Shown here piece after piece: positions 1-64,000 of a stretch of DNA of 64,000 nucleotides. The position numbers were made by a program, and so were the translations under genes. The DNA is from Eledone cirrhosa (taxonomy: Eukaryota), in NCBI GenBank assembly GCA_964016885.1, contig OZ024743.1:368218001-368282000 (forward strand), written 5' to 3'. Positions within the stretch are counted from its first letter, which is position 1. The number at the start of each line of letters is the position of its first letter. Below the pieces are notes generated by a model, which was not told where the DNA came from, made no database searches, and saw nothing but the letters and a program-made list of their open reading frames with translations.

Positions 1-1915
1 TGGTCACCCAGATAGTAAACCATGTAATACAGAATGGGATCATACCAAATGACTGGCGTAGCAGCATCATCATTAACTTCTACAAGGGTAAAGGAGATGC
101 CCTAGATAGGGAAAACTATAGAGGCATTAAATTGGTTGACCAGGTCATGAAGGTCACAGAGGGCGAATTGATCTAGATGAAATGCAGTTTGGGTTTGTGT
201 CAGGTAAAAGTATCACATACGCTCTTTTCCTTGTACGACAACTACAGGAGAAGTACCTAGCTAAAAGTAAACCCCTCTACTTAGCTTTTGTAGACTTGGA
301 GAAAGCCTTTGACAGAGTCCCCCGCTCCATTATCTGGTGGGCTCTTAGAAAACTAGGTGTTGATGAATGGCTTGTGAGAGCTATACAAGCTATGTATCAA
401 GAAACAGTCAACAAGGTTAGAATTAACAACGAATATTGTGAAGAATTTAGCATAAAAGTTGGTGTTCATAAAGGCTCTATCCTTAGCCCCCTCCTATTTA
501 TTATTGCCCTTCAGGCTATAAGAGAGGAGTTCAAGATCGGCTGCTCATGGGAACTTCTATAAGCAGATGATCTACCTCTCATAGCTGAATCGATGGCTGA
601 AGTAGAGAAGAAATTCCAAACATGGAAGCATGGCCTAGAATCAAAAGGCCTTAAAGTTAACTTGTCTAAGACTAAAGTTCTAGTATGTAGAAAGGAAAAT
701 AGGGTACAGTTACCCTCTGGGAAATGGCCATGCTCAGCGTGTAGAAAAGGAGTAGGCAGAAACTCCATTTTATGTCCCAAATGCAAAGTATGGGTGCATA
801 AAAGATGTAGTGGGATCACAGGTAAGCTATTTAAAAATGTAGATTTTATATGTGGCCGATGCTCAGGTGCAATAAGTAGTAGCAAGTGCCCACAGGATAC
901 TAGCTCATTCTATTGCCCAGATGGTTCTATAGAAATAGTGGACACCTTCCGTTACCTGGGTGACAAAATCAGAAGTGATGGAGGGTGCTCTGAAAGTACA
1001 GTAGCCAGTCAGAACAGGATGGAAAAAAAGTTCAGAGAGCTTATACCACTATTGGCCACTTAAGGTTTCTCTCTAAAAATGAAAGGCAGATTGTATGATG
1101 CCTGTATACGAACAGCAATGTTACATGGCAGTGAGACATGGGCTTTGTGTGCAGAGGATCTGCGCAGACTGGAGAGGAACGAAGCATGCATGCTCCGTTG
1201 GATGTGTAATAGTAATATACGTACGTGAATAGCAAAGCATAAATGAACTAAGTGAGAAATTAAGAATAAGAAGGGATCAGATACTGTTTACTCGAGAGAA
1301 GACTACGTTAGTATGGTCACGTGATGCGCATGAAAGACGACAGCTGTATAAAAAAGTGCAGGGCGATTAAAATTGATGGCAGTTACGGAGTAGACAAACC
1401 CAGAAAAACCTGGGACGATTTGATATATTCTGACCTTACACACTTACACATCTCTAAGACAATGTCACTGGACCAAGATCTTTGGCGCTACGCAGTAATA
1501 TAGAAGACTCGCCTTGCCTATGTTCAAAGCGAAACCTACTGTCAGTAGGCACTTCTTAACCAAATATAAAGCCCCTCCCACTACCCCTACTCCCCCTTCC
1601 ACCAACACCACCCTCTCTCTGTAAAGTTATGTTGGTACCACAACATCCAGTCCAAAATAAATGAGGTCGTGTAGGTGTCACGACAAAAAAACACACAGTC
1701 CACGCTGTAATGTGGCCATGTAGGTAACACGGTAAAAACCTCCCAGGCCACACTAAACGTGGTTGGTGTTAAGAAGGGCATCCAACTGTAGAAAACCCGC
1801 CAGACAGTCCTATATGAGCAAGACATGGTCACCCAACCAATATTACTTCAAATAGGACAATTCCCATCTAAACCCATGCTAGCGTGGAAGATAGATGCTA
1901 AACGATGATAATGAT
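1..1915 (+). mobile_element. RTE-clade LINE, family B-like, degraded; runs off the window start
   Basis: RT motifs QFGF, AFVDLEKAFDRVP and SILSPLLF; YADD disrupted by a stop; Cys/His finger; 3' UTR with the GAAGGGCATCC module and a GAT-type tail at about 1905-1915. Confidence 0.92.
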
Positions 1916-2144
1916 ATATACATATATGCATATGTGTATTCATATTTATATGTATGCAAAAAGTAAATGAAAGTAAAGTAAATAACACTGTACAATGAAG
2001 AAATATATTAGTTTAATACTTGATATAGTTCGGAAAGTTTTTACGTTTTGGACACTAGCTCTTCATCAGATTATAAAATGAGGAATAAAAGATGAAATAA
2101 AGGAAGGAAGTCAGCCATTTTGGAGAAAAATATACAGGCATATG

Positions 2145-2180
<36 letters not shown>

Positions 2181-2183
2181 TAT

Positions 2184-3690
2184 CTCTTAGTCTTAGTTCC
2201 TCCAGTCCCTTGTGGAACATTGGGCGACGAGCTTCCTCCACTTGATCCTGTAACTGGTGGTCCTTCTAGCACCTCTCCAGGTAATTCCCATCTCCCGCAG
2301 GTCCTCCCTGAATGTGCTCCGCCATGTTTTTCGTGATCTTCCCCGTTCTCTCCTGCTACCCTCTGGTACCCAATCCATGGCAATATGAGCAAGTCAATCT
2401 GCCAGCAAACGAAGGATGTGGCCCGCGAACCGCCATCTCCTTTTCCGGACAATGTCCCTTAACCTCTCCAATCCTGACCTCCTCATCACTTCCTCATTGC
2501 TAACTTGGTCTCTCCATGAAATTTTCAATATGGTCTGAATGCAACGACGGTGGAATACATCAAGCTTGTTACATACACTTTCCGTACTCTTCCATGACTC
2601 ACAGGCATATATCGCTGTTGGTACTACAATGGACATGTAAACACGGAATTTGACGGCGTTGCCGATGGAACACCTGACCCATACCGGACGGAGTTGCTGG
2701 AAGACCGCCGCTGCTTTTCCCAGCCTTGTGTGCACATCTACCTCAGCATTCCCATCGTCAGAGATGTTGCTGCCAAGGTATTGGAAGTGGTTTACACATT
2801 CAATGTTACGCTGACCAACCATGATTGGAGGATTTGGAGGGTTACCTGTCGACATGGTCTTGGTTTTTTCACAACTGATGTGCAGGCCAACTTTCTCTGC
2901 ATTGTCATTTAGAACGTTTGTCATCTCTTGCAAGTCTTCTCGGGAATGGCCTATCACTGCGATGTCATCGGCAAAGTCCAGGTCGCTTAATCTCCTTCCA
3001 TCCCAACTGATGCCAAAACGAGGATCACTCAGTCTTCTTCATGATGAAATCGATGACAATGAGGAAAAGGAAAGGCGAAAGGATGCAGCCTTATCGAACA
3101 CCCGTCAAGATGTCAAACATTTCCGTGTTTCCGTCCTTTGTCCTAACACAGCACCTGGAATGTCGGTATAGCGACCTGATGTTAATATATATCTCTGGGA
3201 CACCGTAGAGTCTTACAATCTTCCACAATGAATCCCGATGAACACTGTCGAAAGTTTTCCTGAAGTCAATGTAGTTGACAACAAGGAACTTATGGAACTT
3301 CCAACATTGTTCAATGATATTTCGGAGAGTGAAGATCTGCTCTGAACAAGACCTTCCACTGCAGAAGCCAGCCTGTTCATATCGAAGATGACGATCTACT
3401 TCTGCTCTTAGCCGGTTCAGGATGACTGTGCAGAATACCTTCCCTGGCACTGATAGCAACGTGATCCCTCTCCAGTTGTTGCAGTCGCTGAGACAGCCCT
3501 TCTTCGGTAGTGGTACAATAACTCCAGTCCTCCAGCACCTCTTCCTCTTGCCAAATCACATTGCATAAATGGGTGAGCTGCTCCTCTATCATATCCTTGC
3601 CGTGCTTCAGAAGCTCTGCAGGAATCTCATCCAGCCCTGCCAGTTTGTTATTCTTTTGGCAGCGGATGGCCTTGGCCACCTCAGCTCTTG
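2184..3690 (-). mobile_element. RTE/BovB-like LINE, family D, 5'-truncated and frameshifted, no PHD insert
   Basis: ORF fragments AGLDEIPAELLK, EQAGFCSGRSCSEQIF, DFRKTFDSVHR, FQYLGS and RWRFAGHILR; short TAAGAC-type tail; (TA)n on both sides. Confidence 0.9.
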
Positions 3691-3783
3691 TGATATATAT
3701 ATATATAGTGTTTAGAAACAATGAGAAAGTTAGAGTCCTGAAACCTTTGGTAATGGAGTAGTTATATATTGTCGTTCACTTTC

Positions 3784-3830
<47 letters not shown>

Positions 3831-5446
3831 ATTTCTTTAAACAATTTACCCCTTTCTTGGTATAGATACCTTGAAATATTGGTAGCTTACAGAATTTCTT
3901 CATTGACTAGAATCAGAAGACTTTATCATGTTTTATTTTTGATAGTTCTAGATCATTTTTAATATCCTAGAAATTTAAAAATGAATTCTTTCAAGAATAT
4001 TTCCAAGATAAGATTCAATAAAATACATTAAAATGCCAGATATTTCAAATACTACACAGAAGTTATCACAAAGTAATTATCAAGATGGTTTTCTCAGTTG
4101 TGTCCCTGATATAACTTAGTATTTTGACTAGCAAACTGTACTGTGTATTTCAAACACCTTTTCAGACAGAAGACAGCCATTTACATCATGTCTTCTAAAT
4201 GGTAGCTGTGATGGGATTTGTTATCTTGAATAACACTCAAGAGCTTATGATTTTTAAAGAATTCATTATTTTTCAACTTACAATCCACATCTAAAATTTT
4301 ATGTATTTGACAAAATGGAATGCTATTTGCATATTTTCCAGTATTCTTCTTCAATTGCTTTAGAAATATTAGAACATATTCCCAAAATGGAATTGCTTTG
4401 ATTGAACAACAGAAAGAAGAGACCAGGCATTTCAATGTTTTGTTTTCAGTTTTATTTTTCTTAAAGAATTCCAAAATGTTGTTATTGGGCAGCTTTGGTC
4501 AAACATACACAATTGAATACCTAGTAGTAGCACAAGTGATAGTCTTTTATTCTTTCTTTGGTTTTAATCATTGAACAGTGGCCAATCTGTGGCACTGCAT
4601 TATAGGTCATAGTTGAATACATTGACCTCAATATTAATTTTATCAACTGGTGTATATTCTATTAACTTTGGAATGGTAAAACAGAAACATGCACAGGATT
4701 TGAAGTAATGCATCTAAAAAAAAATACCACTAGCTATTTTGTCCTATTCTACACATTTTAAGAACATTTTGCCTGCTAAAGCCATGCAAGCACCATATTA
4801 TCTGCATCCCTCCTCATCAACCCTTTCATTTCTTCATCCATCTACAGACATGTGTTTCTTGGTCTTGCTCTTTTTCTACTTCCTTGCTCACTCCTCTCAC
4901 CAGTCACTTTCATCCTTCTTTAATATATATATAGATATGTATAGGGAGCTCATAGATAGGACAACACACGGTTTTTCGTGGGGGTAAGTTTTTATTAATT
5001 TTCGTATTTTGAAAGACCAAAATACAACAATAAATTTTACTCATTGGAAGCCGGGAAACGTTCTGAGAAAAGCTGTGAAAGCTACAGAAATATTCCATAT
5101 ATTCTTCTAGAGCAATCTCTATTTAAAAATTTACATTTTACTCTTACTTGTCCGCCATTGCAAAAGGCCATAAATTCAAATTTTGAAAAGAGAGGAAAAA
5201 TAAAAAAAGGAACAAGTGAACTATGAACTTGTACATCTCACTTCCCCCCGCCACCACAATAACAATAACGTCTACACTTGCTCCCCACCACCACCACATA
5301 ACTCATTACCCTATCTAAGCTGGCTGACCTGTTGACTGTTGACAAACTGCTAACCCCTTTAATGTATGTATGTGTATATATATATATGTATGTGTGTGTA
5401 TATATGTGTGTATATATATATCTCAGTGGATGCGACCAGATTTCAA

Positions 5447-6030
5447 CACAGCAACAACTACAACAACAGCAACTACAGCGACAGCAACAACAGCAGCAAC
5501 AACACCATTGTCTGTGTTGAATGTGTGTGTATGTATTTATATATATGCGATTACAATAACAGCAACAGCACCATTGACTGCAGCAGCAGCATCAGTGAAA
5601 TGAAGAACAACAGCAATGGCAGCAGCAACAACAACAATAACAATGACAGCAACAACTGCCACCACCATCACTGACACCATCCACCACCATCACCATACTG
5701 ACACCATCCTCCACCTTCATCACCACCACAACCACCACCACCATCATCACTGGCACCATCCACCACCACCGCCATCACCACCATCACTAACACCATCCAG
5801 CACCACCATCACTGACACCATCCACCACCTTCACCACCACCACTACTACCACTGCCACCATCACTGGCACCATCACCACCATCAGTCACCATCCACCACC
5901 ATCACCATCACTGATTACCTTCCACCACCATCCACCACCTCCACCAATACCACCACCTCCATCACTGACACCATCCACCACCACCACCACCATCACCACT
6001 GGCACTATCCACCACCATTCACCATCACCA
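5447..6030. repeat. Low-complexity (CAA/CAG)n then (CAC/CAT)n trinucleotide tract
   Basis: Directly visible; explains the poly-Q/N/T/H ORFs. Confidence 0.9.
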
Positions 6031-6128
6031 GCGTAAAGCAAACAATTATTATTATTATATAAAAACTGAACTGGACTGGGAAAAGTCAACAGTTGACATG
6101 ATTTTGATTTTGTATCAGTACTGCCGGT

Positions 6129-6159
<31 letters not shown>

Positions 6160-6269
6160 GTGTGTTTGTATGCATGAGTGTTGGTGTGTGAGTGGTGTGT
6201 GTGTTTGTAGTTTGTATGCATGAGTGTGTGCATGTCGTGTCAATAAGTGTTGGTTTTTTGGGTTTTTTT

Positions 6270-8962
6270 ATGACCATGCTGTAAAATGGAGGGGTAGAGA
6301 GGGCCCTGGAGTCTAGTGAGACATCCTCTCTAGTGCTGGTGGCACAAATAAAAGCACCCAGTCCATGCTGTAAAGTGGCGCTGGTGTTAGGAAGGGCATC
6401 CAACCAGTGTATCAATGCCAAAATGTTTATCAGCACAGCAACAAATCGATAGGAACAACAACAAAATATGAAGACGTCGCCTCTGAGTTGCAACACTTAA
6501 TGTTGGCACTCTCAGAGGTAGATCTGCTGAAATAGCGGAGATGCTGGAGAGAAGGCATGTGGATGTGTGCTGCGTGCAAGAGGTGAGATGGAGAGGTGCC
6601 TCTGCGAGACTAGTCGCAGGCAAACATCTTAGCTATAAGCTTTTCTGGGTAGGTAAGGATGATGGGTTAGGGGGTGTAGGCATTTTCCTGGCTGAGAGAT
6701 GGATCAATAAGACAACCGAGGTAGTTTGAGTTAGTAATCGAATAATTAAGCTTAGATTAGTTGTAGGCAGGAGACTACTGACAATCATCTCTGCCTATGC
6801 TCCCCAAGCAGGCCTAGGCAAAGATGAGAAAGACTGCTTTTACGAGCAACTATTACAAACAACTGCAATGACAGAGGACGAAACATCATTATGCTAGCAG
6901 GGGACGTCAATGGTCATGTTGGACAGCTCCAGGATGGTTACACTGGGGTACATGGTGGGCACGGTTACGGCTCAAGAAATGAAGTAGTGAGACTTCTTGA
7001 ATTTTGTGATGCAAGTACACTGAGTATTTGCAACACAAACTTCCAGAAACCTGCCAACCACCTAATAACATACAAATCTGGCGAGCACATAAGCCAGATT
7101 TACTTCTTACTAGTTAGGCAGCGGGACAGGCAGATAGTGTCTAATACCAAGGCATACCCTGGGGAAGAATGTACCCCACAGGATAGGTTAGTCGTTAGTG
7201 ATATCTCAGTAAGCAAGGGATGGAATGAGACATACAGGAAGGTGTGGAGAAGAAAGGTCTGGAAGCTAAAAGACCTTTCACTAAAATACAAATTTAGGAA
7301 AGCTCTTCAAGATGTGTATGACGAAAAAGATGATGATTTAGAGACGTATGACATAGATAATAACTGGAATTTCTTACGTGTCAACTTACTGCAGGCTACT
7401 GATGAAACTTGTGGCTGGAGCAAAGCTCCAACCAGACAGAGAGTGACCTGGTGGTGGAACAGCACAGTAGATAAGGCCATTAGAGACAAAAGACTAGCAT
7501 GGAAGGCTTTGAAAAAGGGTGGGAGTAGGGAAGAATATACAGCCGCTAAGAGAGAAGCTAGACATCAGGTGTACTTAGCACGCAGGGAGGCTGAGAGTGG
7601 GAGGTTTGCCAATGTTCTGCAACGGGAAGATCAGAGGCGTGCAGTGTTCCACATTGCAAGGCAGTGTGTCAATGCAAATCAGGATGTTGTTGGAGATAAA
7701 TGTGTCCAGGATGATGCCGGTGTACTTAGTGTCACGAATGATCAGAAAAAGGAGGCCTGTAAATGTCATTATGAGAGACTGATGAATGTGGAGAACGAAT
7801 GGGAGAGAGAAAAATTACCCTCAGTAGATCCAACAGAGGGACCAGCTATTGAGTTTGATGAATATAGGGTCCAAGAGGCGATTAAGGAAATGAAAAATGG
7901 TAAGGCTGCTGGACCTCGGGAATAGTTGCTGAGATGCTGAAGGCATCAGGGGACGTAGCACTAAACTGGTTGCACGCATCATCAATCAGGCTATATATGG
8001 TGGTGTCATACCCAAAGACTGGTGCAGCAGTATTCTCATAAATTTCTACAAATGTAAAGGGGATGCTCTGGAGAGGAGAAATTATAGGAGTATAAAACTG
8101 ATGGATCAGGTTATGAAAGTGGCAGAAAGTATATTAGCACAACTAATTAGAAAAAGGGTCAAACTAGATGAGATGCAGTTTGGTTTTGTGTCTGGGAAGA
8201 GTACAACAGATGCCCTCTTCTTGGTGAGACAATTGCAAGAGAGGTTCTTAGAGAAAAATAAGCCACTATACTTAACCTTTGTTGACCTAGAGAAGGCCTT
8301 TGATAGGGTACCCCGATCTGTCATCTGGTGATCCCTAAGGAAACTAGGTGTTGAGGAATGGCTTGTGAGGACAGTGCAAACTTTGTACAGAGGTACTGTC
8401 AGTAAAGTCAGGGTAGGAATGGAGTTTAGTGAGGAATTCCAGATACAAGTAGGAGTACATCAAGGTTCGGTCCTCAGCCATCTCTTCTTCATTATAGTCC
8501 TCCAAGCCATAACAGAGGAGTTTAAGACTGGCTGTCCATGGGAACTTCTCTATGCTGACGATCTGGTTCCTATAGCAGAATCAGTAGAGGAGCTAGAGAA
8601 TAAATTTTGGCTATGGAAACAGCAGTTGAAAGCAAGAGGACTGAGAGTGAAACTAGCTAAGACAAAAGTGTTGATAAGTAGAAAAGAGGACAAAACTCTG
8701 ATTCCGTCAGGGAAATGGCCATGTTCGATATGCAGAAAAGGAACTGGCATAAATTCTATAAAATGCACACAATGCAGATCCTCGGTACACAAGAGATGTA
8801 GCGGGATAGCAGGCAAACTAACAGGTAGGGAGAAATACGTATGCAGTAGATGTACAGGGAAATTAGACAGAAGTCGCATTGATAGACACATTTTTCAAAT
8901 GCAAGCGGGTGCTATAGAAGTGGTGGATAGCCTCCGGTACCTAGGAGATCAGATTAGCATGG
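6270..8962 (+). mobile_element. RTE-clade LINE, family C, degraded, with probable 5' UTR; 3' end missing
   Basis: APE motifs (TLNVG, DVCCVQEVRW, GDVNGHVG), RT (QFGF, YADD) and Cys/His finger; several stops and frameshifts; ATG at 6468 preceded by the pseudoknot/GGAAGGGCATCC module. Confidence 0.9.
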
Positions 8963-9009
8963 CTTCCTCTGGCATATTGTGTGAAGTAAGCATTAAGGAG
9001 CTCATTAAA

Positions 9010-9195
9010 AGGGTGGTGGATTGGCAGTATCGGTAGGTCTGGCGCCATGCTTTGCAGCATAGAGTTATGGCCCTTTATGATCTGAGTTCAAATCCCGCCA
9101 TGGTTAACTTTGTCTTTCATCTTTATGGTGTCGATAAAATAAAGTATCAGTAATGCACTGGGATAATTGCTGGCCTTGTGCCAAAAGTAGAAAAA
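9010..9195 (+). mobile_element. tRNA-derived SINE
   Basis: A-box-like TGGCAGTATCGG and B-box GAGTTCAAATCC; body GTCGATAAAATAAAGTA; homologous copy at 61422-61605. Confidence 0.8.
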
Positions 9196-9254
9196 TTAAA
9201 TTACAGGGATAAATGCAAGTCCTTAACCCGTTGTTTCCTTTTATATATATATAT

Positions 9255-9286
<32 letters not shown>

Positions 9287-9289
<3 letters not shown>

Positions 9290-9680
9290 GATATTAATAA
9301 ATGGAAACTATATTTATAAAACCATATTTATTTCATTATACATATTTCAGGGATACCAAATTAAATTATGGTATGCCTTCATCAGACAAAATACAATATA
9401 TAACATTTTTGGAGGCCTCCAAAAATAATGGTTGCATTTTAAAAGGGTACGTCAAAGCTTATTTGTAAAACTGATATATATTGTATTTTGTCTGATGAAG
9501 GCATACCATAATTTAATTTGGTATCCCTGAAATATGTATAATGAAATAAATATGGTTTTATAAATATGGTTTCCATTTATTAATATCGTATATCTACTCC
9601 AAATACTTGTCGAGTGCTTTATATCAGTTATAAAAATATTTACTTGTTGTATCCCAACAATTTAAATAGAACTTTTGCAT
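9287..9680. mobile_element. Non-coding fold-back element (PLE pLTR-like) with inverted hammerhead pair H1
   Basis: Arms of about 115 bp (9287-9402 / 9475-9590), near-perfect inverted; (TA)n on both flanks. Confidence 0.8.
9484..9548 (+). ncRNA. Type-I hammerhead ribozyme H1 (antisense copy at 9329-9393)
   Basis: UAUUUUGU-CUGAUGA-AGGCAUACCA..UGGUAUCCCU-GAAA-UAUGUA-UA/AUGAAAUA; stems I and II pair; stem III near-palindromic. Confidence 0.8.
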
Positions 9681-9693
9681 ATATATATATATA

Positions 9694-12349
9694 TGCTCTA
9701 ACAGACGACAAGGACTTCCTAATCATTGCAGGAGATTTTAACGGACACGTAGGTAAACACTGCGACGGCTTCAATAGAGTACATGGAGGCCATGGAGTTG
9801 GCACAAGGAATGAGGAAGGATTCAGACTTCTAGAATTCTGCGACGCCAATGACATGTCGATATGTAACACAAACTTTAAAAAACCCGACAACCACCTGAT
9901 CACCTATAGATCAGGGGAGCACTCTAGTCAGTTAGATTTTATCCTCATCAGAGGACGTGACAGATGGACGGTCGTAAACACAAAAGCCTTCCCTAGTGAG
10001 GAATGTACATCCCAACATAGCTTAGTTGTCAGCGACCTCACGGTCAGAACTAGACGAGCCCTGAAACAGAGGCCAACCTGGAGAAGAAAGATCTGGAAGC
10101 TGAAAGTCCCCTCAACCAGTAACGGATTTAAAGATATTTTACTCAACGCCTACGACAGTAAAGAAGAACAGATAGAGACATTTAACGTAGAAGAGAACTG
10201 GGAGTTCCTAAAAAATAACTTACTAGAGGCGACGGATGAGGTTTGTGGCTGGAGTAAGACCTCAAGCAGGAGGAGAGTGACTTGGTGGTGGAACAATAAG
10301 GTAGATGAAGCAGTCAAGGCCAAGAGACAGGCATGGAAAGAATGGAAGAACGGGGGGAGCAGGGTACATTACATAGAGACCAAGAGGGAAGCTAGGCGAC
10401 AAGTATACTTAGCTAGGAGGGAAGCAGAGGATAGAAAATTCAAGCATGTTTTACAACGTGAGGACCAGAAACAGGAGGTATTCAAGATTGCGAGGCAGTG
10501 TGTCAGAGATAGTTGTGATGTCATTGGAGAGAAGTGTATCCGGAATGATAAAGGTGAGCTTGCCCTCACAAGTGCTGAGAAGAAAGATGCATGGAAGAGT
10601 CATTATGATAGATTACTAAATGAGGAGAATGCATGGGAAGAAGAGACCCTACCCCACGTAGACCCTATAGAGGGACCAGCAGTACAAGTCAGCGGCAGCG
10701 TAGTAAGTAAGGCAATCAGAGATATGAAGATAGGGAAGGCAACCGGTCCATCGGGTATAGCTGCCGAGATGCTGAAGGCATCTGGGTCTGTAGGTCACAC
10801 TATAACCACACGTATCGTTAACCAGGTAATACTAGAGGGGGCCATACCAAAAGATTGGTGCAGTAGCATCATTGTCAACTGCTACAAAGGTAAAGGCGAT
10901 GCACTAGATAGAGGAAACTATAGAGGTATAAAGTTGATGGACCAGGTCATGAAAGTAACAGAAAGAGTTATAGCACAGCTGATTAGGGACCGGGTGAATA
11001 TAGACGAGATGCAATTTGGGTTTGTTCCAGGGAAAGGCACCACTGATGCGCTCTTCCTTGTGAGGCAATTACAGGAAAAGTACCTAGCTAAAAGTAAGCC
11101 ACTCTACTTGGCATTTGTCGACCTTGAGAAAGCCTTTGACAGAGTTCCACGTGCAGTAATCTGGTGGGCTCTTAGAAAACTAGGAGTAGATGAATGGCTT
11201 GTGAAAGCGGTACAAGCCATGTATAGGGGAGCAGTCAGCAAAGTTAGGATTGGCAATGAGTATAGCGAGGAATTTAGCGTACAGGTTGGGGTCCACCAGG
11301 GCTCTGTTCTTAGCCCTCTCCTGTTCATCATAGTCCTGCAGGCAATAACGGAGGAGTTTAAGACCGGATGCCCATGGGAACTCCTGTATGCTGATGACCT
11401 CGCACTCATAGCTGAATCTATGGTAGAACTAGAGAATAAATTCCAAACCTGGAAGCAGGGACTAGAGAGAAAGGGCCTCAAAGTCAACATGACAAAGACT
11501 AAGGTCCTTATAAGTAGACGAGAAAACAGAACCCAGATCCCCTCAGGGAAATGGCCTTGCTCAGTATGTAGGAAAGGTGTAGGTAGGAACTCCATTCTTT
11601 GCCCCAAATGCAAACAATGGGTACACAAGAGATGTAGCGGGATCTCAGGAAGCTTAATTAAGAATGTAGGATTCACATGCAGCAGCTGTGCTGAAACAGC
11701 AAGCAAACAGCCACAGGAAACAAGTACCACCAATCTCTGGGAGGGCCCTGTAGAAACAGTAGACAGCTTCTGCTACCTAGGTGACCGAATTAGCAACGGA
11801 GGTGGGTGCTCAGAAAGTACAATAACTAGGGTAAGAACGGGATGGAAGAAGTTTAGGGAACTACTACCACTGCTAGCTGCAAAAGGCTTCTCCCTCAGAA
11901 TGAAAGGCAGACTGTATGATGCGTGTATCCGAACAGCGATGTTGCATGGTAGTGAGACCTGGGCGCTGAAGGTGGAAGACTTACGTAGATTAGAGAGAAA
12001 CGAAGCCTGCATGCTCCGATGGATGTGTAACAGTAATATACGTGAACGACAAAGCATAAATGAATTGAGAGAGAGACTGAGCATAAGAGGAATCAAATGC
12101 TGCGTGCAGGAGAGGCGGTTACGCTGGTATGGACATGTGATGCGTATGAAGGATGACAGCTGCATAAAAAGGTGCAGAGCACTAGAAGTTGATGGAAACC
12201 GCGGAGTGGGGAGACCCAAGATGACTTGGGATGAGGTGATAAAAGCCGACCTTACCCAACTACACCTCTCAAAGTCAATGACACACGACCGTGACTTCTG
12301 GCGTCACGCAGTAATACAGGGTACCCGACCTCCCATGGGTACATGCTGA
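9694..12349 (+). CDS. Truncated APE endonuclease + RT + PHD-like finger; open frame
   Basis: ORF 9614..12349; the first ~27 aa come from flanking DNA; GDFNGHVG, QFGF, YADD, CSVC..CPKC..HKRC..CSSC. Confidence 0.85.
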
Positions 12350-12646
12350 AGCATATAAACAATATGCCCCCCCTCCCCCACCGCAAGGTGGTCGTGGAGG
12401 TGCCACGGCAAAAAAGCACCCAGCCCACACTGTAAAGTGGACGTGTAGGCGCCACGAAAAAGCACCCAGCACTCACTGTAAATGAGGTTGGTGTTAGGAA
12501 GGGCATCCAGCTGTAGAAATCAAGCCAGATCAGTTCCTGTATGAGCAAGGCATGGTCAGCCGACCAGACACTGCCCACAACAGGACAACCCGTCTAACCC
12601 ATGCTAGCGTGGAAGAACGGACGTAAAACGGTGATGATGATGATGA
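9694..12646 (+). mobile_element. RTE-clade LINE, family A, 5'-truncated young copy
   Basis: Nearly identical to 26993-29940 (-); begins abruptly after (TA)n; 3' UTR module and (GAT)n tail. Confidence 0.95.
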
Positions 12647-12655
12647 TATATATAT

Positions 12656-12699
<44 letters not shown>

Positions 12700-12747
12700 T
12701 TGATACAATGAAGTTTCACTTTAAGTTGTTTTTTTTTTTATTGAATA

Positions 12748-12812
12748 TCGACCATTATGTACATTTCGCAGATGATTGGCTTCTGTATCAATCTGTTCAT
12801 TGGGCATGTTGA
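12748..12812 (-). ncRNA. Degenerate hammerhead-like motif
   Basis: Minus strand CCAAUGA-ACAGAU..AUCUGC-GAAA-UGUACA-UA; core mutated and stem I imperfect. Confidence 0.45.
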
Positions 12813-13239
12813 TTTGATTAAAAACAATATATATCTCAAGGGCATCCAACCTCTTACAAACCTACAGGCATTTCCTGTTTACAATATTTTCTTGTCCTTT
12901 TGTGTGGGTCAATGATGTGGGGTTTGGTTAATTAGTGGTTGAGTGTGCTTCCTGTCTTTTGGTCTTATACCAGTTGTCACTAGGCAGCTATAGAACAAGA
13001 TCCATGACACTCAGTGATAGCTACACCAGTGACAACACCAACTCCAACAATAACAGCAGCAACAACTGTATCAGTGCCAATACTCCCAGTGGGGGTAACG
13101 ATGGCATATCTCAGTAGTAGCCGAGAATGCCAGACAGTGCTATTTCAAGATTTGCTAATCTCTCATTGGTGACACCCACTCAACCAGTACTGGGATAAAA
13201 ATAGACTAGAGTCTATAAAGATTTTGTGTGATGAATATG

Positions 13240-13480
13240 TAGGCTGGATGTCTAATAATTTCCCATCAAAATTCCTGCAACGTTTCCCTTGTTTGATGAG
13301 AGGAATGGGCAGAGGCATTGCTGCCTCTGTCATGATGTTTTCCAGGGTGCTTTTCTGCTAGGTTTCTGGCTAATTTGTTTAAACCTTTTTCATAATAATC
13401 AGATGTTACTGTTTTCCTTCTCTCTAAGATGTCAACTAACAAATTATCTTCAGCATCCTTAAAAGATTTAAGATTAATAT
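13240..13480 (-). pseudogene. Mariner (Hsmar2-like) transposase relic
   Basis: Minus-strand reading resembles DAE..LLVD.LE...TVTSDYYE..L.KLA..LAEK.PGK..NA.AHSSHQTR..L.EF*WEIIRHP. Confidence 0.65.
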
Positions 13481-13704
13481 CCTTAACCTGTCTCCATCAC
13501 TTTCACTCTCTCATCAGAGTACTTTGCTGCAAATAGGTGAAGCTGTGTGGAACTAAACTGTTGTTAGTTGTTATAATACCCACGCGGATGATTTGTTTTA
13601 AGTGGTGAAGGCTTTTGTAGGGCCAGCCAGACTTTCTGGAACTGTTTATAACACAGAATCTGTGCAAATGTTTGCCACAGATACAGTGAACTCCTGTTTT
13701 ATTT

Positions 13705-15558
13705 ATCACAGAAAGAGTCATAGCACAGTTGATTAGGGACTGGGTAAAACTAGATGAGATGCAATTTGGGTTTGTGCGAGGAAAAGGCACCACTGATGCT
13801 CTCTTTCTTGTGAGGCAGTTACAGGAAAAGTACCCAGCTAAAAGTATGCCGCTCTACCTGGCATTTATCGATCTGGAAAAAGCCTTCAACAGAGTGTCCC
13901 ATGCTATAATCTGGTGAGCTCTTAGAAAACTAGGAGTAGATGAATGGCTAGTGAAAGCTGTACAAGCGATGTATAGGGGAGCAGTCAGCAAAGTTAAGGT
14001 TAATAATGACTATAGCAAGGAATTTTGCATACAGGTCGGTGCCCACCAGGGCTCTGTTCTTAGCCCTCTTCTGTTTATTATAGTTTGCAGTCTATAACAG
14101 AGGAGTTTAAGACCGGATGCCTGTATGCAGTTGATCTTACACTTATAGCTGAATCTATGGGGGTACTAAAGAAGAAATTCCAAACATGGAAGCGGGGACT
14201 AGAAAGAAAGGGCCTCAAAGTGAACCTGACAAACACTAAGGTCCTAGTAAGTAGACGAGAAAACGGAACCCAGATCCCCTCAGGGAAATGGCCTTGCTCA
14301 GTATGTAGGAAAAGTGTAGATAGAAATTCCATCCTCTACCCCAAATGCAAACAATGGGTACACAAGAGATGTAGTGGGATCTCAGGAAGCTTAGCTAAGA
14401 ATGCAGGCTTTACATGTAGCAGCTAGGCTGGGACAGTAAGCAGCAAACGGCCACAGGAAACAAGCACCACCGAACTGTGGGAGGGCTCTGTAGAAACACT
14501 AGACAACTTTTGCTATCTAGGTGACCGAATTAGAAGCAGAGGTGTGGGTGTTCTGAAAATACAGTAACCAGGGTGAGAACGGGACGGAAGAAGTTCAGGG
14601 AGCTACTGCCACTGCTAGCTCCAAAAGGTTTTTCCCTCAAGATGAAAGGCAGACTGTATGAAGCATGCACAGTAGTGAGACTTGGACGCTATGTGCAGAC
14701 GACTTATGTAGATTGGAAAGAAATGAAGCTTGAATGGTCTGATTGATGTGTAATAGTAATATTCGTGAAGGGCAAAGCTGCAAAAGGTTTTTTCCTCAAA
14801 ATGAAAGGCAGACTGTATGATGCGTGCATACAAATAGCAATATTACATGGTAGAGAGACCTGGGCGCTGTCTGTAGAAGACTTGCGTAGATTAGAAAGAA
14901 ATGAAGCTTGCATGCTCCGATGGATGTGTAATAATAATATATGCGAACGGCAAAGCATAGACGAATTGAGAGAGAGACTGAGCATAAGAGGAATCAAATG
15001 TTGTGTGCAGGAGAGGAGGTTGTGTTGGTATGGACATGTGATGCGTTTGAAGGATGACAGCTGCATAAAAAGGTGCAGAGCACTAGAAGTCGATGGAAGC
15101 CCCAGAGTGGGGAGACCTAAGAATACCTGGGATGAGGCGATAAAAGCCGACCTTAACCAATTGTACTTCTCAAAGGCGATGATACATGACCGTGACCTCT
15201 GGAGTCGCGCAGTAATACAGAACCCCCCCCCCCCCCCACGGGTACAAGCCGAAGCTGAAGCATATATACAATACGCCCCCACACCCTCCCACTGCAAAGT
15301 CGTCGTGGAGGTGCCACGGCAAAAAAGCACCCAGCCCACACTGTAAAGTAGACAGGTAGACGCCACGGAAAAAAGCACCCAGCACGCATTGTAAATGAGG
15401 TTGGTGTTAGGAAGGGCATCCAGCTGTAGAAATCAAGCCAGAATCAGTTCCTGTATGAGCAAGACAGTCACCCGACCAGGCACTGCCCACAGCAGGACAA
15501 CCCATTTAACCCATGCTAGCATGGAGGAAAGGATGTAAAACTGTGATGATGATGATGA
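13705..15558 (+). mobile_element. RTE family A-like, older degraded 5'-truncated copy with internal duplication
   Basis: RT fragments; about 14610-14765 repeated in diverged form at about 14775-14940; 3' UTR module and (GAT)n tail. Confidence 0.9.
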
Positions 15559-15697
15559 TATATGTGTATGTATATATGTGTATATATATGTGTTTATATA
15601 TATATGTGTATATATATATATATATGTATATATATATTTATATATATGTGTATATGTATATATGTGTGTGTGTGTATATGTGTGTGTATATATGTGT

Positions 15698-15967
15698 GTC
15701 ATCATCATCACCGTTTTACGTCCGTTCTTCCACGCTAGCATGGGTTAGACGGGTTGTCCTGTTGTGGGCAGTGTCTGGTCGGCTGACCATGCCTTGCTCA
15801 TACAGGAACTGATCTGGCTTGATTTCTACAGCTGGATGCCCTTCCTAACACCAACCTCATTTACAGTGAGTGCTGGGTGCTTTTTCGTGGCGCCTACACG
15901 TCCACTTTACAGTGTGGGCTGGGTGCTTTTTTGCCGTGGCACCTCCACGACCACCTTGCGGTGGTCG
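15698..15967 (-). mobile_element. RTE family A, 3' UTR-only insertion
   Basis: Essentially identical to 26993-27256; tail-to-tail with the 13705-15558 copy. Confidence 0.9.
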
Positions 15968-16157
15968 TGGTGTGTATATATATATATGTATATATATGCA
16001 TATATATATATATGTATATATATGTGTATATGTATATATATGTGTATATTATATGTGTATATATATATATGTGTATATATATATGTGTATATATATATAT
16101 ATATGTGTATATATATATATGTGTATATATATATATGTGTATATATATATATATGTG

Positions 16158-16188
<31 letters not shown>

Positions 16189-16538
16189 GTATATGTATAT
16201 ATATGTGTGTATATATGTATATGTATATATATGTGTGTATATATATATATGTATATATATGCATATATATATATATATGTATATATATGCATATATATAT
16301 ATATATGTATATATATGCATATATATATATATATGTATATATATTATATGTGTATATATATATATGTATATATGTGTATATATATATATGTATATATATG
16401 TATATGTATATATATGTGTGTATATATGTATATATATGTGTGTATATATATATATATATGTGTGTATATATATATATATATATGTGTATATATATATGTG
16501 TGTGTATATATATATATATATATGTGTATATATATATA

Positions 16539-16615
<77 letters not shown>

Positions 16616-16630
16616 ATATATATGTGTATA

Positions 16631-16660
<30 letters not shown>
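15968..16660. repeat. Compound (TA)n/(TG) microsatellite
   Basis: Directly visible; source of the spurious IY/YI ORFs. Confidence 0.95.
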
Positions 16661-16661
<1 letters not shown>

Positions 16662-19600
16662 CATCATCATCATCATCATCATCAACGTTTAACGTCCGTG
16701 TTCCACGCTTGCATGGGTTTGGACGGGGGTAGTCCCACTTGAGGCAAGAGTGATTGTCTTGCTCGCATAGGACTGTCTGGCAGGTTTTCCACAGTTGGAT
16801 GCCCTTCCTAACACCAACCACATTTACAGTGTGGGTCTGGGAGGTTTTTACCGTGTTGCCTACACGGCCACATTACAGCGTGGACTGTGTGTTTTTTGTC
16901 GTGACACCTACACGATCTCATTTGTTTCGGCCCGGATGGCGCGGCACCAACATAACTTTACATAGGACGGGGTGGTGTGGATGGGGTGGGGGTGGTGGTG
17001 GTGGGACGGGGTGTATTTTGTTAGAGATGCCTACTGGCAAGGCGGGTCTTCTCTGTTACTGAGTACCGCCAAAGGTCTCGGTCCAGTGACATTGTCTTGG
17101 AGAGGTGTAAGTGTGTGAGGTCGGAGTTTATCAGCTCGTCCCAGGTTTTTCTAGGTCTGCCTATTCCGTGGCTACCGTCTATCTTTATTGCCCTGCACTT
17201 TGTTATACAGCTATCGACTTTCATGCGCATCACGTGTCCATACCAACGTAGCCTTCTCTCGAGTAAACAACATCTGATCCCTCTTATCTCTAATTTTTTC
17301 CTTAGTTCGTTTATGCTTTGCCGTTCACGTATATTACTGTTACACATCCAGCGGAGCATGCAAGCTTCGTTCCTCTCTAGTCTGCGTATATCCTCTGCAC
17401 ACAATGCCCAGGTCTCACTGCCATGCAACATTGCTGTTCGTATGCAGGCATCGTACAACCTGCCTTTCATTTTTAGGGAGAACCCTTTAGCAGCTAATAG
17501 TGGTATAAGCTCTCTGAACTTTTTCCAACCAGTTCTGACTCTAGCTACAGTACTTTCAGAGCACCCTCCCCCACTGCTGATTTTATCGCCCAGGTAACGG
17601 AAGCTGTCCACTATTTCTATAGAACCCTCTGCGCAATTGAAAGAGCTAGTATTGTGTGGGCACTTGCTGCTACTTATTGCACCAGAACACCGGCCACATG
17701 TAAAATCTATGTTCTTAGTTAGCTTACCTGTGATCCCACTACATCTTTTATGCACCCATACTTTGCATTTAGGACACAAAATGGAGTTTCTACCTACGCC
17801 TTTCCTACACACCGAGCACGACCATTTCCCAGAAGGGACCGCCGCCTTGTTTTCTTTCCTACAAACTAGAACTTTGGTCTTAGCCAGGTTAATTTTAAGT
17901 CCTTTTGACTCTAGGCCGTGCTTCCATGTTTGGAATTTCTTCTCTAGCTCGGCCATTGATTCCGCTATGAGTGTCAGGTCGTCTGCGTATAGGAGTTCCC
18001 ATGGGCAGCCTGTCTTGAACTCCTCTGTTATAGCCTGAAGGGCAATAATAAATAGTAGGGGGCTGAGAACAGAGCCCTGATGGACGCCAACTTTTACGCT
18101 AAACTCTTCACTATATTCGTTGTTAATTCTAACCTTGCTGACTGTTTCTTTATACATGGCTTGTATAGCCCTCACAAGCCATTCGTCAACGCCTAGTTTT
18201 CTAAGAGCCCACCAGATAATGGAGCGGGGGACTCTGTCGAAGGCTTTCTCCAAGTCGACAAAAGCTAAGTAGAGGGGTTTACCTTTAGCTAGGTACTTCT
18301 CCTGTAGTTGTCGTACTATGAAAAGAGCGTCTGTGGTACTTTTGCCTGACACAAACCCGAACTGCATTTCATCTAGGTCAATTCTCTCTCTGATTAGTTG
18401 CGCTATTACTTTTTCTGTGACCTTCATGACCTGGTCGATTAATTTAATGCCTCTATAGTTACTCCTATCTAGGGCGTCTCCTTTACCCTTATAACAGTTA
18501 ACGATGATGCTGCTATGCCAGTCCTTCGGAACAGCCCCATTCTGTACGACTTGGTTAACTATGCGGGTGACCATGGTGTGTCCCACCGTGCCAGATGCCT
18601 TCAGCATCTCAGCAACTATTTCCGAAGGCCCAGCCGCCTTACCTGTCTTCATATCCTTGATTGCCTTACTTATTATACTCCCCTCGACTAACACTGCTGG
18701 TCCCTCTATTGGGTCGACATGGGGGAGACTGTCTTTCTCCCATTTATTCTCCTCATTTAGTAGCCTTTCATAGTGACACTTCCAAGCTGCCTTCTTATCA
18801 GTGTCGGTGATGGCAAGTATGCCATCATCGTTAAGTACACACTTCTCCCCGACAATATCACGGTTTTCCTTGACGCATTGCCTAGCAATCCTGAACACCT
18901 CACGTTTTTGGTCATCGCGTTGTAGGACATGCTTGAACTTTCTTTCCTCAGCTTCCCTTCTTGCTAAGTACACTTCTCTCCTAGCTTCCCTCCTGGCCAC
19001 TTGATAGTCTACTCTACTTCCCCCATCCCGCCATACTTTCCAAGCCTGCTTTTTGGCCTTAATTGACTCCTCCACCTTACTGTTCCACCACCATGTTACT
19101 CTCCTCCTGCCTACAGGCCTGCTCCAGCCACAGACTTCGTCTGTGGCCAACAGCAGGTTTGCTTTCAGAAATTCCCACTGTCCCTCTATATTGTCCGACT
19201 CTAAGTGTTCTTCCTTACTGTCGAAAGCATCAAGTAATATGTTTTGAAATTTATTTTTGGCTGTGGGGTCCTTTAGCTTCCATATTTTTCTCCTGAGGAT
19301 AGTCCTCTTCTGCTGTCGAGTACGTCTCGACCTGACTATGAGGTCGCTAATTATCAGTCTATGTTGGGAGGTGCATTCTTCATGGGGGAGGGATTTAGTG
19401 TTTACAACAGACACTCTGTCACGTCTTCTGGTAAGGATATAATCTACCTGGCTTGTGTGTTCCCCGGATCTATAGGTGATCAGGTGATTGTCACGTTTTT
19501 TGAAGTTAGTGTTACAGATAGTTAGGTTATTTGCATCACAGAATTCCAGGATTCTGGAGCCTTCCTCATTTCTAGTACCAAACCCATAGCCTCCATGGAT

Positions 19601-20008
19601 TTCGTCGTAGCCGTCACAATGTTGCCCAACGTGACCATTTAGGTCGCCTGCAATAATTATATAGTCACTGTCAGACATTTGGGAGGTAGTGAGCATCAGT
19701 GTCTCATAGAATCTGTCTTTTATAGTGCCGGGCAGTCCGGATTGGGGTGCATACGCAGATATTACTGTCACCGTAGTTCTATTGAGGACAAGTCGTATTT
19801 TAATTATTCTGTCGTTCACTCTATTTACGTCTATTATCTTATCCGCCCACTTTTCTGCTACCATGATTCCTACTCCACCCAGCCCATCGTCGTTTCCCAC
19901 CCAGAAAAGCTTATAACATCGTTTTTTACCCTCAATGAATCTAGCAGACCCACCCCTCCACCTGGTCTCTTGAATACAACAAACATCGACCTCCTTACGT
20001 TCAAGCAT
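16661..20008 (-). mobile_element. RTE-clade LINE, family B, young, slightly 5'-truncated
   Basis: Uninterrupted ORF, 3' UTR module and (GAT)n tail; 5' end abuts TA/TG repeat. Confidence 0.95.
17021..20008 (-). CDS. APE + RT + PHD-like finger polyprotein (995 aa; lacks the first APE motif)
   Basis: DVCCIQETRW, GDLNGHVG, QFGF, YADD, FRYLG; the N-terminal VGTMNVG motif seen in the copy near 50300 is absent. Confidence 0.9.
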   Translation of the reverse strand: MLERKEVDVCCIQETRWRGGSARFIEGKKRCYKLFWVGNDDGLGGVGIMVAEKWADKIIDVNRVNDRIIKIRLVLNRTTVTVISAYAPQSGLPGTIKDRFYETLMLTTSQMSDSDYIIIAGDLNGHVGQHCDGYDEIHGGYGFGTRNEEGSRILEFCDANNLTICNTNFKKRDNHLITYRSGEHTSQVDYILTRRRDRVSVVNTKSLPHEECTSQHRLIISDLIVRSRRTRQQKRTILRRKIWKLKDPTAKNKFQNILLDAFDSKEEHLESDNIEGQWEFLKANLLLATDEVCGWSRPVGRRRVTWWWNSKVEESIKAKKQAWKVWRDGGSRVDYQVARREARREVYLARREAEERKFKHVLQRDDQKREVFRIARQCVKENRDIVGEKCVLNDDGILAITDTDKKAAWKCHYERLLNEENKWEKDSLPHVDPIEGPAVLVEGSIISKAIKDMKTGKAAGPSEIVAEMLKASGTVGHTMVTRIVNQVVQNGAVPKDWHSSIIVNCYKGKGDALDRSNYRGIKLIDQVMKVTEKVIAQLIRERIDLDEMQFGFVSGKSTTDALFIVRQLQEKYLAKGKPLYLAFVDLEKAFDRVPRSIIWWALRKLGVDEWLVRAIQAMYKETVSKVRINNEYSEEFSVKVGVHQGSVLSPLLFIIALQAITEEFKTGCPWELLYADDLTLIAESMAELEKKFQTWKHGLESKGLKINLAKTKVLVCRKENKAAVPSGKWSCSVCRKGVGRNSILCPKCKVWVHKRCSGITGKLTKNIDFTCGRCSGAISSSKCPHNTSSFNCAEGSIEIVDSFRYLGDKISSGGGCSESTVARVRTGWKKFRELIPLLAAKGFSLKMKGRLYDACIRTAMLHGSETWALCAEDIRRLERNEACMLRWMCNSNIRERQSINELRKKLEIRGIRCCLLERRLRWYGHVMRMKVDSCITKCRAIKIDGSHGIGRPRKTWDELINSDLTHLHLSKTMSLDRDLWRYSVTEKTRLASRHL

Positions 20009-20039
20009 TATGTGTATATATATGTGTGTATATATATAT

Positions 20040-20077
<38 letters not shown>

Positions 20078-20109
20078 ATATATATGTATATATGTATATA
20101 TATATATTG

Positions 20110-23100
20110 TTATATTTGGGGAGGGTCATATTTGCGTAATATTGCCAGAATTAATAACAGAACACACTCACTGTTTGGTTGGTTTTCGCTTCTCGCTGTC
20201 TTTTATATCTGCGATCTAACTTACTCGGTCCTCAATGTTGCCATTGACTGACCGGCGGTCAAAAATAATACAGATACAATATAGACACAAACACATATAT
20301 ATAGTTTACATAAATCTTTCGTTGCACATCTGCAACATCGTCAGTGGTGTTATATTCATTGTTCCTCCTGTTGTGTTGTATGTCTACGCCATTTTTTTCT
20401 TCAGTCTGTCTATATATTTATTTATTTATTTGCTTGTTTGTTTATCTTATTTTATTTTGTCTTCTTTGCGCATGCGTTTGCGTGTGTGTATAGTGTTATG
20501 TGTGATGTGTGACTAGTGTGTATAGTGTTGTGTCTGCTGGGTGACTATGTGCTTGTTGTTATTGTGCTTGTGTATGTATTTATTTATCTTATTTTATTTT
20601 ATTTTATTTACTTATTTATACTTCTCTTAGGTCAGTGTTGTTTGTTTGGGTGTTGTTGTTGTTCCACTCATTCTTTCTGTTTAGCTTTGGTCTTCTAATT
20701 TCTATTTCACTGGCCTCTCTGATTTGCCTATCTGCTGGGTCATTCCTATATTTAGATATTATTCTAATTTCTATGTTGTCTATGTTACCGTCATGTTGTT
20801 GTCTAGCATGTTCGTATAGTACTGACCCGTTTTTTCGTCCTTTTAGTTCCCCCAGTGTTGGTCTATCCTTTCACCTATGCTACGAGCTGTTTCACCTATG
20901 TATGTTGTTGTCATGTTTCTGCAAGTACCCTCTGTACATCTTATGTTATAGACTACGTTTCTAGTTTTACAGTTTATCCGGGGGTTCACCTTACATATGA
21001 TACATTTACTATCGGTACAGTGGGTTTTCTTAAAAGGGTAGGTTTTGCTGTTCAGGGATTTTATGGTGGTTCCTGGCTTTTCTACCACCTTTATTTTTAA
21101 GTGGGTCTTTCTCAGGGCCTTTCTACACTGGTTAGCTAATTTCCCTCCAGGGGTGGCGTCCACAAACATGACACTCTGATATCTCTGGTTGTCGTACCAT
21201 GATGTGGCCTTCCCTATCTTATGTCTAGCCCTATCTAAGCTATTCCAAGATTTGCTCCTGTATAGTGGGCAAATTCCTTTCATGTCCAGTTCTATGAGGG
21301 TCTTATACTTTTCCATGGCTCCTTCGTATACTCTGACTCTGTCTCTTTGGTTGTAGCCAGAGAACTGCATGCGGTTGATGAAGTGTTGGATGTGTCCTTC
21401 CATTTCTGTAGGGTCGCACATGCTGGACACATTCTTCATCACTCGTACCAAATCTGCGATCAGAATATTAAACTTAGCACTACTGGACATTGCTGAGTTT
21501 TTGAGTATCAGGTATTTGGAGGCCATGGGTTTAGCATAGTGTGAGTGGAGAATTTGGGCTCTCTCGTCTATAGTGTTAATCCAGAGTTCTGTGTCTAATA
21601 CAGGTAGTCTATTGTTAGGGTGTTTGGAAGGGAAGTCGATAGTTACAGTTATACTCTGGTGTATGGAATTAGCTATCTGCTGGATGCTTTCCATCGTGCT
21701 ACGTTCTAAATCAAACTTGTTAGTGCTCTCTAGTGGGGGTGTTCTTATAACTATATTGATATCGTCTACATAACGAGAGTACATGATGAGGTCTATGGAG
21801 CTTTCATTAAGGAGATCTTTAAGTCTCCTTTCCCACCATACCATGAAAAGGTTGGCAACATCACCAGCTATGCTGACGCCGATGGCTGCTCCCTCATTTT
21901 GGGTGTAGATTTTCTCATTGAACTTAAATATGTGGCCCTTTAGGGTAGTTTTGATACTAGCCCCTATTGCATGTGCGACCATTTTTCTTACCTGATCAGT
22001 GTTTTTGGGGATCCGTATAGCTTTGGTCCACCCAATCCACCTTCCTATGGGAGTCTTTTTAGCCATTGAGGTTATGGTGGGGGGTCTACCTCATATAGGT
22101 CTACTAGGGCAGAAACATCTAAGGTCATGGCTGTCTAGGTAGTCAGTGTCGTAGGTAAGTCTAAGTAGGAGGCCCAGTTCGTCTGTGTCGACGTCGCAGA
22201 ACTCCACCTCACTCTCAATGATCATCTCCACACATCTTTTCACAGCAAAATCAATGTTAATGGATGGGTACAGTGACACCACATCCATGCTGCCTATTAT
22301 GCAGTTGGATAGGCTCCTGTTTTTGTTGCACTCACTGATTCTGCTGAGGAGGTCCTCTGTACTTTCACATACATCTGGGGACATCTTGATTATGGGGCGT
22401 ATAACCATTGAGAGGAAGTAGGAGATCCTGTAGTTGCTAGCTATATTAGCTCCGCATACGGGTCTTGTTGGTGGTCCTGTTGTCGGGTCGTCGACTGTCT
22501 TGTGGTCTTTGCGGAGCCCATACAAGGGTGGTATGCCATTGTTAGACGCCTGGAAGTTGTTGGCAGTGCGTCTGCTTGGCTTTAGGATGTCAGTCCATAT
22601 CATCATGTGAGCGTTGAGGATTTTTTCTCTCCCATCGTGTGTTAGTTGTGCAACTTCGCTCGTGTTGGTGATGTGGGGTTGCATTGCCTCGATGTAGTTC
22701 GGCATGCTATCTATTGACATCCTACCAGACTTATCTGTGGGTAGACACACTACCTCACCATCCCTTGTGCGCTGCTTGAGGCTAACCAAGCCTTCTACAG
22801 GTTTCCTCCCAAGTTGTTGGGCCTCTGGTCTGCTCTGTCTCATAGTATACCTGTCTACTACTTGTCTAATCTTATTTCTAGCTATGGTGAACTGTGCCTC
22901 CGTCTCGTCATCTATTTGCTGTGGTATGCAAACTCTTTTATTAAAGGGTAACCTCGTAGGATAGATATTACCCATCTTATATGTTTTGTCAGCTGGGTTG
23001 AAAAATAGTTTCTCTAAGGGGTTGTCGTTATTTCTATTGTCATAGTTGTGTGTGTTGCTATTATTGTTATCATGGTGGTTGTTGTTGTTTCTATCATTAG

Positions 23101-23205
23101 CATTATTATTACTGTTATGATTGCTAGATGTATTGTTGTTTACTTCACCGTCAAATATAACAATATCTGTTTCGACACACAATTTCATATAAAAAACCTC
23201 GCTAA
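20110..23205 (-). mobile_element. Penelope-like retroelement (Neptune/Nematis-like), 5'-truncated
   Basis: PLE RT (TDKSG, PTRPVCG, SMDVVSLYPSI, GAAIG, RYVDDI) plus GIY-YIG (VVYNIRC..YIGETAR); TA/TG tracts on both sides; clade assignment from memory. Confidence 0.88.
20616..23188 (-). pseudogene. PLE RT + GIY-YIG ORF with one in-frame TGA and one 1-nt frameshift
   Basis: ORFs 22091..23188 and 20843..22066 share a frame (RPI*GRPPTITSMAKK); after a G5 run near 20850 another frame continues ELKGRK..EHARQQH..RQIREA..LNRKNEW. Confidence 0.8.
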
Positions 23206-23207
23206 AC

Positions 23208-23242
<35 letters not shown>

Positions 23243-23257
23243 GTATATATATATATG

Positions 23258-23291
<34 letters not shown>

Positions 23292-23317
23292 TGTGTATAT
23301 ATATATATGTGTATATA

Positions 23318-23368
<51 letters not shown>

Positions 23369-23371
23369 GTG

Positions 23372-23407
<36 letters not shown>

Positions 23408-23850
23408 TGTGTATATATATATATGTGTATATATATATATATGTGTATATATATATATGTGTATATATATATATGTGTATATATATATATGTGTATATAT
23501 ATGTATATATGTGTATATATATGTATGTGTGTGTATATATGTGTATATGTGTGTATATATGTGTATATATGTGTATATATGTGTATATATATGTGTGTAT
23601 ATATATGTGTGTATATATGTGTATATATATGTGTGTATATATATGTGTGTATATATGTGTGTATATATGTGTGTATATGTGTGTACATATGTGTGTATAT
23701 ATGTGTATATATGTGTATATATATGTGTATATATGTATATATATATATGTATATATATATATGTGTATATATATGTGTATATGTATATATGTGTATATGT
23801 ATATGTATATATATATATGTATATATGTGTATATGTATATGTATATATAT
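23208..23850. repeat. Compound (TA)n/(TG) microsatellite
   Basis: Directly visible. Confidence 0.95.
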
Positions 23851-24648
23851 ATCATCATCATCATCATCGTTTAACGTCCGTGTTCCATGCTTGCATGGGT
23901 TTGGACGGGGGTTTTCCCACTTGAGGCAAGAGTGATTGTCTTGCTCGCATAGGACTGTCTGGCGGGTTTTCTACAGTTGGATGCCCTTCCTAACACCAAC
24001 CACATTTACAGTGTAGGACTGGGAGGTTTTTACCGTGTTGCCTACACGGCCACATTACAGCGTGGACTGTCTGGCGGGTTTTCTACAGCTGGATGCCCTT
24101 CCTAACACCAACCACATTTACAGTGTGGGACTGGGAGGTTTTTACCGTGTTGCCTACACGGCCACATTACAGCGTGGACTGTCTGGCGGGTTTTCTACAG
24201 CTGGATGCCCTTCCTAACACCAACCACATTTACAGCGTGGGACTGGGAGGTTTTTACCGTGTTGCCTACACGGCCACATTACAGCGTGGACTGTGTGTTT
24301 TTTGTCGTGACCCCTACACAATCTCATTTGTTTCGGCCTGGATGTTGTGGCACCAACATAATTTTACATTGAAAGGGGCGGTGTGGATGGGGTCGGGGTG
24401 GTGAGACGGGGGTGTATTTTATTAGAGATGCCTACTGACTGTAGTAGGTTTTACTTTGTATTTAGGTAAGGCGGGTCTTCTCTATTACTGAGTACCGCCA
24501 AAGGTCTCGGTCCAGTGACATTGTCTTGGAGAGGTGTAAGTGTGTGAGGTCGGAATTTATCAGCTCGTCCCAGGTTTTTCTGGGTCTGCCTACACCGTGG
24601 CTACCATCTATCTTTATTGCCCTGCACTTTGTTATACAGCTGTCATCT
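23851..24648 (-). mobile_element. RTE family B 3' fragment with a triplicated 112-bp 3' UTR unit
   Basis: Units start at 23952, 24064 and 24176; ORF-end homology at about 24470-24648; (GAT)n tail. Confidence 0.9.
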
Positions 24649-24728
24649 TATATGTGTATATATGTGTATATGTGTATATATATATGTGTCTATGTATATA
24701 TATATGTGTATATATATATGTATATATA

Positions 24729-24772
<44 letters not shown>

Positions 24773-24775
<3 letters not shown>

Positions 24776-26943
24776 CATCATCATCATCATCATCATTTTA
24801 CGTCCGCTTTTCCCTGCTTGCAAGGGTGGGACGGGTCTTATTCAGCACAGCATCTCTCCACTCGTCACGGTCCCTCGTCATTTCCACCGTGAGCTTCAAT
24901 GATCTGAGGTCTGTTCTCACCACCTCCGCCCATGTTTTTCGTGGTCTACCTCTACCACATCTTCCTTCAACTGGCAATTCCTGGCACTTCTTCACCCATC
25001 GGTCATCCTCCATGCGCATCACATGTCCATACCACCTCAGTCTCCTCTCCCGTACACTACATTCTATCCCTCTCAAACACAGTTTCTCTCTCAACACATT
25101 TATGCTGGGTCGTTCACGCACATTTACACTGCACATCCAACGGAGCATGCTTGCCTCATTTCTCTCCAGCCGTCGCATATCCTCTGCAGTTGCTGCCCAT
25201 GTCTCACTACCATGCAGCATCGCGCTCCTCACACAGGCATCATGCAACCGGCCTTTCGCATGCAGGGAGAAACGCTTCTTCGTCAACAGAGGAAGCAGCT
25301 CCCTAAACTTCTTCCAACCCGTCCTTATTCTAGATACTATGGCCTCTGAACACCCTCCTCCCATGCTAATCTGATCTCCTAGTTACCGGAAGCTATCTAA
25401 CACTTCTATAGCGCCCTCTTGTATTTGAAAAATGTGTCTATCAATGCGACTTCTACTGTCTAATTTCCCTGTACATCTACTGCATACATATTTCTCCCTA
25501 CCTGTTAGTTTGCCTGCTATACCGCTACATCTCTTGTGTACCGAGGATCTGCATTGTGTGCATTTTATAGAATTTATGCCAGTTCCTTTTCTGCATATCG
25601 AACATGGCCATTTCCCTGACGGAATCAGGGTTTTGTCCTCTTTTCTACTCATCAACACTTTTGTCTTAGCTAGATTCACTCTCAGTCCTCTTGCTTCCAA
25701 CTGCTGTTTTCATAGCCAGAATTTATTCTCTAGCTCCTCTACTGATTCTGCTATAAGAACCAGATCGTCAGCATAGAGAAGTTCCCATGGACAGCCAGTC
25801 TTAAACTCCTCTGTTATGGCTTGGAGGACTATAATGAACAAGAGCGGGCTGATGTACTCCTACTTGTATCTGGAATTCCTCACTAAACTCCATTCCTACC
25901 CTGACTTTACTGAGAGTACCCCTGTACAAAGTTTGCACTGTCCTCACAAGCCATTCCTCAACACCTAGCTTCCTTAGGGACCACCAGATGACAGATCGGG
26001 GTACCCTATCAAAGGCCTTCTCTAGGTCAACAAAGGCTAAGTATAGTGGCTTATTTTTCTCTAAGAACCTCTCTTGCAATTGTCTCACCAAGAAGAGGGC
26101 ATCTGTTGTACTCTTCCCAGGCACAAAACCAAACTGCATCTCATCTAGTTTGACCCTTTCTCTAATTAGTTGTGCTAAAATCCTTTCTGCCACTTTCATA
26201 ACCTGATCTATCAGTTTTATACCCCTATAATTGCTCCTCTCCAAAGCATCCCCTTTACCTTTGTAGCAATTTATGAGAATACTGCTGCACCAGTCTTTGG
26301 GTATGACACCACCATATATAGCCTGATTGATGATGCGTGCAACCAGTTTAGTGCTACGTCCCCCGATGCCTTCAGCATCTCAGCAACTATTCCCGATGGT
26401 CCGGCAGCCTTACCATTTTTCATTTCCCTAATCGCCTCTTGGACCCTATATTCATCAATCTCAATAGCTGGTCCCTCTGTCGGATCCACCAAGAGTCATT
26501 TTTCTCTCTCCCATTCGTTCTCCACATTCATCAGTCTCTCATAATGACATTTCCAGGCCTCCTTTTTCTGATCATTCGTGACACTAAGTACACCGGCATC
26601 ACCCCGGACACATTTATCTCCAACAACATCCTGATTTGCATTGACACACTGCCTTGCAATGTGGAACACCGCCCGCCTCTGATCTTCCCGTCGCAGAACA
26701 TTGGCAAACCTCCTACTCTCTGCCTCCCTGCGTGCTAAGTACACCTGATGTCTAGCTTCTCTCTTAGTGGCTGTATATTCTTCCCTACTCCCACCCTTTT
26801 TCCAAGCCTTCCATGCTAGTCTTTTGTCTCTAATAGCCTTATCTACTGTGCTGTTCCACCACCAGGTCACCCTCTGTCTGGTTGGAGCTTTGCTCCAGCC
26901 ACAGGTTTCATCAGTAGCCTGCAGCAAGTTGTCGCGTAAGAAA
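24773..26943 (-). mobile_element. RTE family C, 5'-truncated and frameshifted
   Basis: Highly similar to 7370-8960; ORF ends LNKTRPTLASREKRT* immediately before the (ATG)n tail, with no long 3' UTR. Confidence 0.92.
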
Positions 26944-26992
26944 TATGTGTATATATATGTGTATATATATATATATGTGTATATATATGTGT

Positions 26993-29900
26993 ATCATCAT
27001 CATCACCGTTTTACGTCCGTTCTTCCACGCTAGCATGGGTTAGACGGGTTGTCCTGTTGTGGGCAGTGTCTGGTCGGCTGACCATGCCTTGCTCATACAG
27101 GAACTGATCTGGCTTGATTTCTACAGCTGGATGCCCTTCCTAACACCAACCTCATTTACAGTGAGTGCTGGGTGCTTTTTCGTGGCGCCTACACGTCCAC
27201 TTTACAGTGTGGGCTGGGTGCTTTTTGCCGTGGCACCTCCACGACCACCTTGCGGTGGGGGGGGGGGCATATTGTTTATATGCTTCAGCATGTACCCATG
27301 GGAGGTCGGGTACCCTGTATTACTGCGTGACGCCAGAAGTCACGGTCGTGTGTCATTGACTTTGAGAGGTGTAGTTGGGTAAGGTCAGCTTTTATCACCT
27401 CATCCCAAGTCATCTTGGGTCTCCCCACTCCGCGGTTTCCATCAACTTCTAGTGCTCTGCACCTTTTTATGCAGCTGTCATCCTTCATACGCATCACATG
27501 TCCATACCAGCGTAACCGCCTCTCCTGCACACAGCATTTGAATCCTCTTATGCTCAGTCTCTCTCTCAATTCCTTTATGCTTTGTCGTTCACGTATATTA
27601 CTGTTACACATCCATCGGAGCATGCAGGCTTCGTTTCTCTCTAATCTATGTAAGTCTTCCACCTTCAGCGCCCAGGTCTCACTACCATGCAACATCGCTG
27701 TTCGGATACACGCATCATACAGTCTGCCTTTCATTCTGAGGGAGAAGCCTTTTGCAGCTAGCAGTGGTAGTAGTTCCCTAAACTTCTTCCATCCCGTTCT
27801 TACCCTAGTTATTGTACTTTCTGAGCACCCACCTCCGTTGCTAATTCGGTCACCTAGGTAGCAGAAGCTGTCTACTGTTTCTACAGGGCCCTCCCAGAGA
27901 TTGGTGGTACTTGTTTCCTGTGGCTGTTTGCTTGCTGTTTCAGCACAGCTGCTGCATGTGAATCCTACATTCTTAATTAAGCTTCCTGAGATCCCGCTAC
28001 ATCTCTTGTGTACCCATTGTTTGCATTTGGGGCAGAGAATGGAGTTCCTACCTACACCTTTCCTACATACTGAGCAAGGCCATTTCCCTGAGGGGATCTG
28101 GGTTCTGTTTTCTCGTCTACTTATAAGGACCTTAGTCTTTGTCATGTTGACTTTGAGGCCCTTTCTCTCTAGTCCCTGCTTCCAGGTTTGGAATTTATTC
28201 TCTAGTTCTACCATAGATTCAGCTATGAGTGCGAGGTCATCAGCATACAGGAGTTCCCATGGGCATCCGGTCTTAAACTCCTCCGTTATTGCCTGCAGGA
28301 CTATGATGAACAGGAGAGGGCTAAGAACAGAGCCCTGGTGGACCCCAACCTGTACGCTAAATTCCTCGCTATACTCATTGCCAATCCTAACTTTGCTGAC
28401 TGCTCCCCTATACATGGCTTGTACCGCTTTCACAAGCCATTCATCTACTCCTAGTTTTCTAAGAGCCCACCAGATTACTGCACGTGGAACTCTGTCAAAG
28501 GCTTTCTCAAGGTCGACAAATGCCAAGTAGAGTGGCTTACTTTTAGCTAGGTACTTTTCCTGTAATTGCCTCACAAGGAAGAGGGCATCAGTGGTGCCTT
28601 TCCCTGGTACAAACCCAAATTGCATCTCGTCTATATTCACCCGGTCCCTAATCAGCTGTGCTATAACTCTTTCTGTTACTTTCATGACCTGGTCCATCAA
28701 CTTTATACCTCTATAGTTTCCTCTATCTAGTGCATCGCCTTTACCTTTGTAGCAGTTGACAATGATGCTACTGCACCAATCTTTTGGTATGGCCCCCTCT
28801 AGTATTACCTGGTTAACGATACGTGTGGTTATAGTGTGACCTACAGACCCAGATGCCTTCAGCATCTCGGCAGCTATACCCGATGGACCGGTTGCCTTCC
28901 CTATCTTCATATCTCTGATTGCCTTACTTACTACGCTGCCGCTGACTTGTACTGCTGGTCCCTCTATAGGGTCTACGTGGGGTAGGGTCTCTTCTTCCCA
29001 TGCATTCTCCTCATTTAGTAATCTATCATAATGACTCTTCCATGCATCTTTCTTCTCAGCACTTGTGAGGGCAAGCTCACCTTTATCATTCCGGATACAC
29101 TTCTCTCCAATGACATCACAACTATCTCTGACACACTGCCTCGCAATCTTGAATACCTCCTGTTTCTGGTCCTCACGTTGTAAAACATGCTTGAATTTTC
29201 TATCCTCTGCTTCCCTCCTAGCTAAGTATACTTGTCGCCTAGCTTCCCTCTTGGTCTCTATGTAATGTACCCTGCTCCCCCCGTTCTTCCATTCTTTCCA
29301 TGCCTGTCTCTTGGCCTTGACTGCTTCATCTACCTTATTGTTCCACCACCAAGTCACTCTCCTCCTGCTTGAGGTCTTACTCCAGCCACAAACCTCATCC
29401 GTCGCCTCTAGTAAGTTATTTTTTAGGAACTCCCAGTTCTCTTCTACGTTAAATGTCTCTATCTGTTCTTCTTTACTGTCGTAGGCGTTGAGTAAAATAT
29501 CTTTAAATCTGTTACTGGTTGAGGGGACTTTCAGCTTCCAGATCTTTCTTCTCCAGGTTGGCCTCTGTTTCAGGGCTCGTCTAGTTCTGACCGTGAGGTC
29601 GCTGACAACTAAGCTATGTTGGGATGTACATTCCTCACTAGGGAAGGCTTTTGTGTTTACGACCGTCCATCTGTCACGTCCTCTGATGAGGATAAAATCT
29701 AACTGACTAGAGTGCTCCCCTGATCTATAGGTGATCAGGTGGTTGTCGGGTTTTTTAAAGTTTGTGTTACATATCGACATGTCATTGGCGTCGCAGAATT
29801 CTAGAAGTCTGAATCCTTCCTCATTCCTTGTGCCAACTCCATGGCCTCCATGTACTCTATTGAAGCCGTCGCAGTGTTTACCTACGTGTCCGTTAAAATC

Positions 29901-30528
29901 TCCTGCAATGATTAGGAAGTCCTTGTTGTCTGTTAGAGCAGTAGTGTGTATTAGGGACTCGTAAAACCTATCCTTAAGTTCGTCTGGCAGCCCCGATTGG
30001 GGTGCGTAAGCTGATATTATTGTGGTAATTGTCTTATTCAGGACTAGTCTGAGTTTAATGATTCTTGCATTTACCCTGTACACTGAGATTACTTTATCTA
30101 CCCACTTGTCAGCTAGTAGTATACCTACACCACCCATCCCATCGTCATTTCCCACCCAGAAAAATTTGTAGCACTGGCTTTTTCCTACAAGGACTCTAGC
30201 AGACCCTCCTCTCCATCTAGTCTCTTGCACACAGCATACATCAACTTCCTTTCGCTCTAGCATTTCTACGATTTCTCCTGCTCTTCCTTTCATTGAGCCT
30301 ACATTGATGGTACCAACTCGGAGTTTTGGGCATTTGTCGACACTCGTAGGGGAGGGTCTCTGGGTTGACGCTTCACGTGGGTGCTTGGTAGCTCGCAGAT
30401 TCATATTTCATCTATTGATTCAGAGTTGCTCGTGTATTCCCAGCTCATCCATCCATAACGGTGGGAAAATTGAGGGCTAGAAGAACAGTGGTGGTGGGGT
30501 AATGGCAGGGTGTGTTGGGATGCGCCAT
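26993..30528 (-). mobile_element. RTE family A with complete ORF; candidate retrotransposition-competent copy
   Basis: About 120-nt leader, single 1039-aa ORF, 3' UTR module and (GAT)n tail; TA/TG tracts on both sides. Confidence 0.95.
27285..30404 (-). CDS. LINE polyprotein: APE endonuclease, RT and PHD-like Cys4-His-Cys3 finger
   Basis: VGTINVG, DVCCVQETRW, SAYAPQ, GDFNGHVG, SQHSLV; RT QFGF, DLEKAFD, GVHQGSVLSPLLF, YADD, FCYLG; no stops. Confidence 0.95.
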   Translation of the reverse strand: MNLRATKHPREASTQRPSPTSVDKCPKLRVGTINVGSMKGRAGEIVEMLERKEVDVCCVQETRWRGGSARVLVGKSQCYKFFWVGNDDGMGGVGILLADKWVDKVISVYRVNARIIKLRLVLNKTITTIISAYAPQSGLPDELKDRFYESLIHTTALTDNKDFLIIAGDFNGHVGKHCDGFNRVHGGHGVGTRNEEGFRLLEFCDANDMSICNTNFKKPDNHLITYRSGEHSSQLDFILIRGRDRWTVVNTKAFPSEECTSQHSLVVSDLTVRTRRALKQRPTWRRKIWKLKVPSTSNRFKDILLNAYDSKEEQIETFNVEENWEFLKNNLLEATDEVCGWSKTSSRRRVTWWWNNKVDEAVKAKRQAWKEWKNGGSRVHYIETKREARRQVYLARREAEDRKFKHVLQREDQKQEVFKIARQCVRDSCDVIGEKCIRNDKGELALTSAEKKDAWKSHYDRLLNEENAWEEETLPHVDPIEGPAVQVSGSVVSKAIRDMKIGKATGPSGIAAEMLKASGSVGHTITTRIVNQVILEGAIPKDWCSSIIVNCYKGKGDALDRGNYRGIKLMDQVMKVTERVIAQLIRDRVNIDEMQFGFVPGKGTTDALFLVRQLQEKYLAKSKPLYLAFVDLEKAFDRVPRAVIWWALRKLGVDEWLVKAVQAMYRGAVSKVRIGNEYSEEFSVQVGVHQGSVLSPLLFIIVLQAITEEFKTGCPWELLYADDLALIAESMVELENKFQTWKQGLERKGLKVNMTKTKVLISRRENRTQIPSGKWPCSVCRKGVGRNSILCPKCKQWVHKRCSGISGSLIKNVGFTCSSCAETASKQPQETSTTNLWEGPVETVDSFCYLGDRISNGGGCSESTITRVRTGWKKFRELLPLLAAKGFSLRMKGRLYDACIRTAMLHGSETWALKVEDLHRLERNEACMLRWMCNSNIRERQSIKELRERLSIRGFKCCVQERRLRWYGHVMRMKDDSCIKRCRALEVDGNRGVGRPKMTWDEVIKADLTQLHLSKSMTHDRDFWRHAVIQGTRPPMGTC

Positions 30529-30582
30529 GTGTATATATATATAAAGAGTTTTGTAGCTTGCTCATAAATATATATATTTATC

Positions 30583-30780
30583 ATGTAGGTGTCATGACAA
30601 ACAGCACACACTGTAAATATGTTTGGCATTATGAGGGGCATCCATCTGTAGAAAACCAGCCAGAAACTCTCCTATATGAGTGAGACACAGTCACCTGACC
30701 CAACTTGCCTCTAATTGGGACAAGCCCGTCTAACCCATGCTCGCGTGGAAGATAGATGTTAATCGACGATCGATAATGAT
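30583..30780 (+). mobile_element. Old RTE/SINE 3' tail fragment
   Basis: Degenerate GGGCATCC module and ACCCATGCTCGCGTGGAAG tail; similar relics at about 32515-32700 (-), 32715-32925, 33600-33710, 36060-36400 and 61750-62050 (-). Confidence 0.7.
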
Positions 30781-31324
30781 ATATATGTGTGTGTGTGTGT
30801 GTATGTATGATATGTCAGGTCGCTCTCGAGTGCTACTGGTAACATGTAACCCAGTACAACCTGTCTCATGGTTGGGTCATTGGTGACTAGACCGGCAACC
30901 CCACAAAGCTTGCTTGGTGAGGAAGGTGATATTTGGACACCCTGTGGGATGAAATACAAGACCCAGCAAAGGGTGGAGGAACTCAGCAGAGCCAATGGCC
31001 ATCCAAATAGGTTTTTTTTTTCCACCTAGGAGTGAAAGGCCCCCAGTTATTTTCAGTCTTTTGACTGTGGCCAAGTCCTAATTTAGTGTCTTTTACACCA
31101 AACCCTGTATTAATTTTTTTTCAAGTTTGTTTCCTATTTCATTGATATCCTATCTGCTAAGTTTTATGACAGAAAAACAAATGGACACATACACACACAC
31201 ATATGTGGACATCCATGCACTCACAGACACTCATCATTATCATTTAGCATTGGGGTTTTTTTTTCTACTAATAAGGATGAAATAGTTTGTAGTGAGTCAG
31301 TAGCCAAGCAGAACTACTGACAGA

Positions 31325-31471
31325 CTTCTGCAGATTCTGTCTACTAAATTTCACTTACAAGGTATTGGTGAACCCAAGGCTATAGAAGACACTTGCCCAA
31401 TGACCACATAGTAAGAGTCAACCCAAAACCATGTGGTTTCAAAACAAACTCCTTTACCAGACAGCCATGCC

Positions 31472-31476
<5 letters not shown>
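31325..31476 (-). mobile_element. tRNA-derived SINE, second family, degraded
   Basis: Minus strand GCACAGGCATGGCTGTCTGGTAA..GGGTTGACTC..TTGGGCAAGTGTCTTCTATAGCC, matching an octopus SINE pattern as I recall it. Confidence 0.7.
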
Positions 31477-31499
<23 letters not shown>

Positions 31500-31503
<4 letters not shown>

Positions 31504-31860
31504 AAGAAAAAGAGATGAAATCGAAAATGCAACTGGAGTCTTATTTTTTTTTTAAATATATATATTTATTTGGTTCCTTTACCAGTTTCGCAGTTCTTCT
31601 GCTTTTCAAAAGGTGAGTTGAGATAGAGGGTCTGTGGTTTTTCTCACAGATGTGAGAAAAACCACAGACCCTCCATCTCAACTCACCTTTTGAAAAGCAG
31701 AAGAACTGCGAAACTGGTAAAGGAACCAAATAAATATATATATTTAAAAAAAAAATAAGACTCCAGTTGCATTTTCGATTTCATCTCTTTTTCTTTATAC
31801 TTTCACTCGTGTAGGACACCTCTGTTATTTTTCATTTTGTAAAAAAAACCTCACTTTCTA
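31500..31860. mobile_element. Fold-back element with inverted hammerhead pair H2
   Basis: Arms of about 149 bp (31500-31648 / 31651-31798) with a 2-nt spacer and (TA)n flanks; second copy reversed at 59786-60111. Confidence 0.85.
31686..31723 (+). ncRNA. Minimal hammerhead H2 with U3-A8 core variant (antisense copy at 31576-31613)
   Basis: CCUU-UUGAAAA-GCAG aagaa CUGC-GAAA-CUGG-UA/AAGG. Confidence 0.7.
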
Positions 31861-31870
31861 ATAAAGATAG

Positions 31871-31929
<59 letters not shown>

Positions 31930-34616
31930 TATAGAAATATATAGAAATATATATATTTCTATCTTTGTGTGGGTGCAAACACAAAAAATGGAGGTAACAT
32001 GGCAATGAGGATATATGTATATATATCAGATTAGAGGTGGTAAAAACCAGTTAGACAATTACTCATCAGAGTACTCAATACTTGTGGTAGTAAATGGGTA
32101 ATTTGAAAAAATTAAGGACCCGGTGTTCGGGTCTAGCTATTGAAATGGCTGGAGCTCTGGAATCTTTTGATATTTCCTGTTTCTATTTTATGTCAATCTA
32201 ATTCTTGTTTCATATATAGCATGAGAAGGGATGTGATAAACTGCTAGATGTGGATAGTCCTGGATTCACTGCATCTATATATTGTAGATCAGATAAAGAA
32301 TAAGAATAATAGTGAGATGTATACTATAAGTTAATTTAGTTGATCAATCTGGTCAGATTAAAATGCACTTGGTTAATTATATTTACAATCTGGATGAATA
32401 AGAAAGTTAAAATAATAAATGAATAAATAGAAATAACATAAAAATAATTTTCCCCTATAATTACTGTCTATGGTTTTACAGAAATATATAAATTGTAAGA
32501 ATATTTTTAATCATCATCATCATTTTACATCTGCTTTTTTAGCTGGCAAGTGTGGGAGAGCTTGTTACAGTCCATATTAGTTCTTATTCTGAGTCACTGA
32601 CTGTCTACATGGGTCAGTGATCATAACCTACTTGCATATATTTTTAGGCATGATTTCTATGGCTCGATACCCTTTCTATCACTAAACATTTTACAAAATC
32701 TTGACAGGACGCTTCAGTTGTGTCAAAGACATGATAACCTCTCTAGTGCTGGTACAATGATAAAATGGACACAGTAGAACGTGGAACATTATGTAAGCAA
32801 GATGTGAACCCCCAGCCTGTCTGGAAGGTCAGTAGCCCTGCTTCAGTTCTGACTCAGTCTGTGAAGATACGTTCAACCCTTGCTAGCAGGAAAAGTGAAC
32901 GTTAAATGATGATGATGATGATGACAATTGGGTACATTTTATAGTGTCATCAGCATTTGGGAGGTTGTCTTATTTTGTCTTCATTCACAGAAACCAGAGA
33001 AGTTGTTTTAACCCTGGCAAGAAAAATAGGGTCTCCCTCTTTCCTGCATTGTCTCTATTCATTCAATTCATTATTTCTTACACTATTGGGTGGGAAAGAA
33101 ATAGAGTGAGAGGATGAAATAAGAAAGAGTAATAGAAAAGAGTGAGTGATCTTGGTTGGGGGTGTACAATGAAGGAAACAAGATAGGCTGGGGAAGTAGT
33201 GATGAAGAGAGTTAGGACATGTGTAATGGGATTTAACTATTGAAGGGGAGTGGGATTTTGGATATAGTAGGGATGAGAGTAGTTACTAAAGAGTGATGGG
33301 GTGGCAGGTAGATTATGGTGGGTGGGGGAGAACATGTCACATTTGCATAGAAGTTGTGTTAGATGAAGCAGGGTTAGTGGATACTATAGCAGAGATGGTG
33401 GGATGGCTTGCTTTTATAGTTGCATTTTCTTTGGTATTGCATGTTACCAGTTTTTGGAGTAGTATCATTTGTCACAATATGTTGACATTGTTTATAATAA
33501 AACACTAGCAGTGATATTGCTTAAGTCCCCCATAAACAATACACACTGCAGCATAGCAGTTTAATGGATCTTAGTAACATATATAATATTTAAAAAAATA
33601 TGGTTTGGGTAGGTATCAAAAAGGGCATCTGGCTATAGAACCTCTCTCAAAAATGTTAGCTCAATCTATGCAAGCATGATAAAAAGGGTCCTAAAAATGA
33701 TGAGGATGATGTGGTTGTTATTTTTCAGTTATATGTAATTTGTAATAATAAGGCTCTGCATAGCTTCTACTTCAGGAATTTGATATGCAATTATCTTAAT
33801 GAAATATGGTTTTTAATATAATTTAAATGGTTATTTAATAGCTGCATCATCATCTCTACAATCATTGGAATAAAATAATTATAAATCACAATTCTAAAAT
33901 ATAGTGATCATTGAAAATAAAATGATTAAGTTCTATTTATGTATTTCTCATTAAACTGCAGCTTAGCAGTTAGTCTTCTTCTTCAGGCCAAATAAATACT
34001 AGTGTAACTCACATAAGTCTATTATTCACATATCTGGTAGGAACAGCTGCTAAACCTGCAGACATATTTCAGATTACACCCATAGAAAAAGTTATTTTGT
34101 CCAATCCTTCCTACCTCACAACTCTAATCCTCTGAAACTGCCTCATTTTCTATACTTTTCTGAGATTAATTAATTTACAGATGTTTAATTAAACATGAAG
34201 TATATCAATCTGAGTAGTGTGAGAAAGCCTACAAACTTTAAGTAATTAAAAACAATTTAATACTAAGATATTTTTTTTTAAATTCCAAGTTCAATTGTTC
34301 TTGTAAGATTTAAGAGTTAAACTAAAGGTACTAATTAAAATAACTAACCCATGTATTGGATGAAACTGCATTAGAAAAACATTATTAAAAAGTATAAAAC
34401 AGTACTATGACTACATCATATTAATAGTTGAAGTCTCTAATACTGCAAATTTTCACAAAGATTGCCCACTAGTCAAGATAACATGAGCAGATGTAACAAA
34501 CTTGTTTTTAGTTATTTTCTGCCCTAATCATTATGGGATGTTAAGAATTAAATAATAAAAAGCAGAAGATTACAATGTCATATATGATAATTACAATGAT
34601 TAAAATATTGTCATTG

Positions 34617-35629
34617 TATCAGGCTAGAATAAAAGTTCTGTCCAATTTTCAAGTCAAAATGTTGAGCGTGATATTAAAGTTCTATTTCTATCTGAAATTG
34701 AGTCACACCACCAAGAATAATATAAGGATATTATTCTTGAAAATGTTTTCAACTTCACCTTCATGTTTGATTCAACTAAAGAAAACGTTCAACCTGTTAT
34801 GCTCTACAAGTCCTATAAAAGGGTCAACATAAGTGTAGTAGCAGAATCCACCAAAAGCACTTATGTTGATGCAGTATATGAAAGAACATGTGGGAGGTGT
34901 TTTTTCCATACATAAATGGAAACATCAGCCTAAAGGATAAGCCAAGAAGAGTTAATCGAAATGGACTTGATTCGGAGGCATTCAAAGTTGCAATTGCAGC
35001 AAATCCTGCTATTACAGCTAGGGAATTTAGCAGCCATTTCAATGTTAGCCAGATGACTATTTCACATGAACTGAAAAGGCTTTAAAATGTTTTAAAGGTT
35101 GATTACTGTGAGGCAACTCCAAGTGTCTTTTTTGGATAGTTAGTAATGGAGATGAGAAATAGATTCTTTTTCACAATGTTAAGCAGGGTTGTCAGTGGCT
35201 TAATCACAGCTGATCAACAATCACAACTGATTAACAATTTCCATGTTTAAAAACCACTTTGCATAGAAAATGCCCATCCTTAGCAAACAGAAAAGATGTC
35301 ATTCTTCACAATAATGCCCGTTACAAAGAAACATCTAGAGAAACTCAGCTATGAAAAAGCATTTTACCCACCATATTATTATTATGGCCTTTCTTTCTTT
35401 GATTATCATTAGTTTGATAGACTTCAACTAACGTCAAGAGAGGTGGTGGAAAATGAGTTAGTCTCCTATTCCGCATCAAAACCTAAAGAATTTTATAAAC
35501 ATTGACAGATGAAATAAGATTATCAAAACCAATAAAGAATATGTTGATGATTGAATATGTCCATAAATATCAATGTTTTGATGAACAAAATGCATGTTAA
35601 AATCAGAGAACTTCCATTCCACTCTGATA
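34617..35629 (+). mobile_element. Mariner DNA transposon relic with degenerate TIRs
   Basis: TATCAGGCTAGAATAAAAGTTC versus reverse complement TATCAGAGTGGAATGGAAGTTC; HTH fragment LKDKPRR..TARE..VSQMTISHELKRL; remnants of GDEK and HDNAR motifs. Confidence 0.8.
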
Positions 35630-36613
35630 GTTTGAGTAGTTATAAAACAAGTTTTCTCTTTATTCAGTTTAACACAAATTTGCTATATGCTTATTGACAT
35701 TGTTCTTACTGATATTTTATCATTCTTCAAGGGTTGATACATAAAGTACCAGTCAAGTCCTGATGGCACATCTTTGTTCTCTCTCTCTCATTCCCTCTCG
35801 GTTGATTGTGAACTAGTTGAAGACTGGTGACAATCTAGCTTATTTATACACCAAAGACTTCTATCAGATTAAGCCATTGACATAATCTTTGGAATTAGGT
35901 GCTAATGGGCCAAGCAACAGTTTTAGGTTTTGTATTGGCATTATGTAATCATCAAATGTAATATTTAAATTGTAGAAAATATGATATGGTGTTTTTTATT
36001 TTAATGATTTTTCTTTGATTAAAATACATACCTTAAAATTGTTTAGATGACAATAGTTTAGTTGTCAAAGACATGATAATCTCCTTGTTGTTGGTGATCT
36101 ACAAGATAAACACACCTAATACATGCTGTAAAATGGTTGATGATAGGAAGGACATCCAATCGTAGAAAGCTTGCCAAACAAAAGGGTGGAAGGACGCTTT
36201 AGTTGTGTCAAGGATATGGCAACCTCCCTAGTGTTTGTGCCATGATAAAATGCACTCAGTAGAGCACAGGATTGTATATAAGAAAGATGCAAGCCCTCAG
36301 ACCATCTGAGAGGTAAGCAGCCCCATTTGAGTACTGACTCAGTCTGTGAAGACCCACCCAACCTTTGGTTGCAGGGTAAATGGACATTAATCATTAATGA
36401 TGATAGTACACACATACTTTAACATTGTTTAAATGGCAATAATTTGTTTTTATATTGTTTATTCTTGCTTAATTTTAAGTAGAGGTGATATAAAATGTCT
36501 TGCATATTGCTAAGTAGCTATGAGCTATGGTAGTAAGGCTGAAGACATATATTTTTGTTTTTGTTACTTGTTTCATTATAAATCTAAAATGATTTTCTTT
36601 CATCATATTTCAG

Positions 36614-36817
36614 GTGTGGATGTTGCCCAGACATTAGTTGGCCACAACAGTGAAAATGAAATATTGGTAAATGGCTTTGAAACACCAGGTTCCTATGTAC
36701 GAAATGTTCGCTATGATGCAGGAATTATGGAACTTGAAGCATTAATTGAACGAGCAACATCGTGTAAACAGTTTATTAGCTACAGATGCAACACTTCCCA
36801 TCTGCTGGCTAATCCAA
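36614..36817 (+). CDS. Internal coding exon of a Neurexin IV / contactin-associated protein (Caspr)-like gene, fibrinogen-like region
   Basis: tttcag|G acceptor and A|gtaggt donor; 204 nt, phase 1-1; VGHNSENEILVNGFETPGSYVRNVRYDAGIMELEALIERATSCKQFISYRCNTSHLLANP resembles the Nrx-IV GFQEPGSF..Y..IEALL.RS.SC.Q.LSY.C pattern. Confidence 0.8.
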
Positions 36818-37140
36818 GTAGGTGCTTTAACCATCACTTAGTAAATAATTACCTTTTTATCTTCCTGTTTGAGATGTAGACTTTTTGTTGTTGTTGATGT
36901 TGTGTCTGTGTTCAATGACCAGGTATTACATTTCAGTAAGGATTCACTGGCTAGCTCACCTGAATAATGTCTAAATACAGAATCTAAGTTTTGTTTCCCT
37001 CATTTTAAATGAATGTCTTCTTGCTAGGATAATTATGTGTCTTTAGCAAAACACCTGTTTTAAAGCTAGCTTTACCTCAAATGGTCAAGTAATTAATTGG
37101 TTCATCTACTCCAATGAGCCACCTCTACATCATAGCTTAA

Positions 37141-39683
37141 CCCTTTAGTGTTCAAACCGCCAGAAAGCACCCAAAATTATTTCCCCTTCATTTGTTCAAA
37201 CCGCCCGAAAGTGCCCGAAAACACCTACACTAAAATATCGTTCTAAAAATAAACAAACCATCATCAAAATCTTGTCAATTCGAGACTACTGCGAGATTAG
37301 GCCTTTACCGTGAAAACTAACACTTAATATAGTGAAACAAGTTGAAGCAACACGTGTTTTTTTAACTTTGAAAGTGCAACAAATTTTTTTTGTATCAACA
37401 TGGCTTCTGAAAGTAGCGATACCGACTTTGAAGGTTTTACACAAGACGACATTCAGAATGAACAAAAAACAAAAGATAATATTAGTGATATATCATCAAA
37501 TGAATCTGATGTTTATATTTCTGAAATTTCGTCCGACGAAGATTGTTATTTTGAAAGTGAAAGCGAAGCAGATCTCCAGGGCGCCATTGAAGATATTTCA
37601 GCAACATGGTCGAAAAATACCACACCAATACATGCTCCCGATTTTGTTGAAAATACTGGTCCACAGCATATATTACCTCCCGATGCTAAAGCACTGGATT
37701 ATTTGTTTTTGTTTTTGCCACAAACTTTCTTTGAAGTTGTGGCAAAAGAGACGAATCGATATGCCCAACAGCAGATTTCATATCGAAGAAAACCCGATCA
37801 GTTATGGCGACCGACAGATGCTGCGGAGTTGCATGCATTTTTTACCATAAACATTGTTTGGTATAAAACAATTTCCAAGACTGTGGAATGGAATTACTGG
37901 AGCACTGATATAAGGTTTAGCGACCCTTATATATCGAGTATTATGCCAAAAACAAGGTATTTGTAATTAAACCAGTATTTGCATCTGGTTGATACTTCAA
38001 ATGCCCCTGGTAGAAATGATTTCAATTATGACCCTCTGTATAAAGTTCGACCAGTAATTAAAATGCTCTCGGAAAAATTTAAAACAGTGTATATACCTGG
38101 GAAAAATCTTAGTTTTGATGAAGCTATGATTGGGTATAAGGGTAGGATTCATTTTAGACAATACATGCGAGCTAAACTCACTAAATGGGGCATCAAGGTG
38201 TGGGAACTCTGTGAATCGGACACAGGCTACTGTGTAAACTTTGATGTTTACACAGGAAAGAAACAACGGAGAGAGAAAATATGTTGTGTGGTCTCTGACT
38301 GAACCCTTTCACTCTCAACATAAACACATATATTTTGATCGTTTTTTTTTTTCAGTGCGTCTAGCAGAGGATCTTGCCCTCATAAATACGTACACCTGCA
38401 GTACAATAATGGGGAATCGCAAAAAATAATGAAAATCACAAAATTTAAAAAGAGAGGGGACATTCTCCAATTGCAAAAGGGAACTTGTTAGCCACATTGT
38501 ATAAAGACAAGCGGCAAATTTTGTTCCTATCATCTAACCAAGAACCAGTAGTTGGGGCTGAAGGTAAACCTTTAGTCAACCTCTCCTATAATAAATATCC
38601 GACCAATATTACGCGTATTACCCAGTTGGACGCCCTGGAAAGAAATGGTGGAGATATATCTTGTGGTTTTTAGTGAATTTGACCATTGAGAATTCTTTTA
38701 TTGTATTCACTAAAAGCCACAAGAATCCGCCACCACCAAAGGACTACTGTCACATGAAATTTTGTGTAGACGTTGCCTCTCAGCTACGTGGAGGATATTC
38801 TTCTCGTAAACACAAAGCTGGGAGAAAGTCGAAATTATCTGAGGTAAACACGGAAAATATTGATTTTCACAAAGTGGAGAAAATTAATGGGAGGAAGGTT
38901 TGCCGAATGTGCTCTTTGCAAAAGAGAAAAAACTGTTAAAGGTTATGCAATTCAAACCACGTTTATGTGTTCTTTTTGCAAAGTGCCATTATGTAAAGGC
39001 TGTTTTGGTCAATATCATGATAGAAATATTGTCTGACAATATAGAAAAAAATATTTAAAAAATATATTGGAACACATTAGATACAAAAACACCTGCATTC
39101 ACCTGTGTCACACCTGCATCACACCTGTTAAAGAACTTATATATTGGGAACATTCTGTTATATAAATCTACTCAGTACATTGTGTAAGAGTATATTGCCA
39201 ATATTATTTTGACTGGTGAAAGAGTTTTATACATTTTTTCAATGAAAATATTTGCATGAAATGTAGAGACAGACTAAAACCGTGTACTGATTATACCTGC
39301 ATTTTAAATTAATTCACCTGTTCGGAAATGTGCTAAGATTGTTGGAAGTCAACATCTAGGTCATTGTTGGATATTCTTTGTAACAAATCTAGCAGGTAAG
39401 TCAGATAAAGTTTTAATTTTTGTGTTTATCCATAAAGTCATTACTTTTACACCTGTTAATTAATTGCACCTGCCCATCAAATTTAAAAAGAAAAAATCGG
39501 TAAAAATATACAATTGTATATTATTGATAGTTTAACATCTACTGACAACATTTCAAGTCTGCACATAGAAAATTAAGAAAATTACAAACAAATGAAATTG
39601 ATAACCCTCTTGAGTATGATTAACTCAAAATAAATGCGAACAAATAAGCATGACATTTGAAAATTAATGCGAATGCTAAAGGG
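37141..39683 (+). mobile_element. piggyBac transposon, full-length and defective
   Basis: TTAA at 37137-37140 and 39684-39687; TIRs CCCTTTAGTGTTC and GAATGCTAAAGGG. Confidence 0.92.
37400..39036 (+). pseudogene. piggyBac (PGBD4-like) transposase with stops and frameshifts
   Basis: Acidic N-terminus, ETNRYA, LSFDEAMI, KWGIKVW, IYFDRFF; third catalytic Asp region appears deleted; C-terminal Cys-rich CRMC..CSFCKVPLC..CF..YH. Confidence 0.88.
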
Positions 39684-40088
39684 TTAATTTATATCATTGA
39701 TACACTTCTACATCATAGTTTAATCTCTATCAGTTACAAACTTCTACTCTATACCAGTTGCCCAGATTCATGTCATAGTTTAATTTAATCCATTAACCTA
39801 AGACAACTTAAAAACTTGCAGACTGATGTTGAATCTTGAAATATTATTGCTTAGGAAAATATATTCTGTCTAGAATTTTCATTAAAAAAAATATATTTGC
39901 TATGATATTTTATCATAATACATTGCTTCAGCTATCTAAAAATTACTTTCTTCTTGTATTGGAAAAGATGCCTATTTGGAATTTGGAAAATATGCTCAAC
40001 TGTCTATCTTATATATAATTGTATCTATATATATATATATATTATATATATATATATATATATAATATATAAAAATCAATACAATATA

Positions 40089-40166
40089 ATTACCTCATTA
40101 CCAGAGGTTTCCCGAATGAGGCGAATACAAAAGAAACGTCTTCATTCGTTCGTCAGACGAGGCAAT
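40089..40166 (-). ncRNA. Hammerhead H3 with intact core (plus copy at 43014-43091 has GAAA changed to UAAA)
   Basis: AUUGCCUCGU-CUGACGA-ACGAAUGA..UCAUUCGG-GAAA-CCUCUGG-UA/AUGAGGUAAU; 10-bp stem I. Confidence 0.85.
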
Positions 40167-41194
40167 ATAAAACATGGGTAAATACTTGGAAAGTCTCAAG
40201 AAAAGCAAAAAAAAAAATATAGACAAATGAATTAGAATATGAAATATATAAAAATCTTACAAGAAATATAGTTAGGTGTGTGTATATGTATGTATATACA
40301 TACGCTCACAGATGTGCATATATGTGTATGCACATATGTATACGTATAGTGAAAAAGTGTGCGTAAATATATAATTTAGGGCAAATGTATCTGTATCTAT
40401 AATCTACAGACAGAATAGATACATCATAAGAATATGAAGGCGCGCGCATAAACACACCTACACACACATACACTTATATGCGGAAGTAAAAGAGGTAAGG
40501 GAGTGTAATAATTAAAGGAAAGTATCAATCTCGATATATTTATAAAAATGGAACAATAATTTAGAAAGAAAAAATTAAAGAAAAGAAGACAAACAAGGTA
40601 CACACATACACACACATGTATATCTCACAAAAGAAACGCAAAAATATACATACTTATATACACATGCACACTTACACATCCATACGTTCGATACGTACAC
40701 ACACACACACACACACACACATACTTACACTCATGCATATTGACCTGTCTGCATGCACACGCATAAAAATGAGGATGTAAAAAAAGGGGAGAAGAAAAAA
40801 GAAACAAAACATAAAACCTAGATGTAAAAACACGGATATAAAGACACATACACATGCATATATATATATATACACGCGCGCGCACATACGTAGGCGCTCA
40901 TGTACATATATAGAAAGTATACACACATTAAGGCGTTCAGCCACATAGATACAGGGTGTAAAAAACTTGTGGTTAAGTAAGTGCAAATATAAAATTGTAA
41001 GATTGGCTGCGCAAAAATAAAAAATAAAAAATAAAAAATAAAAAATAAAAAATAAAAAATAAAAAATAAAAATATAAAATATCTGGAGTGGAAAACGCAA
41101 GTGACCACTGTAATCAGTTAGTGAAGGAAATAGGGAAGTAAAAAATGGAAAGTGAAGATATAGCGTTTTTAGCGAACCGATTAAATACATACCC

Positions 41195-41881
41195 AACTAT
41201 ACTAACTGGTTCACACCCCCCTACTCTCTAGCAGTTAAAACTAATGTAGGCAAAAAATTCCTAGAGCTCCTAGATAAACATTTCCCTAGAACACCAAGAT
41301 ACTATAAGATCTTTAACAGAAACTGTGTCAAAATTAGCTATTCCTGCGGTCCCCCTATTAAGTCCTATATCATCAACAAAAAATCACCTAAAGAAAATCA
41401 AACTTGCTCATGTAGAATCAAAAGTGAATGCCCATTACAAGGTAAATGCAACACCAAAGCCATTGTATATGCGGCTAAAGTGACAACCATCAGCAACAAC
41501 CATCCAGCCACCAGTGAACGATATGTGGGTATGACACAAGACAAATTCAAAACGCGTTATTACTCACATGTCGCATCCTTTCGACATCCAGAAAAAAGAT
41601 TTACAACAGCTCTGGCTAGCAGAATTTGGGATTTGAAAGACCAAGGCATCCAATATAAATTGGATTGGTCAATTTTGAACCAATCTAAAGAATATGCAAG
41701 AGGAACAAGAAAATGCACGCTCTGCATAAATGAAAAATATTGGATCTTGCAAAATCTTAAATCACCAAAGACCTGCCTGAACACAAGGACGGAAATTTTC
41801 ACCAGTTGCCCACACATGAAATCACACCTGCTTTCCAGCTCATATAAACTTAACACACTTTCAGATACTTATCCTCCATAA
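41195..41881 (+). pseudogene. PLE C-terminal linker + GIY-YIG endonuclease fragment
   Basis: WFTPPYS..KTNVGKKFL, KIFNRNCVKISYSC, CSCR..CPLQGKC, IVYAAKV..YVGMT, CTLCINEK, CPH. Confidence 0.88.
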
Positions 41882-43208
41882 ACTCTTATTATTCTCTTTA
41901 TAATTACCCCTTCTGATTTACTTTCATTTTTATCCTTATTATTAATTTCATTTATTTTTATTTTTATTTTTATATATTTTTTTATTATTTTTACTTTACA
42001 TCCACCAATAACCCCCCCCCCCCTTTATTCTCCGATTCACTTACCTAATATCTTCACTTTCCATTTTTTACTTCCCTATTTCCTTCACTAACTGATTACA
42101 GTGGTCACTTGCGTTTTCCACTCCAGATATTTTTTATTTTTATTTTTATTTTTTATTTTTGCGCAGCCAATCTTACAATTTTATAATTTTATATTTGCAC
42201 TTACTTATCCACAAGTTTTTTACACCCTGTATCTATGTGGCTGAACGCCTTAATGTGTGTATACTTTCTATATATGTACATGAGCGCCTACGTATGTGCG
42301 CACGCGTGTGTGTATATATATATGTATGTGTATGTGTATGTGTCTTTATATCCGTGTTTTTACATCTAGATTTTATGTTTTGTTTCTTTTTTCTTCTCCC
42401 CTTTTTTTACATCCTCATTTTTATGCATGTGCATGCAAACAGGTCAATATGCGTGAGTGTAAGTATGTGTGTGTGTGTGTGTGTGTACGTATCGAACATA
42501 TGGATGTTTAAGTGTGCGTGTGTATATAAGCATGTATATTTTTGCGTTTCTTTTGTGAGATATACGTGTGTGTGTATGCGTGTACCTTGTTTGTCTTTTC
42601 TTTTTAATTTTTTCTTTCTAAATTATTGTTCCATTTTTATAAATATATCGAGATTGATACTTTCCTTTAATTATTACACTCCCTTACCTCTTTTACTTCC
42701 GCATATAAGTGTACGTGTGTGTAGGTGTGTTTATGCGCGTACCTTCATATTCTTATGAGGTATCTATTCTGTCTGTAGTTTACAGATACACAGATACATT
42801 TGCCCTAAATTATATATTTACGCACACTTTTTCACTATACGTATACATATGTGCATACACATATATGCACATCTGTGAGCGTATATACATACATATACAC
42901 ACACCTAACTATATTTCTTGTAAGATTTTTATATATTTCATATTCTAATTCATTTGTCTATATTTTTTTTGCTTTTCTTGATGAGACTTTCCGAGTATTT
43001 ACCCATGTTTTATATTGCCTCGTCTGACGAACGAATGAAGACGTTTCTTTTGTATTCACCTCATTCGGTAAACCTCTGGTAATGAGATAATTATATTGTA
43101 TTGATTTTTATACATTAAATTTTGCTCTGGTACTTACATAGAGCACTCTTCACTTCTATGACCTTTTCTGTTTTCAACGGAAATTTCAATACTTATATAT
43201 ATATATGT

Positions 43209-43486
43209 GATGTGTTGTGTCCTTGAGCAAGACACTTTATTTCACATTGCTCCAGTTTACTCAGCTGTAGAAATGAGATGATAGGGACTGGGGTCCCTGT
43301 CATTCCACTGCAAAGTGGTCGTTGAGGTGCCACGGCAAAAAAGCACCCAGCACTCACTGTAAATGAGGTTGGCGTTAGGAAGGGCATCCAGCTGTAGAAA
43401 TCGAGCGTGAATCAGTTCCCGTCCCACCCTTGCAAGCAGGGAAAAGCGGACGTAAAATGAAATGATGATGATGATGATGATGATGA
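43209..43486 (+). mobile_element. 5'-truncated SINE: Meta/V-like central domain + RTE pseudoknot module + RTE family C tail
   Basis: GTGTCCTTGAGCAAGACACTT; body matches the family A 3' UTR; tail CCCGTCCCACCCTTGCAAGCAGGGAAAAGCGGACGTAAAATGA matches the family C end. Confidence 0.8.
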
Positions 43487-43495
43487 TACAGATCA

Positions 43496-43533
43496 CGAGC
43501 TGAAGATCCGTGAAGGTGAAACAATTGTTCTCG
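43496..43533 (+). ncRNA. Solo 38-nt minimal hammerhead motif
   Basis: CGAG-CUGAAGA-UCC gugaa GGU-GAAA-CAAUUG-UU/CUCG; palindromic stem III. Confidence 0.7.
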
Positions 43534-43825
43534 GTATGGTGAACTAACTGTTGTGTAATCACTTCTATATATATATAGGCCTCTTGAGGCCCTTTGTCAC
43601 TGAAATTCGTTTGTTTGAATTCATATGATTCCAGTTCCTCAGAGAAATAACAACCTAACCAGGAACTGGACATATCAGAGTATTGACAAAATTATACACC
43701 TCAACAACATATGTACTTGTCTATACCACACTAATTCGGACTGCCTGATATAGCAGTAATAAACGAAGCTAAATTTTAAACATTTGACTTTTTATTTAAC
43801 TTTATATATAATTGTATATATATAT

Positions 43826-44016
43826 GAGCCAGTTGAAGGAAGACGTGGTAGAGGTAGACCACAAAAAACATGGGCGGAGGTGGTGAGAACAGACCTCAGA
43901 TCATTGAAGCTCACGGTGGAGATGACGAAGGACCGTGACGAGTGGAGAGATGCTGTGCTGAATAAGACCCGTCCCACCCTTGCAAGCAGGGAAAAGCAGA
44001 CGTAAGATGATGATGA
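43826..44016 (+). mobile_element. RTE family C short 3' fragment
   Basis: PVEGRRGRGRPQKTW..KTRPTLASREK plus (GAT)n tail, inside (TA)n. Confidence 0.9.
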
Positions 44017-44048
44017 TATATATATATATATAATTGTATATATATATA

Positions 44049-44087
<39 letters not shown>

Positions 44088-44248
44088 TTAAGGATACTAT
44101 TTATGGTTATGTATATACTAAAACCTTTTATAGTTATATATATTTTATACCCTAAATAGTGAGACAGTAATTTATTACTATCTTATTACCAGTAAGATAA
44201 ATAGCTCAATGTAACAACATCAGTTGTTTTGCAGAGCAGTTATATAGA

Positions 44249-44941
44249 GATTACATGAATCAAAGTTCTGTTTAAATCATTTATTTGCTTACAATTGTTT
44301 CTTCCAAACCGAGGTTTGGAGTCTTCGGAGTAATTATTCAGTGATTTTTAACATACTTGACCTCCTTTTCAACACAAGAGACATATAGAAACATATGTAT
44401 ATATTGACCCACAGTGGGTTGACATCCATTATAATAATATAGCATGGTAATTTACATACAAAGATTACAGTCATATTAAAGGACAAAATTAAAGTTAAAA
44501 TTAAAATAAAACATTGGTAGTTTAATAAGATAAAGCAAGAGGAAAGTTTGGAGTAGCCAGTGTATGCAAAAGTCACACGTGTGGCATGCACGCGTGTCCT
44601 ATTTATACAAGATTATAGTGCGGCAGATTGTTACATGTAAAACAAGCAGTCAAAGCAGGCAATCAAGAGCATCATGGGGGCTGTACTGGTAAAGCATTAT
44701 TCACACACACCTGTACAATATAGAAGCCCGTGTGTAGAGAAACACCAAAAATATCAAAAATATTACAAATGAGAAGCAAAACAGTCAATATATACATATG
44801 TTTCTATATGTCTCTTGTGTTGAAAAGGAGATCAAGTATGTTAAAAATCACTGAATAATTGCTCCGAAGACTCCAAACCTCGGTTTGGAAGAAACAATTG
44901 TAAGCAAATAAATGATTTAAACAGAACTTTGATTCATGTAA

Positions 44942-44944
<3 letters not shown>
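44249..44944. mobile_element. Fold-back element with inverted hammerhead pair H4
   Basis: Arms of about 160 bp (44249-44407 / 44785-44944) with an ~380-bp spacer; (TA)n downstream. Confidence 0.8.
44859..44907 (+). ncRNA. Hammerhead H4 with U4C core variant (antisense copy at 44285-44333)
   Basis: UUGCU-CCGAAGA-CUCCAAACC uc GGUUUGGAA-GAAA-CAAUUG-UA/AGCAA. Confidence 0.7.
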
Positions 44945-45006
<62 letters not shown>

Positions 45007-45035
45007 GTATATATATATATATATAATTGTATATA

Positions 45036-45072
<37 letters not shown>

Positions 45073-45121
45073 GTATATATATGAAATGATGAAATGATAT
45101 ATATATATATAATTGTATATA

Positions 45122-45160
<39 letters not shown>

Positions 45161-45190
45161 GTATATATATATATATATATATAATTGTAT

Positions 45191-46775
45191 ATAAATTAAT
45201 AAAAACAATGAATAAAAACAAAGAAACAGTTCCTTATATTAAAAAATTCATCATTTTACGATCGTTTCTAGGATATATATGTGTGTGTTGGTATGTATAT
45301 CATATAGATCTATGTAAAGGTTTACAAACTATCAGAGGGAATATACATACCTACACATATATATGCTGTCTTCAGAAATAAATCTGAAGACAGCATATAT
45401 ATGTGTAGGTATGTATATTCCCTGATAGTTTGTCAAACTTTTACATAGATCTATCATCATCATCATCATCGTTTAACGTCCATATTCCACGCTCGCATGG
45501 GTTTGGACGGGAGTTTTCCCACTTGAGGCAAGAGTGGTTCTCATGCTCGCATAGGACTGTCTGGCGGGTTTTCTACGGCTGGATGCCCTTACTAACACCA
45601 ACTACATTTACAGTGTGGAACTGGGAGGTTTTTACTGTGTTACCTACACGGCCACATTACAGCGTGGACTGTGCGTTTTTTTGTCGTGATACCTACATGA
45701 CCTCGTTTGTTTCGGGCTGGATGTTGTGGTACCAACATAACTTTACATTGAAAGGGGTGGTGTGTATGGGGTGGGGGTAGTGGGACGGGGGTGTATTTTG
45801 TTAGAGGCGCCTACTGACTGTAGTAGGTTTCACTTTGCACTTAGGTAAGGCGGGTCTTCTCTATTACTATGTAGCGCCAAAGATCTCGGTCCAGTGACAT
45901 TGTCTTGGAGAGGTGTGTGAGGTCGGAATTTATCAAGTCGTCCCAGGTTTTTCTGGGTCTGCCTACTCCGTGGCTACCGTCTATTTTTATTGCCCTGCAC
46001 TTTTTTCTACAGCTGTCGTCTTTCATGCGCATCACGTGACCATACCAACGTAGTCTTCTCTCGAGTAAACATCTGATCCCTCTTATTTCTAATTTCTACC
46101 TTAGTTTGTTTATGCTTTGCCGTTCATGTATATTACTATTACACATCCAGCGGAGCATGTAAGCTTCGTTCCTCTCCAGTCTGCGTATATCCTCTGCACA
46201 CAATGCCCAGGTCTCACTGCCATGTAACATTGTGTTCGTATGCAGGCATCATACAGCCTGCCTTTCACTTTTAGAGAGAACCCTTTAGCGGCCAATAGTG
46301 GTATAAGCTCTCTGAACTTTTTCCATCCCGTTCTGACTTTAGCTACTGTACTTTCAGAGCACCCTCCCCCACTGCTGATTTTGTCACCCAGGTAACGGAA
46401 GCTGTCCACTATTTCTATAGAACCATCTGTGCAATGGAATGAGTTAGTATTCTGTGGGCACTTACTGCTACTTATTGCACCAGAGCACCGGCCACATATA
46501 AAATCTATATTCTTAGTTAGCTATAAAATCTATATTCTTAGTTAGTATGATATACATACCAACACACACATATATATCCTAGAAACAATCGTAAAATGAT
46601 GAATTTTTTAATATAAGGAACTGTTTCTTTGTTTTTATTAATTTATCTTGACTCTGTTTTCCTGTGTTTTTATCGAAAACATTTTGAATACATCTTCTCT
46701 TTTCATAATATTTGGATTACATTGAGTACTTCATACGGATTGGATACTACTGTATATTTTGATAGATTTATCTAC
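45191..46775. mobile_element. Fold-back element H5 interrupted by an RTE insertion
   Basis: Palindrome centred near 45379; the right arm breaks at GATCTA (about 45452) and resumes TATGATATAC at about 46546; minus-strand hammerhead at 45251-45381. Confidence 0.85.
45453..46545 (-). mobile_element. RTE family B 5'-truncated copy nested in H5
   Basis: (GAT)n tail, 3' UTR and ORF C-terminus; ~24-bp tandem duplication at the 5' junction. Confidence 0.9.
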
Positions 46776-46866
46776 ATATATAATTGTATATACATATATA
46801 ATTGTATATATATATAATTGTATATATATATATATATATATATATAATTGTATACATATATATATA

Positions 46867-46907
<41 letters not shown>

Positions 46908-46911
<4 letters not shown>

Positions 46912-49900
46912 TCATCATCATTTAATGTCCATCTTCCATGCTTGCATGGGTTTGGAAGGGAATTTTCCCACTTGAGGCAAGATTGGTTGTCTTGCTCGCA
47001 TAGGACTGTCTGGCGGGTTTTCTACGGCTGGATGCCCTTCCTAACACCAACCACATTTACAGTGTGGAACTAGGAGGTTTTTTACTGTGTTACCTACACG
47101 GCCACATTACAGCGTGGACTGTGTTTTTTTTAACGTGACACCCACATGACCTCATTTGTTTCGGACTGGATGTTGTGGTACCAACATAACTTTACATTGA
47201 AAGGGGTGGTGTGGATGGGGTGGGGGTAGTCGGACGGGTGTGTGTTTTTGTTAGAGGTGCCTGCTCACTGTAGGTTTCGCTTTGTACTTAGGCAAGGCGG
47301 GTCTTCAGTATTACTGTGTAGCGCCAAAGATCTCGGTCCAGTGACATTGTCTTGGAGAGGTGTAAGTGTGTGAGGTCGGAATTTATCAAGTCGTCCCAGG
47401 TTTTTCTGGCTCTGCCTACTTTGTGGCTACATTCTATTTTTGTCGCCCTGCACTTTTTTCTACAGCTGTCGTCTTTCATGCACATCACGTGACCATACCA
47501 ACATAGTCTTCTCTCGAGAAACAACATCTGATCCCTCTTATTCCTAATTTCTCCCTTAGTTTGTTTATGCTTTGCCGTTCACGTATATTACTATTACACA
47601 CCCAGCGGAACAATCAAGCTTCGTTCCTCTCTAGTCTGTGTATATCCTCTGCACACAATGCCCAAATCTCACTGCCATGTAACATTGCTGTTCGTATGCA
47701 GGCATCATACAGCCTGCCTTTCATTTTTAGAGAGAACCCTTTAGCGGCCAATAGTGGTATAAGCTCTCTGAACTTTTTCCATCCCGTTCTGACTCTAGCT
47801 ACTGTACTTTCTGAGCACCCTCCTCCACTGCTGATTTTGTCACCCAGATAACGGAAGGTGTCCACTATTTCTAGAGAACCATCTGTGCAATGGAATGAGC
47901 TAGTATTCTGTGGGCACTTGCTGCTACTTATTGCACCAGAGCACCGGCCACATATAACGTCTATATTCTTAGTTAGCTTACCTGTGATCCCACTACATCT
48001 TTTATGCACCCATACTTTGCATTTGGGACAAAATGGAGTTTCTGCCTACTCCTTTCCTACACACTGAACATGGCTATTTCCCAGATGGGACCGGTGCCCT
48101 ATTTTCCTTCCTACAAACTAGAACTTTAGTCTTAGACAGGTTAATTTTAAGGCCTTTTAATTCTAGGCCATGCTTCCATGTTTGGAATTTCTTCTCTAGT
48201 TCAGCCATTGATTCAGCTATGAGCGTTAGATCATCTGCGTATAGGAGTTCCCATGGGCAGCCGGTCTTGAACTCCTCTATTATAGCCTGAAGGGCAATAA
48301 TAAATAGTAGGGGGCTAAGAACGGAGCCCTGATGAACACCAACTTTTACGCTAAACTCTTCACTATATTCGTTGTTAATTCTAACCTTGCTGACTGTTTC
48401 TTTATACATGGCTCATATAGCTCTCACAAGCCATTCATCAACACCTAGTTTTCTAAGAGCCCACCAGATAATGGAGCGGGGGACTCTGTCAAAAGCTTTC
48501 TCCAAGTCAAAAAAAGCTAAGTATAGGGGTTTACTTTTAGCTAGGTACTTCTCCTGTAGTTGTCGTAAAATTGAAAGAGCATCTGTGGTACTTTTACCTG
48601 ACACAAAACTGAACTGCATTTCATCTAGATCAATTCGCTCTCTGATTAGTTGCACTATTACTTTTTCTGTGACCTTCATCACCTGGTCGATTAATTTAAT
48701 GCCTCTATAGTTACTCCTATCTAGGGCGTCTCCTTTACCCTTGTAGCAGTTAATGATGATGCTGCTACGCCAGTCCTTCGGAACGGCCCCATTCTGTATG
48801 ACTTGGTTTACTATCAAGGTGACTATAGTGTGTCCTACCGTTCCAGATGCTTTCAGCATTTCAGCAACTATTTCCGAAGGCCCAGCTGCCTTACCCATCT
48901 TCATATCTTTGATTGCCTTACTCATTATACTACCTTCAACTAGCACTGCTGGTTCCTCTATTGGATCGATGTGGGTGAGACTGTCTTTCTCCCATATATT
49001 CTCCTCATTTAGTAGCCTTTCGTAGTGACACTTCCAAGCTAACTTCTTATCAGCATCAGCGATGGCAAGTACACCATCATCATTAAAGACACACTTCTCC
49101 CCGACAATATCACGGTTTTCCTTGATACATTGCCTAGCAATCCTGAACACCTCACGTTTTTGGTCCTCGCGTTGTAGAACATGCTTGAACTTTCTTTCCT
49201 CTGCTTCCCTTCTTGCGAAGCACACTTGTCTCCTAGCGTCCCTCCTGGCCACTTGATAGTCTTCTCTACTTCCCCCATCCCGCCATACTTTTCAAGCCTG
49301 CTTTTTGGCCTTAATTGATTCCTCCACCTTACTGTTCCACCACCACGTTACTCTACTCCTGCCTATAGGTCTGCTCCAGCCACAGACTTCATCTGCTGCC
49401 TTCAGCAGGTTAGCTATCAGGAATTCCAACTGTTCCTCTATATTGTATGACTCTAATTGCTCTTCCTTACTGTCAAAAGCATCAAGTAATATGCTCTTAA
49501 ATTTATTACTGGCTGTGGGGTCCTTTAGCTTCCATATTTTTCTCCTGAGGATAGTCCTCCTCTGTTGTCGAGTACATCTTGTGCTGACTATGAGGTTGCT
49601 GACTGAGTCTATGTTGGGAGGTGCATTCTTCATGGGGAGGGATTTAGTGTTTACAACAGACACTCTATCACATCTTCTGGTAAGGATATAATCTATTTGA
49701 CTGGCGTGTTCCCCTGATCTATAGGTGATCAAGTGATTGTCTCATTTTTTGAAGTTAGTGTTACAGATTGTTAGGTTATTTGCGTCACAGAATTCCAGGA
49801 TTCTGGAGCCTTCCTCATTTCTAGTACCAAACCCATAGCCTCCATGGATTCCGTCATAGCCATCACAATGTTGTCCAACGTGACCATTTAGGTCGCCAGC

Positions 49901-51105
49901 AATAATTATGTAGTCACTGTCGGTTATTTGGGAGGTAGTGAGTATCAATGTCTTATAGAATCTGTCTTTTATAACGCCAGGTAGTCCGGATTGGGGTGCG
50001 TACGCAGATATTAGTCACAGTAGTTCTATTTAGGACAAGTCTTATTTTAATTATTCTGTCGTTCACTCTATTTACGTCTGTTATCTTATCTACCGATTTT
50101 TCTGCTAACACGATTCCTACCCCACCCAGCCCATTGTCATTTCCCACCCAGAAAAGCTTATAGCATCGTTTTTTATCCACAATGAATCTAGCAAACCCAC
50201 CCCTCCACCTGGTCTCTTGGATACAGCAAACATCAACTTCCTCACGCTGAAGCATTTCTACAACCTCGTTAGAGCGACCTTTCAAGGTGCCTACATTCAT
50301 GGTACCAACTCTGAAATTTTGGGTTGCGTTTGGTGGGTGGGAACGGTGGGGCACAGGGAGGAGTGAGGGGGAGGGGTTGGGGTTATGTTGGCCATCCACG
50401 GCCGAAATAAAGAGGAGGAGTCCTTGCCTTTTCGTCCGACAGCATGAGGTGAATTTGTCTTTATCTTTGGCATTGTCACTGAGTGTCCAGATTTTTTAGA
50501 CTCTCCAGAATTCCTTAGTCCATCCATCATATCGAAAGGCAACCAGAAGAAGTGATAGCATAGGCCGCTGACTTATGATTGGTCCAAATAATAATGGTGG
50601 CGAGTGGGGGCAGGTGGGAGGGGTATGGGGTAGTTAGCGAGAAGGTTTAAATAAAATCCTCAAATTTTGGGCATAATTGGACAAGCATATAACAGTAATA
50701 AGCGAATAATGGAATTTTAAAATACAAGATTATTTAGAACAACCAGACAGAATTATAGAATAGCATTGAGAAAGAGCAAAGATTGGATTCTGGGCGATGA
50801 TACAGATATATGAAAAGACCACGAAGATGGAGAGACAAGAAAAAATGGCATTTTACATTACATTTCAGAGGAGAGCGAGCAGTCTGACCATTAATAAGAG
50901 TTGACAAATTCTGAGATTCGGTTTATTTTATATTTGGTGAGAGACGGAAGTGATTGAGAGAGGGAACCAGCAGGCGCATATACAATATAGGGGGGGGGGG
51001 GGGGTAAAGAATAGGAGGGGCAAGGAAGACCAGTTTATAAATCTTAGAATTTTTGGCCAAAATTAAACAAACAAGACGGTTTATTTTAGAAAAAAACGAA
51101 CGAGA
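46908..51105 (-). mobile_element. RTE family B, near full-length and degraded, with long putative 5' region
   Basis: All APE/RT/finger motifs split over frameshifted ORFs, starting at RVGTMNVG near 50310; 5' boundary taken at the next TA tract and uncertain. Confidence 0.88.
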
Positions 51106-51151
51106 TGTGTATATATATATACAATTGTATCATATATATATATATATGATA

Positions 51152-51825
51152 CAGTCTTAGCCATGTTAATTTTAAGGCCTTTTGATTCTAGGCCGTGCTT
51201 CCATGTTTGGAATTTCTTCTCTAGCTCGGCCATTGATTCAGCTATGAGCGTTAGGTCATCTGCGTATAGGAGTTCCCATGGGCAGCCGGTCTTGAACTCC
51301 TCTGTTATAGCCTGAAGAGCAATAATGAATAGTAGGGGGCTAAGAACAGAGCCCTGATGGACACCAACTTTTACGCTAAACTCTTCACTATATTCGTTGT
51401 TAATTCTAACCTTGCTCACTGTTATGTTGGTGCCACAAAATCCAGGCCGAAACAAATGAGATCGTGTAGGTGTCACGACAAAAAAACACACAGTCCACGC
51501 TGTAATGTGACCGTGTAGGCAACACGGTAAAAACGTCCCAGTCCCACACTGTAAATGTGGTTGGTGTTAGGAAGGGCATCCAGCTGTAGAAAACCTGCCA
51601 GACAGTCCACGCTGTAATGTGGCCGTATAGGCAACACGGTAAAAACCTCCCAGCCCCACACTGTAAATGTGGTTGGTGTTAGGAAGGGCATCCAACTGTA
51701 GAAAACCCGCCAGACAGTCCTATGCGAGCAAGACAACCACTCTTGCCTCAAGTGGGAAAACTCCCGTCCAAACCCATGCAAGCATGGAACACGGACGTTA
51801 AACGATGATGATGATGATGATGATA
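51152..51825. mobile_element. RTE family B insertion with 5' inversion and deletion
   Basis: 51152-51423 RT fragment (-) fused at GTT to the 3' UTR and tail 51421-51825 (+), which has a duplicated 112-bp unit. Confidence 0.8.
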
Positions 51826-51958
51826 TATTGATACAATTATATATATATATATATATATATTGATACAATTATATATATATATATATATATATTGATACAA
51901 TTATATATGTATATATATATATTGATACAATTATATATGTATATATATATATTGATAC

Positions 51959-51996
<38 letters not shown>

Positions 51997-52017
51997 ATAC
52001 AATTTTATATATATATA

Positions 52018-52890
52018 GAGTCAGAACTGGTTGGAAAAAGTTCAGAGAGCTTATACCACTATTAGCTGCTAAAGGGTTCTCCCTAAAAATGAAAGGCAGG
52101 TTGTACGATGCCTGCATACGAACAGCAATGTTGCATGGTAGTGAGACCTGGGCATTGTGTGCAGAGGATATACGCAGACTAGAGAGGAACGAAGCTTGCA
52201 TGCTCCGCTGGATGTGTAACAGTAATATACGTGAACGGCAAAGCATAAACGAACTAAGGAAAAAATTAGAGATAAGAGGGATCAGATGTTGTTTACTCGA
52301 GAGAAGGCTGCGTTGGTATGGACACGTGATGCGCATGAAAGTCGATAGCTGTATTACAAAGTGCAGGGCAATAAAGATAGACGGTAGCCACGGAATAGGC
52401 AGACCTAGAAAAACATGGGATGAGCTGATAAACTCCGACCTCACACACTTACACCTCTCCAAGACAATGTCACTGGACCGTGACCTTTGGCGGTACTCAG
52501 TAACAGAGAAGACCCGCCTTGCCAGTAGGCATCTCTAACAAACTACACCCCGTCCCGCCACCACCCCCACCCCATCCACACCACCCCGTTCTATGTAAAG
52601 TTATGTTGGTGCCGCGCCATCCAGGCCGAAACAAATGAGATCGTGTAGGTGTCACGACAAAAAAACACACAGTCCACGCTGTAATGTGGCCGTGTAGGCA
52701 ACACGGTAAAAACCTCCCAGACCCACACTGTAAATGTGGTTGGTGTTAGGAAGGGCATCCAACTGTAGAAAACCTGCCAGACAGTCCTATGCGAGCAAGA
52801 CAATCACTCTTGCCTCAAGTGGGACTACCCCCGTCCAAACCCATGCAAGCGTGGAACACGGACGTTAAACGTTGATGATGATGATGATGA

Positions 52891-52893
<3 letters not shown>
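52018..52893 (+). mobile_element. RTE family B young 5'-truncated copy
   Basis: Translation matches the C-terminus of 17021..20008; (GAT)n tail; TA flanks. Confidence 0.93.
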
Positions 52894-52918
<25 letters not shown>

Positions 52919-52924
<6 letters not shown>

Positions 52925-53422
52925 TAATAAAAACAATGAATAAAAACAAAGAAACCGTTCCTTATATTAAAAAATTCATCATTTTACGATCGTTTCTAGG
53001 ATATATATGTGTGTGTTGGTATGTATATCATATAGATCTATGTAAAAGTTTTACAAACTATCAGGGAATATACATACCTACACATATATATGCTGTCTTC
53101 AGATTTATTTCTGAAGACAGCATATATATGTGTAGGTATGTATATTCCCTCTGTTGTTTGTAAAACTTTTACATAGATCTATATGATATACATACCAACA
53201 CACACATATATATCCTAGAAACGATCGTAAAATGATGAATTTTTTAATATAAGGAACTGTTTCTTTGTTTTTATTCATTGTTTTTATTAATTTATCTTGA
53301 CTCTGTCTTCCTGTGTTTTTCATCGAAAAAATTTTGAATACATCTTCTCTTTTCATGGTATTTGGATTACATTGAGTTCTTCTTACGGTTTGGACACTAC
53401 CGTATATTTTGGTAGATTTATC

Positions 53423-53425
<3 letters not shown>
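52919..53425. mobile_element. Fold-back element H5, uninterrupted copy
   Basis: Arms of about 185 bp centred on TCTTCAGATTTATTTCTGAAGA; (TA)n flanks; diverged partial relative at 59480-59755 (-). Confidence 0.85.
53105..53235 (+). ncRNA. Hammerhead H5 with a 100-nt stem II
   Basis: UUAUUU-CUGAAGA-CAGCAUAUAUAUGU..ACAUAUAUAUCCUA-GAAA-CGAUCG-UA/AAAUGA. Confidence 0.75.
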
Positions 53426-53462
<37 letters not shown>

Positions 53463-53524
53463 GCGCGCCATCTCACATATATATATATATTGATACAATT
53501 GTATATATATATATATATTGATAC

Positions 53525-53586
<62 letters not shown>

Positions 53587-53606
53587 GTATCAATATATAT
53601 ATATAT

Positions 53607-56600
53607 GTGAGATGGCGCGCATTTCATTTCGATAATAAAGAAGCTAAAAGAAAAATCAACTCCAATTATTTCGAAACTATCTTTAAATCCAGAAAGAATT
53701 CTCCATCCAACAAACTCCTGTAGGATTTTGAAACTGAAATGTTCAATATTCTTAAGAAAATTAAATTCAGGAAAAACCCATATATAGGTCACTAATACCT
53801 TAGAACTTTAAAAGAAAAAATCTCGGATATAAAAAAAGTTAATAAAATATTGGTAAAATTTGACAAAACAAATAATTTATATGGGATAAATAATGAAGAA
53901 TATAATGATTTGATTTTAAAAGAACTAAGGAAGAATTTATAAAAAAAGCCCCGGCCGAAGATCTTACAGACATCAATAATGATGCATATAAATTAATTGC
54001 AAAATTAGGAATTGAAGGAAGAACCGAGCCTCTTATACCTAGACAGCCGCGGATCAATTTTAAAGATCACAAAAGAAACTTTGAGGTAGACCTGCCAGTT
54101 AGACTGATTGCTCCATCTAAATTGGATATTGGAGTAATCAGTAAGAATATTGTTGATATAATTCTACCTATTTTGAAATTGAGGTCTAAATTGAGCTGGC
54201 GGAAGGACACGAATGAAGTGATTGATTGGTATAAAAATATAGATGATAAGAAAAACCATAAATTCATCCCGATGGACATAACAAGCTATTACTCTTCCAT
54301 TACGCCTAACCTACTAAATAAGGCTTTATACTATGCTTACAAACATACAGATCTAACTACGGATGAAATCGATATCATATTAACTGCTAGAAGAACTCTA
54401 ATTAATTTCAACAGTGAGTATTAGACCCGCTCAGATAGAAATAGAAACTTCGACATTACCATGGGATCATCGGACTCAGCGCAAGTCATGGATCTTCTGG
54501 GGATTTTCATCTTAAATAAGATAAATAGAAAACTGCCGGAGATTACCGGTGGTTTATATAGGGACGATATTTTATTTACGATTGTTAAACTAAAAATTAC
54601 GACCTTAAATTAGAGGTAGAAAGTGGTACCAAAATAGTTAATTTCCTTGATGTTATCCTTAACTTAAACTCTGGCTCTTATTACCCTTTCCATAAGCCCA
54701 ATGAAAACTTAAATTACGTTAGTTATTACTCTAATCACCCTAAATCTGTGAAAAACGCAATTGTCAATAGTATACAGAAACACATAACTAGAATATCTGC
54801 TAATAAATCAATATTTGATGAAAAAGCAGGATATTGCAATGAAGCGCTAAGAAAGGCAGGTTATAAAAATAATATAGAATATTTAGACAATAATAATTCA
54901 AATCCTAATCCTGATAAAAATAATAATAATAATATGACTGGCATGTATAAATGATATTCTAAAAATTATAATTCAAACACCTGTACTGTGAATAAATCGG
55001 GGAAAAGAACCAGAACTAAATCAGTTATATGGTTTGTCCCCCCCCCCCGCTTCTGTAGCAGTAAGAACACCACTAGCTATTCTATTCTTTAAGGCTTTAG
55101 ATAATTCCTTCCCTAGTCAACATAAATACCGTTCCATATTTAATAGACACACAATTAAGCTTTCTTATTCTACAACTATGAATATGGTCCAAAACATTGC
55201 TAAACTAAATAGTAGAATTCTAAACCCAAACCAGCATAATGTTGTTAATAATAGTGTTAATGTAAATAATAATAAATCGAAATGTAATTGTAGAAATAAA
55301 CCAGATTGCCCTCTGCAAAATAATTGTCTGGATAGAAATTTGGTGTATAAATGCACCGTAAAAACAAATAACAACATATACAACTACATAGGAGCAACTT
55401 CTTCGACATTTAAATCGAGATTTGCGAATCACAAATGCTCGTTTTCGAATTTTAATAGGAAGTCTTCGACTTCTTTATCATAACTTATATGGTCATTAAA
55501 AGATAAAAATTTAAAATACTCGATTTTTTTTTGGACGAAGCTTTGTAATAGTAAAATCTACTCGAACTCATCTATATCAACTAACTGCAACCTCTGCACA
55601 AAGGAGACCCTATTAATAATTACTAATTATGAAAACTTAATTAACAAAAAAAAGTGAGTTATTCTCAAACTGCCTTCATAAAGCTTTGTCTACATTCCAA
55701 GCCTCGCAAAAAGTCAGGAAAAAATACTAAACAAACGGGTTTTAATTTTTGACGTCTCTTATTAACTGTTGGGCCTAAAACGTTATAACACTTTATAAAA
55801 CTTTAATAATACTTTATTTTTAATCATTTATGATAGCGTTAATGTTAGAATGAAGGATCCTGTTTAGGTATATAAACATATTATTTGTTAACTTGTTCTC
55901 CTGATAAATATGCACACCTTTTGATTATTTCAGATATTTATGATTTAGATTCGGATCTTTATATATTTGTCTCTGCTTTAAATATATAATTTGGATATTT
56001 AACTTGTAAGATTACCGGTTATAATTAAACCGTAGATCATTCATGCATTTATATATTTTACTCATTTTGGGTAGATTTTGGGGACTCAGAAAGTTAGATT
56101 TGCACATATATATTTTTTATATATATCTAGGTATGAATATAACAAACCATACTAGTCGACAAATATTGGTCTCTCTTTTCACTGAACTGGAGCTAAAACT
56201 ACAATTATAGCATTACTAATAATGATTGTAATTATTTATTTATTATATGTATATCGTTTCACTAATACCTATAATACTCTATCTATATAGTTGTACAAAT
56301 ATGTTTATCTAGTGTAATAACATGCTTGTAGTTACATTTATAAGTAATTTAGATACTCAAATGACTCCCTATTGTTATAAGTGTTAGATATTCCCTTGAT
56401 GTTCGAAATTATATAATGATTATTACTTAATTTAATTTAATTTACTTTATTTTAATTAAAATTAAATTACCTTTGGCTTTTTCAAACCTTTAGCTCCTCT
56501 TTCTATCACATTCGCTGGACATTTTAGAAGTATCTTTTGTCTACTACATATTAAAACCCTCTTGCATTTTAAACTATATTTTTAATATTGGGCATTTTTA

Positions 56601-57697
56601 TGTTTCGCAAACAATTCATTATTTTTCACTTTTTATTTTGTATCTGGCCCTTATCCTTAGGACTCGTGTAGTTTTGACTTATATATTTATAGTATATATT
56701 TATTAAATGATCTAAACCATTAATTTTTAACAATATTTTCAGTAACTTATTCACTATATTGTATTATGTTATGTATATTTGAAAGGTATCATCATCTTAA
56801 GTCTTTAGACAATATAATATTTGTTGTTTTTGATAAACACATATATGTAATTTAAAATTCAGACCTCTTTAAGTTTAATTATAAGGCCTGTTGATCCTTT
56901 AGGCACTCAAATTGTTAATCATAAATTCTTTAAAAATTATAACTGTAATTATTTTCTAAATTATATTATATAAACTGTTGTCAATATTATAAATAATTTT
57001 GGTAAAGTTTACCTTCGTGAGGTTGTAAAAGCATTGTTTTCTTTCTCGTGTTTGTAAATCCTTTAAATTTGATTTCATAAAATTTGATTTTAGAAATTAA
57101 ATTTGATAGTATACTTTAATATTAATACGGATACCTATTAACTCTTAAAACCTAAAATATTCATTACTCTGAACTAACTAATTAAATATTTTGAATATTA
57201 ATGGTCAACCAAATAAGTTTAGTATATATATTGTTTATATGGATAATTGTCTAAAAACTTGAACATAAGTTATCCCTCTTTGTCTCTCTGTAATCAACTC
57301 TTTTGTTTTTCGAGGCCCCTACTAGCTATACTATCCCATCAGCTGTGTCTTCCTCTATGCTTTCCTTTCTTTCCTCTTTCTTCACTAATTTAAATTTTTT
57401 TAACTGTTATATTGATGCCAAGTATTTTTTAAGCTGTCTCATACGCACCCTCTCTATTGTATGTATTATATATTTTTCTCATGTTCTCAATATTAAGGTA
57501 TATAAATATTGAGTTTTTTCATATATTACTCACTATCACGACTGAATCTTAACCATCTACTGTGTCAGGGTATGTCATGCATCATCTTATTTTATCTGAT
57601 GAGGACGTACTGTTGAAGTTAACTCAGTACCTCTGAAATATGTATAATAAAATATACATGATCACAAGAATATCTATTTTGTTAATATTTAGAATTA
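53607..57697 (+). mobile_element. Naiad-like PLE, degraded ORF at about 53607-55730, with ~2-kb AT-rich 3' region ending in a hammerhead
   Basis: RWRAF, KDHK..PVRLIAPSK..GVISK, MDITSYYSSI, FDITMGS, GLYRDD, CNCR..CPL..CL, LVYKC..YIGAT; linking the 3' region to the ORF is inferred. Confidence 0.85.
57588..57654 (+). ncRNA. Hammerhead H6 (antisense copy at 57813-57879)
   Basis: UAUUUUAU-CUGAUGA-GGACGUACUG..CAGUACCUCU-GAAA-UAUGUA-UA/AUAAAAUA. Confidence 0.85.
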
Positions 57698-57945
57698 ATA
57701 TATATATATATATAATTGTATCAATATATATATATATATTGATACAATTATATATATATATATATATATTAATTCAAAATATTAACAAAATAGATATTCT
57801 TGTGATCAAGTATATTTTATTATACATATTTCAGAGGTACTGAGTTAACTTCAACAGTACGTCCTCATCAGATAAAATAAGATGATATATATATAATAAG
57901 ATGATAATATATATAATAAGATGATGCATATATATATATTGATAC

Positions 57946-58001
<56 letters not shown>

Positions 58002-58050
58002 ATATAATTATATATATATTGATATAATTATATATATATATATATATATA

Positions 58051-59210
58051 TGAAAAAGAACACAAGAGCGTCTACAACATCAAAAGATTTTTATTGGCTT
58101 ACAATGTTTCTTCCTTACGTAACCATAGGATTCGTCAGAGCTATAAAAGGGGTTTGATTGGTGTTATGGACTCTACCAACCAAACATTCAAGAACAAAGA
58201 GTAAAGAGCAAAAGTAGGGGACGATAAGTCTAATTTTGGTGCATCTGCTGTGCATCTGCTGTGGTGTCAAAAACAAACGCACATGACCGCACAGATAAAC
58301 AATGGACCATGCCACGTGGCTTGAACCCGTAAGTGAGTTGAAGGTTCTGCAACTCTGATACACAGATTATTTATTATTAAGATGTATAAACTTGACATAA
58401 CTATTATCATCTTATATTCTCTCAACTAATCACACTTGATCATATTTCTCTATCCCGTTTTCTCCCCCCATAATTATTATATTTTTATTATTATTTGAAA
58501 AAAATCGGTTTTTTTTTTACATTGTGTTTTCCCCTCCAAGTATTCGCTTATATTTCTTTATATATTCTCTATATATATTTTTTTATCTTTATTATTTCCA
58601 CTTCTATCCTCCTTTATATTTTACCTTATTCTTACTTTTATACCTTATTATAGTGTAATCTTCCCCATGCCTTATTATACACTATTAATTATAGGTTATT
58701 ATTATTACTCTTTTTCCATTTCTAATTACCTCATGTACTTTCTCCTCCGCTATATATATATATATATATATTGTATGCCCTTTGTGTTTGTGTAGCCTCT
58801 GCGCACCCTCTGCACCATACTATCGACGCCACCCCATCTATGGTTCAGCTAACCACCTGACTCCCGGGAATGAATATGACCGCAGCTAGTAAACAAGGAC
58901 CCACACCCCACCCTCCCACACCAAAATTACACTTATCGTCCCCTACTTTTGCTCTTTACTCTTTGTTCTTGAATGTTTGGTTGGTAGAGTCCATAACACC
59001 AATCAAACCCCTTTTATAGCTCTGACGAATCCTACGGTTACGTAAGGAAGAAACATTGTAAGCCAATAAAAATCTTTTGATGTTGTAGACGCTCTTGTGT
59101 TCTTTTTCATATATACGGGTCTGCTCCAAAGCATAGAGCTAATTATTATGCTGCCAATACCTTAATGGGACACAGGTATACAATACCTAACTCCTATTAA
59201 CCTAAGTATT
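58051..59210. mobile_element. Fold-back / inverted-pLTR element with hammerhead pair H7
   Basis: Arms of about 180 bp (58051-58229 / 58932-59110) with an ~700-bp spacer; (TA)n flanks. Confidence 0.82.
59012..59071 (+). ncRNA. Hammerhead H7 (antisense copy at 58089-58148)
   Basis: UUUUAUAGCU-CUGACGA-AUCCUACG..CGUAAGGAA-GAAA-CAUUG-UA/AGCCAAUAAAA. Confidence 0.75.
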
Positions 59211-59260
59211 TATATATATATATATATATATATATAATTATATATATATATATATATATA

Positions 59261-59301
<41 letters not shown>

Positions 59302-59334
59302 ATATAATTATATATATATATATATATATTGATA

Positions 59335-59371
<37 letters not shown>

Positions 59372-59374
59372 ATA

Positions 59375-59415
<41 letters not shown>

Positions 59416-59418
59416 ATA

Positions 59419-59459
<41 letters not shown>

Positions 59460-59749
59460 ATATAATTATATATATATATAGATAAATCTACCAAGAGTTT
59501 ACGGTAGTGTCCAATCCGTATGAAGAACTCAATGTATTCCGGATATCATGGAAAGAAGAGATGTAATGAAAAATCACTTTCGGTGAAAGATAAACGGTAT
59601 ACAGAGTCAAGATAAAATATTAAACAAATAATGAATAAAACAATGAAACAGTTCCTTATATTAAACAAAAAAAGTTCATTATTTAACGATCGTTTCTAGG
59701 ATATATATGTGTTAGAATTGGCATGCATATTCAACAGATCTATGTACAA

Positions 59750-59785
<36 letters not shown>

Positions 59786-59793
<8 letters not shown>

Positions 59794-60111
59794 GTGAGGT
59801 TTTTTTTACAAAATGAAAAATAACTGAGGTGTCCTACACGAGTGAAAGTATAAAGAAAAAGAGATGAAATCGAAAATGCAACTGAAGTCTTATTTTTTTT
59901 TTAAATATATATATTTATTTGGTTCCTTTACGGGTTTCGCAGTTCTTCTGCTTTTCAAAAGGTGAGTTGAGATGGACACAGACCCTCCATCTCAACTCAC
60001 CTTTTGAAAAGCAGAAGAACTGCGAAACTGGTAAAGGAACCAAATAAATATATATATTTAAAAAAAAAATAAGACTTCAGTTGCATTTTCGATTTCATCT
60101 CTTTTTCTTTA
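59786..60111. mobile_element. Second H2 fold-back copy (hammerheads 59925-59962 on -, 60000-60037 on +)
   Basis: Same sequence as 31500-31860 in the opposite orientation, with a different fold-back junction. Confidence 0.85.
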
Positions 60112-60322
60112 TATATATATATATTGATATATATATATATATTGATATAATTATATATATATATATTGATATAATTATATATATATATATTGATATAATT
60201 ATATATATATATATATATATATTGATATAATTATATATTTATATATATATTGATATAATTATATATATATATATATATTGATATAATTATATATTTATAT
60301 ATATATATATATATTGATATAA

Positions 60323-60353
<31 letters not shown>

Positions 60354-60376
60354 ATTGTATCAATATATATATATGT

Positions 60377-60411
<35 letters not shown>

Positions 60412-60481
60412 ATGTGGGTAATATTAAATATTATCCAATTACAAGTATGAGAATAGCTCAATGTATATTACAGAGCCGACA

Positions 60482-60996
60482 TACTTTATAAATAATAATC
60501 AAAGAGTGTTTAGAACATTTAATCACTTACGATTGTTTCATCCTAGCACAAGGCCAGAATCATCAGAGTATATAATAAAGGTTAAAAGACAAATATAATA
60601 TCAGAAGTTTGTCATAAGAACATTAGGAGGATACATAATATTGGAAGTAAGCATAAGTATCAACATTTATATAAGAAATGATAGCAAAGGTAGAAGAAGC
60701 ATATGAAAAATATGAGCATATAAATGCAATAAAATAAAATTAGGATCAGCTAAAAGCATTAAAAATTTAAAAATCATGCTGCTATAGAGAAACATGCCTT
60801 TGCCATCTTTTCTTATATAAACTTATGCTTACTTCATATATTGTGTTTCCTCCTTATGTTCTTATGACAAACTTTTGATATTATATTTGTATTTCAACCT
60901 TTATTATATACTCCGATGATCTGGTCTTGTGCTAGGATAAAACGATCATAAGTGATTAAATGTTCTAAACACTCTTTGATTGTTATTTATGAAGTA
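60482..60996. mobile_element. Older fold-back element with hammerhead H8 (60524-60570 on - has intact core; + copy degenerate)
   Basis: Diverged arms of about 200 bp; minus strand UACU-CUGAUGA-UUCUGGC..GCUAGGAU-GAAA-CAAUCG-UA/AGUG. Confidence 0.7.
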
Positions 60997-61021
60997 TATA
61001 TATATATATATATATATAAAT

Positions 61022-61294
61022 AAGGAGCAGGAATGAAGTATCAATATAATATCATTATGTTTATTCACATGTGGCAACCAGCTCAAGGTACGATCAGTAA
61101 TGATCAAGCCTGACTCTGGAATTGACAACTTATCAGATTTATAGATTCTTGAAAATTCACAAGTCTAATGAGCTATTGATTTCAGATTTAGACACGATCA
61201 CTACCAATTGTACTTTGAGCTGATCGATCGTGAAATACATGTCACATGTGAATAAACATAATGATGTTATATTGATACTTCATTCCTGCTCCTT
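61022..61294. mobile_element. Old ~270-bp fold-back with decayed hammerhead core
   Basis: Outer ~54-bp arms nearly perfect; CACAAGU-CUAAUGA..GAAA-UACAUG-UC/ACAUGUG on +, CUGAUAA on -. Confidence 0.6.
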
Positions 61295-61605
61295 TCTGAG
61301 TTCAAATCCCACTACGGTTACCTTTGTCTTACATCCTTACAGAGTCAATAAAATAAAGTATGAATAATGCTCTGGGGTTGATTTAATCTACTTCTCCTAC
61401 CCCTAAAATGTTTGTCCTTGTATGGTGGTTTGGCAGTATCGGTAGAGCATCAGACACCATGCTTTGCAGCACAGAGTTATGTGCCTTTACTTTCTGGGTT
61501 CAAATCCCGCTGGGGTTAACTTTTCCTTTCATTCTTACGGGGTCGATAAAATAAAGTACCAGTAATGCACTGGGTAATTGCTGGCCTTGTGCCAAAAGTA
61601 GAAAC
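61295..61605 (+). mobile_element. Two tandem tRNA-derived SINE copies (first is 5'-truncated)
   Basis: B-box GTTCAAATCCC at about 61299 and 61498; homologous to 9010-9195. Confidence 0.8.
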
Positions 61606-64000
61606 ATCATTATTATTAACTCTTTGCTTCTTAAGGATAACAACTATAGTAAAATACCAACCATAGATTCCCACATCGTTAACTGGACCCAAATATTAGC
61701 ATTGAGCGAATCCACAGTAACTAAACACACCAATACATAATTTATATATAATCACTGTTTTTTGTCCATTTTCCATGCTGGCATATGTGGTGCAGCTTAT
61801 CAATTTAATCAGTTTTTATTCATTGTTATTGCCCTTCTAGATGGTTAAGAAGAGCACATCTTACTTGAACATTTTATTTTGGTATGGTTTCTACAGCTGA
61901 ATGCCTTTCCTAACACCAACCACTATACAGGGTGTATTAAGTCCATTTCATCTTGGCATCAGCGAGATGTAATGTCCTTAATATGACTAAAGAGTCCAGT
62001 CCACTTTACATCATCTTTGTACATTTTATTGTGGCATTAGCACTAGAGATGGGCTTGGAAGGAGGTGCAAGACTAAAGAGTTGTCTCTACTCTACTTTAT
62101 GTTCAGCCTTTTTAAAAAAAAGTTACCAAAATGGTGAATAAAAATATCAGTGATGACTAAAAAGTTTGGAAGCCAAGTGAAAACTTTGAACAGCATGGTA
62201 GGATAGCAATAAAGATGGGAGTTGGTTAAAGAGTGTGAGTGAAGAAAAGCAATAGAGATTAGTGATGGTAGGAGTTAGATGCTAATAATGAGTCACTGAA
62301 GGGAAGAGGAAGTGATGGCTAGGAGCATTAGAATGAAAGGGTGATAGCCAGTTTTCTATATTTGCACCACCTCATGCCACCACTCATCACAGTAATTTAT
62401 CATCTTTGTGAGCTTGAACTTCCTCTGATCAGTCTTTACCAGTTTATCCCCTGTCTTAGGTATCTTTCCACAAGTTCCAACTATATGTACTCAACATTTT
62501 TTAATGCAAATAGAATCTGCCTAATACATCTCATGTGCATTCTTTTCTCTTGCACATTATATATGATTCCTATTATATTTTGTTTTTCTTAGCCCATTTA
62601 TATTAAGTTCTGGAAACCATTGACTTCAATAGATAAATAAAATAACAAATATATTTTTAGGAAGAGAAAATGTTTACTTTAGTTTCTCTCTATTATTTCA
62701 AAATACATTCATTAAAATTTGACTATTAAAGCAAAATAAGAAATATCTTTCGACTGTTGCACTATATAGAAGATAAAGCTTCTATATTGATTAACCTTTA
62801 GCATAAATGTTCATGAAATATTTTACCATTTACCCCCTCCCTCAAATTCCTTGTTTGAAATAAATAATTTTGGTCTCAATGAACTTACTTAAATTTTAGT
62901 TCTTCTGAAAAATAACGTCAGTGACAGTAAAATGATCTGAAATTAATGTAGAATAAAATAACAAGGAGAAGCCTATACCTACAGGGTTCTAATTTGATAT
63001 CATTTGATGTTTTGTTTTTCTTCTCTTTTTCTCTAGTTCAAAGCAATGCTGTGTGTCTTGTGGGTAATTAAATGCTGAAATAGGCAACTATGAATAGTAC
63101 AGTGTTTCATGCTCAGATTTGTAATATAATTTCATGGTAGTTCAAATTTATCATGCTGACATTATATAGATGTCCTATATTTATATAGTATATCATTATT
63201 ATCATTGTTATTACTATTATTGATCTTGTTGTTTCCCTTTTTCTTTTTTCATTAAATAATTCTACCTTCAGCTATTTTAAGATGGGTTTTTTTCTTATTC
63301 TAGTTCTGAATTCACCTATTTTTACAAGCATGCGTCTGTAAAATGCAGTCAATTGTAAATGCATTGTAAATATTTCTATTTCAGGCTCCTTTGTTGCATT
63401 CCTAGTTAACTATTCTTTCCTGTGTTGGAATTTTTCGCTGTCAACACATAACCATTTTTAATTCTTAAAAAAATATAAAGGGTAGATTTTGTTTTAGCCA
63501 GTGATTGTTTTTTGGTGTTTTCTTTCAATAGATATATTTTATTAAACAAGTGTTAGATCTGACCTTTAGATTCTTATTTATGAATTAATTTGGAATTTAC
63601 TTTATTTCTTTATTCCAAAAGTAAGTTCTATTCCCTATGATTTTAAACCTTGATGTAGATTCCCCTAAATTTATAAAGCTCAGAAAATGTTAAATATATT
63701 TTTTAAAAAATAGTTTCAATCAACATTATTTGTATTTTCTATTTAATATATTTCATGTATGCATCATTACCTTTGTATATGTACACATTTCCTTGGACTA
63801 GAATATATGTGAAGAGAGTTAACAGTATTATACTGAATATAATTATTTCATTGGCTCTAAAAAGCATTACATAAATTTTGAATTTATCAGATATTTCTTT
63901 TTAGGAGAACTGATGACATTAAAAAATATAAGAATATAATGAAAATATATTTTAATATATTATATTATTCTTTATCTTTTTATTCTACAGAAATAATTTC

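Follow-up and report, generated by a model that had tools for sequence, protein, structure and literature searches.

The hammerhead-bearing fold-backs in a 64,000-nt stretch of the Eledone cirrhosa genome, here called the window (GCA_964016885.1, contig OZ024743.1, positions 368,218,001 to 368,282,000, forward strand; all coordinates are those of the window), are, with a probability of about 0.95, the ends of Penelope-like elements (PLEs) of Hydra type and Neptune type that were truncated on the 5' side and lie in (TA)n tracts. These stubs do not represent a new mobile element but a known kind of PLE debris. The nine motif families were named by their position in kb (F9.4, F31.7, F40.1, F43.5, F44.9, F53.1, F57.6, F59.0, and F60.5). 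ORFs encoding RT and GIY-YIG could be traced for seven of them, two within the window; six are Hydra-type and one is Neptune-type, as assigned by motifs and domain order. Since the 5' ends were also variable, this bears out the proposal of a first-pass annotation that we are dealing with 5'-truncation products of many PLE families. Its further description held in part. Inverted pairs were found for F9.4, F31.7, and others, while F43.5 proved to be a lone 78-nt stub. The motifs are not all unrelated in sequence, F9.4 and F57.6 being 76% alike over 73 nt, nor are all the elements devoid of ORFs: a decayed RT-EN element of 4.1 kb (53607-57698) has F57.6 at its end, and the 3.1-kb insertion that includes F40.1 holds an ORF fragment for RT thumb and EN (41156-41878). 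All features are listed in Table 1.

Table 1. Hammerhead-bearing and related features of the window
Feature	Positions	Strand	Remarks
F9.4 fold-back stub	9289..9678	+	hammerheads on both strands, cores 9492+ and 9385-; tail right; predicted cuts after 9540 and 9337
Candidate decayed motif	12694..12830	-	3' half only
F31.7 fold-back stub, Neptune-type PLE	31504..31862	+	cores 31690+ and 31609- (U3-A8); tail right; junction near 31648, recurrent at 334 loci
F40.1, 5'-truncated Hydra-type PLE with inverted copy	40066..43193	+	ORF fragment 41156-41878; motif intact in inverted arm (core 40156-), GAAA altered in forward copy
F43.5 single 78-nt stub	43488..43565	+	core 43500; same end after Hydra-type ORF in L031
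Further hammerhead family, stub	43582..43810	+	motif deleted here, intact in relatives
F44.9 fold-back stub, Hydra-type PLE	44086..44943	-	tail left; U4C core 44864+, on tail-less arm
F53.1 fold-back, most likely an inverted local duplicate	45191..45454	-	core 45375-; RTE tail adjoins
Older F53.1-related stub (89%)	46546..46775	+
F53.1 fold-back stub, Hydra-type PLE	52919..53425	+	core 53111, 100-nt stem II; predicted cut after 53229
F57.6 decayed Hydra-type PLE	53607..57698	+	DKT, RT, CxCX5C linker, GIY-YIG; 3' end with ~2 kb 3' UTR, hammerhead core 57596, then (TA)n
F57.6 end, inverted duplicate	57769..57886	-	core 57871-; across TA tract, tail to tail
F59.0 fold-back stub, Hydra-type PLE	58053..59207	+	cores 59022+ and 58138-; tail right
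Older F53.1-related stub (81%)	59479..59756	-
Second F31.7 fold-back	59787..60110	-	own junction; tail left; core 60004+
F60.5 older fold-back stub	60411..60993	-	core 60566-, stem III altered; parent weakly Hydra-type
Old fold-back	61022..61294		half-readable motif near 61233

Parent elements and known relatives

For each family we collected the best-scoring 30 of 141 to 2463 candidate copies, a choice biased toward young copies. Of 30 long copies of F31.7, 20 were preceded by a colinear RT-EN ORF (Pfam RVT_1, E=2e-6; GIY-YIG, E=1e-6), and a full-length copy was found at locus L335. Judging by the translations from L330 and L331, with a CX2-5CxxC linker, DKG, GxKF, and GIY-YIG at the C terminus, its parent is Neptune-type, a term covering Neptune or Nematis; it differs from PLEs of these Zn-finger linker clades by a separate upstream ORF of ~400 aa. 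The parent ORF of F53.1 was present at L099 and L228 and that of F44.9 in all four long copies, while F59.0 continued into a Hydra-type ORF in 3 of its 30 best-scoring copies and F43.5 in a single copy (L031). Those of F40.1 and F57.6 lie inside the window. The trace for F60.5 gave one EN fragment only, and no parent ORF was found among the copies of F9.4.

The Hydra clade comprises PLEs with a C-terminal EN (Craig et al. 2021, PMC8557442). With its members, including Hydra-1_Obim of the supplement, the elements studied here share the order RT then GIY-YIG (window 53.9-55.7 kb, L099, L291-L293), DKT in place of DKG (F57.6 in the window, L099, L293, L149), the CxCX5C linker (F57.6 and F40.1 in the window, L099, L293; the L031 copy lacks the first Cys), and the (TA)n target, nearly all tail ends adjoining TA or related dinucleotide runs. 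Common to both are also the hammerhead near the 3' end, the inverted 5'-truncated copy, and the tail at one end. The N-terminal RWK motif reads RWR in the F59.0 parent and is present in a neighboring Hydra-type ORF (L292); the other traced parents lack the region. For the EN CCHH motif, which is absent in the Hydra clade, the Hydra-type translations were inspected by eye. Pfam gave a weak GIY-YIG match (E=0.008) and no RVT_1 for the Hydra-type ORFs. The elements here exceed 4 kb (F57.6 measures 4.1 kb though truncated, and the F44.9 parent is >4 kb) and have 3' UTRs of 1 to 2.4 kb, whereas those in the paper are generally <3 kb; the tails are 64 to 160 nt long, compared with 30 to 40 bp reported there for Naiads.

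Opposite-strand hammerhead pairs 100 to 700 bp apart have already been read as truncated PLEs (Cervera and De la Pena 2014, PMC4209133). The density of motifs in the window, which had been thought unusual, was only ~2-fold that of the sampled genome background. Extrapolation gave about 2-3.6 x 10^5 hammerheads per genome, compared with 2,000 to 9,000 in PMC4209133, where a different descriptor was used. As the discovery of a new element the finding carries little weight, the hammerheads, inverted copies, and TA targeting having been described for these clades. Two other classes of element were considered and are not supported. Non-LTR retrozymes (Li et al. 2026, 10.64898/2026.07.22.740005) are likewise ORF-less, with a type I hammerhead and an origin in PLE terminal repeats, but they consist of head-to-tail units, whereas the elements here are head-to-head and run into the UTR and ORF of their own family; no tandem array was present at the window sites and seven of the nine families continue into RT-EN ORFs. 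A MITE or fold-back DNA transposon does not fit a 64- to 160-nt tail on one arm and variable centers.

The hammerhead motifs

Sequence comparison indicates that the hammerhead calls are real. The type I descriptor (core plus stems I to III) tolerated one mismatch at the stem II base and U3-A8 or U4C; it was loosened after the sites were known, and the identical descriptor was applied to 40 block-wise dinucleotide shuffles of the window. In its relaxed form it found 14 sites in the window versus a mean of 0.5 in the shuffles (maximum, 2), and at a stricter setting 10 versus 0.05. Eight of the nine hammerheads named earlier were matched (cores 9492+, 31690+, 40156-, 43500+, 44864+, 53111+, 57596+, and 59022+); the ninth, 60566- of F60.5, was rejected owing to a change in stem III, which its relatives retain as a palindrome. 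As for the two motifs annotated as decayed, the fold-back around 61160 is real, with arms 67 to 71% alike, but only a 3' half-motif is readable, and the candidate at 12748 is likewise a 3' half, with no match among the fetched genomic loci.

Further evidence came from 26 relatives of the F9.4/F57.6 group, collected by sequence alone, in which the CUGA, G8, and GAAA core columns were invariant. In this group, the only one examined for covariation, compensatory changes affected seven of nine stem II pairs and none of eight in stem I, and 94.5% of the cells could pair versus 35 to 56% upon sliding, although kinship of the sequences inflates the shuffle test. The proposed check for stem covariation among genomic copies was positive for stem II of this group. 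The place of the motif was, moreover, the same in every traced family. Chance matches in AT-rich DNA could be suspected from the absence of hammerheads among 115 Rfam matches up to E=5 and from the 18 false-looking matches that the relaxed descriptor gave in a satellite (L314), but against the shuffle counts, the invariant core, the compensated stem II, and the constant position this explanation has next to no credibility. Rfam also compared these hairpins with miRNA models, and every score fell short of the curated threshold.

The motifs resemble the minimal PLE hammerheads (PMC4209133) in their short stem I, palindromic stem III, U3-A8 variant, and the presence of many families per genome. 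They differ from those in the first stem II pair (G10.1-C11.1), which is unpaired in six of the nine, G-C in one, and A-U or G-U in two, and in one stem II of 100 nt. Stem III strings gave a self-duplex energy below 0 in 8/9, and the minimum-energy folds of the monomers mostly lacked a three-way junction. Given the unpaired position and these modeled folds, the catalytic activity of the predicted hammerheads may be low.

Arm ends and the recurrent junction

Each family has one fixed tail end and one fixed inner end, both at TA motifs. Counted from the predicted cut, these (tail/inner) are +143/about +79 for F31.7, +196/+66 for F53.1, +147/+49 for F59.0, +206/+40 to +50 for F44.9, +126/+42 to +48 for F60.5, and +138/+48 for the window copy of F9.4. 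In full-length copies of two families the sequence continues past the tail end into the leader before the start codon; in L335, TATATA follows the +143 end, the ATG is at +171, and +79 falls within TATA. Among 55 fold-backs (120 loci, four families), the tail-less arm extended further 5' by >15 nt in 19, the tail arm did so in another 19, and the remaining 17 were level, which contradicts a snap-back of the target-primed tail strand, as this predicts none of the first kind. At subfamily sites the arms agreed with each other in 44 of 48 cases for F53.1 (20.4 expected) and 63 of 64 for F31.7. Because the 5' ends of the two arms vary independently and either arm may be the longer, the fold-backs are likely formed anew at insertion.

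The two F53.1 copies in the window share a junction with only two matches in the genome, both in the window, and a private 2-nt deletion, so that the second is most likely a local duplicate; the two F31.7 copies differ in their junctions. Other local inverted duplicates are 53458-53477 and a 99.6% inverted RTE pair. These, together with 45191-45454 and 57769-57886, are what could be cited for an insertion of single stubs to which DNA repair at fragile (TA)n tracts later added inverted arms. Such an origin is very improbable for the fold-backs at large and accounts for a few local duplicates only, since in 19/55 the tail-less arm carries sequence absent from the other arm and, throughout the genome, it ends on the outside at a point constant for each family.

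An exact 32-nt junction of F31.7 occurred at 334 loci in the genome (control, 0). This number, with fixed outer ends and a unit without an ORF, is what one would expect of a non-autonomous, retrozyme- or MITE-like mini-element copied as a unit by PLE proteins, and a shared junction had been put forward as the sign of self-propagation. Such a test would be misleading here. The first 30 of these loci fell into five haplotypes, in every one of which the tail lay now on the right, now on the left (18 right, 10 left, 2 none overall), and both arms carried the haplotype of the locus, so at least five origins are needed; the recurrence is apparently due to convergence. The 5' end lay at -69 to -72 in 14 of 30 F31.7 copies, and the same boundary was seen in single-arm copies and in diverged relatives; a repeated 5' end was present in 3 of the 30 junction copies. 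TATAAAA begins 30 nt above this end, outside the unit, and CATAAAA is kept in the six diverged relatives (72 to 74% identical) long enough to show the position. The 17 copies nearest to the second window copy had different junctions. A self-propagating F31.7 unit is therefore improbable. Since the F31.7 stubs end at a fixed, promoter-like 5' end, they may derive from short ORF-less transcripts, a weaker form of the mobilization in trans considered earlier.

Proposed priming of the two arms

How PLEs make the tail and the inverted copy has been stated as open (PMC8557442, section 15). The explanation that we favor, with some reserve, is that both nicked (TA)n strands prime reverse transcription at two fixed internal UA motifs in the RNA of one source element. 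The GIY-YIG domain would nick (TA)n on both strands, each target 3' end would pair with a UA motif within the RNA, in the manner of telomerase and its template, and the two cDNAs would stop early and join head to head via 1 to 15 nt of complementarity. With F31.7, both cDNAs would often reach the RNA 5' end, which lies 72 nt above the cut site and is likely a start driven by the TATA box, and the same junction would form repeatedly. Cleavage by the hammerhead is predicted for the dimer only, in RNA with two terminal repeats; since the stubs copy straight through the predicted cut site, the RNAs that templated them were either uncut or religated. In L1 twin priming, too, the second target strand primes inside the RNA, giving a 5' inversion with microhomology at the junction; there the parts are non-overlapping and the position of the internal site is variable, whereas the arms seen here are both copies of one stretch, with an internal site that is constant within a family.

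Several points speak against two primers. The concordance of the arms may reflect conversion between them after insertion, and a longer TA run of F31.7 at +12 to +22 does not serve as an end, which means that the sites are not chosen by pairing alone. Symmetric arms and shared variants are likewise predicted if one cDNA primes itself into a hairpin off the chromosome, GIY-YIG opens its TATA motifs, one per strand, and the product joins (TA)n, a route close to earlier ideas of self-priming and EN resolution (PMC3846280, PMC8557442). This route would account for the sharing of identical variants by the arms, for a tail that may lie on either side, for ends situated at TA motifs, and for the near-symmetric junctions (17/55). 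We nevertheless find it rather unlikely: it requires snap-back over loops of hundreds to thousands of bases, the arms can be as unequal as -804 and -28 (F59.0, L143) or a full-length and a 1.2-kb arm (F31.7, L337), many copies consist of the tail arm alone with TA at both ends, and the two-family join in L031 is unexplained. Joins of two families were seldom seen, in 1 of 23 F31.7 arms that could be classified, and may have arisen from later deletions.

PLEs are the closest relatives of telomerase RT. As a tentative extension of two-strand priming, PLE RTs may share the priming mode of telomerase, with short UA stretches inside the RNA as templates and two fixed sites per RNA, one for each target strand; the template RNA would possibly be a ribozyme-made circle. 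Precise in vitro predictions can be drawn from the internal TA ends being fixed, from the 19:19 symmetry of the arms, and from the source variants that the arms share. The findings also carry a warning for annotation, as hundreds of identical ORF-less hairpins can arise convergently and would then be wrongly filed under MITEs, retrozymes, or miRNA hairpins. If telomerase-like priming is true, the tail, the inverted copy, and the pseudo-LTR would all follow from one rule, hundreds of identical hairpins would stem from a short, uncut, TATA-driven RNA by convergence and not by self-copying, and the mechanism could be mapped from the >10^5 natural reaction products that this genome would hold.

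Hammerhead motifs and their density

A descriptor for type-I hammerheads found 14 sites in the window versus 0.5 in shuffles (n = 40), and a stricter one found 10 versus 0.05. Eight of the nine hammerheads named in the first-pass annotation (families F9.4, F31.7, F40.1, F43.5, F44.9, F53.1, F57.6, F59.0, and F60.5, called after their window position in kilobases) were matched. The exception was the window copy of F60.5, although the palindromic stem III is kept in its relatives. As for two decayed candidates, half of the motif at 61.1 kb was readable, and that at 12.7 kb had no match among the fetched genomic loci. The hammerhead family was absent among the 115 Rfam matches in the window.

BLAST gathered 117 F9.4/F57.6-like sequences, which were thinned to 31 representatives, and 26 of these were aligned. 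The CUGA, G8, and GAAA columns were invariant, and 94.5% of cells were paired, versus 35 to 56% after sliding. Changes in stem I were one-sided only. In stem II, seven of nine pairs were changed on both sides, and this compensatory change bears out the motif call for the group. The first pair of stem II was unpaired in six of the nine motifs and the folds of monomers were mostly without a hammerhead junction, both of which speak against strong activity. The motifs are real, and the class of the elements is ordinary.

The GAAA core element is replaced by GCAA, together with U3-A8, in a sister family of F31.7 (loci L095, L255, L321, L082, and L317). At another locus, L308, three 592-bp units stand head to tail beside one inverted copy, each unit carrying a U3-A8 hammerhead whose stem II is long, a motif also present in L321. 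This array is a better retrozyme-like candidate than any element of the window; retrozymes have been described as tandem derivatives of Penelope-like elements (10.64898/2026.07.22.740005). The passages covered of an octopus repeat annotation mention neither hammerheads nor ribozymes (PMC13282606).

The window (G000:C4:368218001-368282000) belongs to a 3.0-Gb animal assembly. Its G+C content is 37%, and RTE-type LINEs, SINEs, and (TA)n tracts take up much of it. The background density was estimated from 36 stretches of 10 kb placed at round coordinates. With the strict descriptor, these yielded 25 matches, or 4.4 per 64 kb (10 in the window). The relaxed one gave 61, of which 18 came from a single satellite (L314) and were left out, the remaining 43 corresponding to 7.6 per 64 kb (14 in the window). 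The Poisson tails for the excess, with matches counted singly and pairing ignored, were 0.016 and 0.025. The density earlier regarded as unusual thus stands as an approximately twofold enrichment over the sampled stretches and nothing beyond. Extrapolated from these stretches, the genome may hold roughly 2 to 3.6 x 10^5 hammerhead motifs.

Coordinates of features in the window and at genomic loci outside it
Feature	Location	Strand	Remarks
SINE	9014-9196; 61295-61607		Same SINE as in the F53.1 stem I insertions
RTE-type LINE pairs	9696-12640 / 26997-29938; 12378-12643 / 15699-15964		Inverted copies, 99.6-100% identity, with PHD finger; very young insertions or local duplications
Penelope-like RT	20846-23206	-	Two long ORF pieces, weak RVT_1; presumably Naiad-like by its motifs; relatives in L095, L098
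F31.7 junction	31648
F31.7 T-run/A-run	~31742-31755 (+23 to +34 from the cut site)		Total length near constant; boundary shifts from copy to copy and often also from arm to arm within an insertion whose arms are otherwise identical
piggyBac-like transposase fragment	37346-37963	+	DDE_Tnp_1_7, E=9e-10
TA tracts	51823-52017; 53426-53606; 57698-58051; 59207-59484; 60110-60374		Interrupted at regular intervals by a 10-nt variant; small inverted duplications on both sides; local amplification or assembly effect
Tandem array	L308:636-2400 (G000:C4:250.0 Mb)
Two-family join	L031:5298-6550
Extra upstream ORF (~400 aa), Neptune-type elements	L335:5193-6269; L337:5140-6369; L224:5763-7064		Overlaps the RT ORF in a different frame

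Parent elements

The first-pass annotation had offered truncation of Penelope-like elements as one origin of the fold-backs, and this alternative was upheld by long copies that tie most of the families to Hydra- or Neptune-type ORFs and by scattered 5' ends. F57.6 is the terminus of a decayed 4.1-kb element with DKT, RT, CxCX5C linker, and GIY-YIG, and F40.1 adjoins an RT-thumb/EN fragment in the window. A Hydra-type ORF was linked to F44.9 in all four long copies, to F53.1 in the longer copies L099 and L228, and to F43.5 in L031 only. F59.0 continues into such an ORF in 3 of 30 loci, for which reason a Neptune-type ORF lying 3.1 kb upstream in L224 was dropped as its parent. F31.7 was linked to a Neptune-type ORF (Pfam RVT_1 plus GIY-YIG) in 20 of 30 long copies, L335 being a full-length one. 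Of the 30 F60.5 loci, one had a single EN fragment upstream. No parent ORF of F9.4 was traced among the fetched genomic copies, gathered with a query longer than the tail alone. Pfam detected no RT in any Hydra-type ORF. The samples are biased to young copies, since of 141 to 2463 first-look candidates per query 40 were scored and 30 fetched.

The families are new but belong to known Hydra- and Neptune-type elements. The paper defining Hydra lists Hydra-1_Obim; it describes hammerheads, insertion into (TA)n, a tail, and a 5'-truncated copy in inverted orientation, and calls the mechanism open (PMC8557442).

Fold-back architecture and recurrent junctions

One arm of each fold-back stops at a fixed tail end and the inverted, tail-less arm at a fixed inner site 64 to 160 nt short of it, with (TA)n adjoining both outer ends (for F9.4, end positions are those of the window copy). 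Opposite-strand hammerhead pairs 100 to 700 bp apart, and U3-A8, were reported earlier (PMC4209133). The literature covered contained no description of two fixed internal priming sites. Downstream of the tail end in L335 come TATATA and then, at +171 from the predicted cut site, the first ATG, the inner end also lying inside TATA, and the tail end of F59.0 likewise continues into the leader. Both ends are therefore internal to the RNA leader in F31.7 and F59.0. An earlier paper on Penelope-like elements describes a tail that overlaps the start of the ORF and a terminal repeat with a putative TATA box, and proposes self-priming (PMC3846280).

The 5' ends ranged from -12 to beyond -1499 in F59.0, from -21 to beyond -1495 in F44.9, and from +48 to -1433 in F53.1. 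In 55 fold-backs from 120 loci of four families, F31.7 being left out, the tail-less arm extended further 5' in 19 cases and the tail arm in just as many; the remaining 17 were level. In the first 19, the longer tail-less arm rules out snap-back of a target-primed tail strand. There was no pile-up of 5' ends at the predicted cut site itself (F53.1: 4 of 30 at +7 to +11, 0 at +1), and, since stubs copy across it, their templates were uncut or re-ligated. A pile-up of F53.1 ends at -124 to -133 (18 of 30) was rejected as a start site: the position where the query began and SINE insertions accounted for part of it, and a query made of the tail alone left 9 of 30, on a 14-nt near-palindrome. Independent insertions of a SINE, with differing 5' ends and short target duplications, lie at one TTATT site on the 5' edge of stem I in F53.1 (L068, L069, L073, L080, L091, L111, and L115; 5 of 30 in one sample, more with the tail-only query).

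Subfamily variants were common to both arms of one insertion in 44 of 48 cases versus 20.4 expected, and in 63 of 64 for F31.7; the latter is used instead of 247 of 368 (215.5 expected), a figure in which six hypervariable T/A-run columns and some repeated rows dilute the agreement. Among 23 classifiable F31.7 arms, one was joined head to head with another family, a Neptune-type F31.7 arm meeting a Hydra-type F43.5 copy. One full-length tail-less F31.7 copy (L337) begins at about +144, at the tail-arm priming site; it looks as if one cDNA had gone full circle until it reached the other, and microhomology explains it too.

The junction of the F53.1 window copies was found twice genome-wide, 8 kb apart and with a common private deletion, so that the two are most likely a local duplicate. 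That of F31.7 recurs at 334 loci, as would suit the self-propagating mini-element also envisaged at first. However, the first 30 loci (all on contig C1) fell into five haplotypes, in every one of which the tail occurs on either side (18 right, 10 left, 2 none), and the two arms bore the haplotype of their locus, making such propagation unlikely. Single-arm copies have the same boundary; of 30 copies anchored by their tail, 14 ended at -69 to -72. TATAAAA starts 30 nt upstream, CATAAAA is kept there in six relatives (72 to 74% identity), and further diverged copies end at the homologous base despite different flanking letters. Judged from these sequences, the boundary is probably an RNA 5' end, likely a transcription start; in contrast to this TATA-driven reading, the internal promoter of Drosophila Penelope is TATA-less (PMC2377424). 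Both F31.7 cDNAs would then stop at the RNA 5' end and join by a 2-nt overlap. The template would be either a short transcript that lacks an ORF and is moved in trans, or else the leader of full-length RNA.

A proposed route of insertion

We infer, with a probability of about 0.6, that both strands are nicked, that priming occurs at two fixed internal sites, and that the products join head to head. The endonuclease would nick both strands of a palindromic TA target; each target 3' end would pair with a fixed UA motif, the RNA coming from one source element; and the two cDNAs would stop independently, their ends joining head to head. A free cDNA hairpin that the endonuclease opens at TA motifs of the element itself is compatible with much of the data, and we hold it to be a rather unlikely route. 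Earlier work reported low dimer activity and proposed a circular template (PMC4209133). Templates that were uncut or re-ligated would fit a ribozyme with poor cleavage on its own and with dimer cleavage confined to RNA that carries two terminal repeats, as established for a Schistosoma motif in the same paper. The value of these families lies in the mechanistic constraints, not in the class of element.

What the first reader, a model, noticed from the sequence alone, without database searches (positions are those of the whole stretch)
12393..12519. Covarying tandem-pseudoknot plus hairpin RNA module in RTE UTRs
Seen: in family A, CGUGG-AGGUG-CCACG-GCAAAAAA-GCACC has a loop GGUG able to pair with CACC after an A-tract. 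It is followed by CAG-C-CCAC-A-CUG-UAAA-GUGG, a second H-type knot. The unit occurs twice and ends in a GUUGGUGUU-AGGAAG-GGCAUCCAGC hairpin. Family B has UCGUG/CACGA with GUGU/ACAC, and CCGUG/CACGG with AGG/CCU (52641-52770). The copy at 6333 has GUGC/GCAC. Both helices therefore covary. Inference: a compact structured element for RT recognition, translation control or nuclease resistance, loosely analogous to viral UTR pseudoknot stalks. I do not recognise it as a named family.
Basis: partly seen in the sequence, partly recalled or inferred. Interest (0 to 1): 0.72.

Follow-up and report, generated by a model that had tools for sequence, protein, structure and literature searches.

The report
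Pseudoknot cassette relocated in RTE retrotransposons
A strongly conserved RNA segment, predicted to fold into small knots and a hairpin, sits at the front of many animal jumping genes but at the back of two families here, where it likely serves as a movable handle for the element's own copying enzyme.

Summary
The module is real. It lies after the stop codon of two RTE LINE families (A, B), before the ORF of a third (C), and inside a CORE-SINE. A and B match at only 37% of four-fold sites, yet the units match at about 82% and the hairpin at 33 of 34 bases.

The end hairpin is a known sequence: the RTE 5'-UTR piece of bipartite SINEs (hagfish RTE-2/RTE-4).

The second knot is the better supported one. 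Both its helices change compensatorily in distant RTE 5' UTRs, and the same pattern appears in the 3' half of the SINE CORE domain. The first knot is intact only in unit 1: it has a mismatch in A unit 2, is cut to 3 bp in B unit 2, and its loop helix rests on one double change. A rival nested fold that removes the hairpin is predicted.

A and B keep a decayed tail at the ORF end, so a 5'-UTR-plus-tail cassette was probably appended. The likely function is a position-independent RNA site for the RTE protein; nothing was probed experimentally. I found no Rfam match and no published structure.

The parts
9694..12349 (+). 5'-truncated family A RTE-type LINE ORF (endonuclease, reverse transcriptase, PHD finger); stop codon at 12347-12349
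   Evidence: 99.6% identical to the copy at 26993-29940
12323..12346 (+). decayed copy of the RTE 3' tail stem at the ORF end (the position of the live tail in family C)
   Evidence: alignment; read by eye, no significance test
12378..12391 (+). 5-bp hairpin with a GCAA tetraloop, a remnant half unit; its closing pair is C-G here and U-A in other copies
   Evidence: one search shows both changes in about half of the X1 depth
12391..12420 (+). unit 1, knot 1 (predicted H-type): 6-7 bp stem, GGUG(C) loop pairing with (G)CACC behind an A-tract
   Evidence: distant homologues L040 and L082
12421..12440 (+). unit 1, knot 2 (predicted): CAG/CUG crossed with CCAC/GUGG, loop 3 UAAA
12441..12466 (+). 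unit 2, knot 1, degenerate: 4-bp stem, loop helix interrupted by C-A at 12450
   Evidence: one search shows T at 12450 in about 19% of the X1 depth
12467..12486 (+). unit 2, knot 2 (predicted): CAG/CUG crossed with CUCA/UGAG
   Evidence: (U-A in A against A-U in B)
12487..12519 (+). end hairpin with an AGGAAG loop and a purine-rich 3' flank; the widespread RTE 5'-UTR/SINE piece
12588..12645 (+). live RTE 3' tail and (GAT)n repeat, the shared 3' end of all A and B copies
6333..6404 (+). single unit plus hairpin in the 5' UTR of a decayed family C RTE, about 75 nt before endonuclease-coding sequence
   Evidence: family C 3' ends at 24766-24836 and 43967-44032 have no module
52639..52772 (+). family B module (two units plus hairpin, with a degenerate third unit upstream) in the 3' UTR; six further B copies in the window
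43215..43490 (+). 5'-truncated CORE-SINE: CORE domain with its own knot-2-like motif (about 43253-43278), a collapsed family A unit plus hairpin, and a family C tail
15687..15964 (-). short family A copy made only of module and tail, starting at the GCAA hairpin with a short fold-back extension

Best explanation
The module is a conserved RNA segment of RTE retrotransposons, predicted to fold into small H-type pseudoknots followed by a hairpin, that likely binds the element's own endonuclease/reverse-transcriptase protein wherever it lies and was likely moved from the 5' UTR to the 3' UTR in the ancestor of families A and B. Shown: its sequence, its three settings (5' UTR, 3' UTR, SINE body), its conservation and the compensatory changes. 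Inferred: read-through into, or template switch onto, an internally deleted RTE copy added a '5'-UTR piece plus tail' cassette behind the old tail, which then decayed; the unit duplicated before A and B split; a CORE-SINE later took a collapsed unit from the A lineage. Inferred mechanism: the hairpin is the minimal protein contact, since many SINEs keep it alone. The knots sequester GCACC and CAG so that the hairpin can form instead of the rival long stem, and they present it to the protein together with the 3' tail during particle assembly or second-strand steps.
For: Conservation: four-fold sites 102 of 276 (37%) between A and B against unit 1 40 of 49, unit 2 39 of 47 aligned, hairpin 33 of 34. 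[quoted passage not shown] Knot 2: found directly before the hairpin in 6 of 136 distinct loci (5 of 63 clusters; cluster representatives 4 against a shuffle mean of 0.37, reached by 0 of 100 shuffles), including both loci with a verified downstream RTE ORF. Stem 1 reads CAG/CUG, AGG/CUU (L053), GGU/GCC (L124) and CCGG/CCGG (RTE-2_EBu, read by eye), and stem 2 changes too. Knot 1: 2 of 136 loci against a shuffle mean of 0.22; a sequence-only profile ranks those two first and third in 255 kb, at weak E-values of 1.8 and 7.8. Old tail remnant. Precedent: R2 protein binds a 5' pseudoknot (PMC6765202 passage); RTE-mobilised SINEs keep both a 5' and a 3' piece (PMC5786205, parts 1-4 of 5).
Against: No binding, probing or retrotransposition data. 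Most hairpin-bearing loci lack either knot (130 of 136 lack knot 2, 134 of 136 lack knot 1). One of the six knot-2 hits (L139) is probably a chance bacterial match, and two (both L025) are one family. The patterns were designed after seeing the data. The rival nested fold wins in pseudoknot-free prediction, and rough knot energies fall on either side of the nested alternatives depending on a recalled penalty. Hairpin flanks show little covariation. A crude test found an RTE-like tail in only 16 of 144 hairpin loci, so the partner may be a host factor. The far 5' UTR of family A was not seen: the longest copy is truncated at about 30527, so loss of the module from the 5' end is shown only near the ORF start. 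The A-B similarity could partly reflect exchange of 3' ends.
Confidence: 0.45

Rival explanations
1. The knots block 5'-to-3' exonucleases. In a 5' UTR they would protect uncapped RNA; in the A/B 3' UTR they would leave a stable 250-nt fragment of module plus tail, a ready-made SINE-like template.
For: Compact stacked knots with A-rich loops. A sibling knot occupies the first 33 nt of hagfish RTE-4_EBu. Of 12 module-bearing LINE copies in the window, 2 begin at the module (15964, 30581) and a third has its inversion junction there (51421). An R2 double pseudoknot gives cap-like protection (PMC13708176 passage).
Against: Short 3' fragments are the usual product of LINE truncation, and 12 copies are too few to test an excess. 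No Rfam family matched the module. SINEs keep the hairpin behind a tRNA head, where no such protection is needed.
Confidence: 0.2
2. Only simple hairpins form, or the module switches between a knotted state and a long nested stem; the conserved CAG, CUGUAA and GCACC are single-stranded protein sites.
For: MFE folds; knot 1 damaged in unit 2 of both families; CUGUA recurs after the hairpin, outside any knot; CpG decay on both strands can imitate covariation (decayed copy at 30581).
Against: Stem 1 of knot 2 changes on both sides in four separate lineages by non-CpG routes. Requiring both helices gave a clear excess over shuffles, while the hairpin-only pattern did not (11 against a mean of 6.5). 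B unit 2, L040 and L082 cannot form the rival long stem well.
Confidence: 0.15
3. A translation element (IRES-like in the 5' UTR, enhancer-like in the 3' UTR, as in tobamovirus stalks).
For: In C, L053 and L124 it lies within about 170 nt upstream of the coding homology.
Against: The hairpin is kept in untranslated SINEs; AUG codons are present downstream in L053 and L124.
Confidence: 0.1
4. A DNA-level element (internal promoter or factor-binding site); a 3' copy would drive the next element in tandem arrays.
For: Very high primary-sequence conservation of the hairpin core; Kojima 2018 speculates on regulator binding for RTE 5' pieces.
Against: Compensatory changes across crossed helices and repeated G-U pairs on the sense strand; the base opposite the first U of the hairpin is A or G in 108 of 112 loci.
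Confidence: 0.07
5. A self-cleaving ribozyme.
For: Some RTE 5' ends carry HDV-like ribozymes (as cited in PMC5786205).
Against: No Rfam match; the knots are serial, not nested as in HDV-like ribozymes; cleavage between ORF and tail, or behind a SINE head, would separate the parts that are copied together.
Confidence: 0.03

Closest known systems
RTE 5'-UTR piece of bipartite non-autonomous RTEs and RTE-mobilised SINEs (PMC5786205, parts 1-4 of 5 and supplement part 2; PMC7245038, passages and supplement passages)
   Same: [quoted passage not shown]
   Different: Here the cassette is appended to autonomous LINEs behind their own ORF. The text I read assigns no structure or tested function to the piece. 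The 'conserved domain' of Kojima 2018 Fig. 2 appears to be another sequence (0 hits for the hairpin core in its supplement).
CORE domain of CORE-SINEs, 3' half (MIR1_AMi, MAR1, WALLSI4 in the PMC5786205 supplement; BivaCORE-SINE2 in the PMC4824008 supplement)
   Same: Read by eye: CAG, a short loop, a 4-6 bp strand, CUG, an A-rich loop and the complementary strand, with that helix differing between families; WALLSI4 has UAG/CUA in the aligned columns. The window's own CORE-SINE shows it too.
   Different: The module lacks the CORE 5' half. The motif is only about 22 nt, so common descent versus convergence is not settled. MIR_Xt does not fit the pattern.
R2 5' RNA pseudoknot and HDV-like ribozyme (PMC6765202 and PMC13708176, passages)
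   Same: A pseudoknotted UTR element of a non-LTR retrotransposon, bound by the element's protein and protective against exonuclease.
   Different: A different clade and topology; no sign of catalysis; works here from a 3' position if it works at all.
Tobamovirus upstream pseudoknot domain and viral exoribonuclease-resistant RNAs (recalled, no call)
   Same: Serial small H-type knots in a 3' UTR.
   Different: No Rfam match; cellular retrotransposon; likely 5'-UTR origin.

Membership tests
RTE-type LINE (host element) | single ORF with AP endonuclease and reverse transcriptase, short 3' tail with a microsatellite | tested here: met
   no tree was built, so the clade label rests on this anatomy and on the UTR match to RTE-2/4_EBu
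Bipartite RTE 5' piece | sequence found in the 5' UTR of autonomous RTEs | tested here: met
   family C, L053, L124; hagfish RTEs
Bipartite RTE 5' piece | joined to an RTE 3' tail without an ORF between | tested here: met
   12487-12645; also L111, L135, L147
Bipartite non-autonomous RTE | the element is non-autonomous | tested here: not met
   A and B carry long open ORFs upstream; met only by the SINE at 43215 and the short copy at 15687
CORE domain | conserved 5' half | tested here: not met
   the CORE-like motif occurs at 43219 but not in the module
CORE domain | 3' half sequence | tested here: inconclusive
   similar pattern by eye; the unit profile did not detect the window's CORE half at E up to 1
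Vhc stem-loop of V-SINEs (PMC4758252, section 11 part 1) | 39-nt Vhc sequence | tested here: not met
   Vhc SINE consensus sequences show a different motif; 0 hits for the hairpin core in 4 supplement files, file 1 not searched
HDV-like ribozyme | match to the family model; nested double pseudoknot with catalytic C | tested here: not met
   no Rfam hit at E up to 1; serial topology by inspection; no dedicated pattern search was run
Pistol ribozyme | match to the family model; a further helix between the A-rich linker and the knot strand (recalled) | tested here: not met
   no Rfam hit; the linker runs straight into the knot strand
Exoribonuclease-resistant RNA | blocks Xrn1 | not testable with these tools
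   needs an assay; no Rfam hit
H-type pseudoknot | significant covariation of both crossing helices in a large alignment | tested here: inconclusive
   knot 2 supported by per-sequence parses and by eye; knot 1 weaker; R-scape was not available

The most novel reading that the evidence does not exclude
RTE UTRs are built from a portable kit of small H-type pseudoknots and purine-loop hairpins, and the enigmatic conserved SINE bodies, the CORE 3' half of MIR and possibly UCON3, are the same pseudoknot borrowed from RTE 5' UTRs. Two autonomous LINE families have moved the kit to their 3' end, so that every truncated copy or decay fragment is a competent SINE-like template.
Probability: 0.25. Interest if true: 0.85.

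Novelty: new variant of a known kind. Interest (0 to 1): 0.6.

Why it matters
The papers I read call the origin or function of conserved SINE bodies unknown, and leave open why RTE-mobilised SINEs keep a 5' piece of their LINE. This gives a testable structure for that piece, natural compensatory variants from distant animals, and a natural relocation experiment in young, near-identical elements. If the CORE 3' half is the same knot, one fold would link the very widespread CORE-SINEs to LINE leaders. RTE UTRs are also being engineered empirically for gene insertion (PMC13708176 passages).

Tried and rejected
No whole genome is held. Rfam at E up to 1: 82 matches, all miRNA models below their gathering scores, none at the module. 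Viral contigs: 0 matches to the hairpin core.

Sequencing runs: no RNA holder was listed. The many coded organisms holding the stretch were not taken as horizontal transfer, because the three non-host runs laid had depths of tens to hundreds against millions in X1. Raw-read run X23 gave 0 reads.

'Octopus' comes from unchecked earlier notes and my recall.

MAFFT could not put knot 2 in register across distant loci, so no column-wise count was made for it. The hairpin core could not be tested for covariation because the search pattern fixed it. Of 144 distinct hairpin hits I marked 11 by eye as probable chance bacterial matches; they were left in all counts. The tail and tRNA-head motif tests are crude and miss cases visible by eye.

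Literature: ten searches, read as listings, showed no paper describing a pseudoknot in RTE UTRs or in the CORE domain. The library lacks most subscription journals; Ruminski 2011 was not held, and the original CORE-SINE and octopus SINE papers were not read. Supplements not seen: file 1 of PMC4758252, file 1 of PMC4824008 and files 5-8 of PMC9115989 (8 files searched, 0 hits); Repbase was not available. I also saw passages of PMC13282606, PMC9115989 and bioRxiv 10.1101/493155 (a DANA clone containing part of the hairpin core).

Full report
Setting. The window is AT-microsatellite-rich animal DNA crowded with LINEs whose single ORF encodes an endonuclease, a reverse transcriptase and a PHD finger. 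Three families are present: A (young; two long copies are 99.6% identical), B (75% protein identity to A) and C (71-75% to A and B over a short RT stretch, lower over the whole ORF). The host is probably an octopus; this rests on unchecked earlier notes and recall, not on a test.

The observation. In family A the order after the stop codon at 12349 is a GCAA hairpin (12378-12391), unit 1 (12391-12440), unit 2 (12441-12486), the end hairpin (12487-12511), a spacer of about 70 nt and the RTE tail with (GAT)n. Rfam has nothing there. The module is under constraint: A and B agree at 102 of 276 four-fold sites but at 40 of 49 bases in unit 1, 39 of 47 aligned in unit 2 and 33 of 34 in the hairpin. 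Exchange of 3' ends between families could inflate this.

How good the knots are inside the window. On ten units, 82.5% of cells pair and the covariation score exceeds all but 3 of 500 shuffles, but only 3 pairs change on both sides (193 of 500 shuffles reach that), and the control ignores relatedness. Stem 1 of knot 1 varies compensatorily (U-G, U-A, C-G at one pair). Its loop helix has one double change, a C-A mismatch in A unit 2 and only a shifted 3-bp form in B unit 2. The second helix of knot 2 covaries (U-A in A against A-U in B unit 2; further variants at 6274 and 36116). CAG/CUG has no double change. Pseudoknot-free folding prefers a long stem between GCACC-CAG and the hairpin's 5' strand in A, C and the SINE. 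Rough knot energies, using two penalty sets recalled from memory, fall on both sides of the nested alternatives. The decayed copy at 30581 shows that CpG loss on both strands can imitate compensation.

Distant relatives. An exact search for the hairpin core gave 123 metagenome loci (about 700 estimated) and 27 loci in genome bins, most apparently animal DNA. Two have an RTE ORF starting just downstream, L053 and L124. A generic two-helix search directly before the hairpin hit 6 of 136 distinct loci, 5 of 63 clusters; cluster representatives gave 4 against a shuffle mean of 0.37, and 0 of 100 shuffles reached 4. Both verified 5' UTRs were among them, with stem 1 changed to AGG/CUU and GGU/GCC. 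One hit is probably chance. The hairpin-only version of the pattern was not clearly enriched. [quoted passage not shown] RTE-4_EBu has no knot directly before the hairpin but starts with a different 4+7 bp knot, whose homologue in L111 has both helices changed. Knot 1 was found in 2 of 136 loci (shuffle mean 0.22; 1 of 60 shuffle sets reached 2); these two resemble each other and are not independent. So knot 2 is well supported, knot 1 moderately, and both are optional companions of a far more widespread hairpin.

Link to the CORE domain. The window's CORE-SINE (43215-43490) has a knot-2-like motif in its CORE 3' half. Published consensus sequences show the same pattern by eye: MIR1_AMi, MAR1 and BivaCORE-SINE2 keep CAG and CUG with a varying second helix, and WALLSI4 has UAG/CUA in the aligned columns. 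MIR_Xt does not fit. The motif is short and the unit profile did not detect the window's CORE half, so homology is a hypothesis.

History (inferred). Family C has one unit plus hairpin before its ORF and a bare tail at the ORF end, like the outside RTEs. A and B have a decayed tail-like stretch at the ORF end, then the module, then a complete tail. The simplest reading is that an internally deleted '5' piece plus tail' copy was appended in their common ancestor. No module lies within about 120 nt before the A ORF or within 770 nt before the longest B copy, but the A copy is truncated and longer 5' ends exist in the host run, so complete loss from the 5' end is not shown. The SINE's unit is the first half of A unit 1 joined to the second half of A unit 2, followed by a family C tail, so it took the module from the A lineage. 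Unit number varies among copies (joints skipping or repeating about 46 nt; 112-nt repeats at 23952 and 51490), so the exact tandem count may be partly neutral.

Mechanism. A sequence kept in 5' UTRs, 3' UTRs and untranslated SINE bodies most likely acts in the RNA during retrotransposition. I put 0.45 on binding by the element's own protein, by analogy with the R2 5' pseudoknot and the bipartite rule for RTE SINEs. An exonuclease block gets 0.2, with a weak hint from 2 of 12 copies starting at the module. Hairpins without knots get 0.15, translation 0.1, a DNA element 0.07 and a ribozyme 0.03. Against the best reading, a crude test found an RTE-like tail in only 16 of 144 hairpin loci, so a host factor is not excluded. 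None of this was tested experimentally.

Verdict. A real, selected module. Its hairpin is a known but structurally undescribed RTE 5' piece; the predicted knots, the 3' position in autonomous LINEs and the resemblance to CORE were not found in ten library searches. New variant of a known kind; interest 0.6.

Noticed in passing
window 15289-15964: A short family A copy lies inverted just downstream of another A copy's 3' end, giving an inverted repeat of about 270 nt (89-97% complementary) that would form long double-stranded RNA.
   Followed up: partly
window 15964-15971 (- strand): The 5' junction of the short copy extends the GCAA hairpin by about 6 bases complementary to the following sequence, as if the cDNA folded back and primed itself.
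   Followed up: partly
window 23952-24294 and 51490-51720: 112-nt tandem repeats (3.1 and 2.1 copies) of knot 2, unit 2 and the hairpin in two B copies.
   Followed up: partly
window 51153-51421: An inverted RT fragment is joined directly to the start of a B module, as in twin-priming inversions.
   Followed up: partly
L053, L111, L135 (upstream of the hairpin); hagfish RTE-4_EBu: A second hairpin with the same GUC/GGC upper stem and a purine-rich six-base loop precedes the end hairpin, suggesting paired protein sites.
   Followed up: no
L006 cluster (17 loci): A SINE-like family has an upstream strand complementary to the hairpin's 5' side, echoing the rival fold seen here; possibly a conserved switch.
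   Followed up: no
PMC7245038 supplement, SINE2-1 and SINE2-10_EBu: The region I take to be the UCON3 body can also be drawn by eye as an H-type knot with an A-rich loop 3 and an inserted hairpin.
   Followed up: no
window 31601-31698, 45341-45418, 53068-53145: Near-perfect inverted repeats that score weakly against miRNA models, below gathering thresholds; probably small DNA-transposon derivatives.
   Followed up: no
window 37346-37966: Transposase fragment matching DDE_Tnp_1_7.
   Followed up: no
L124-L150: Many prokaryote genome bins contain animal SINE or RTE sequence, likely host contamination.
   Followed up: no
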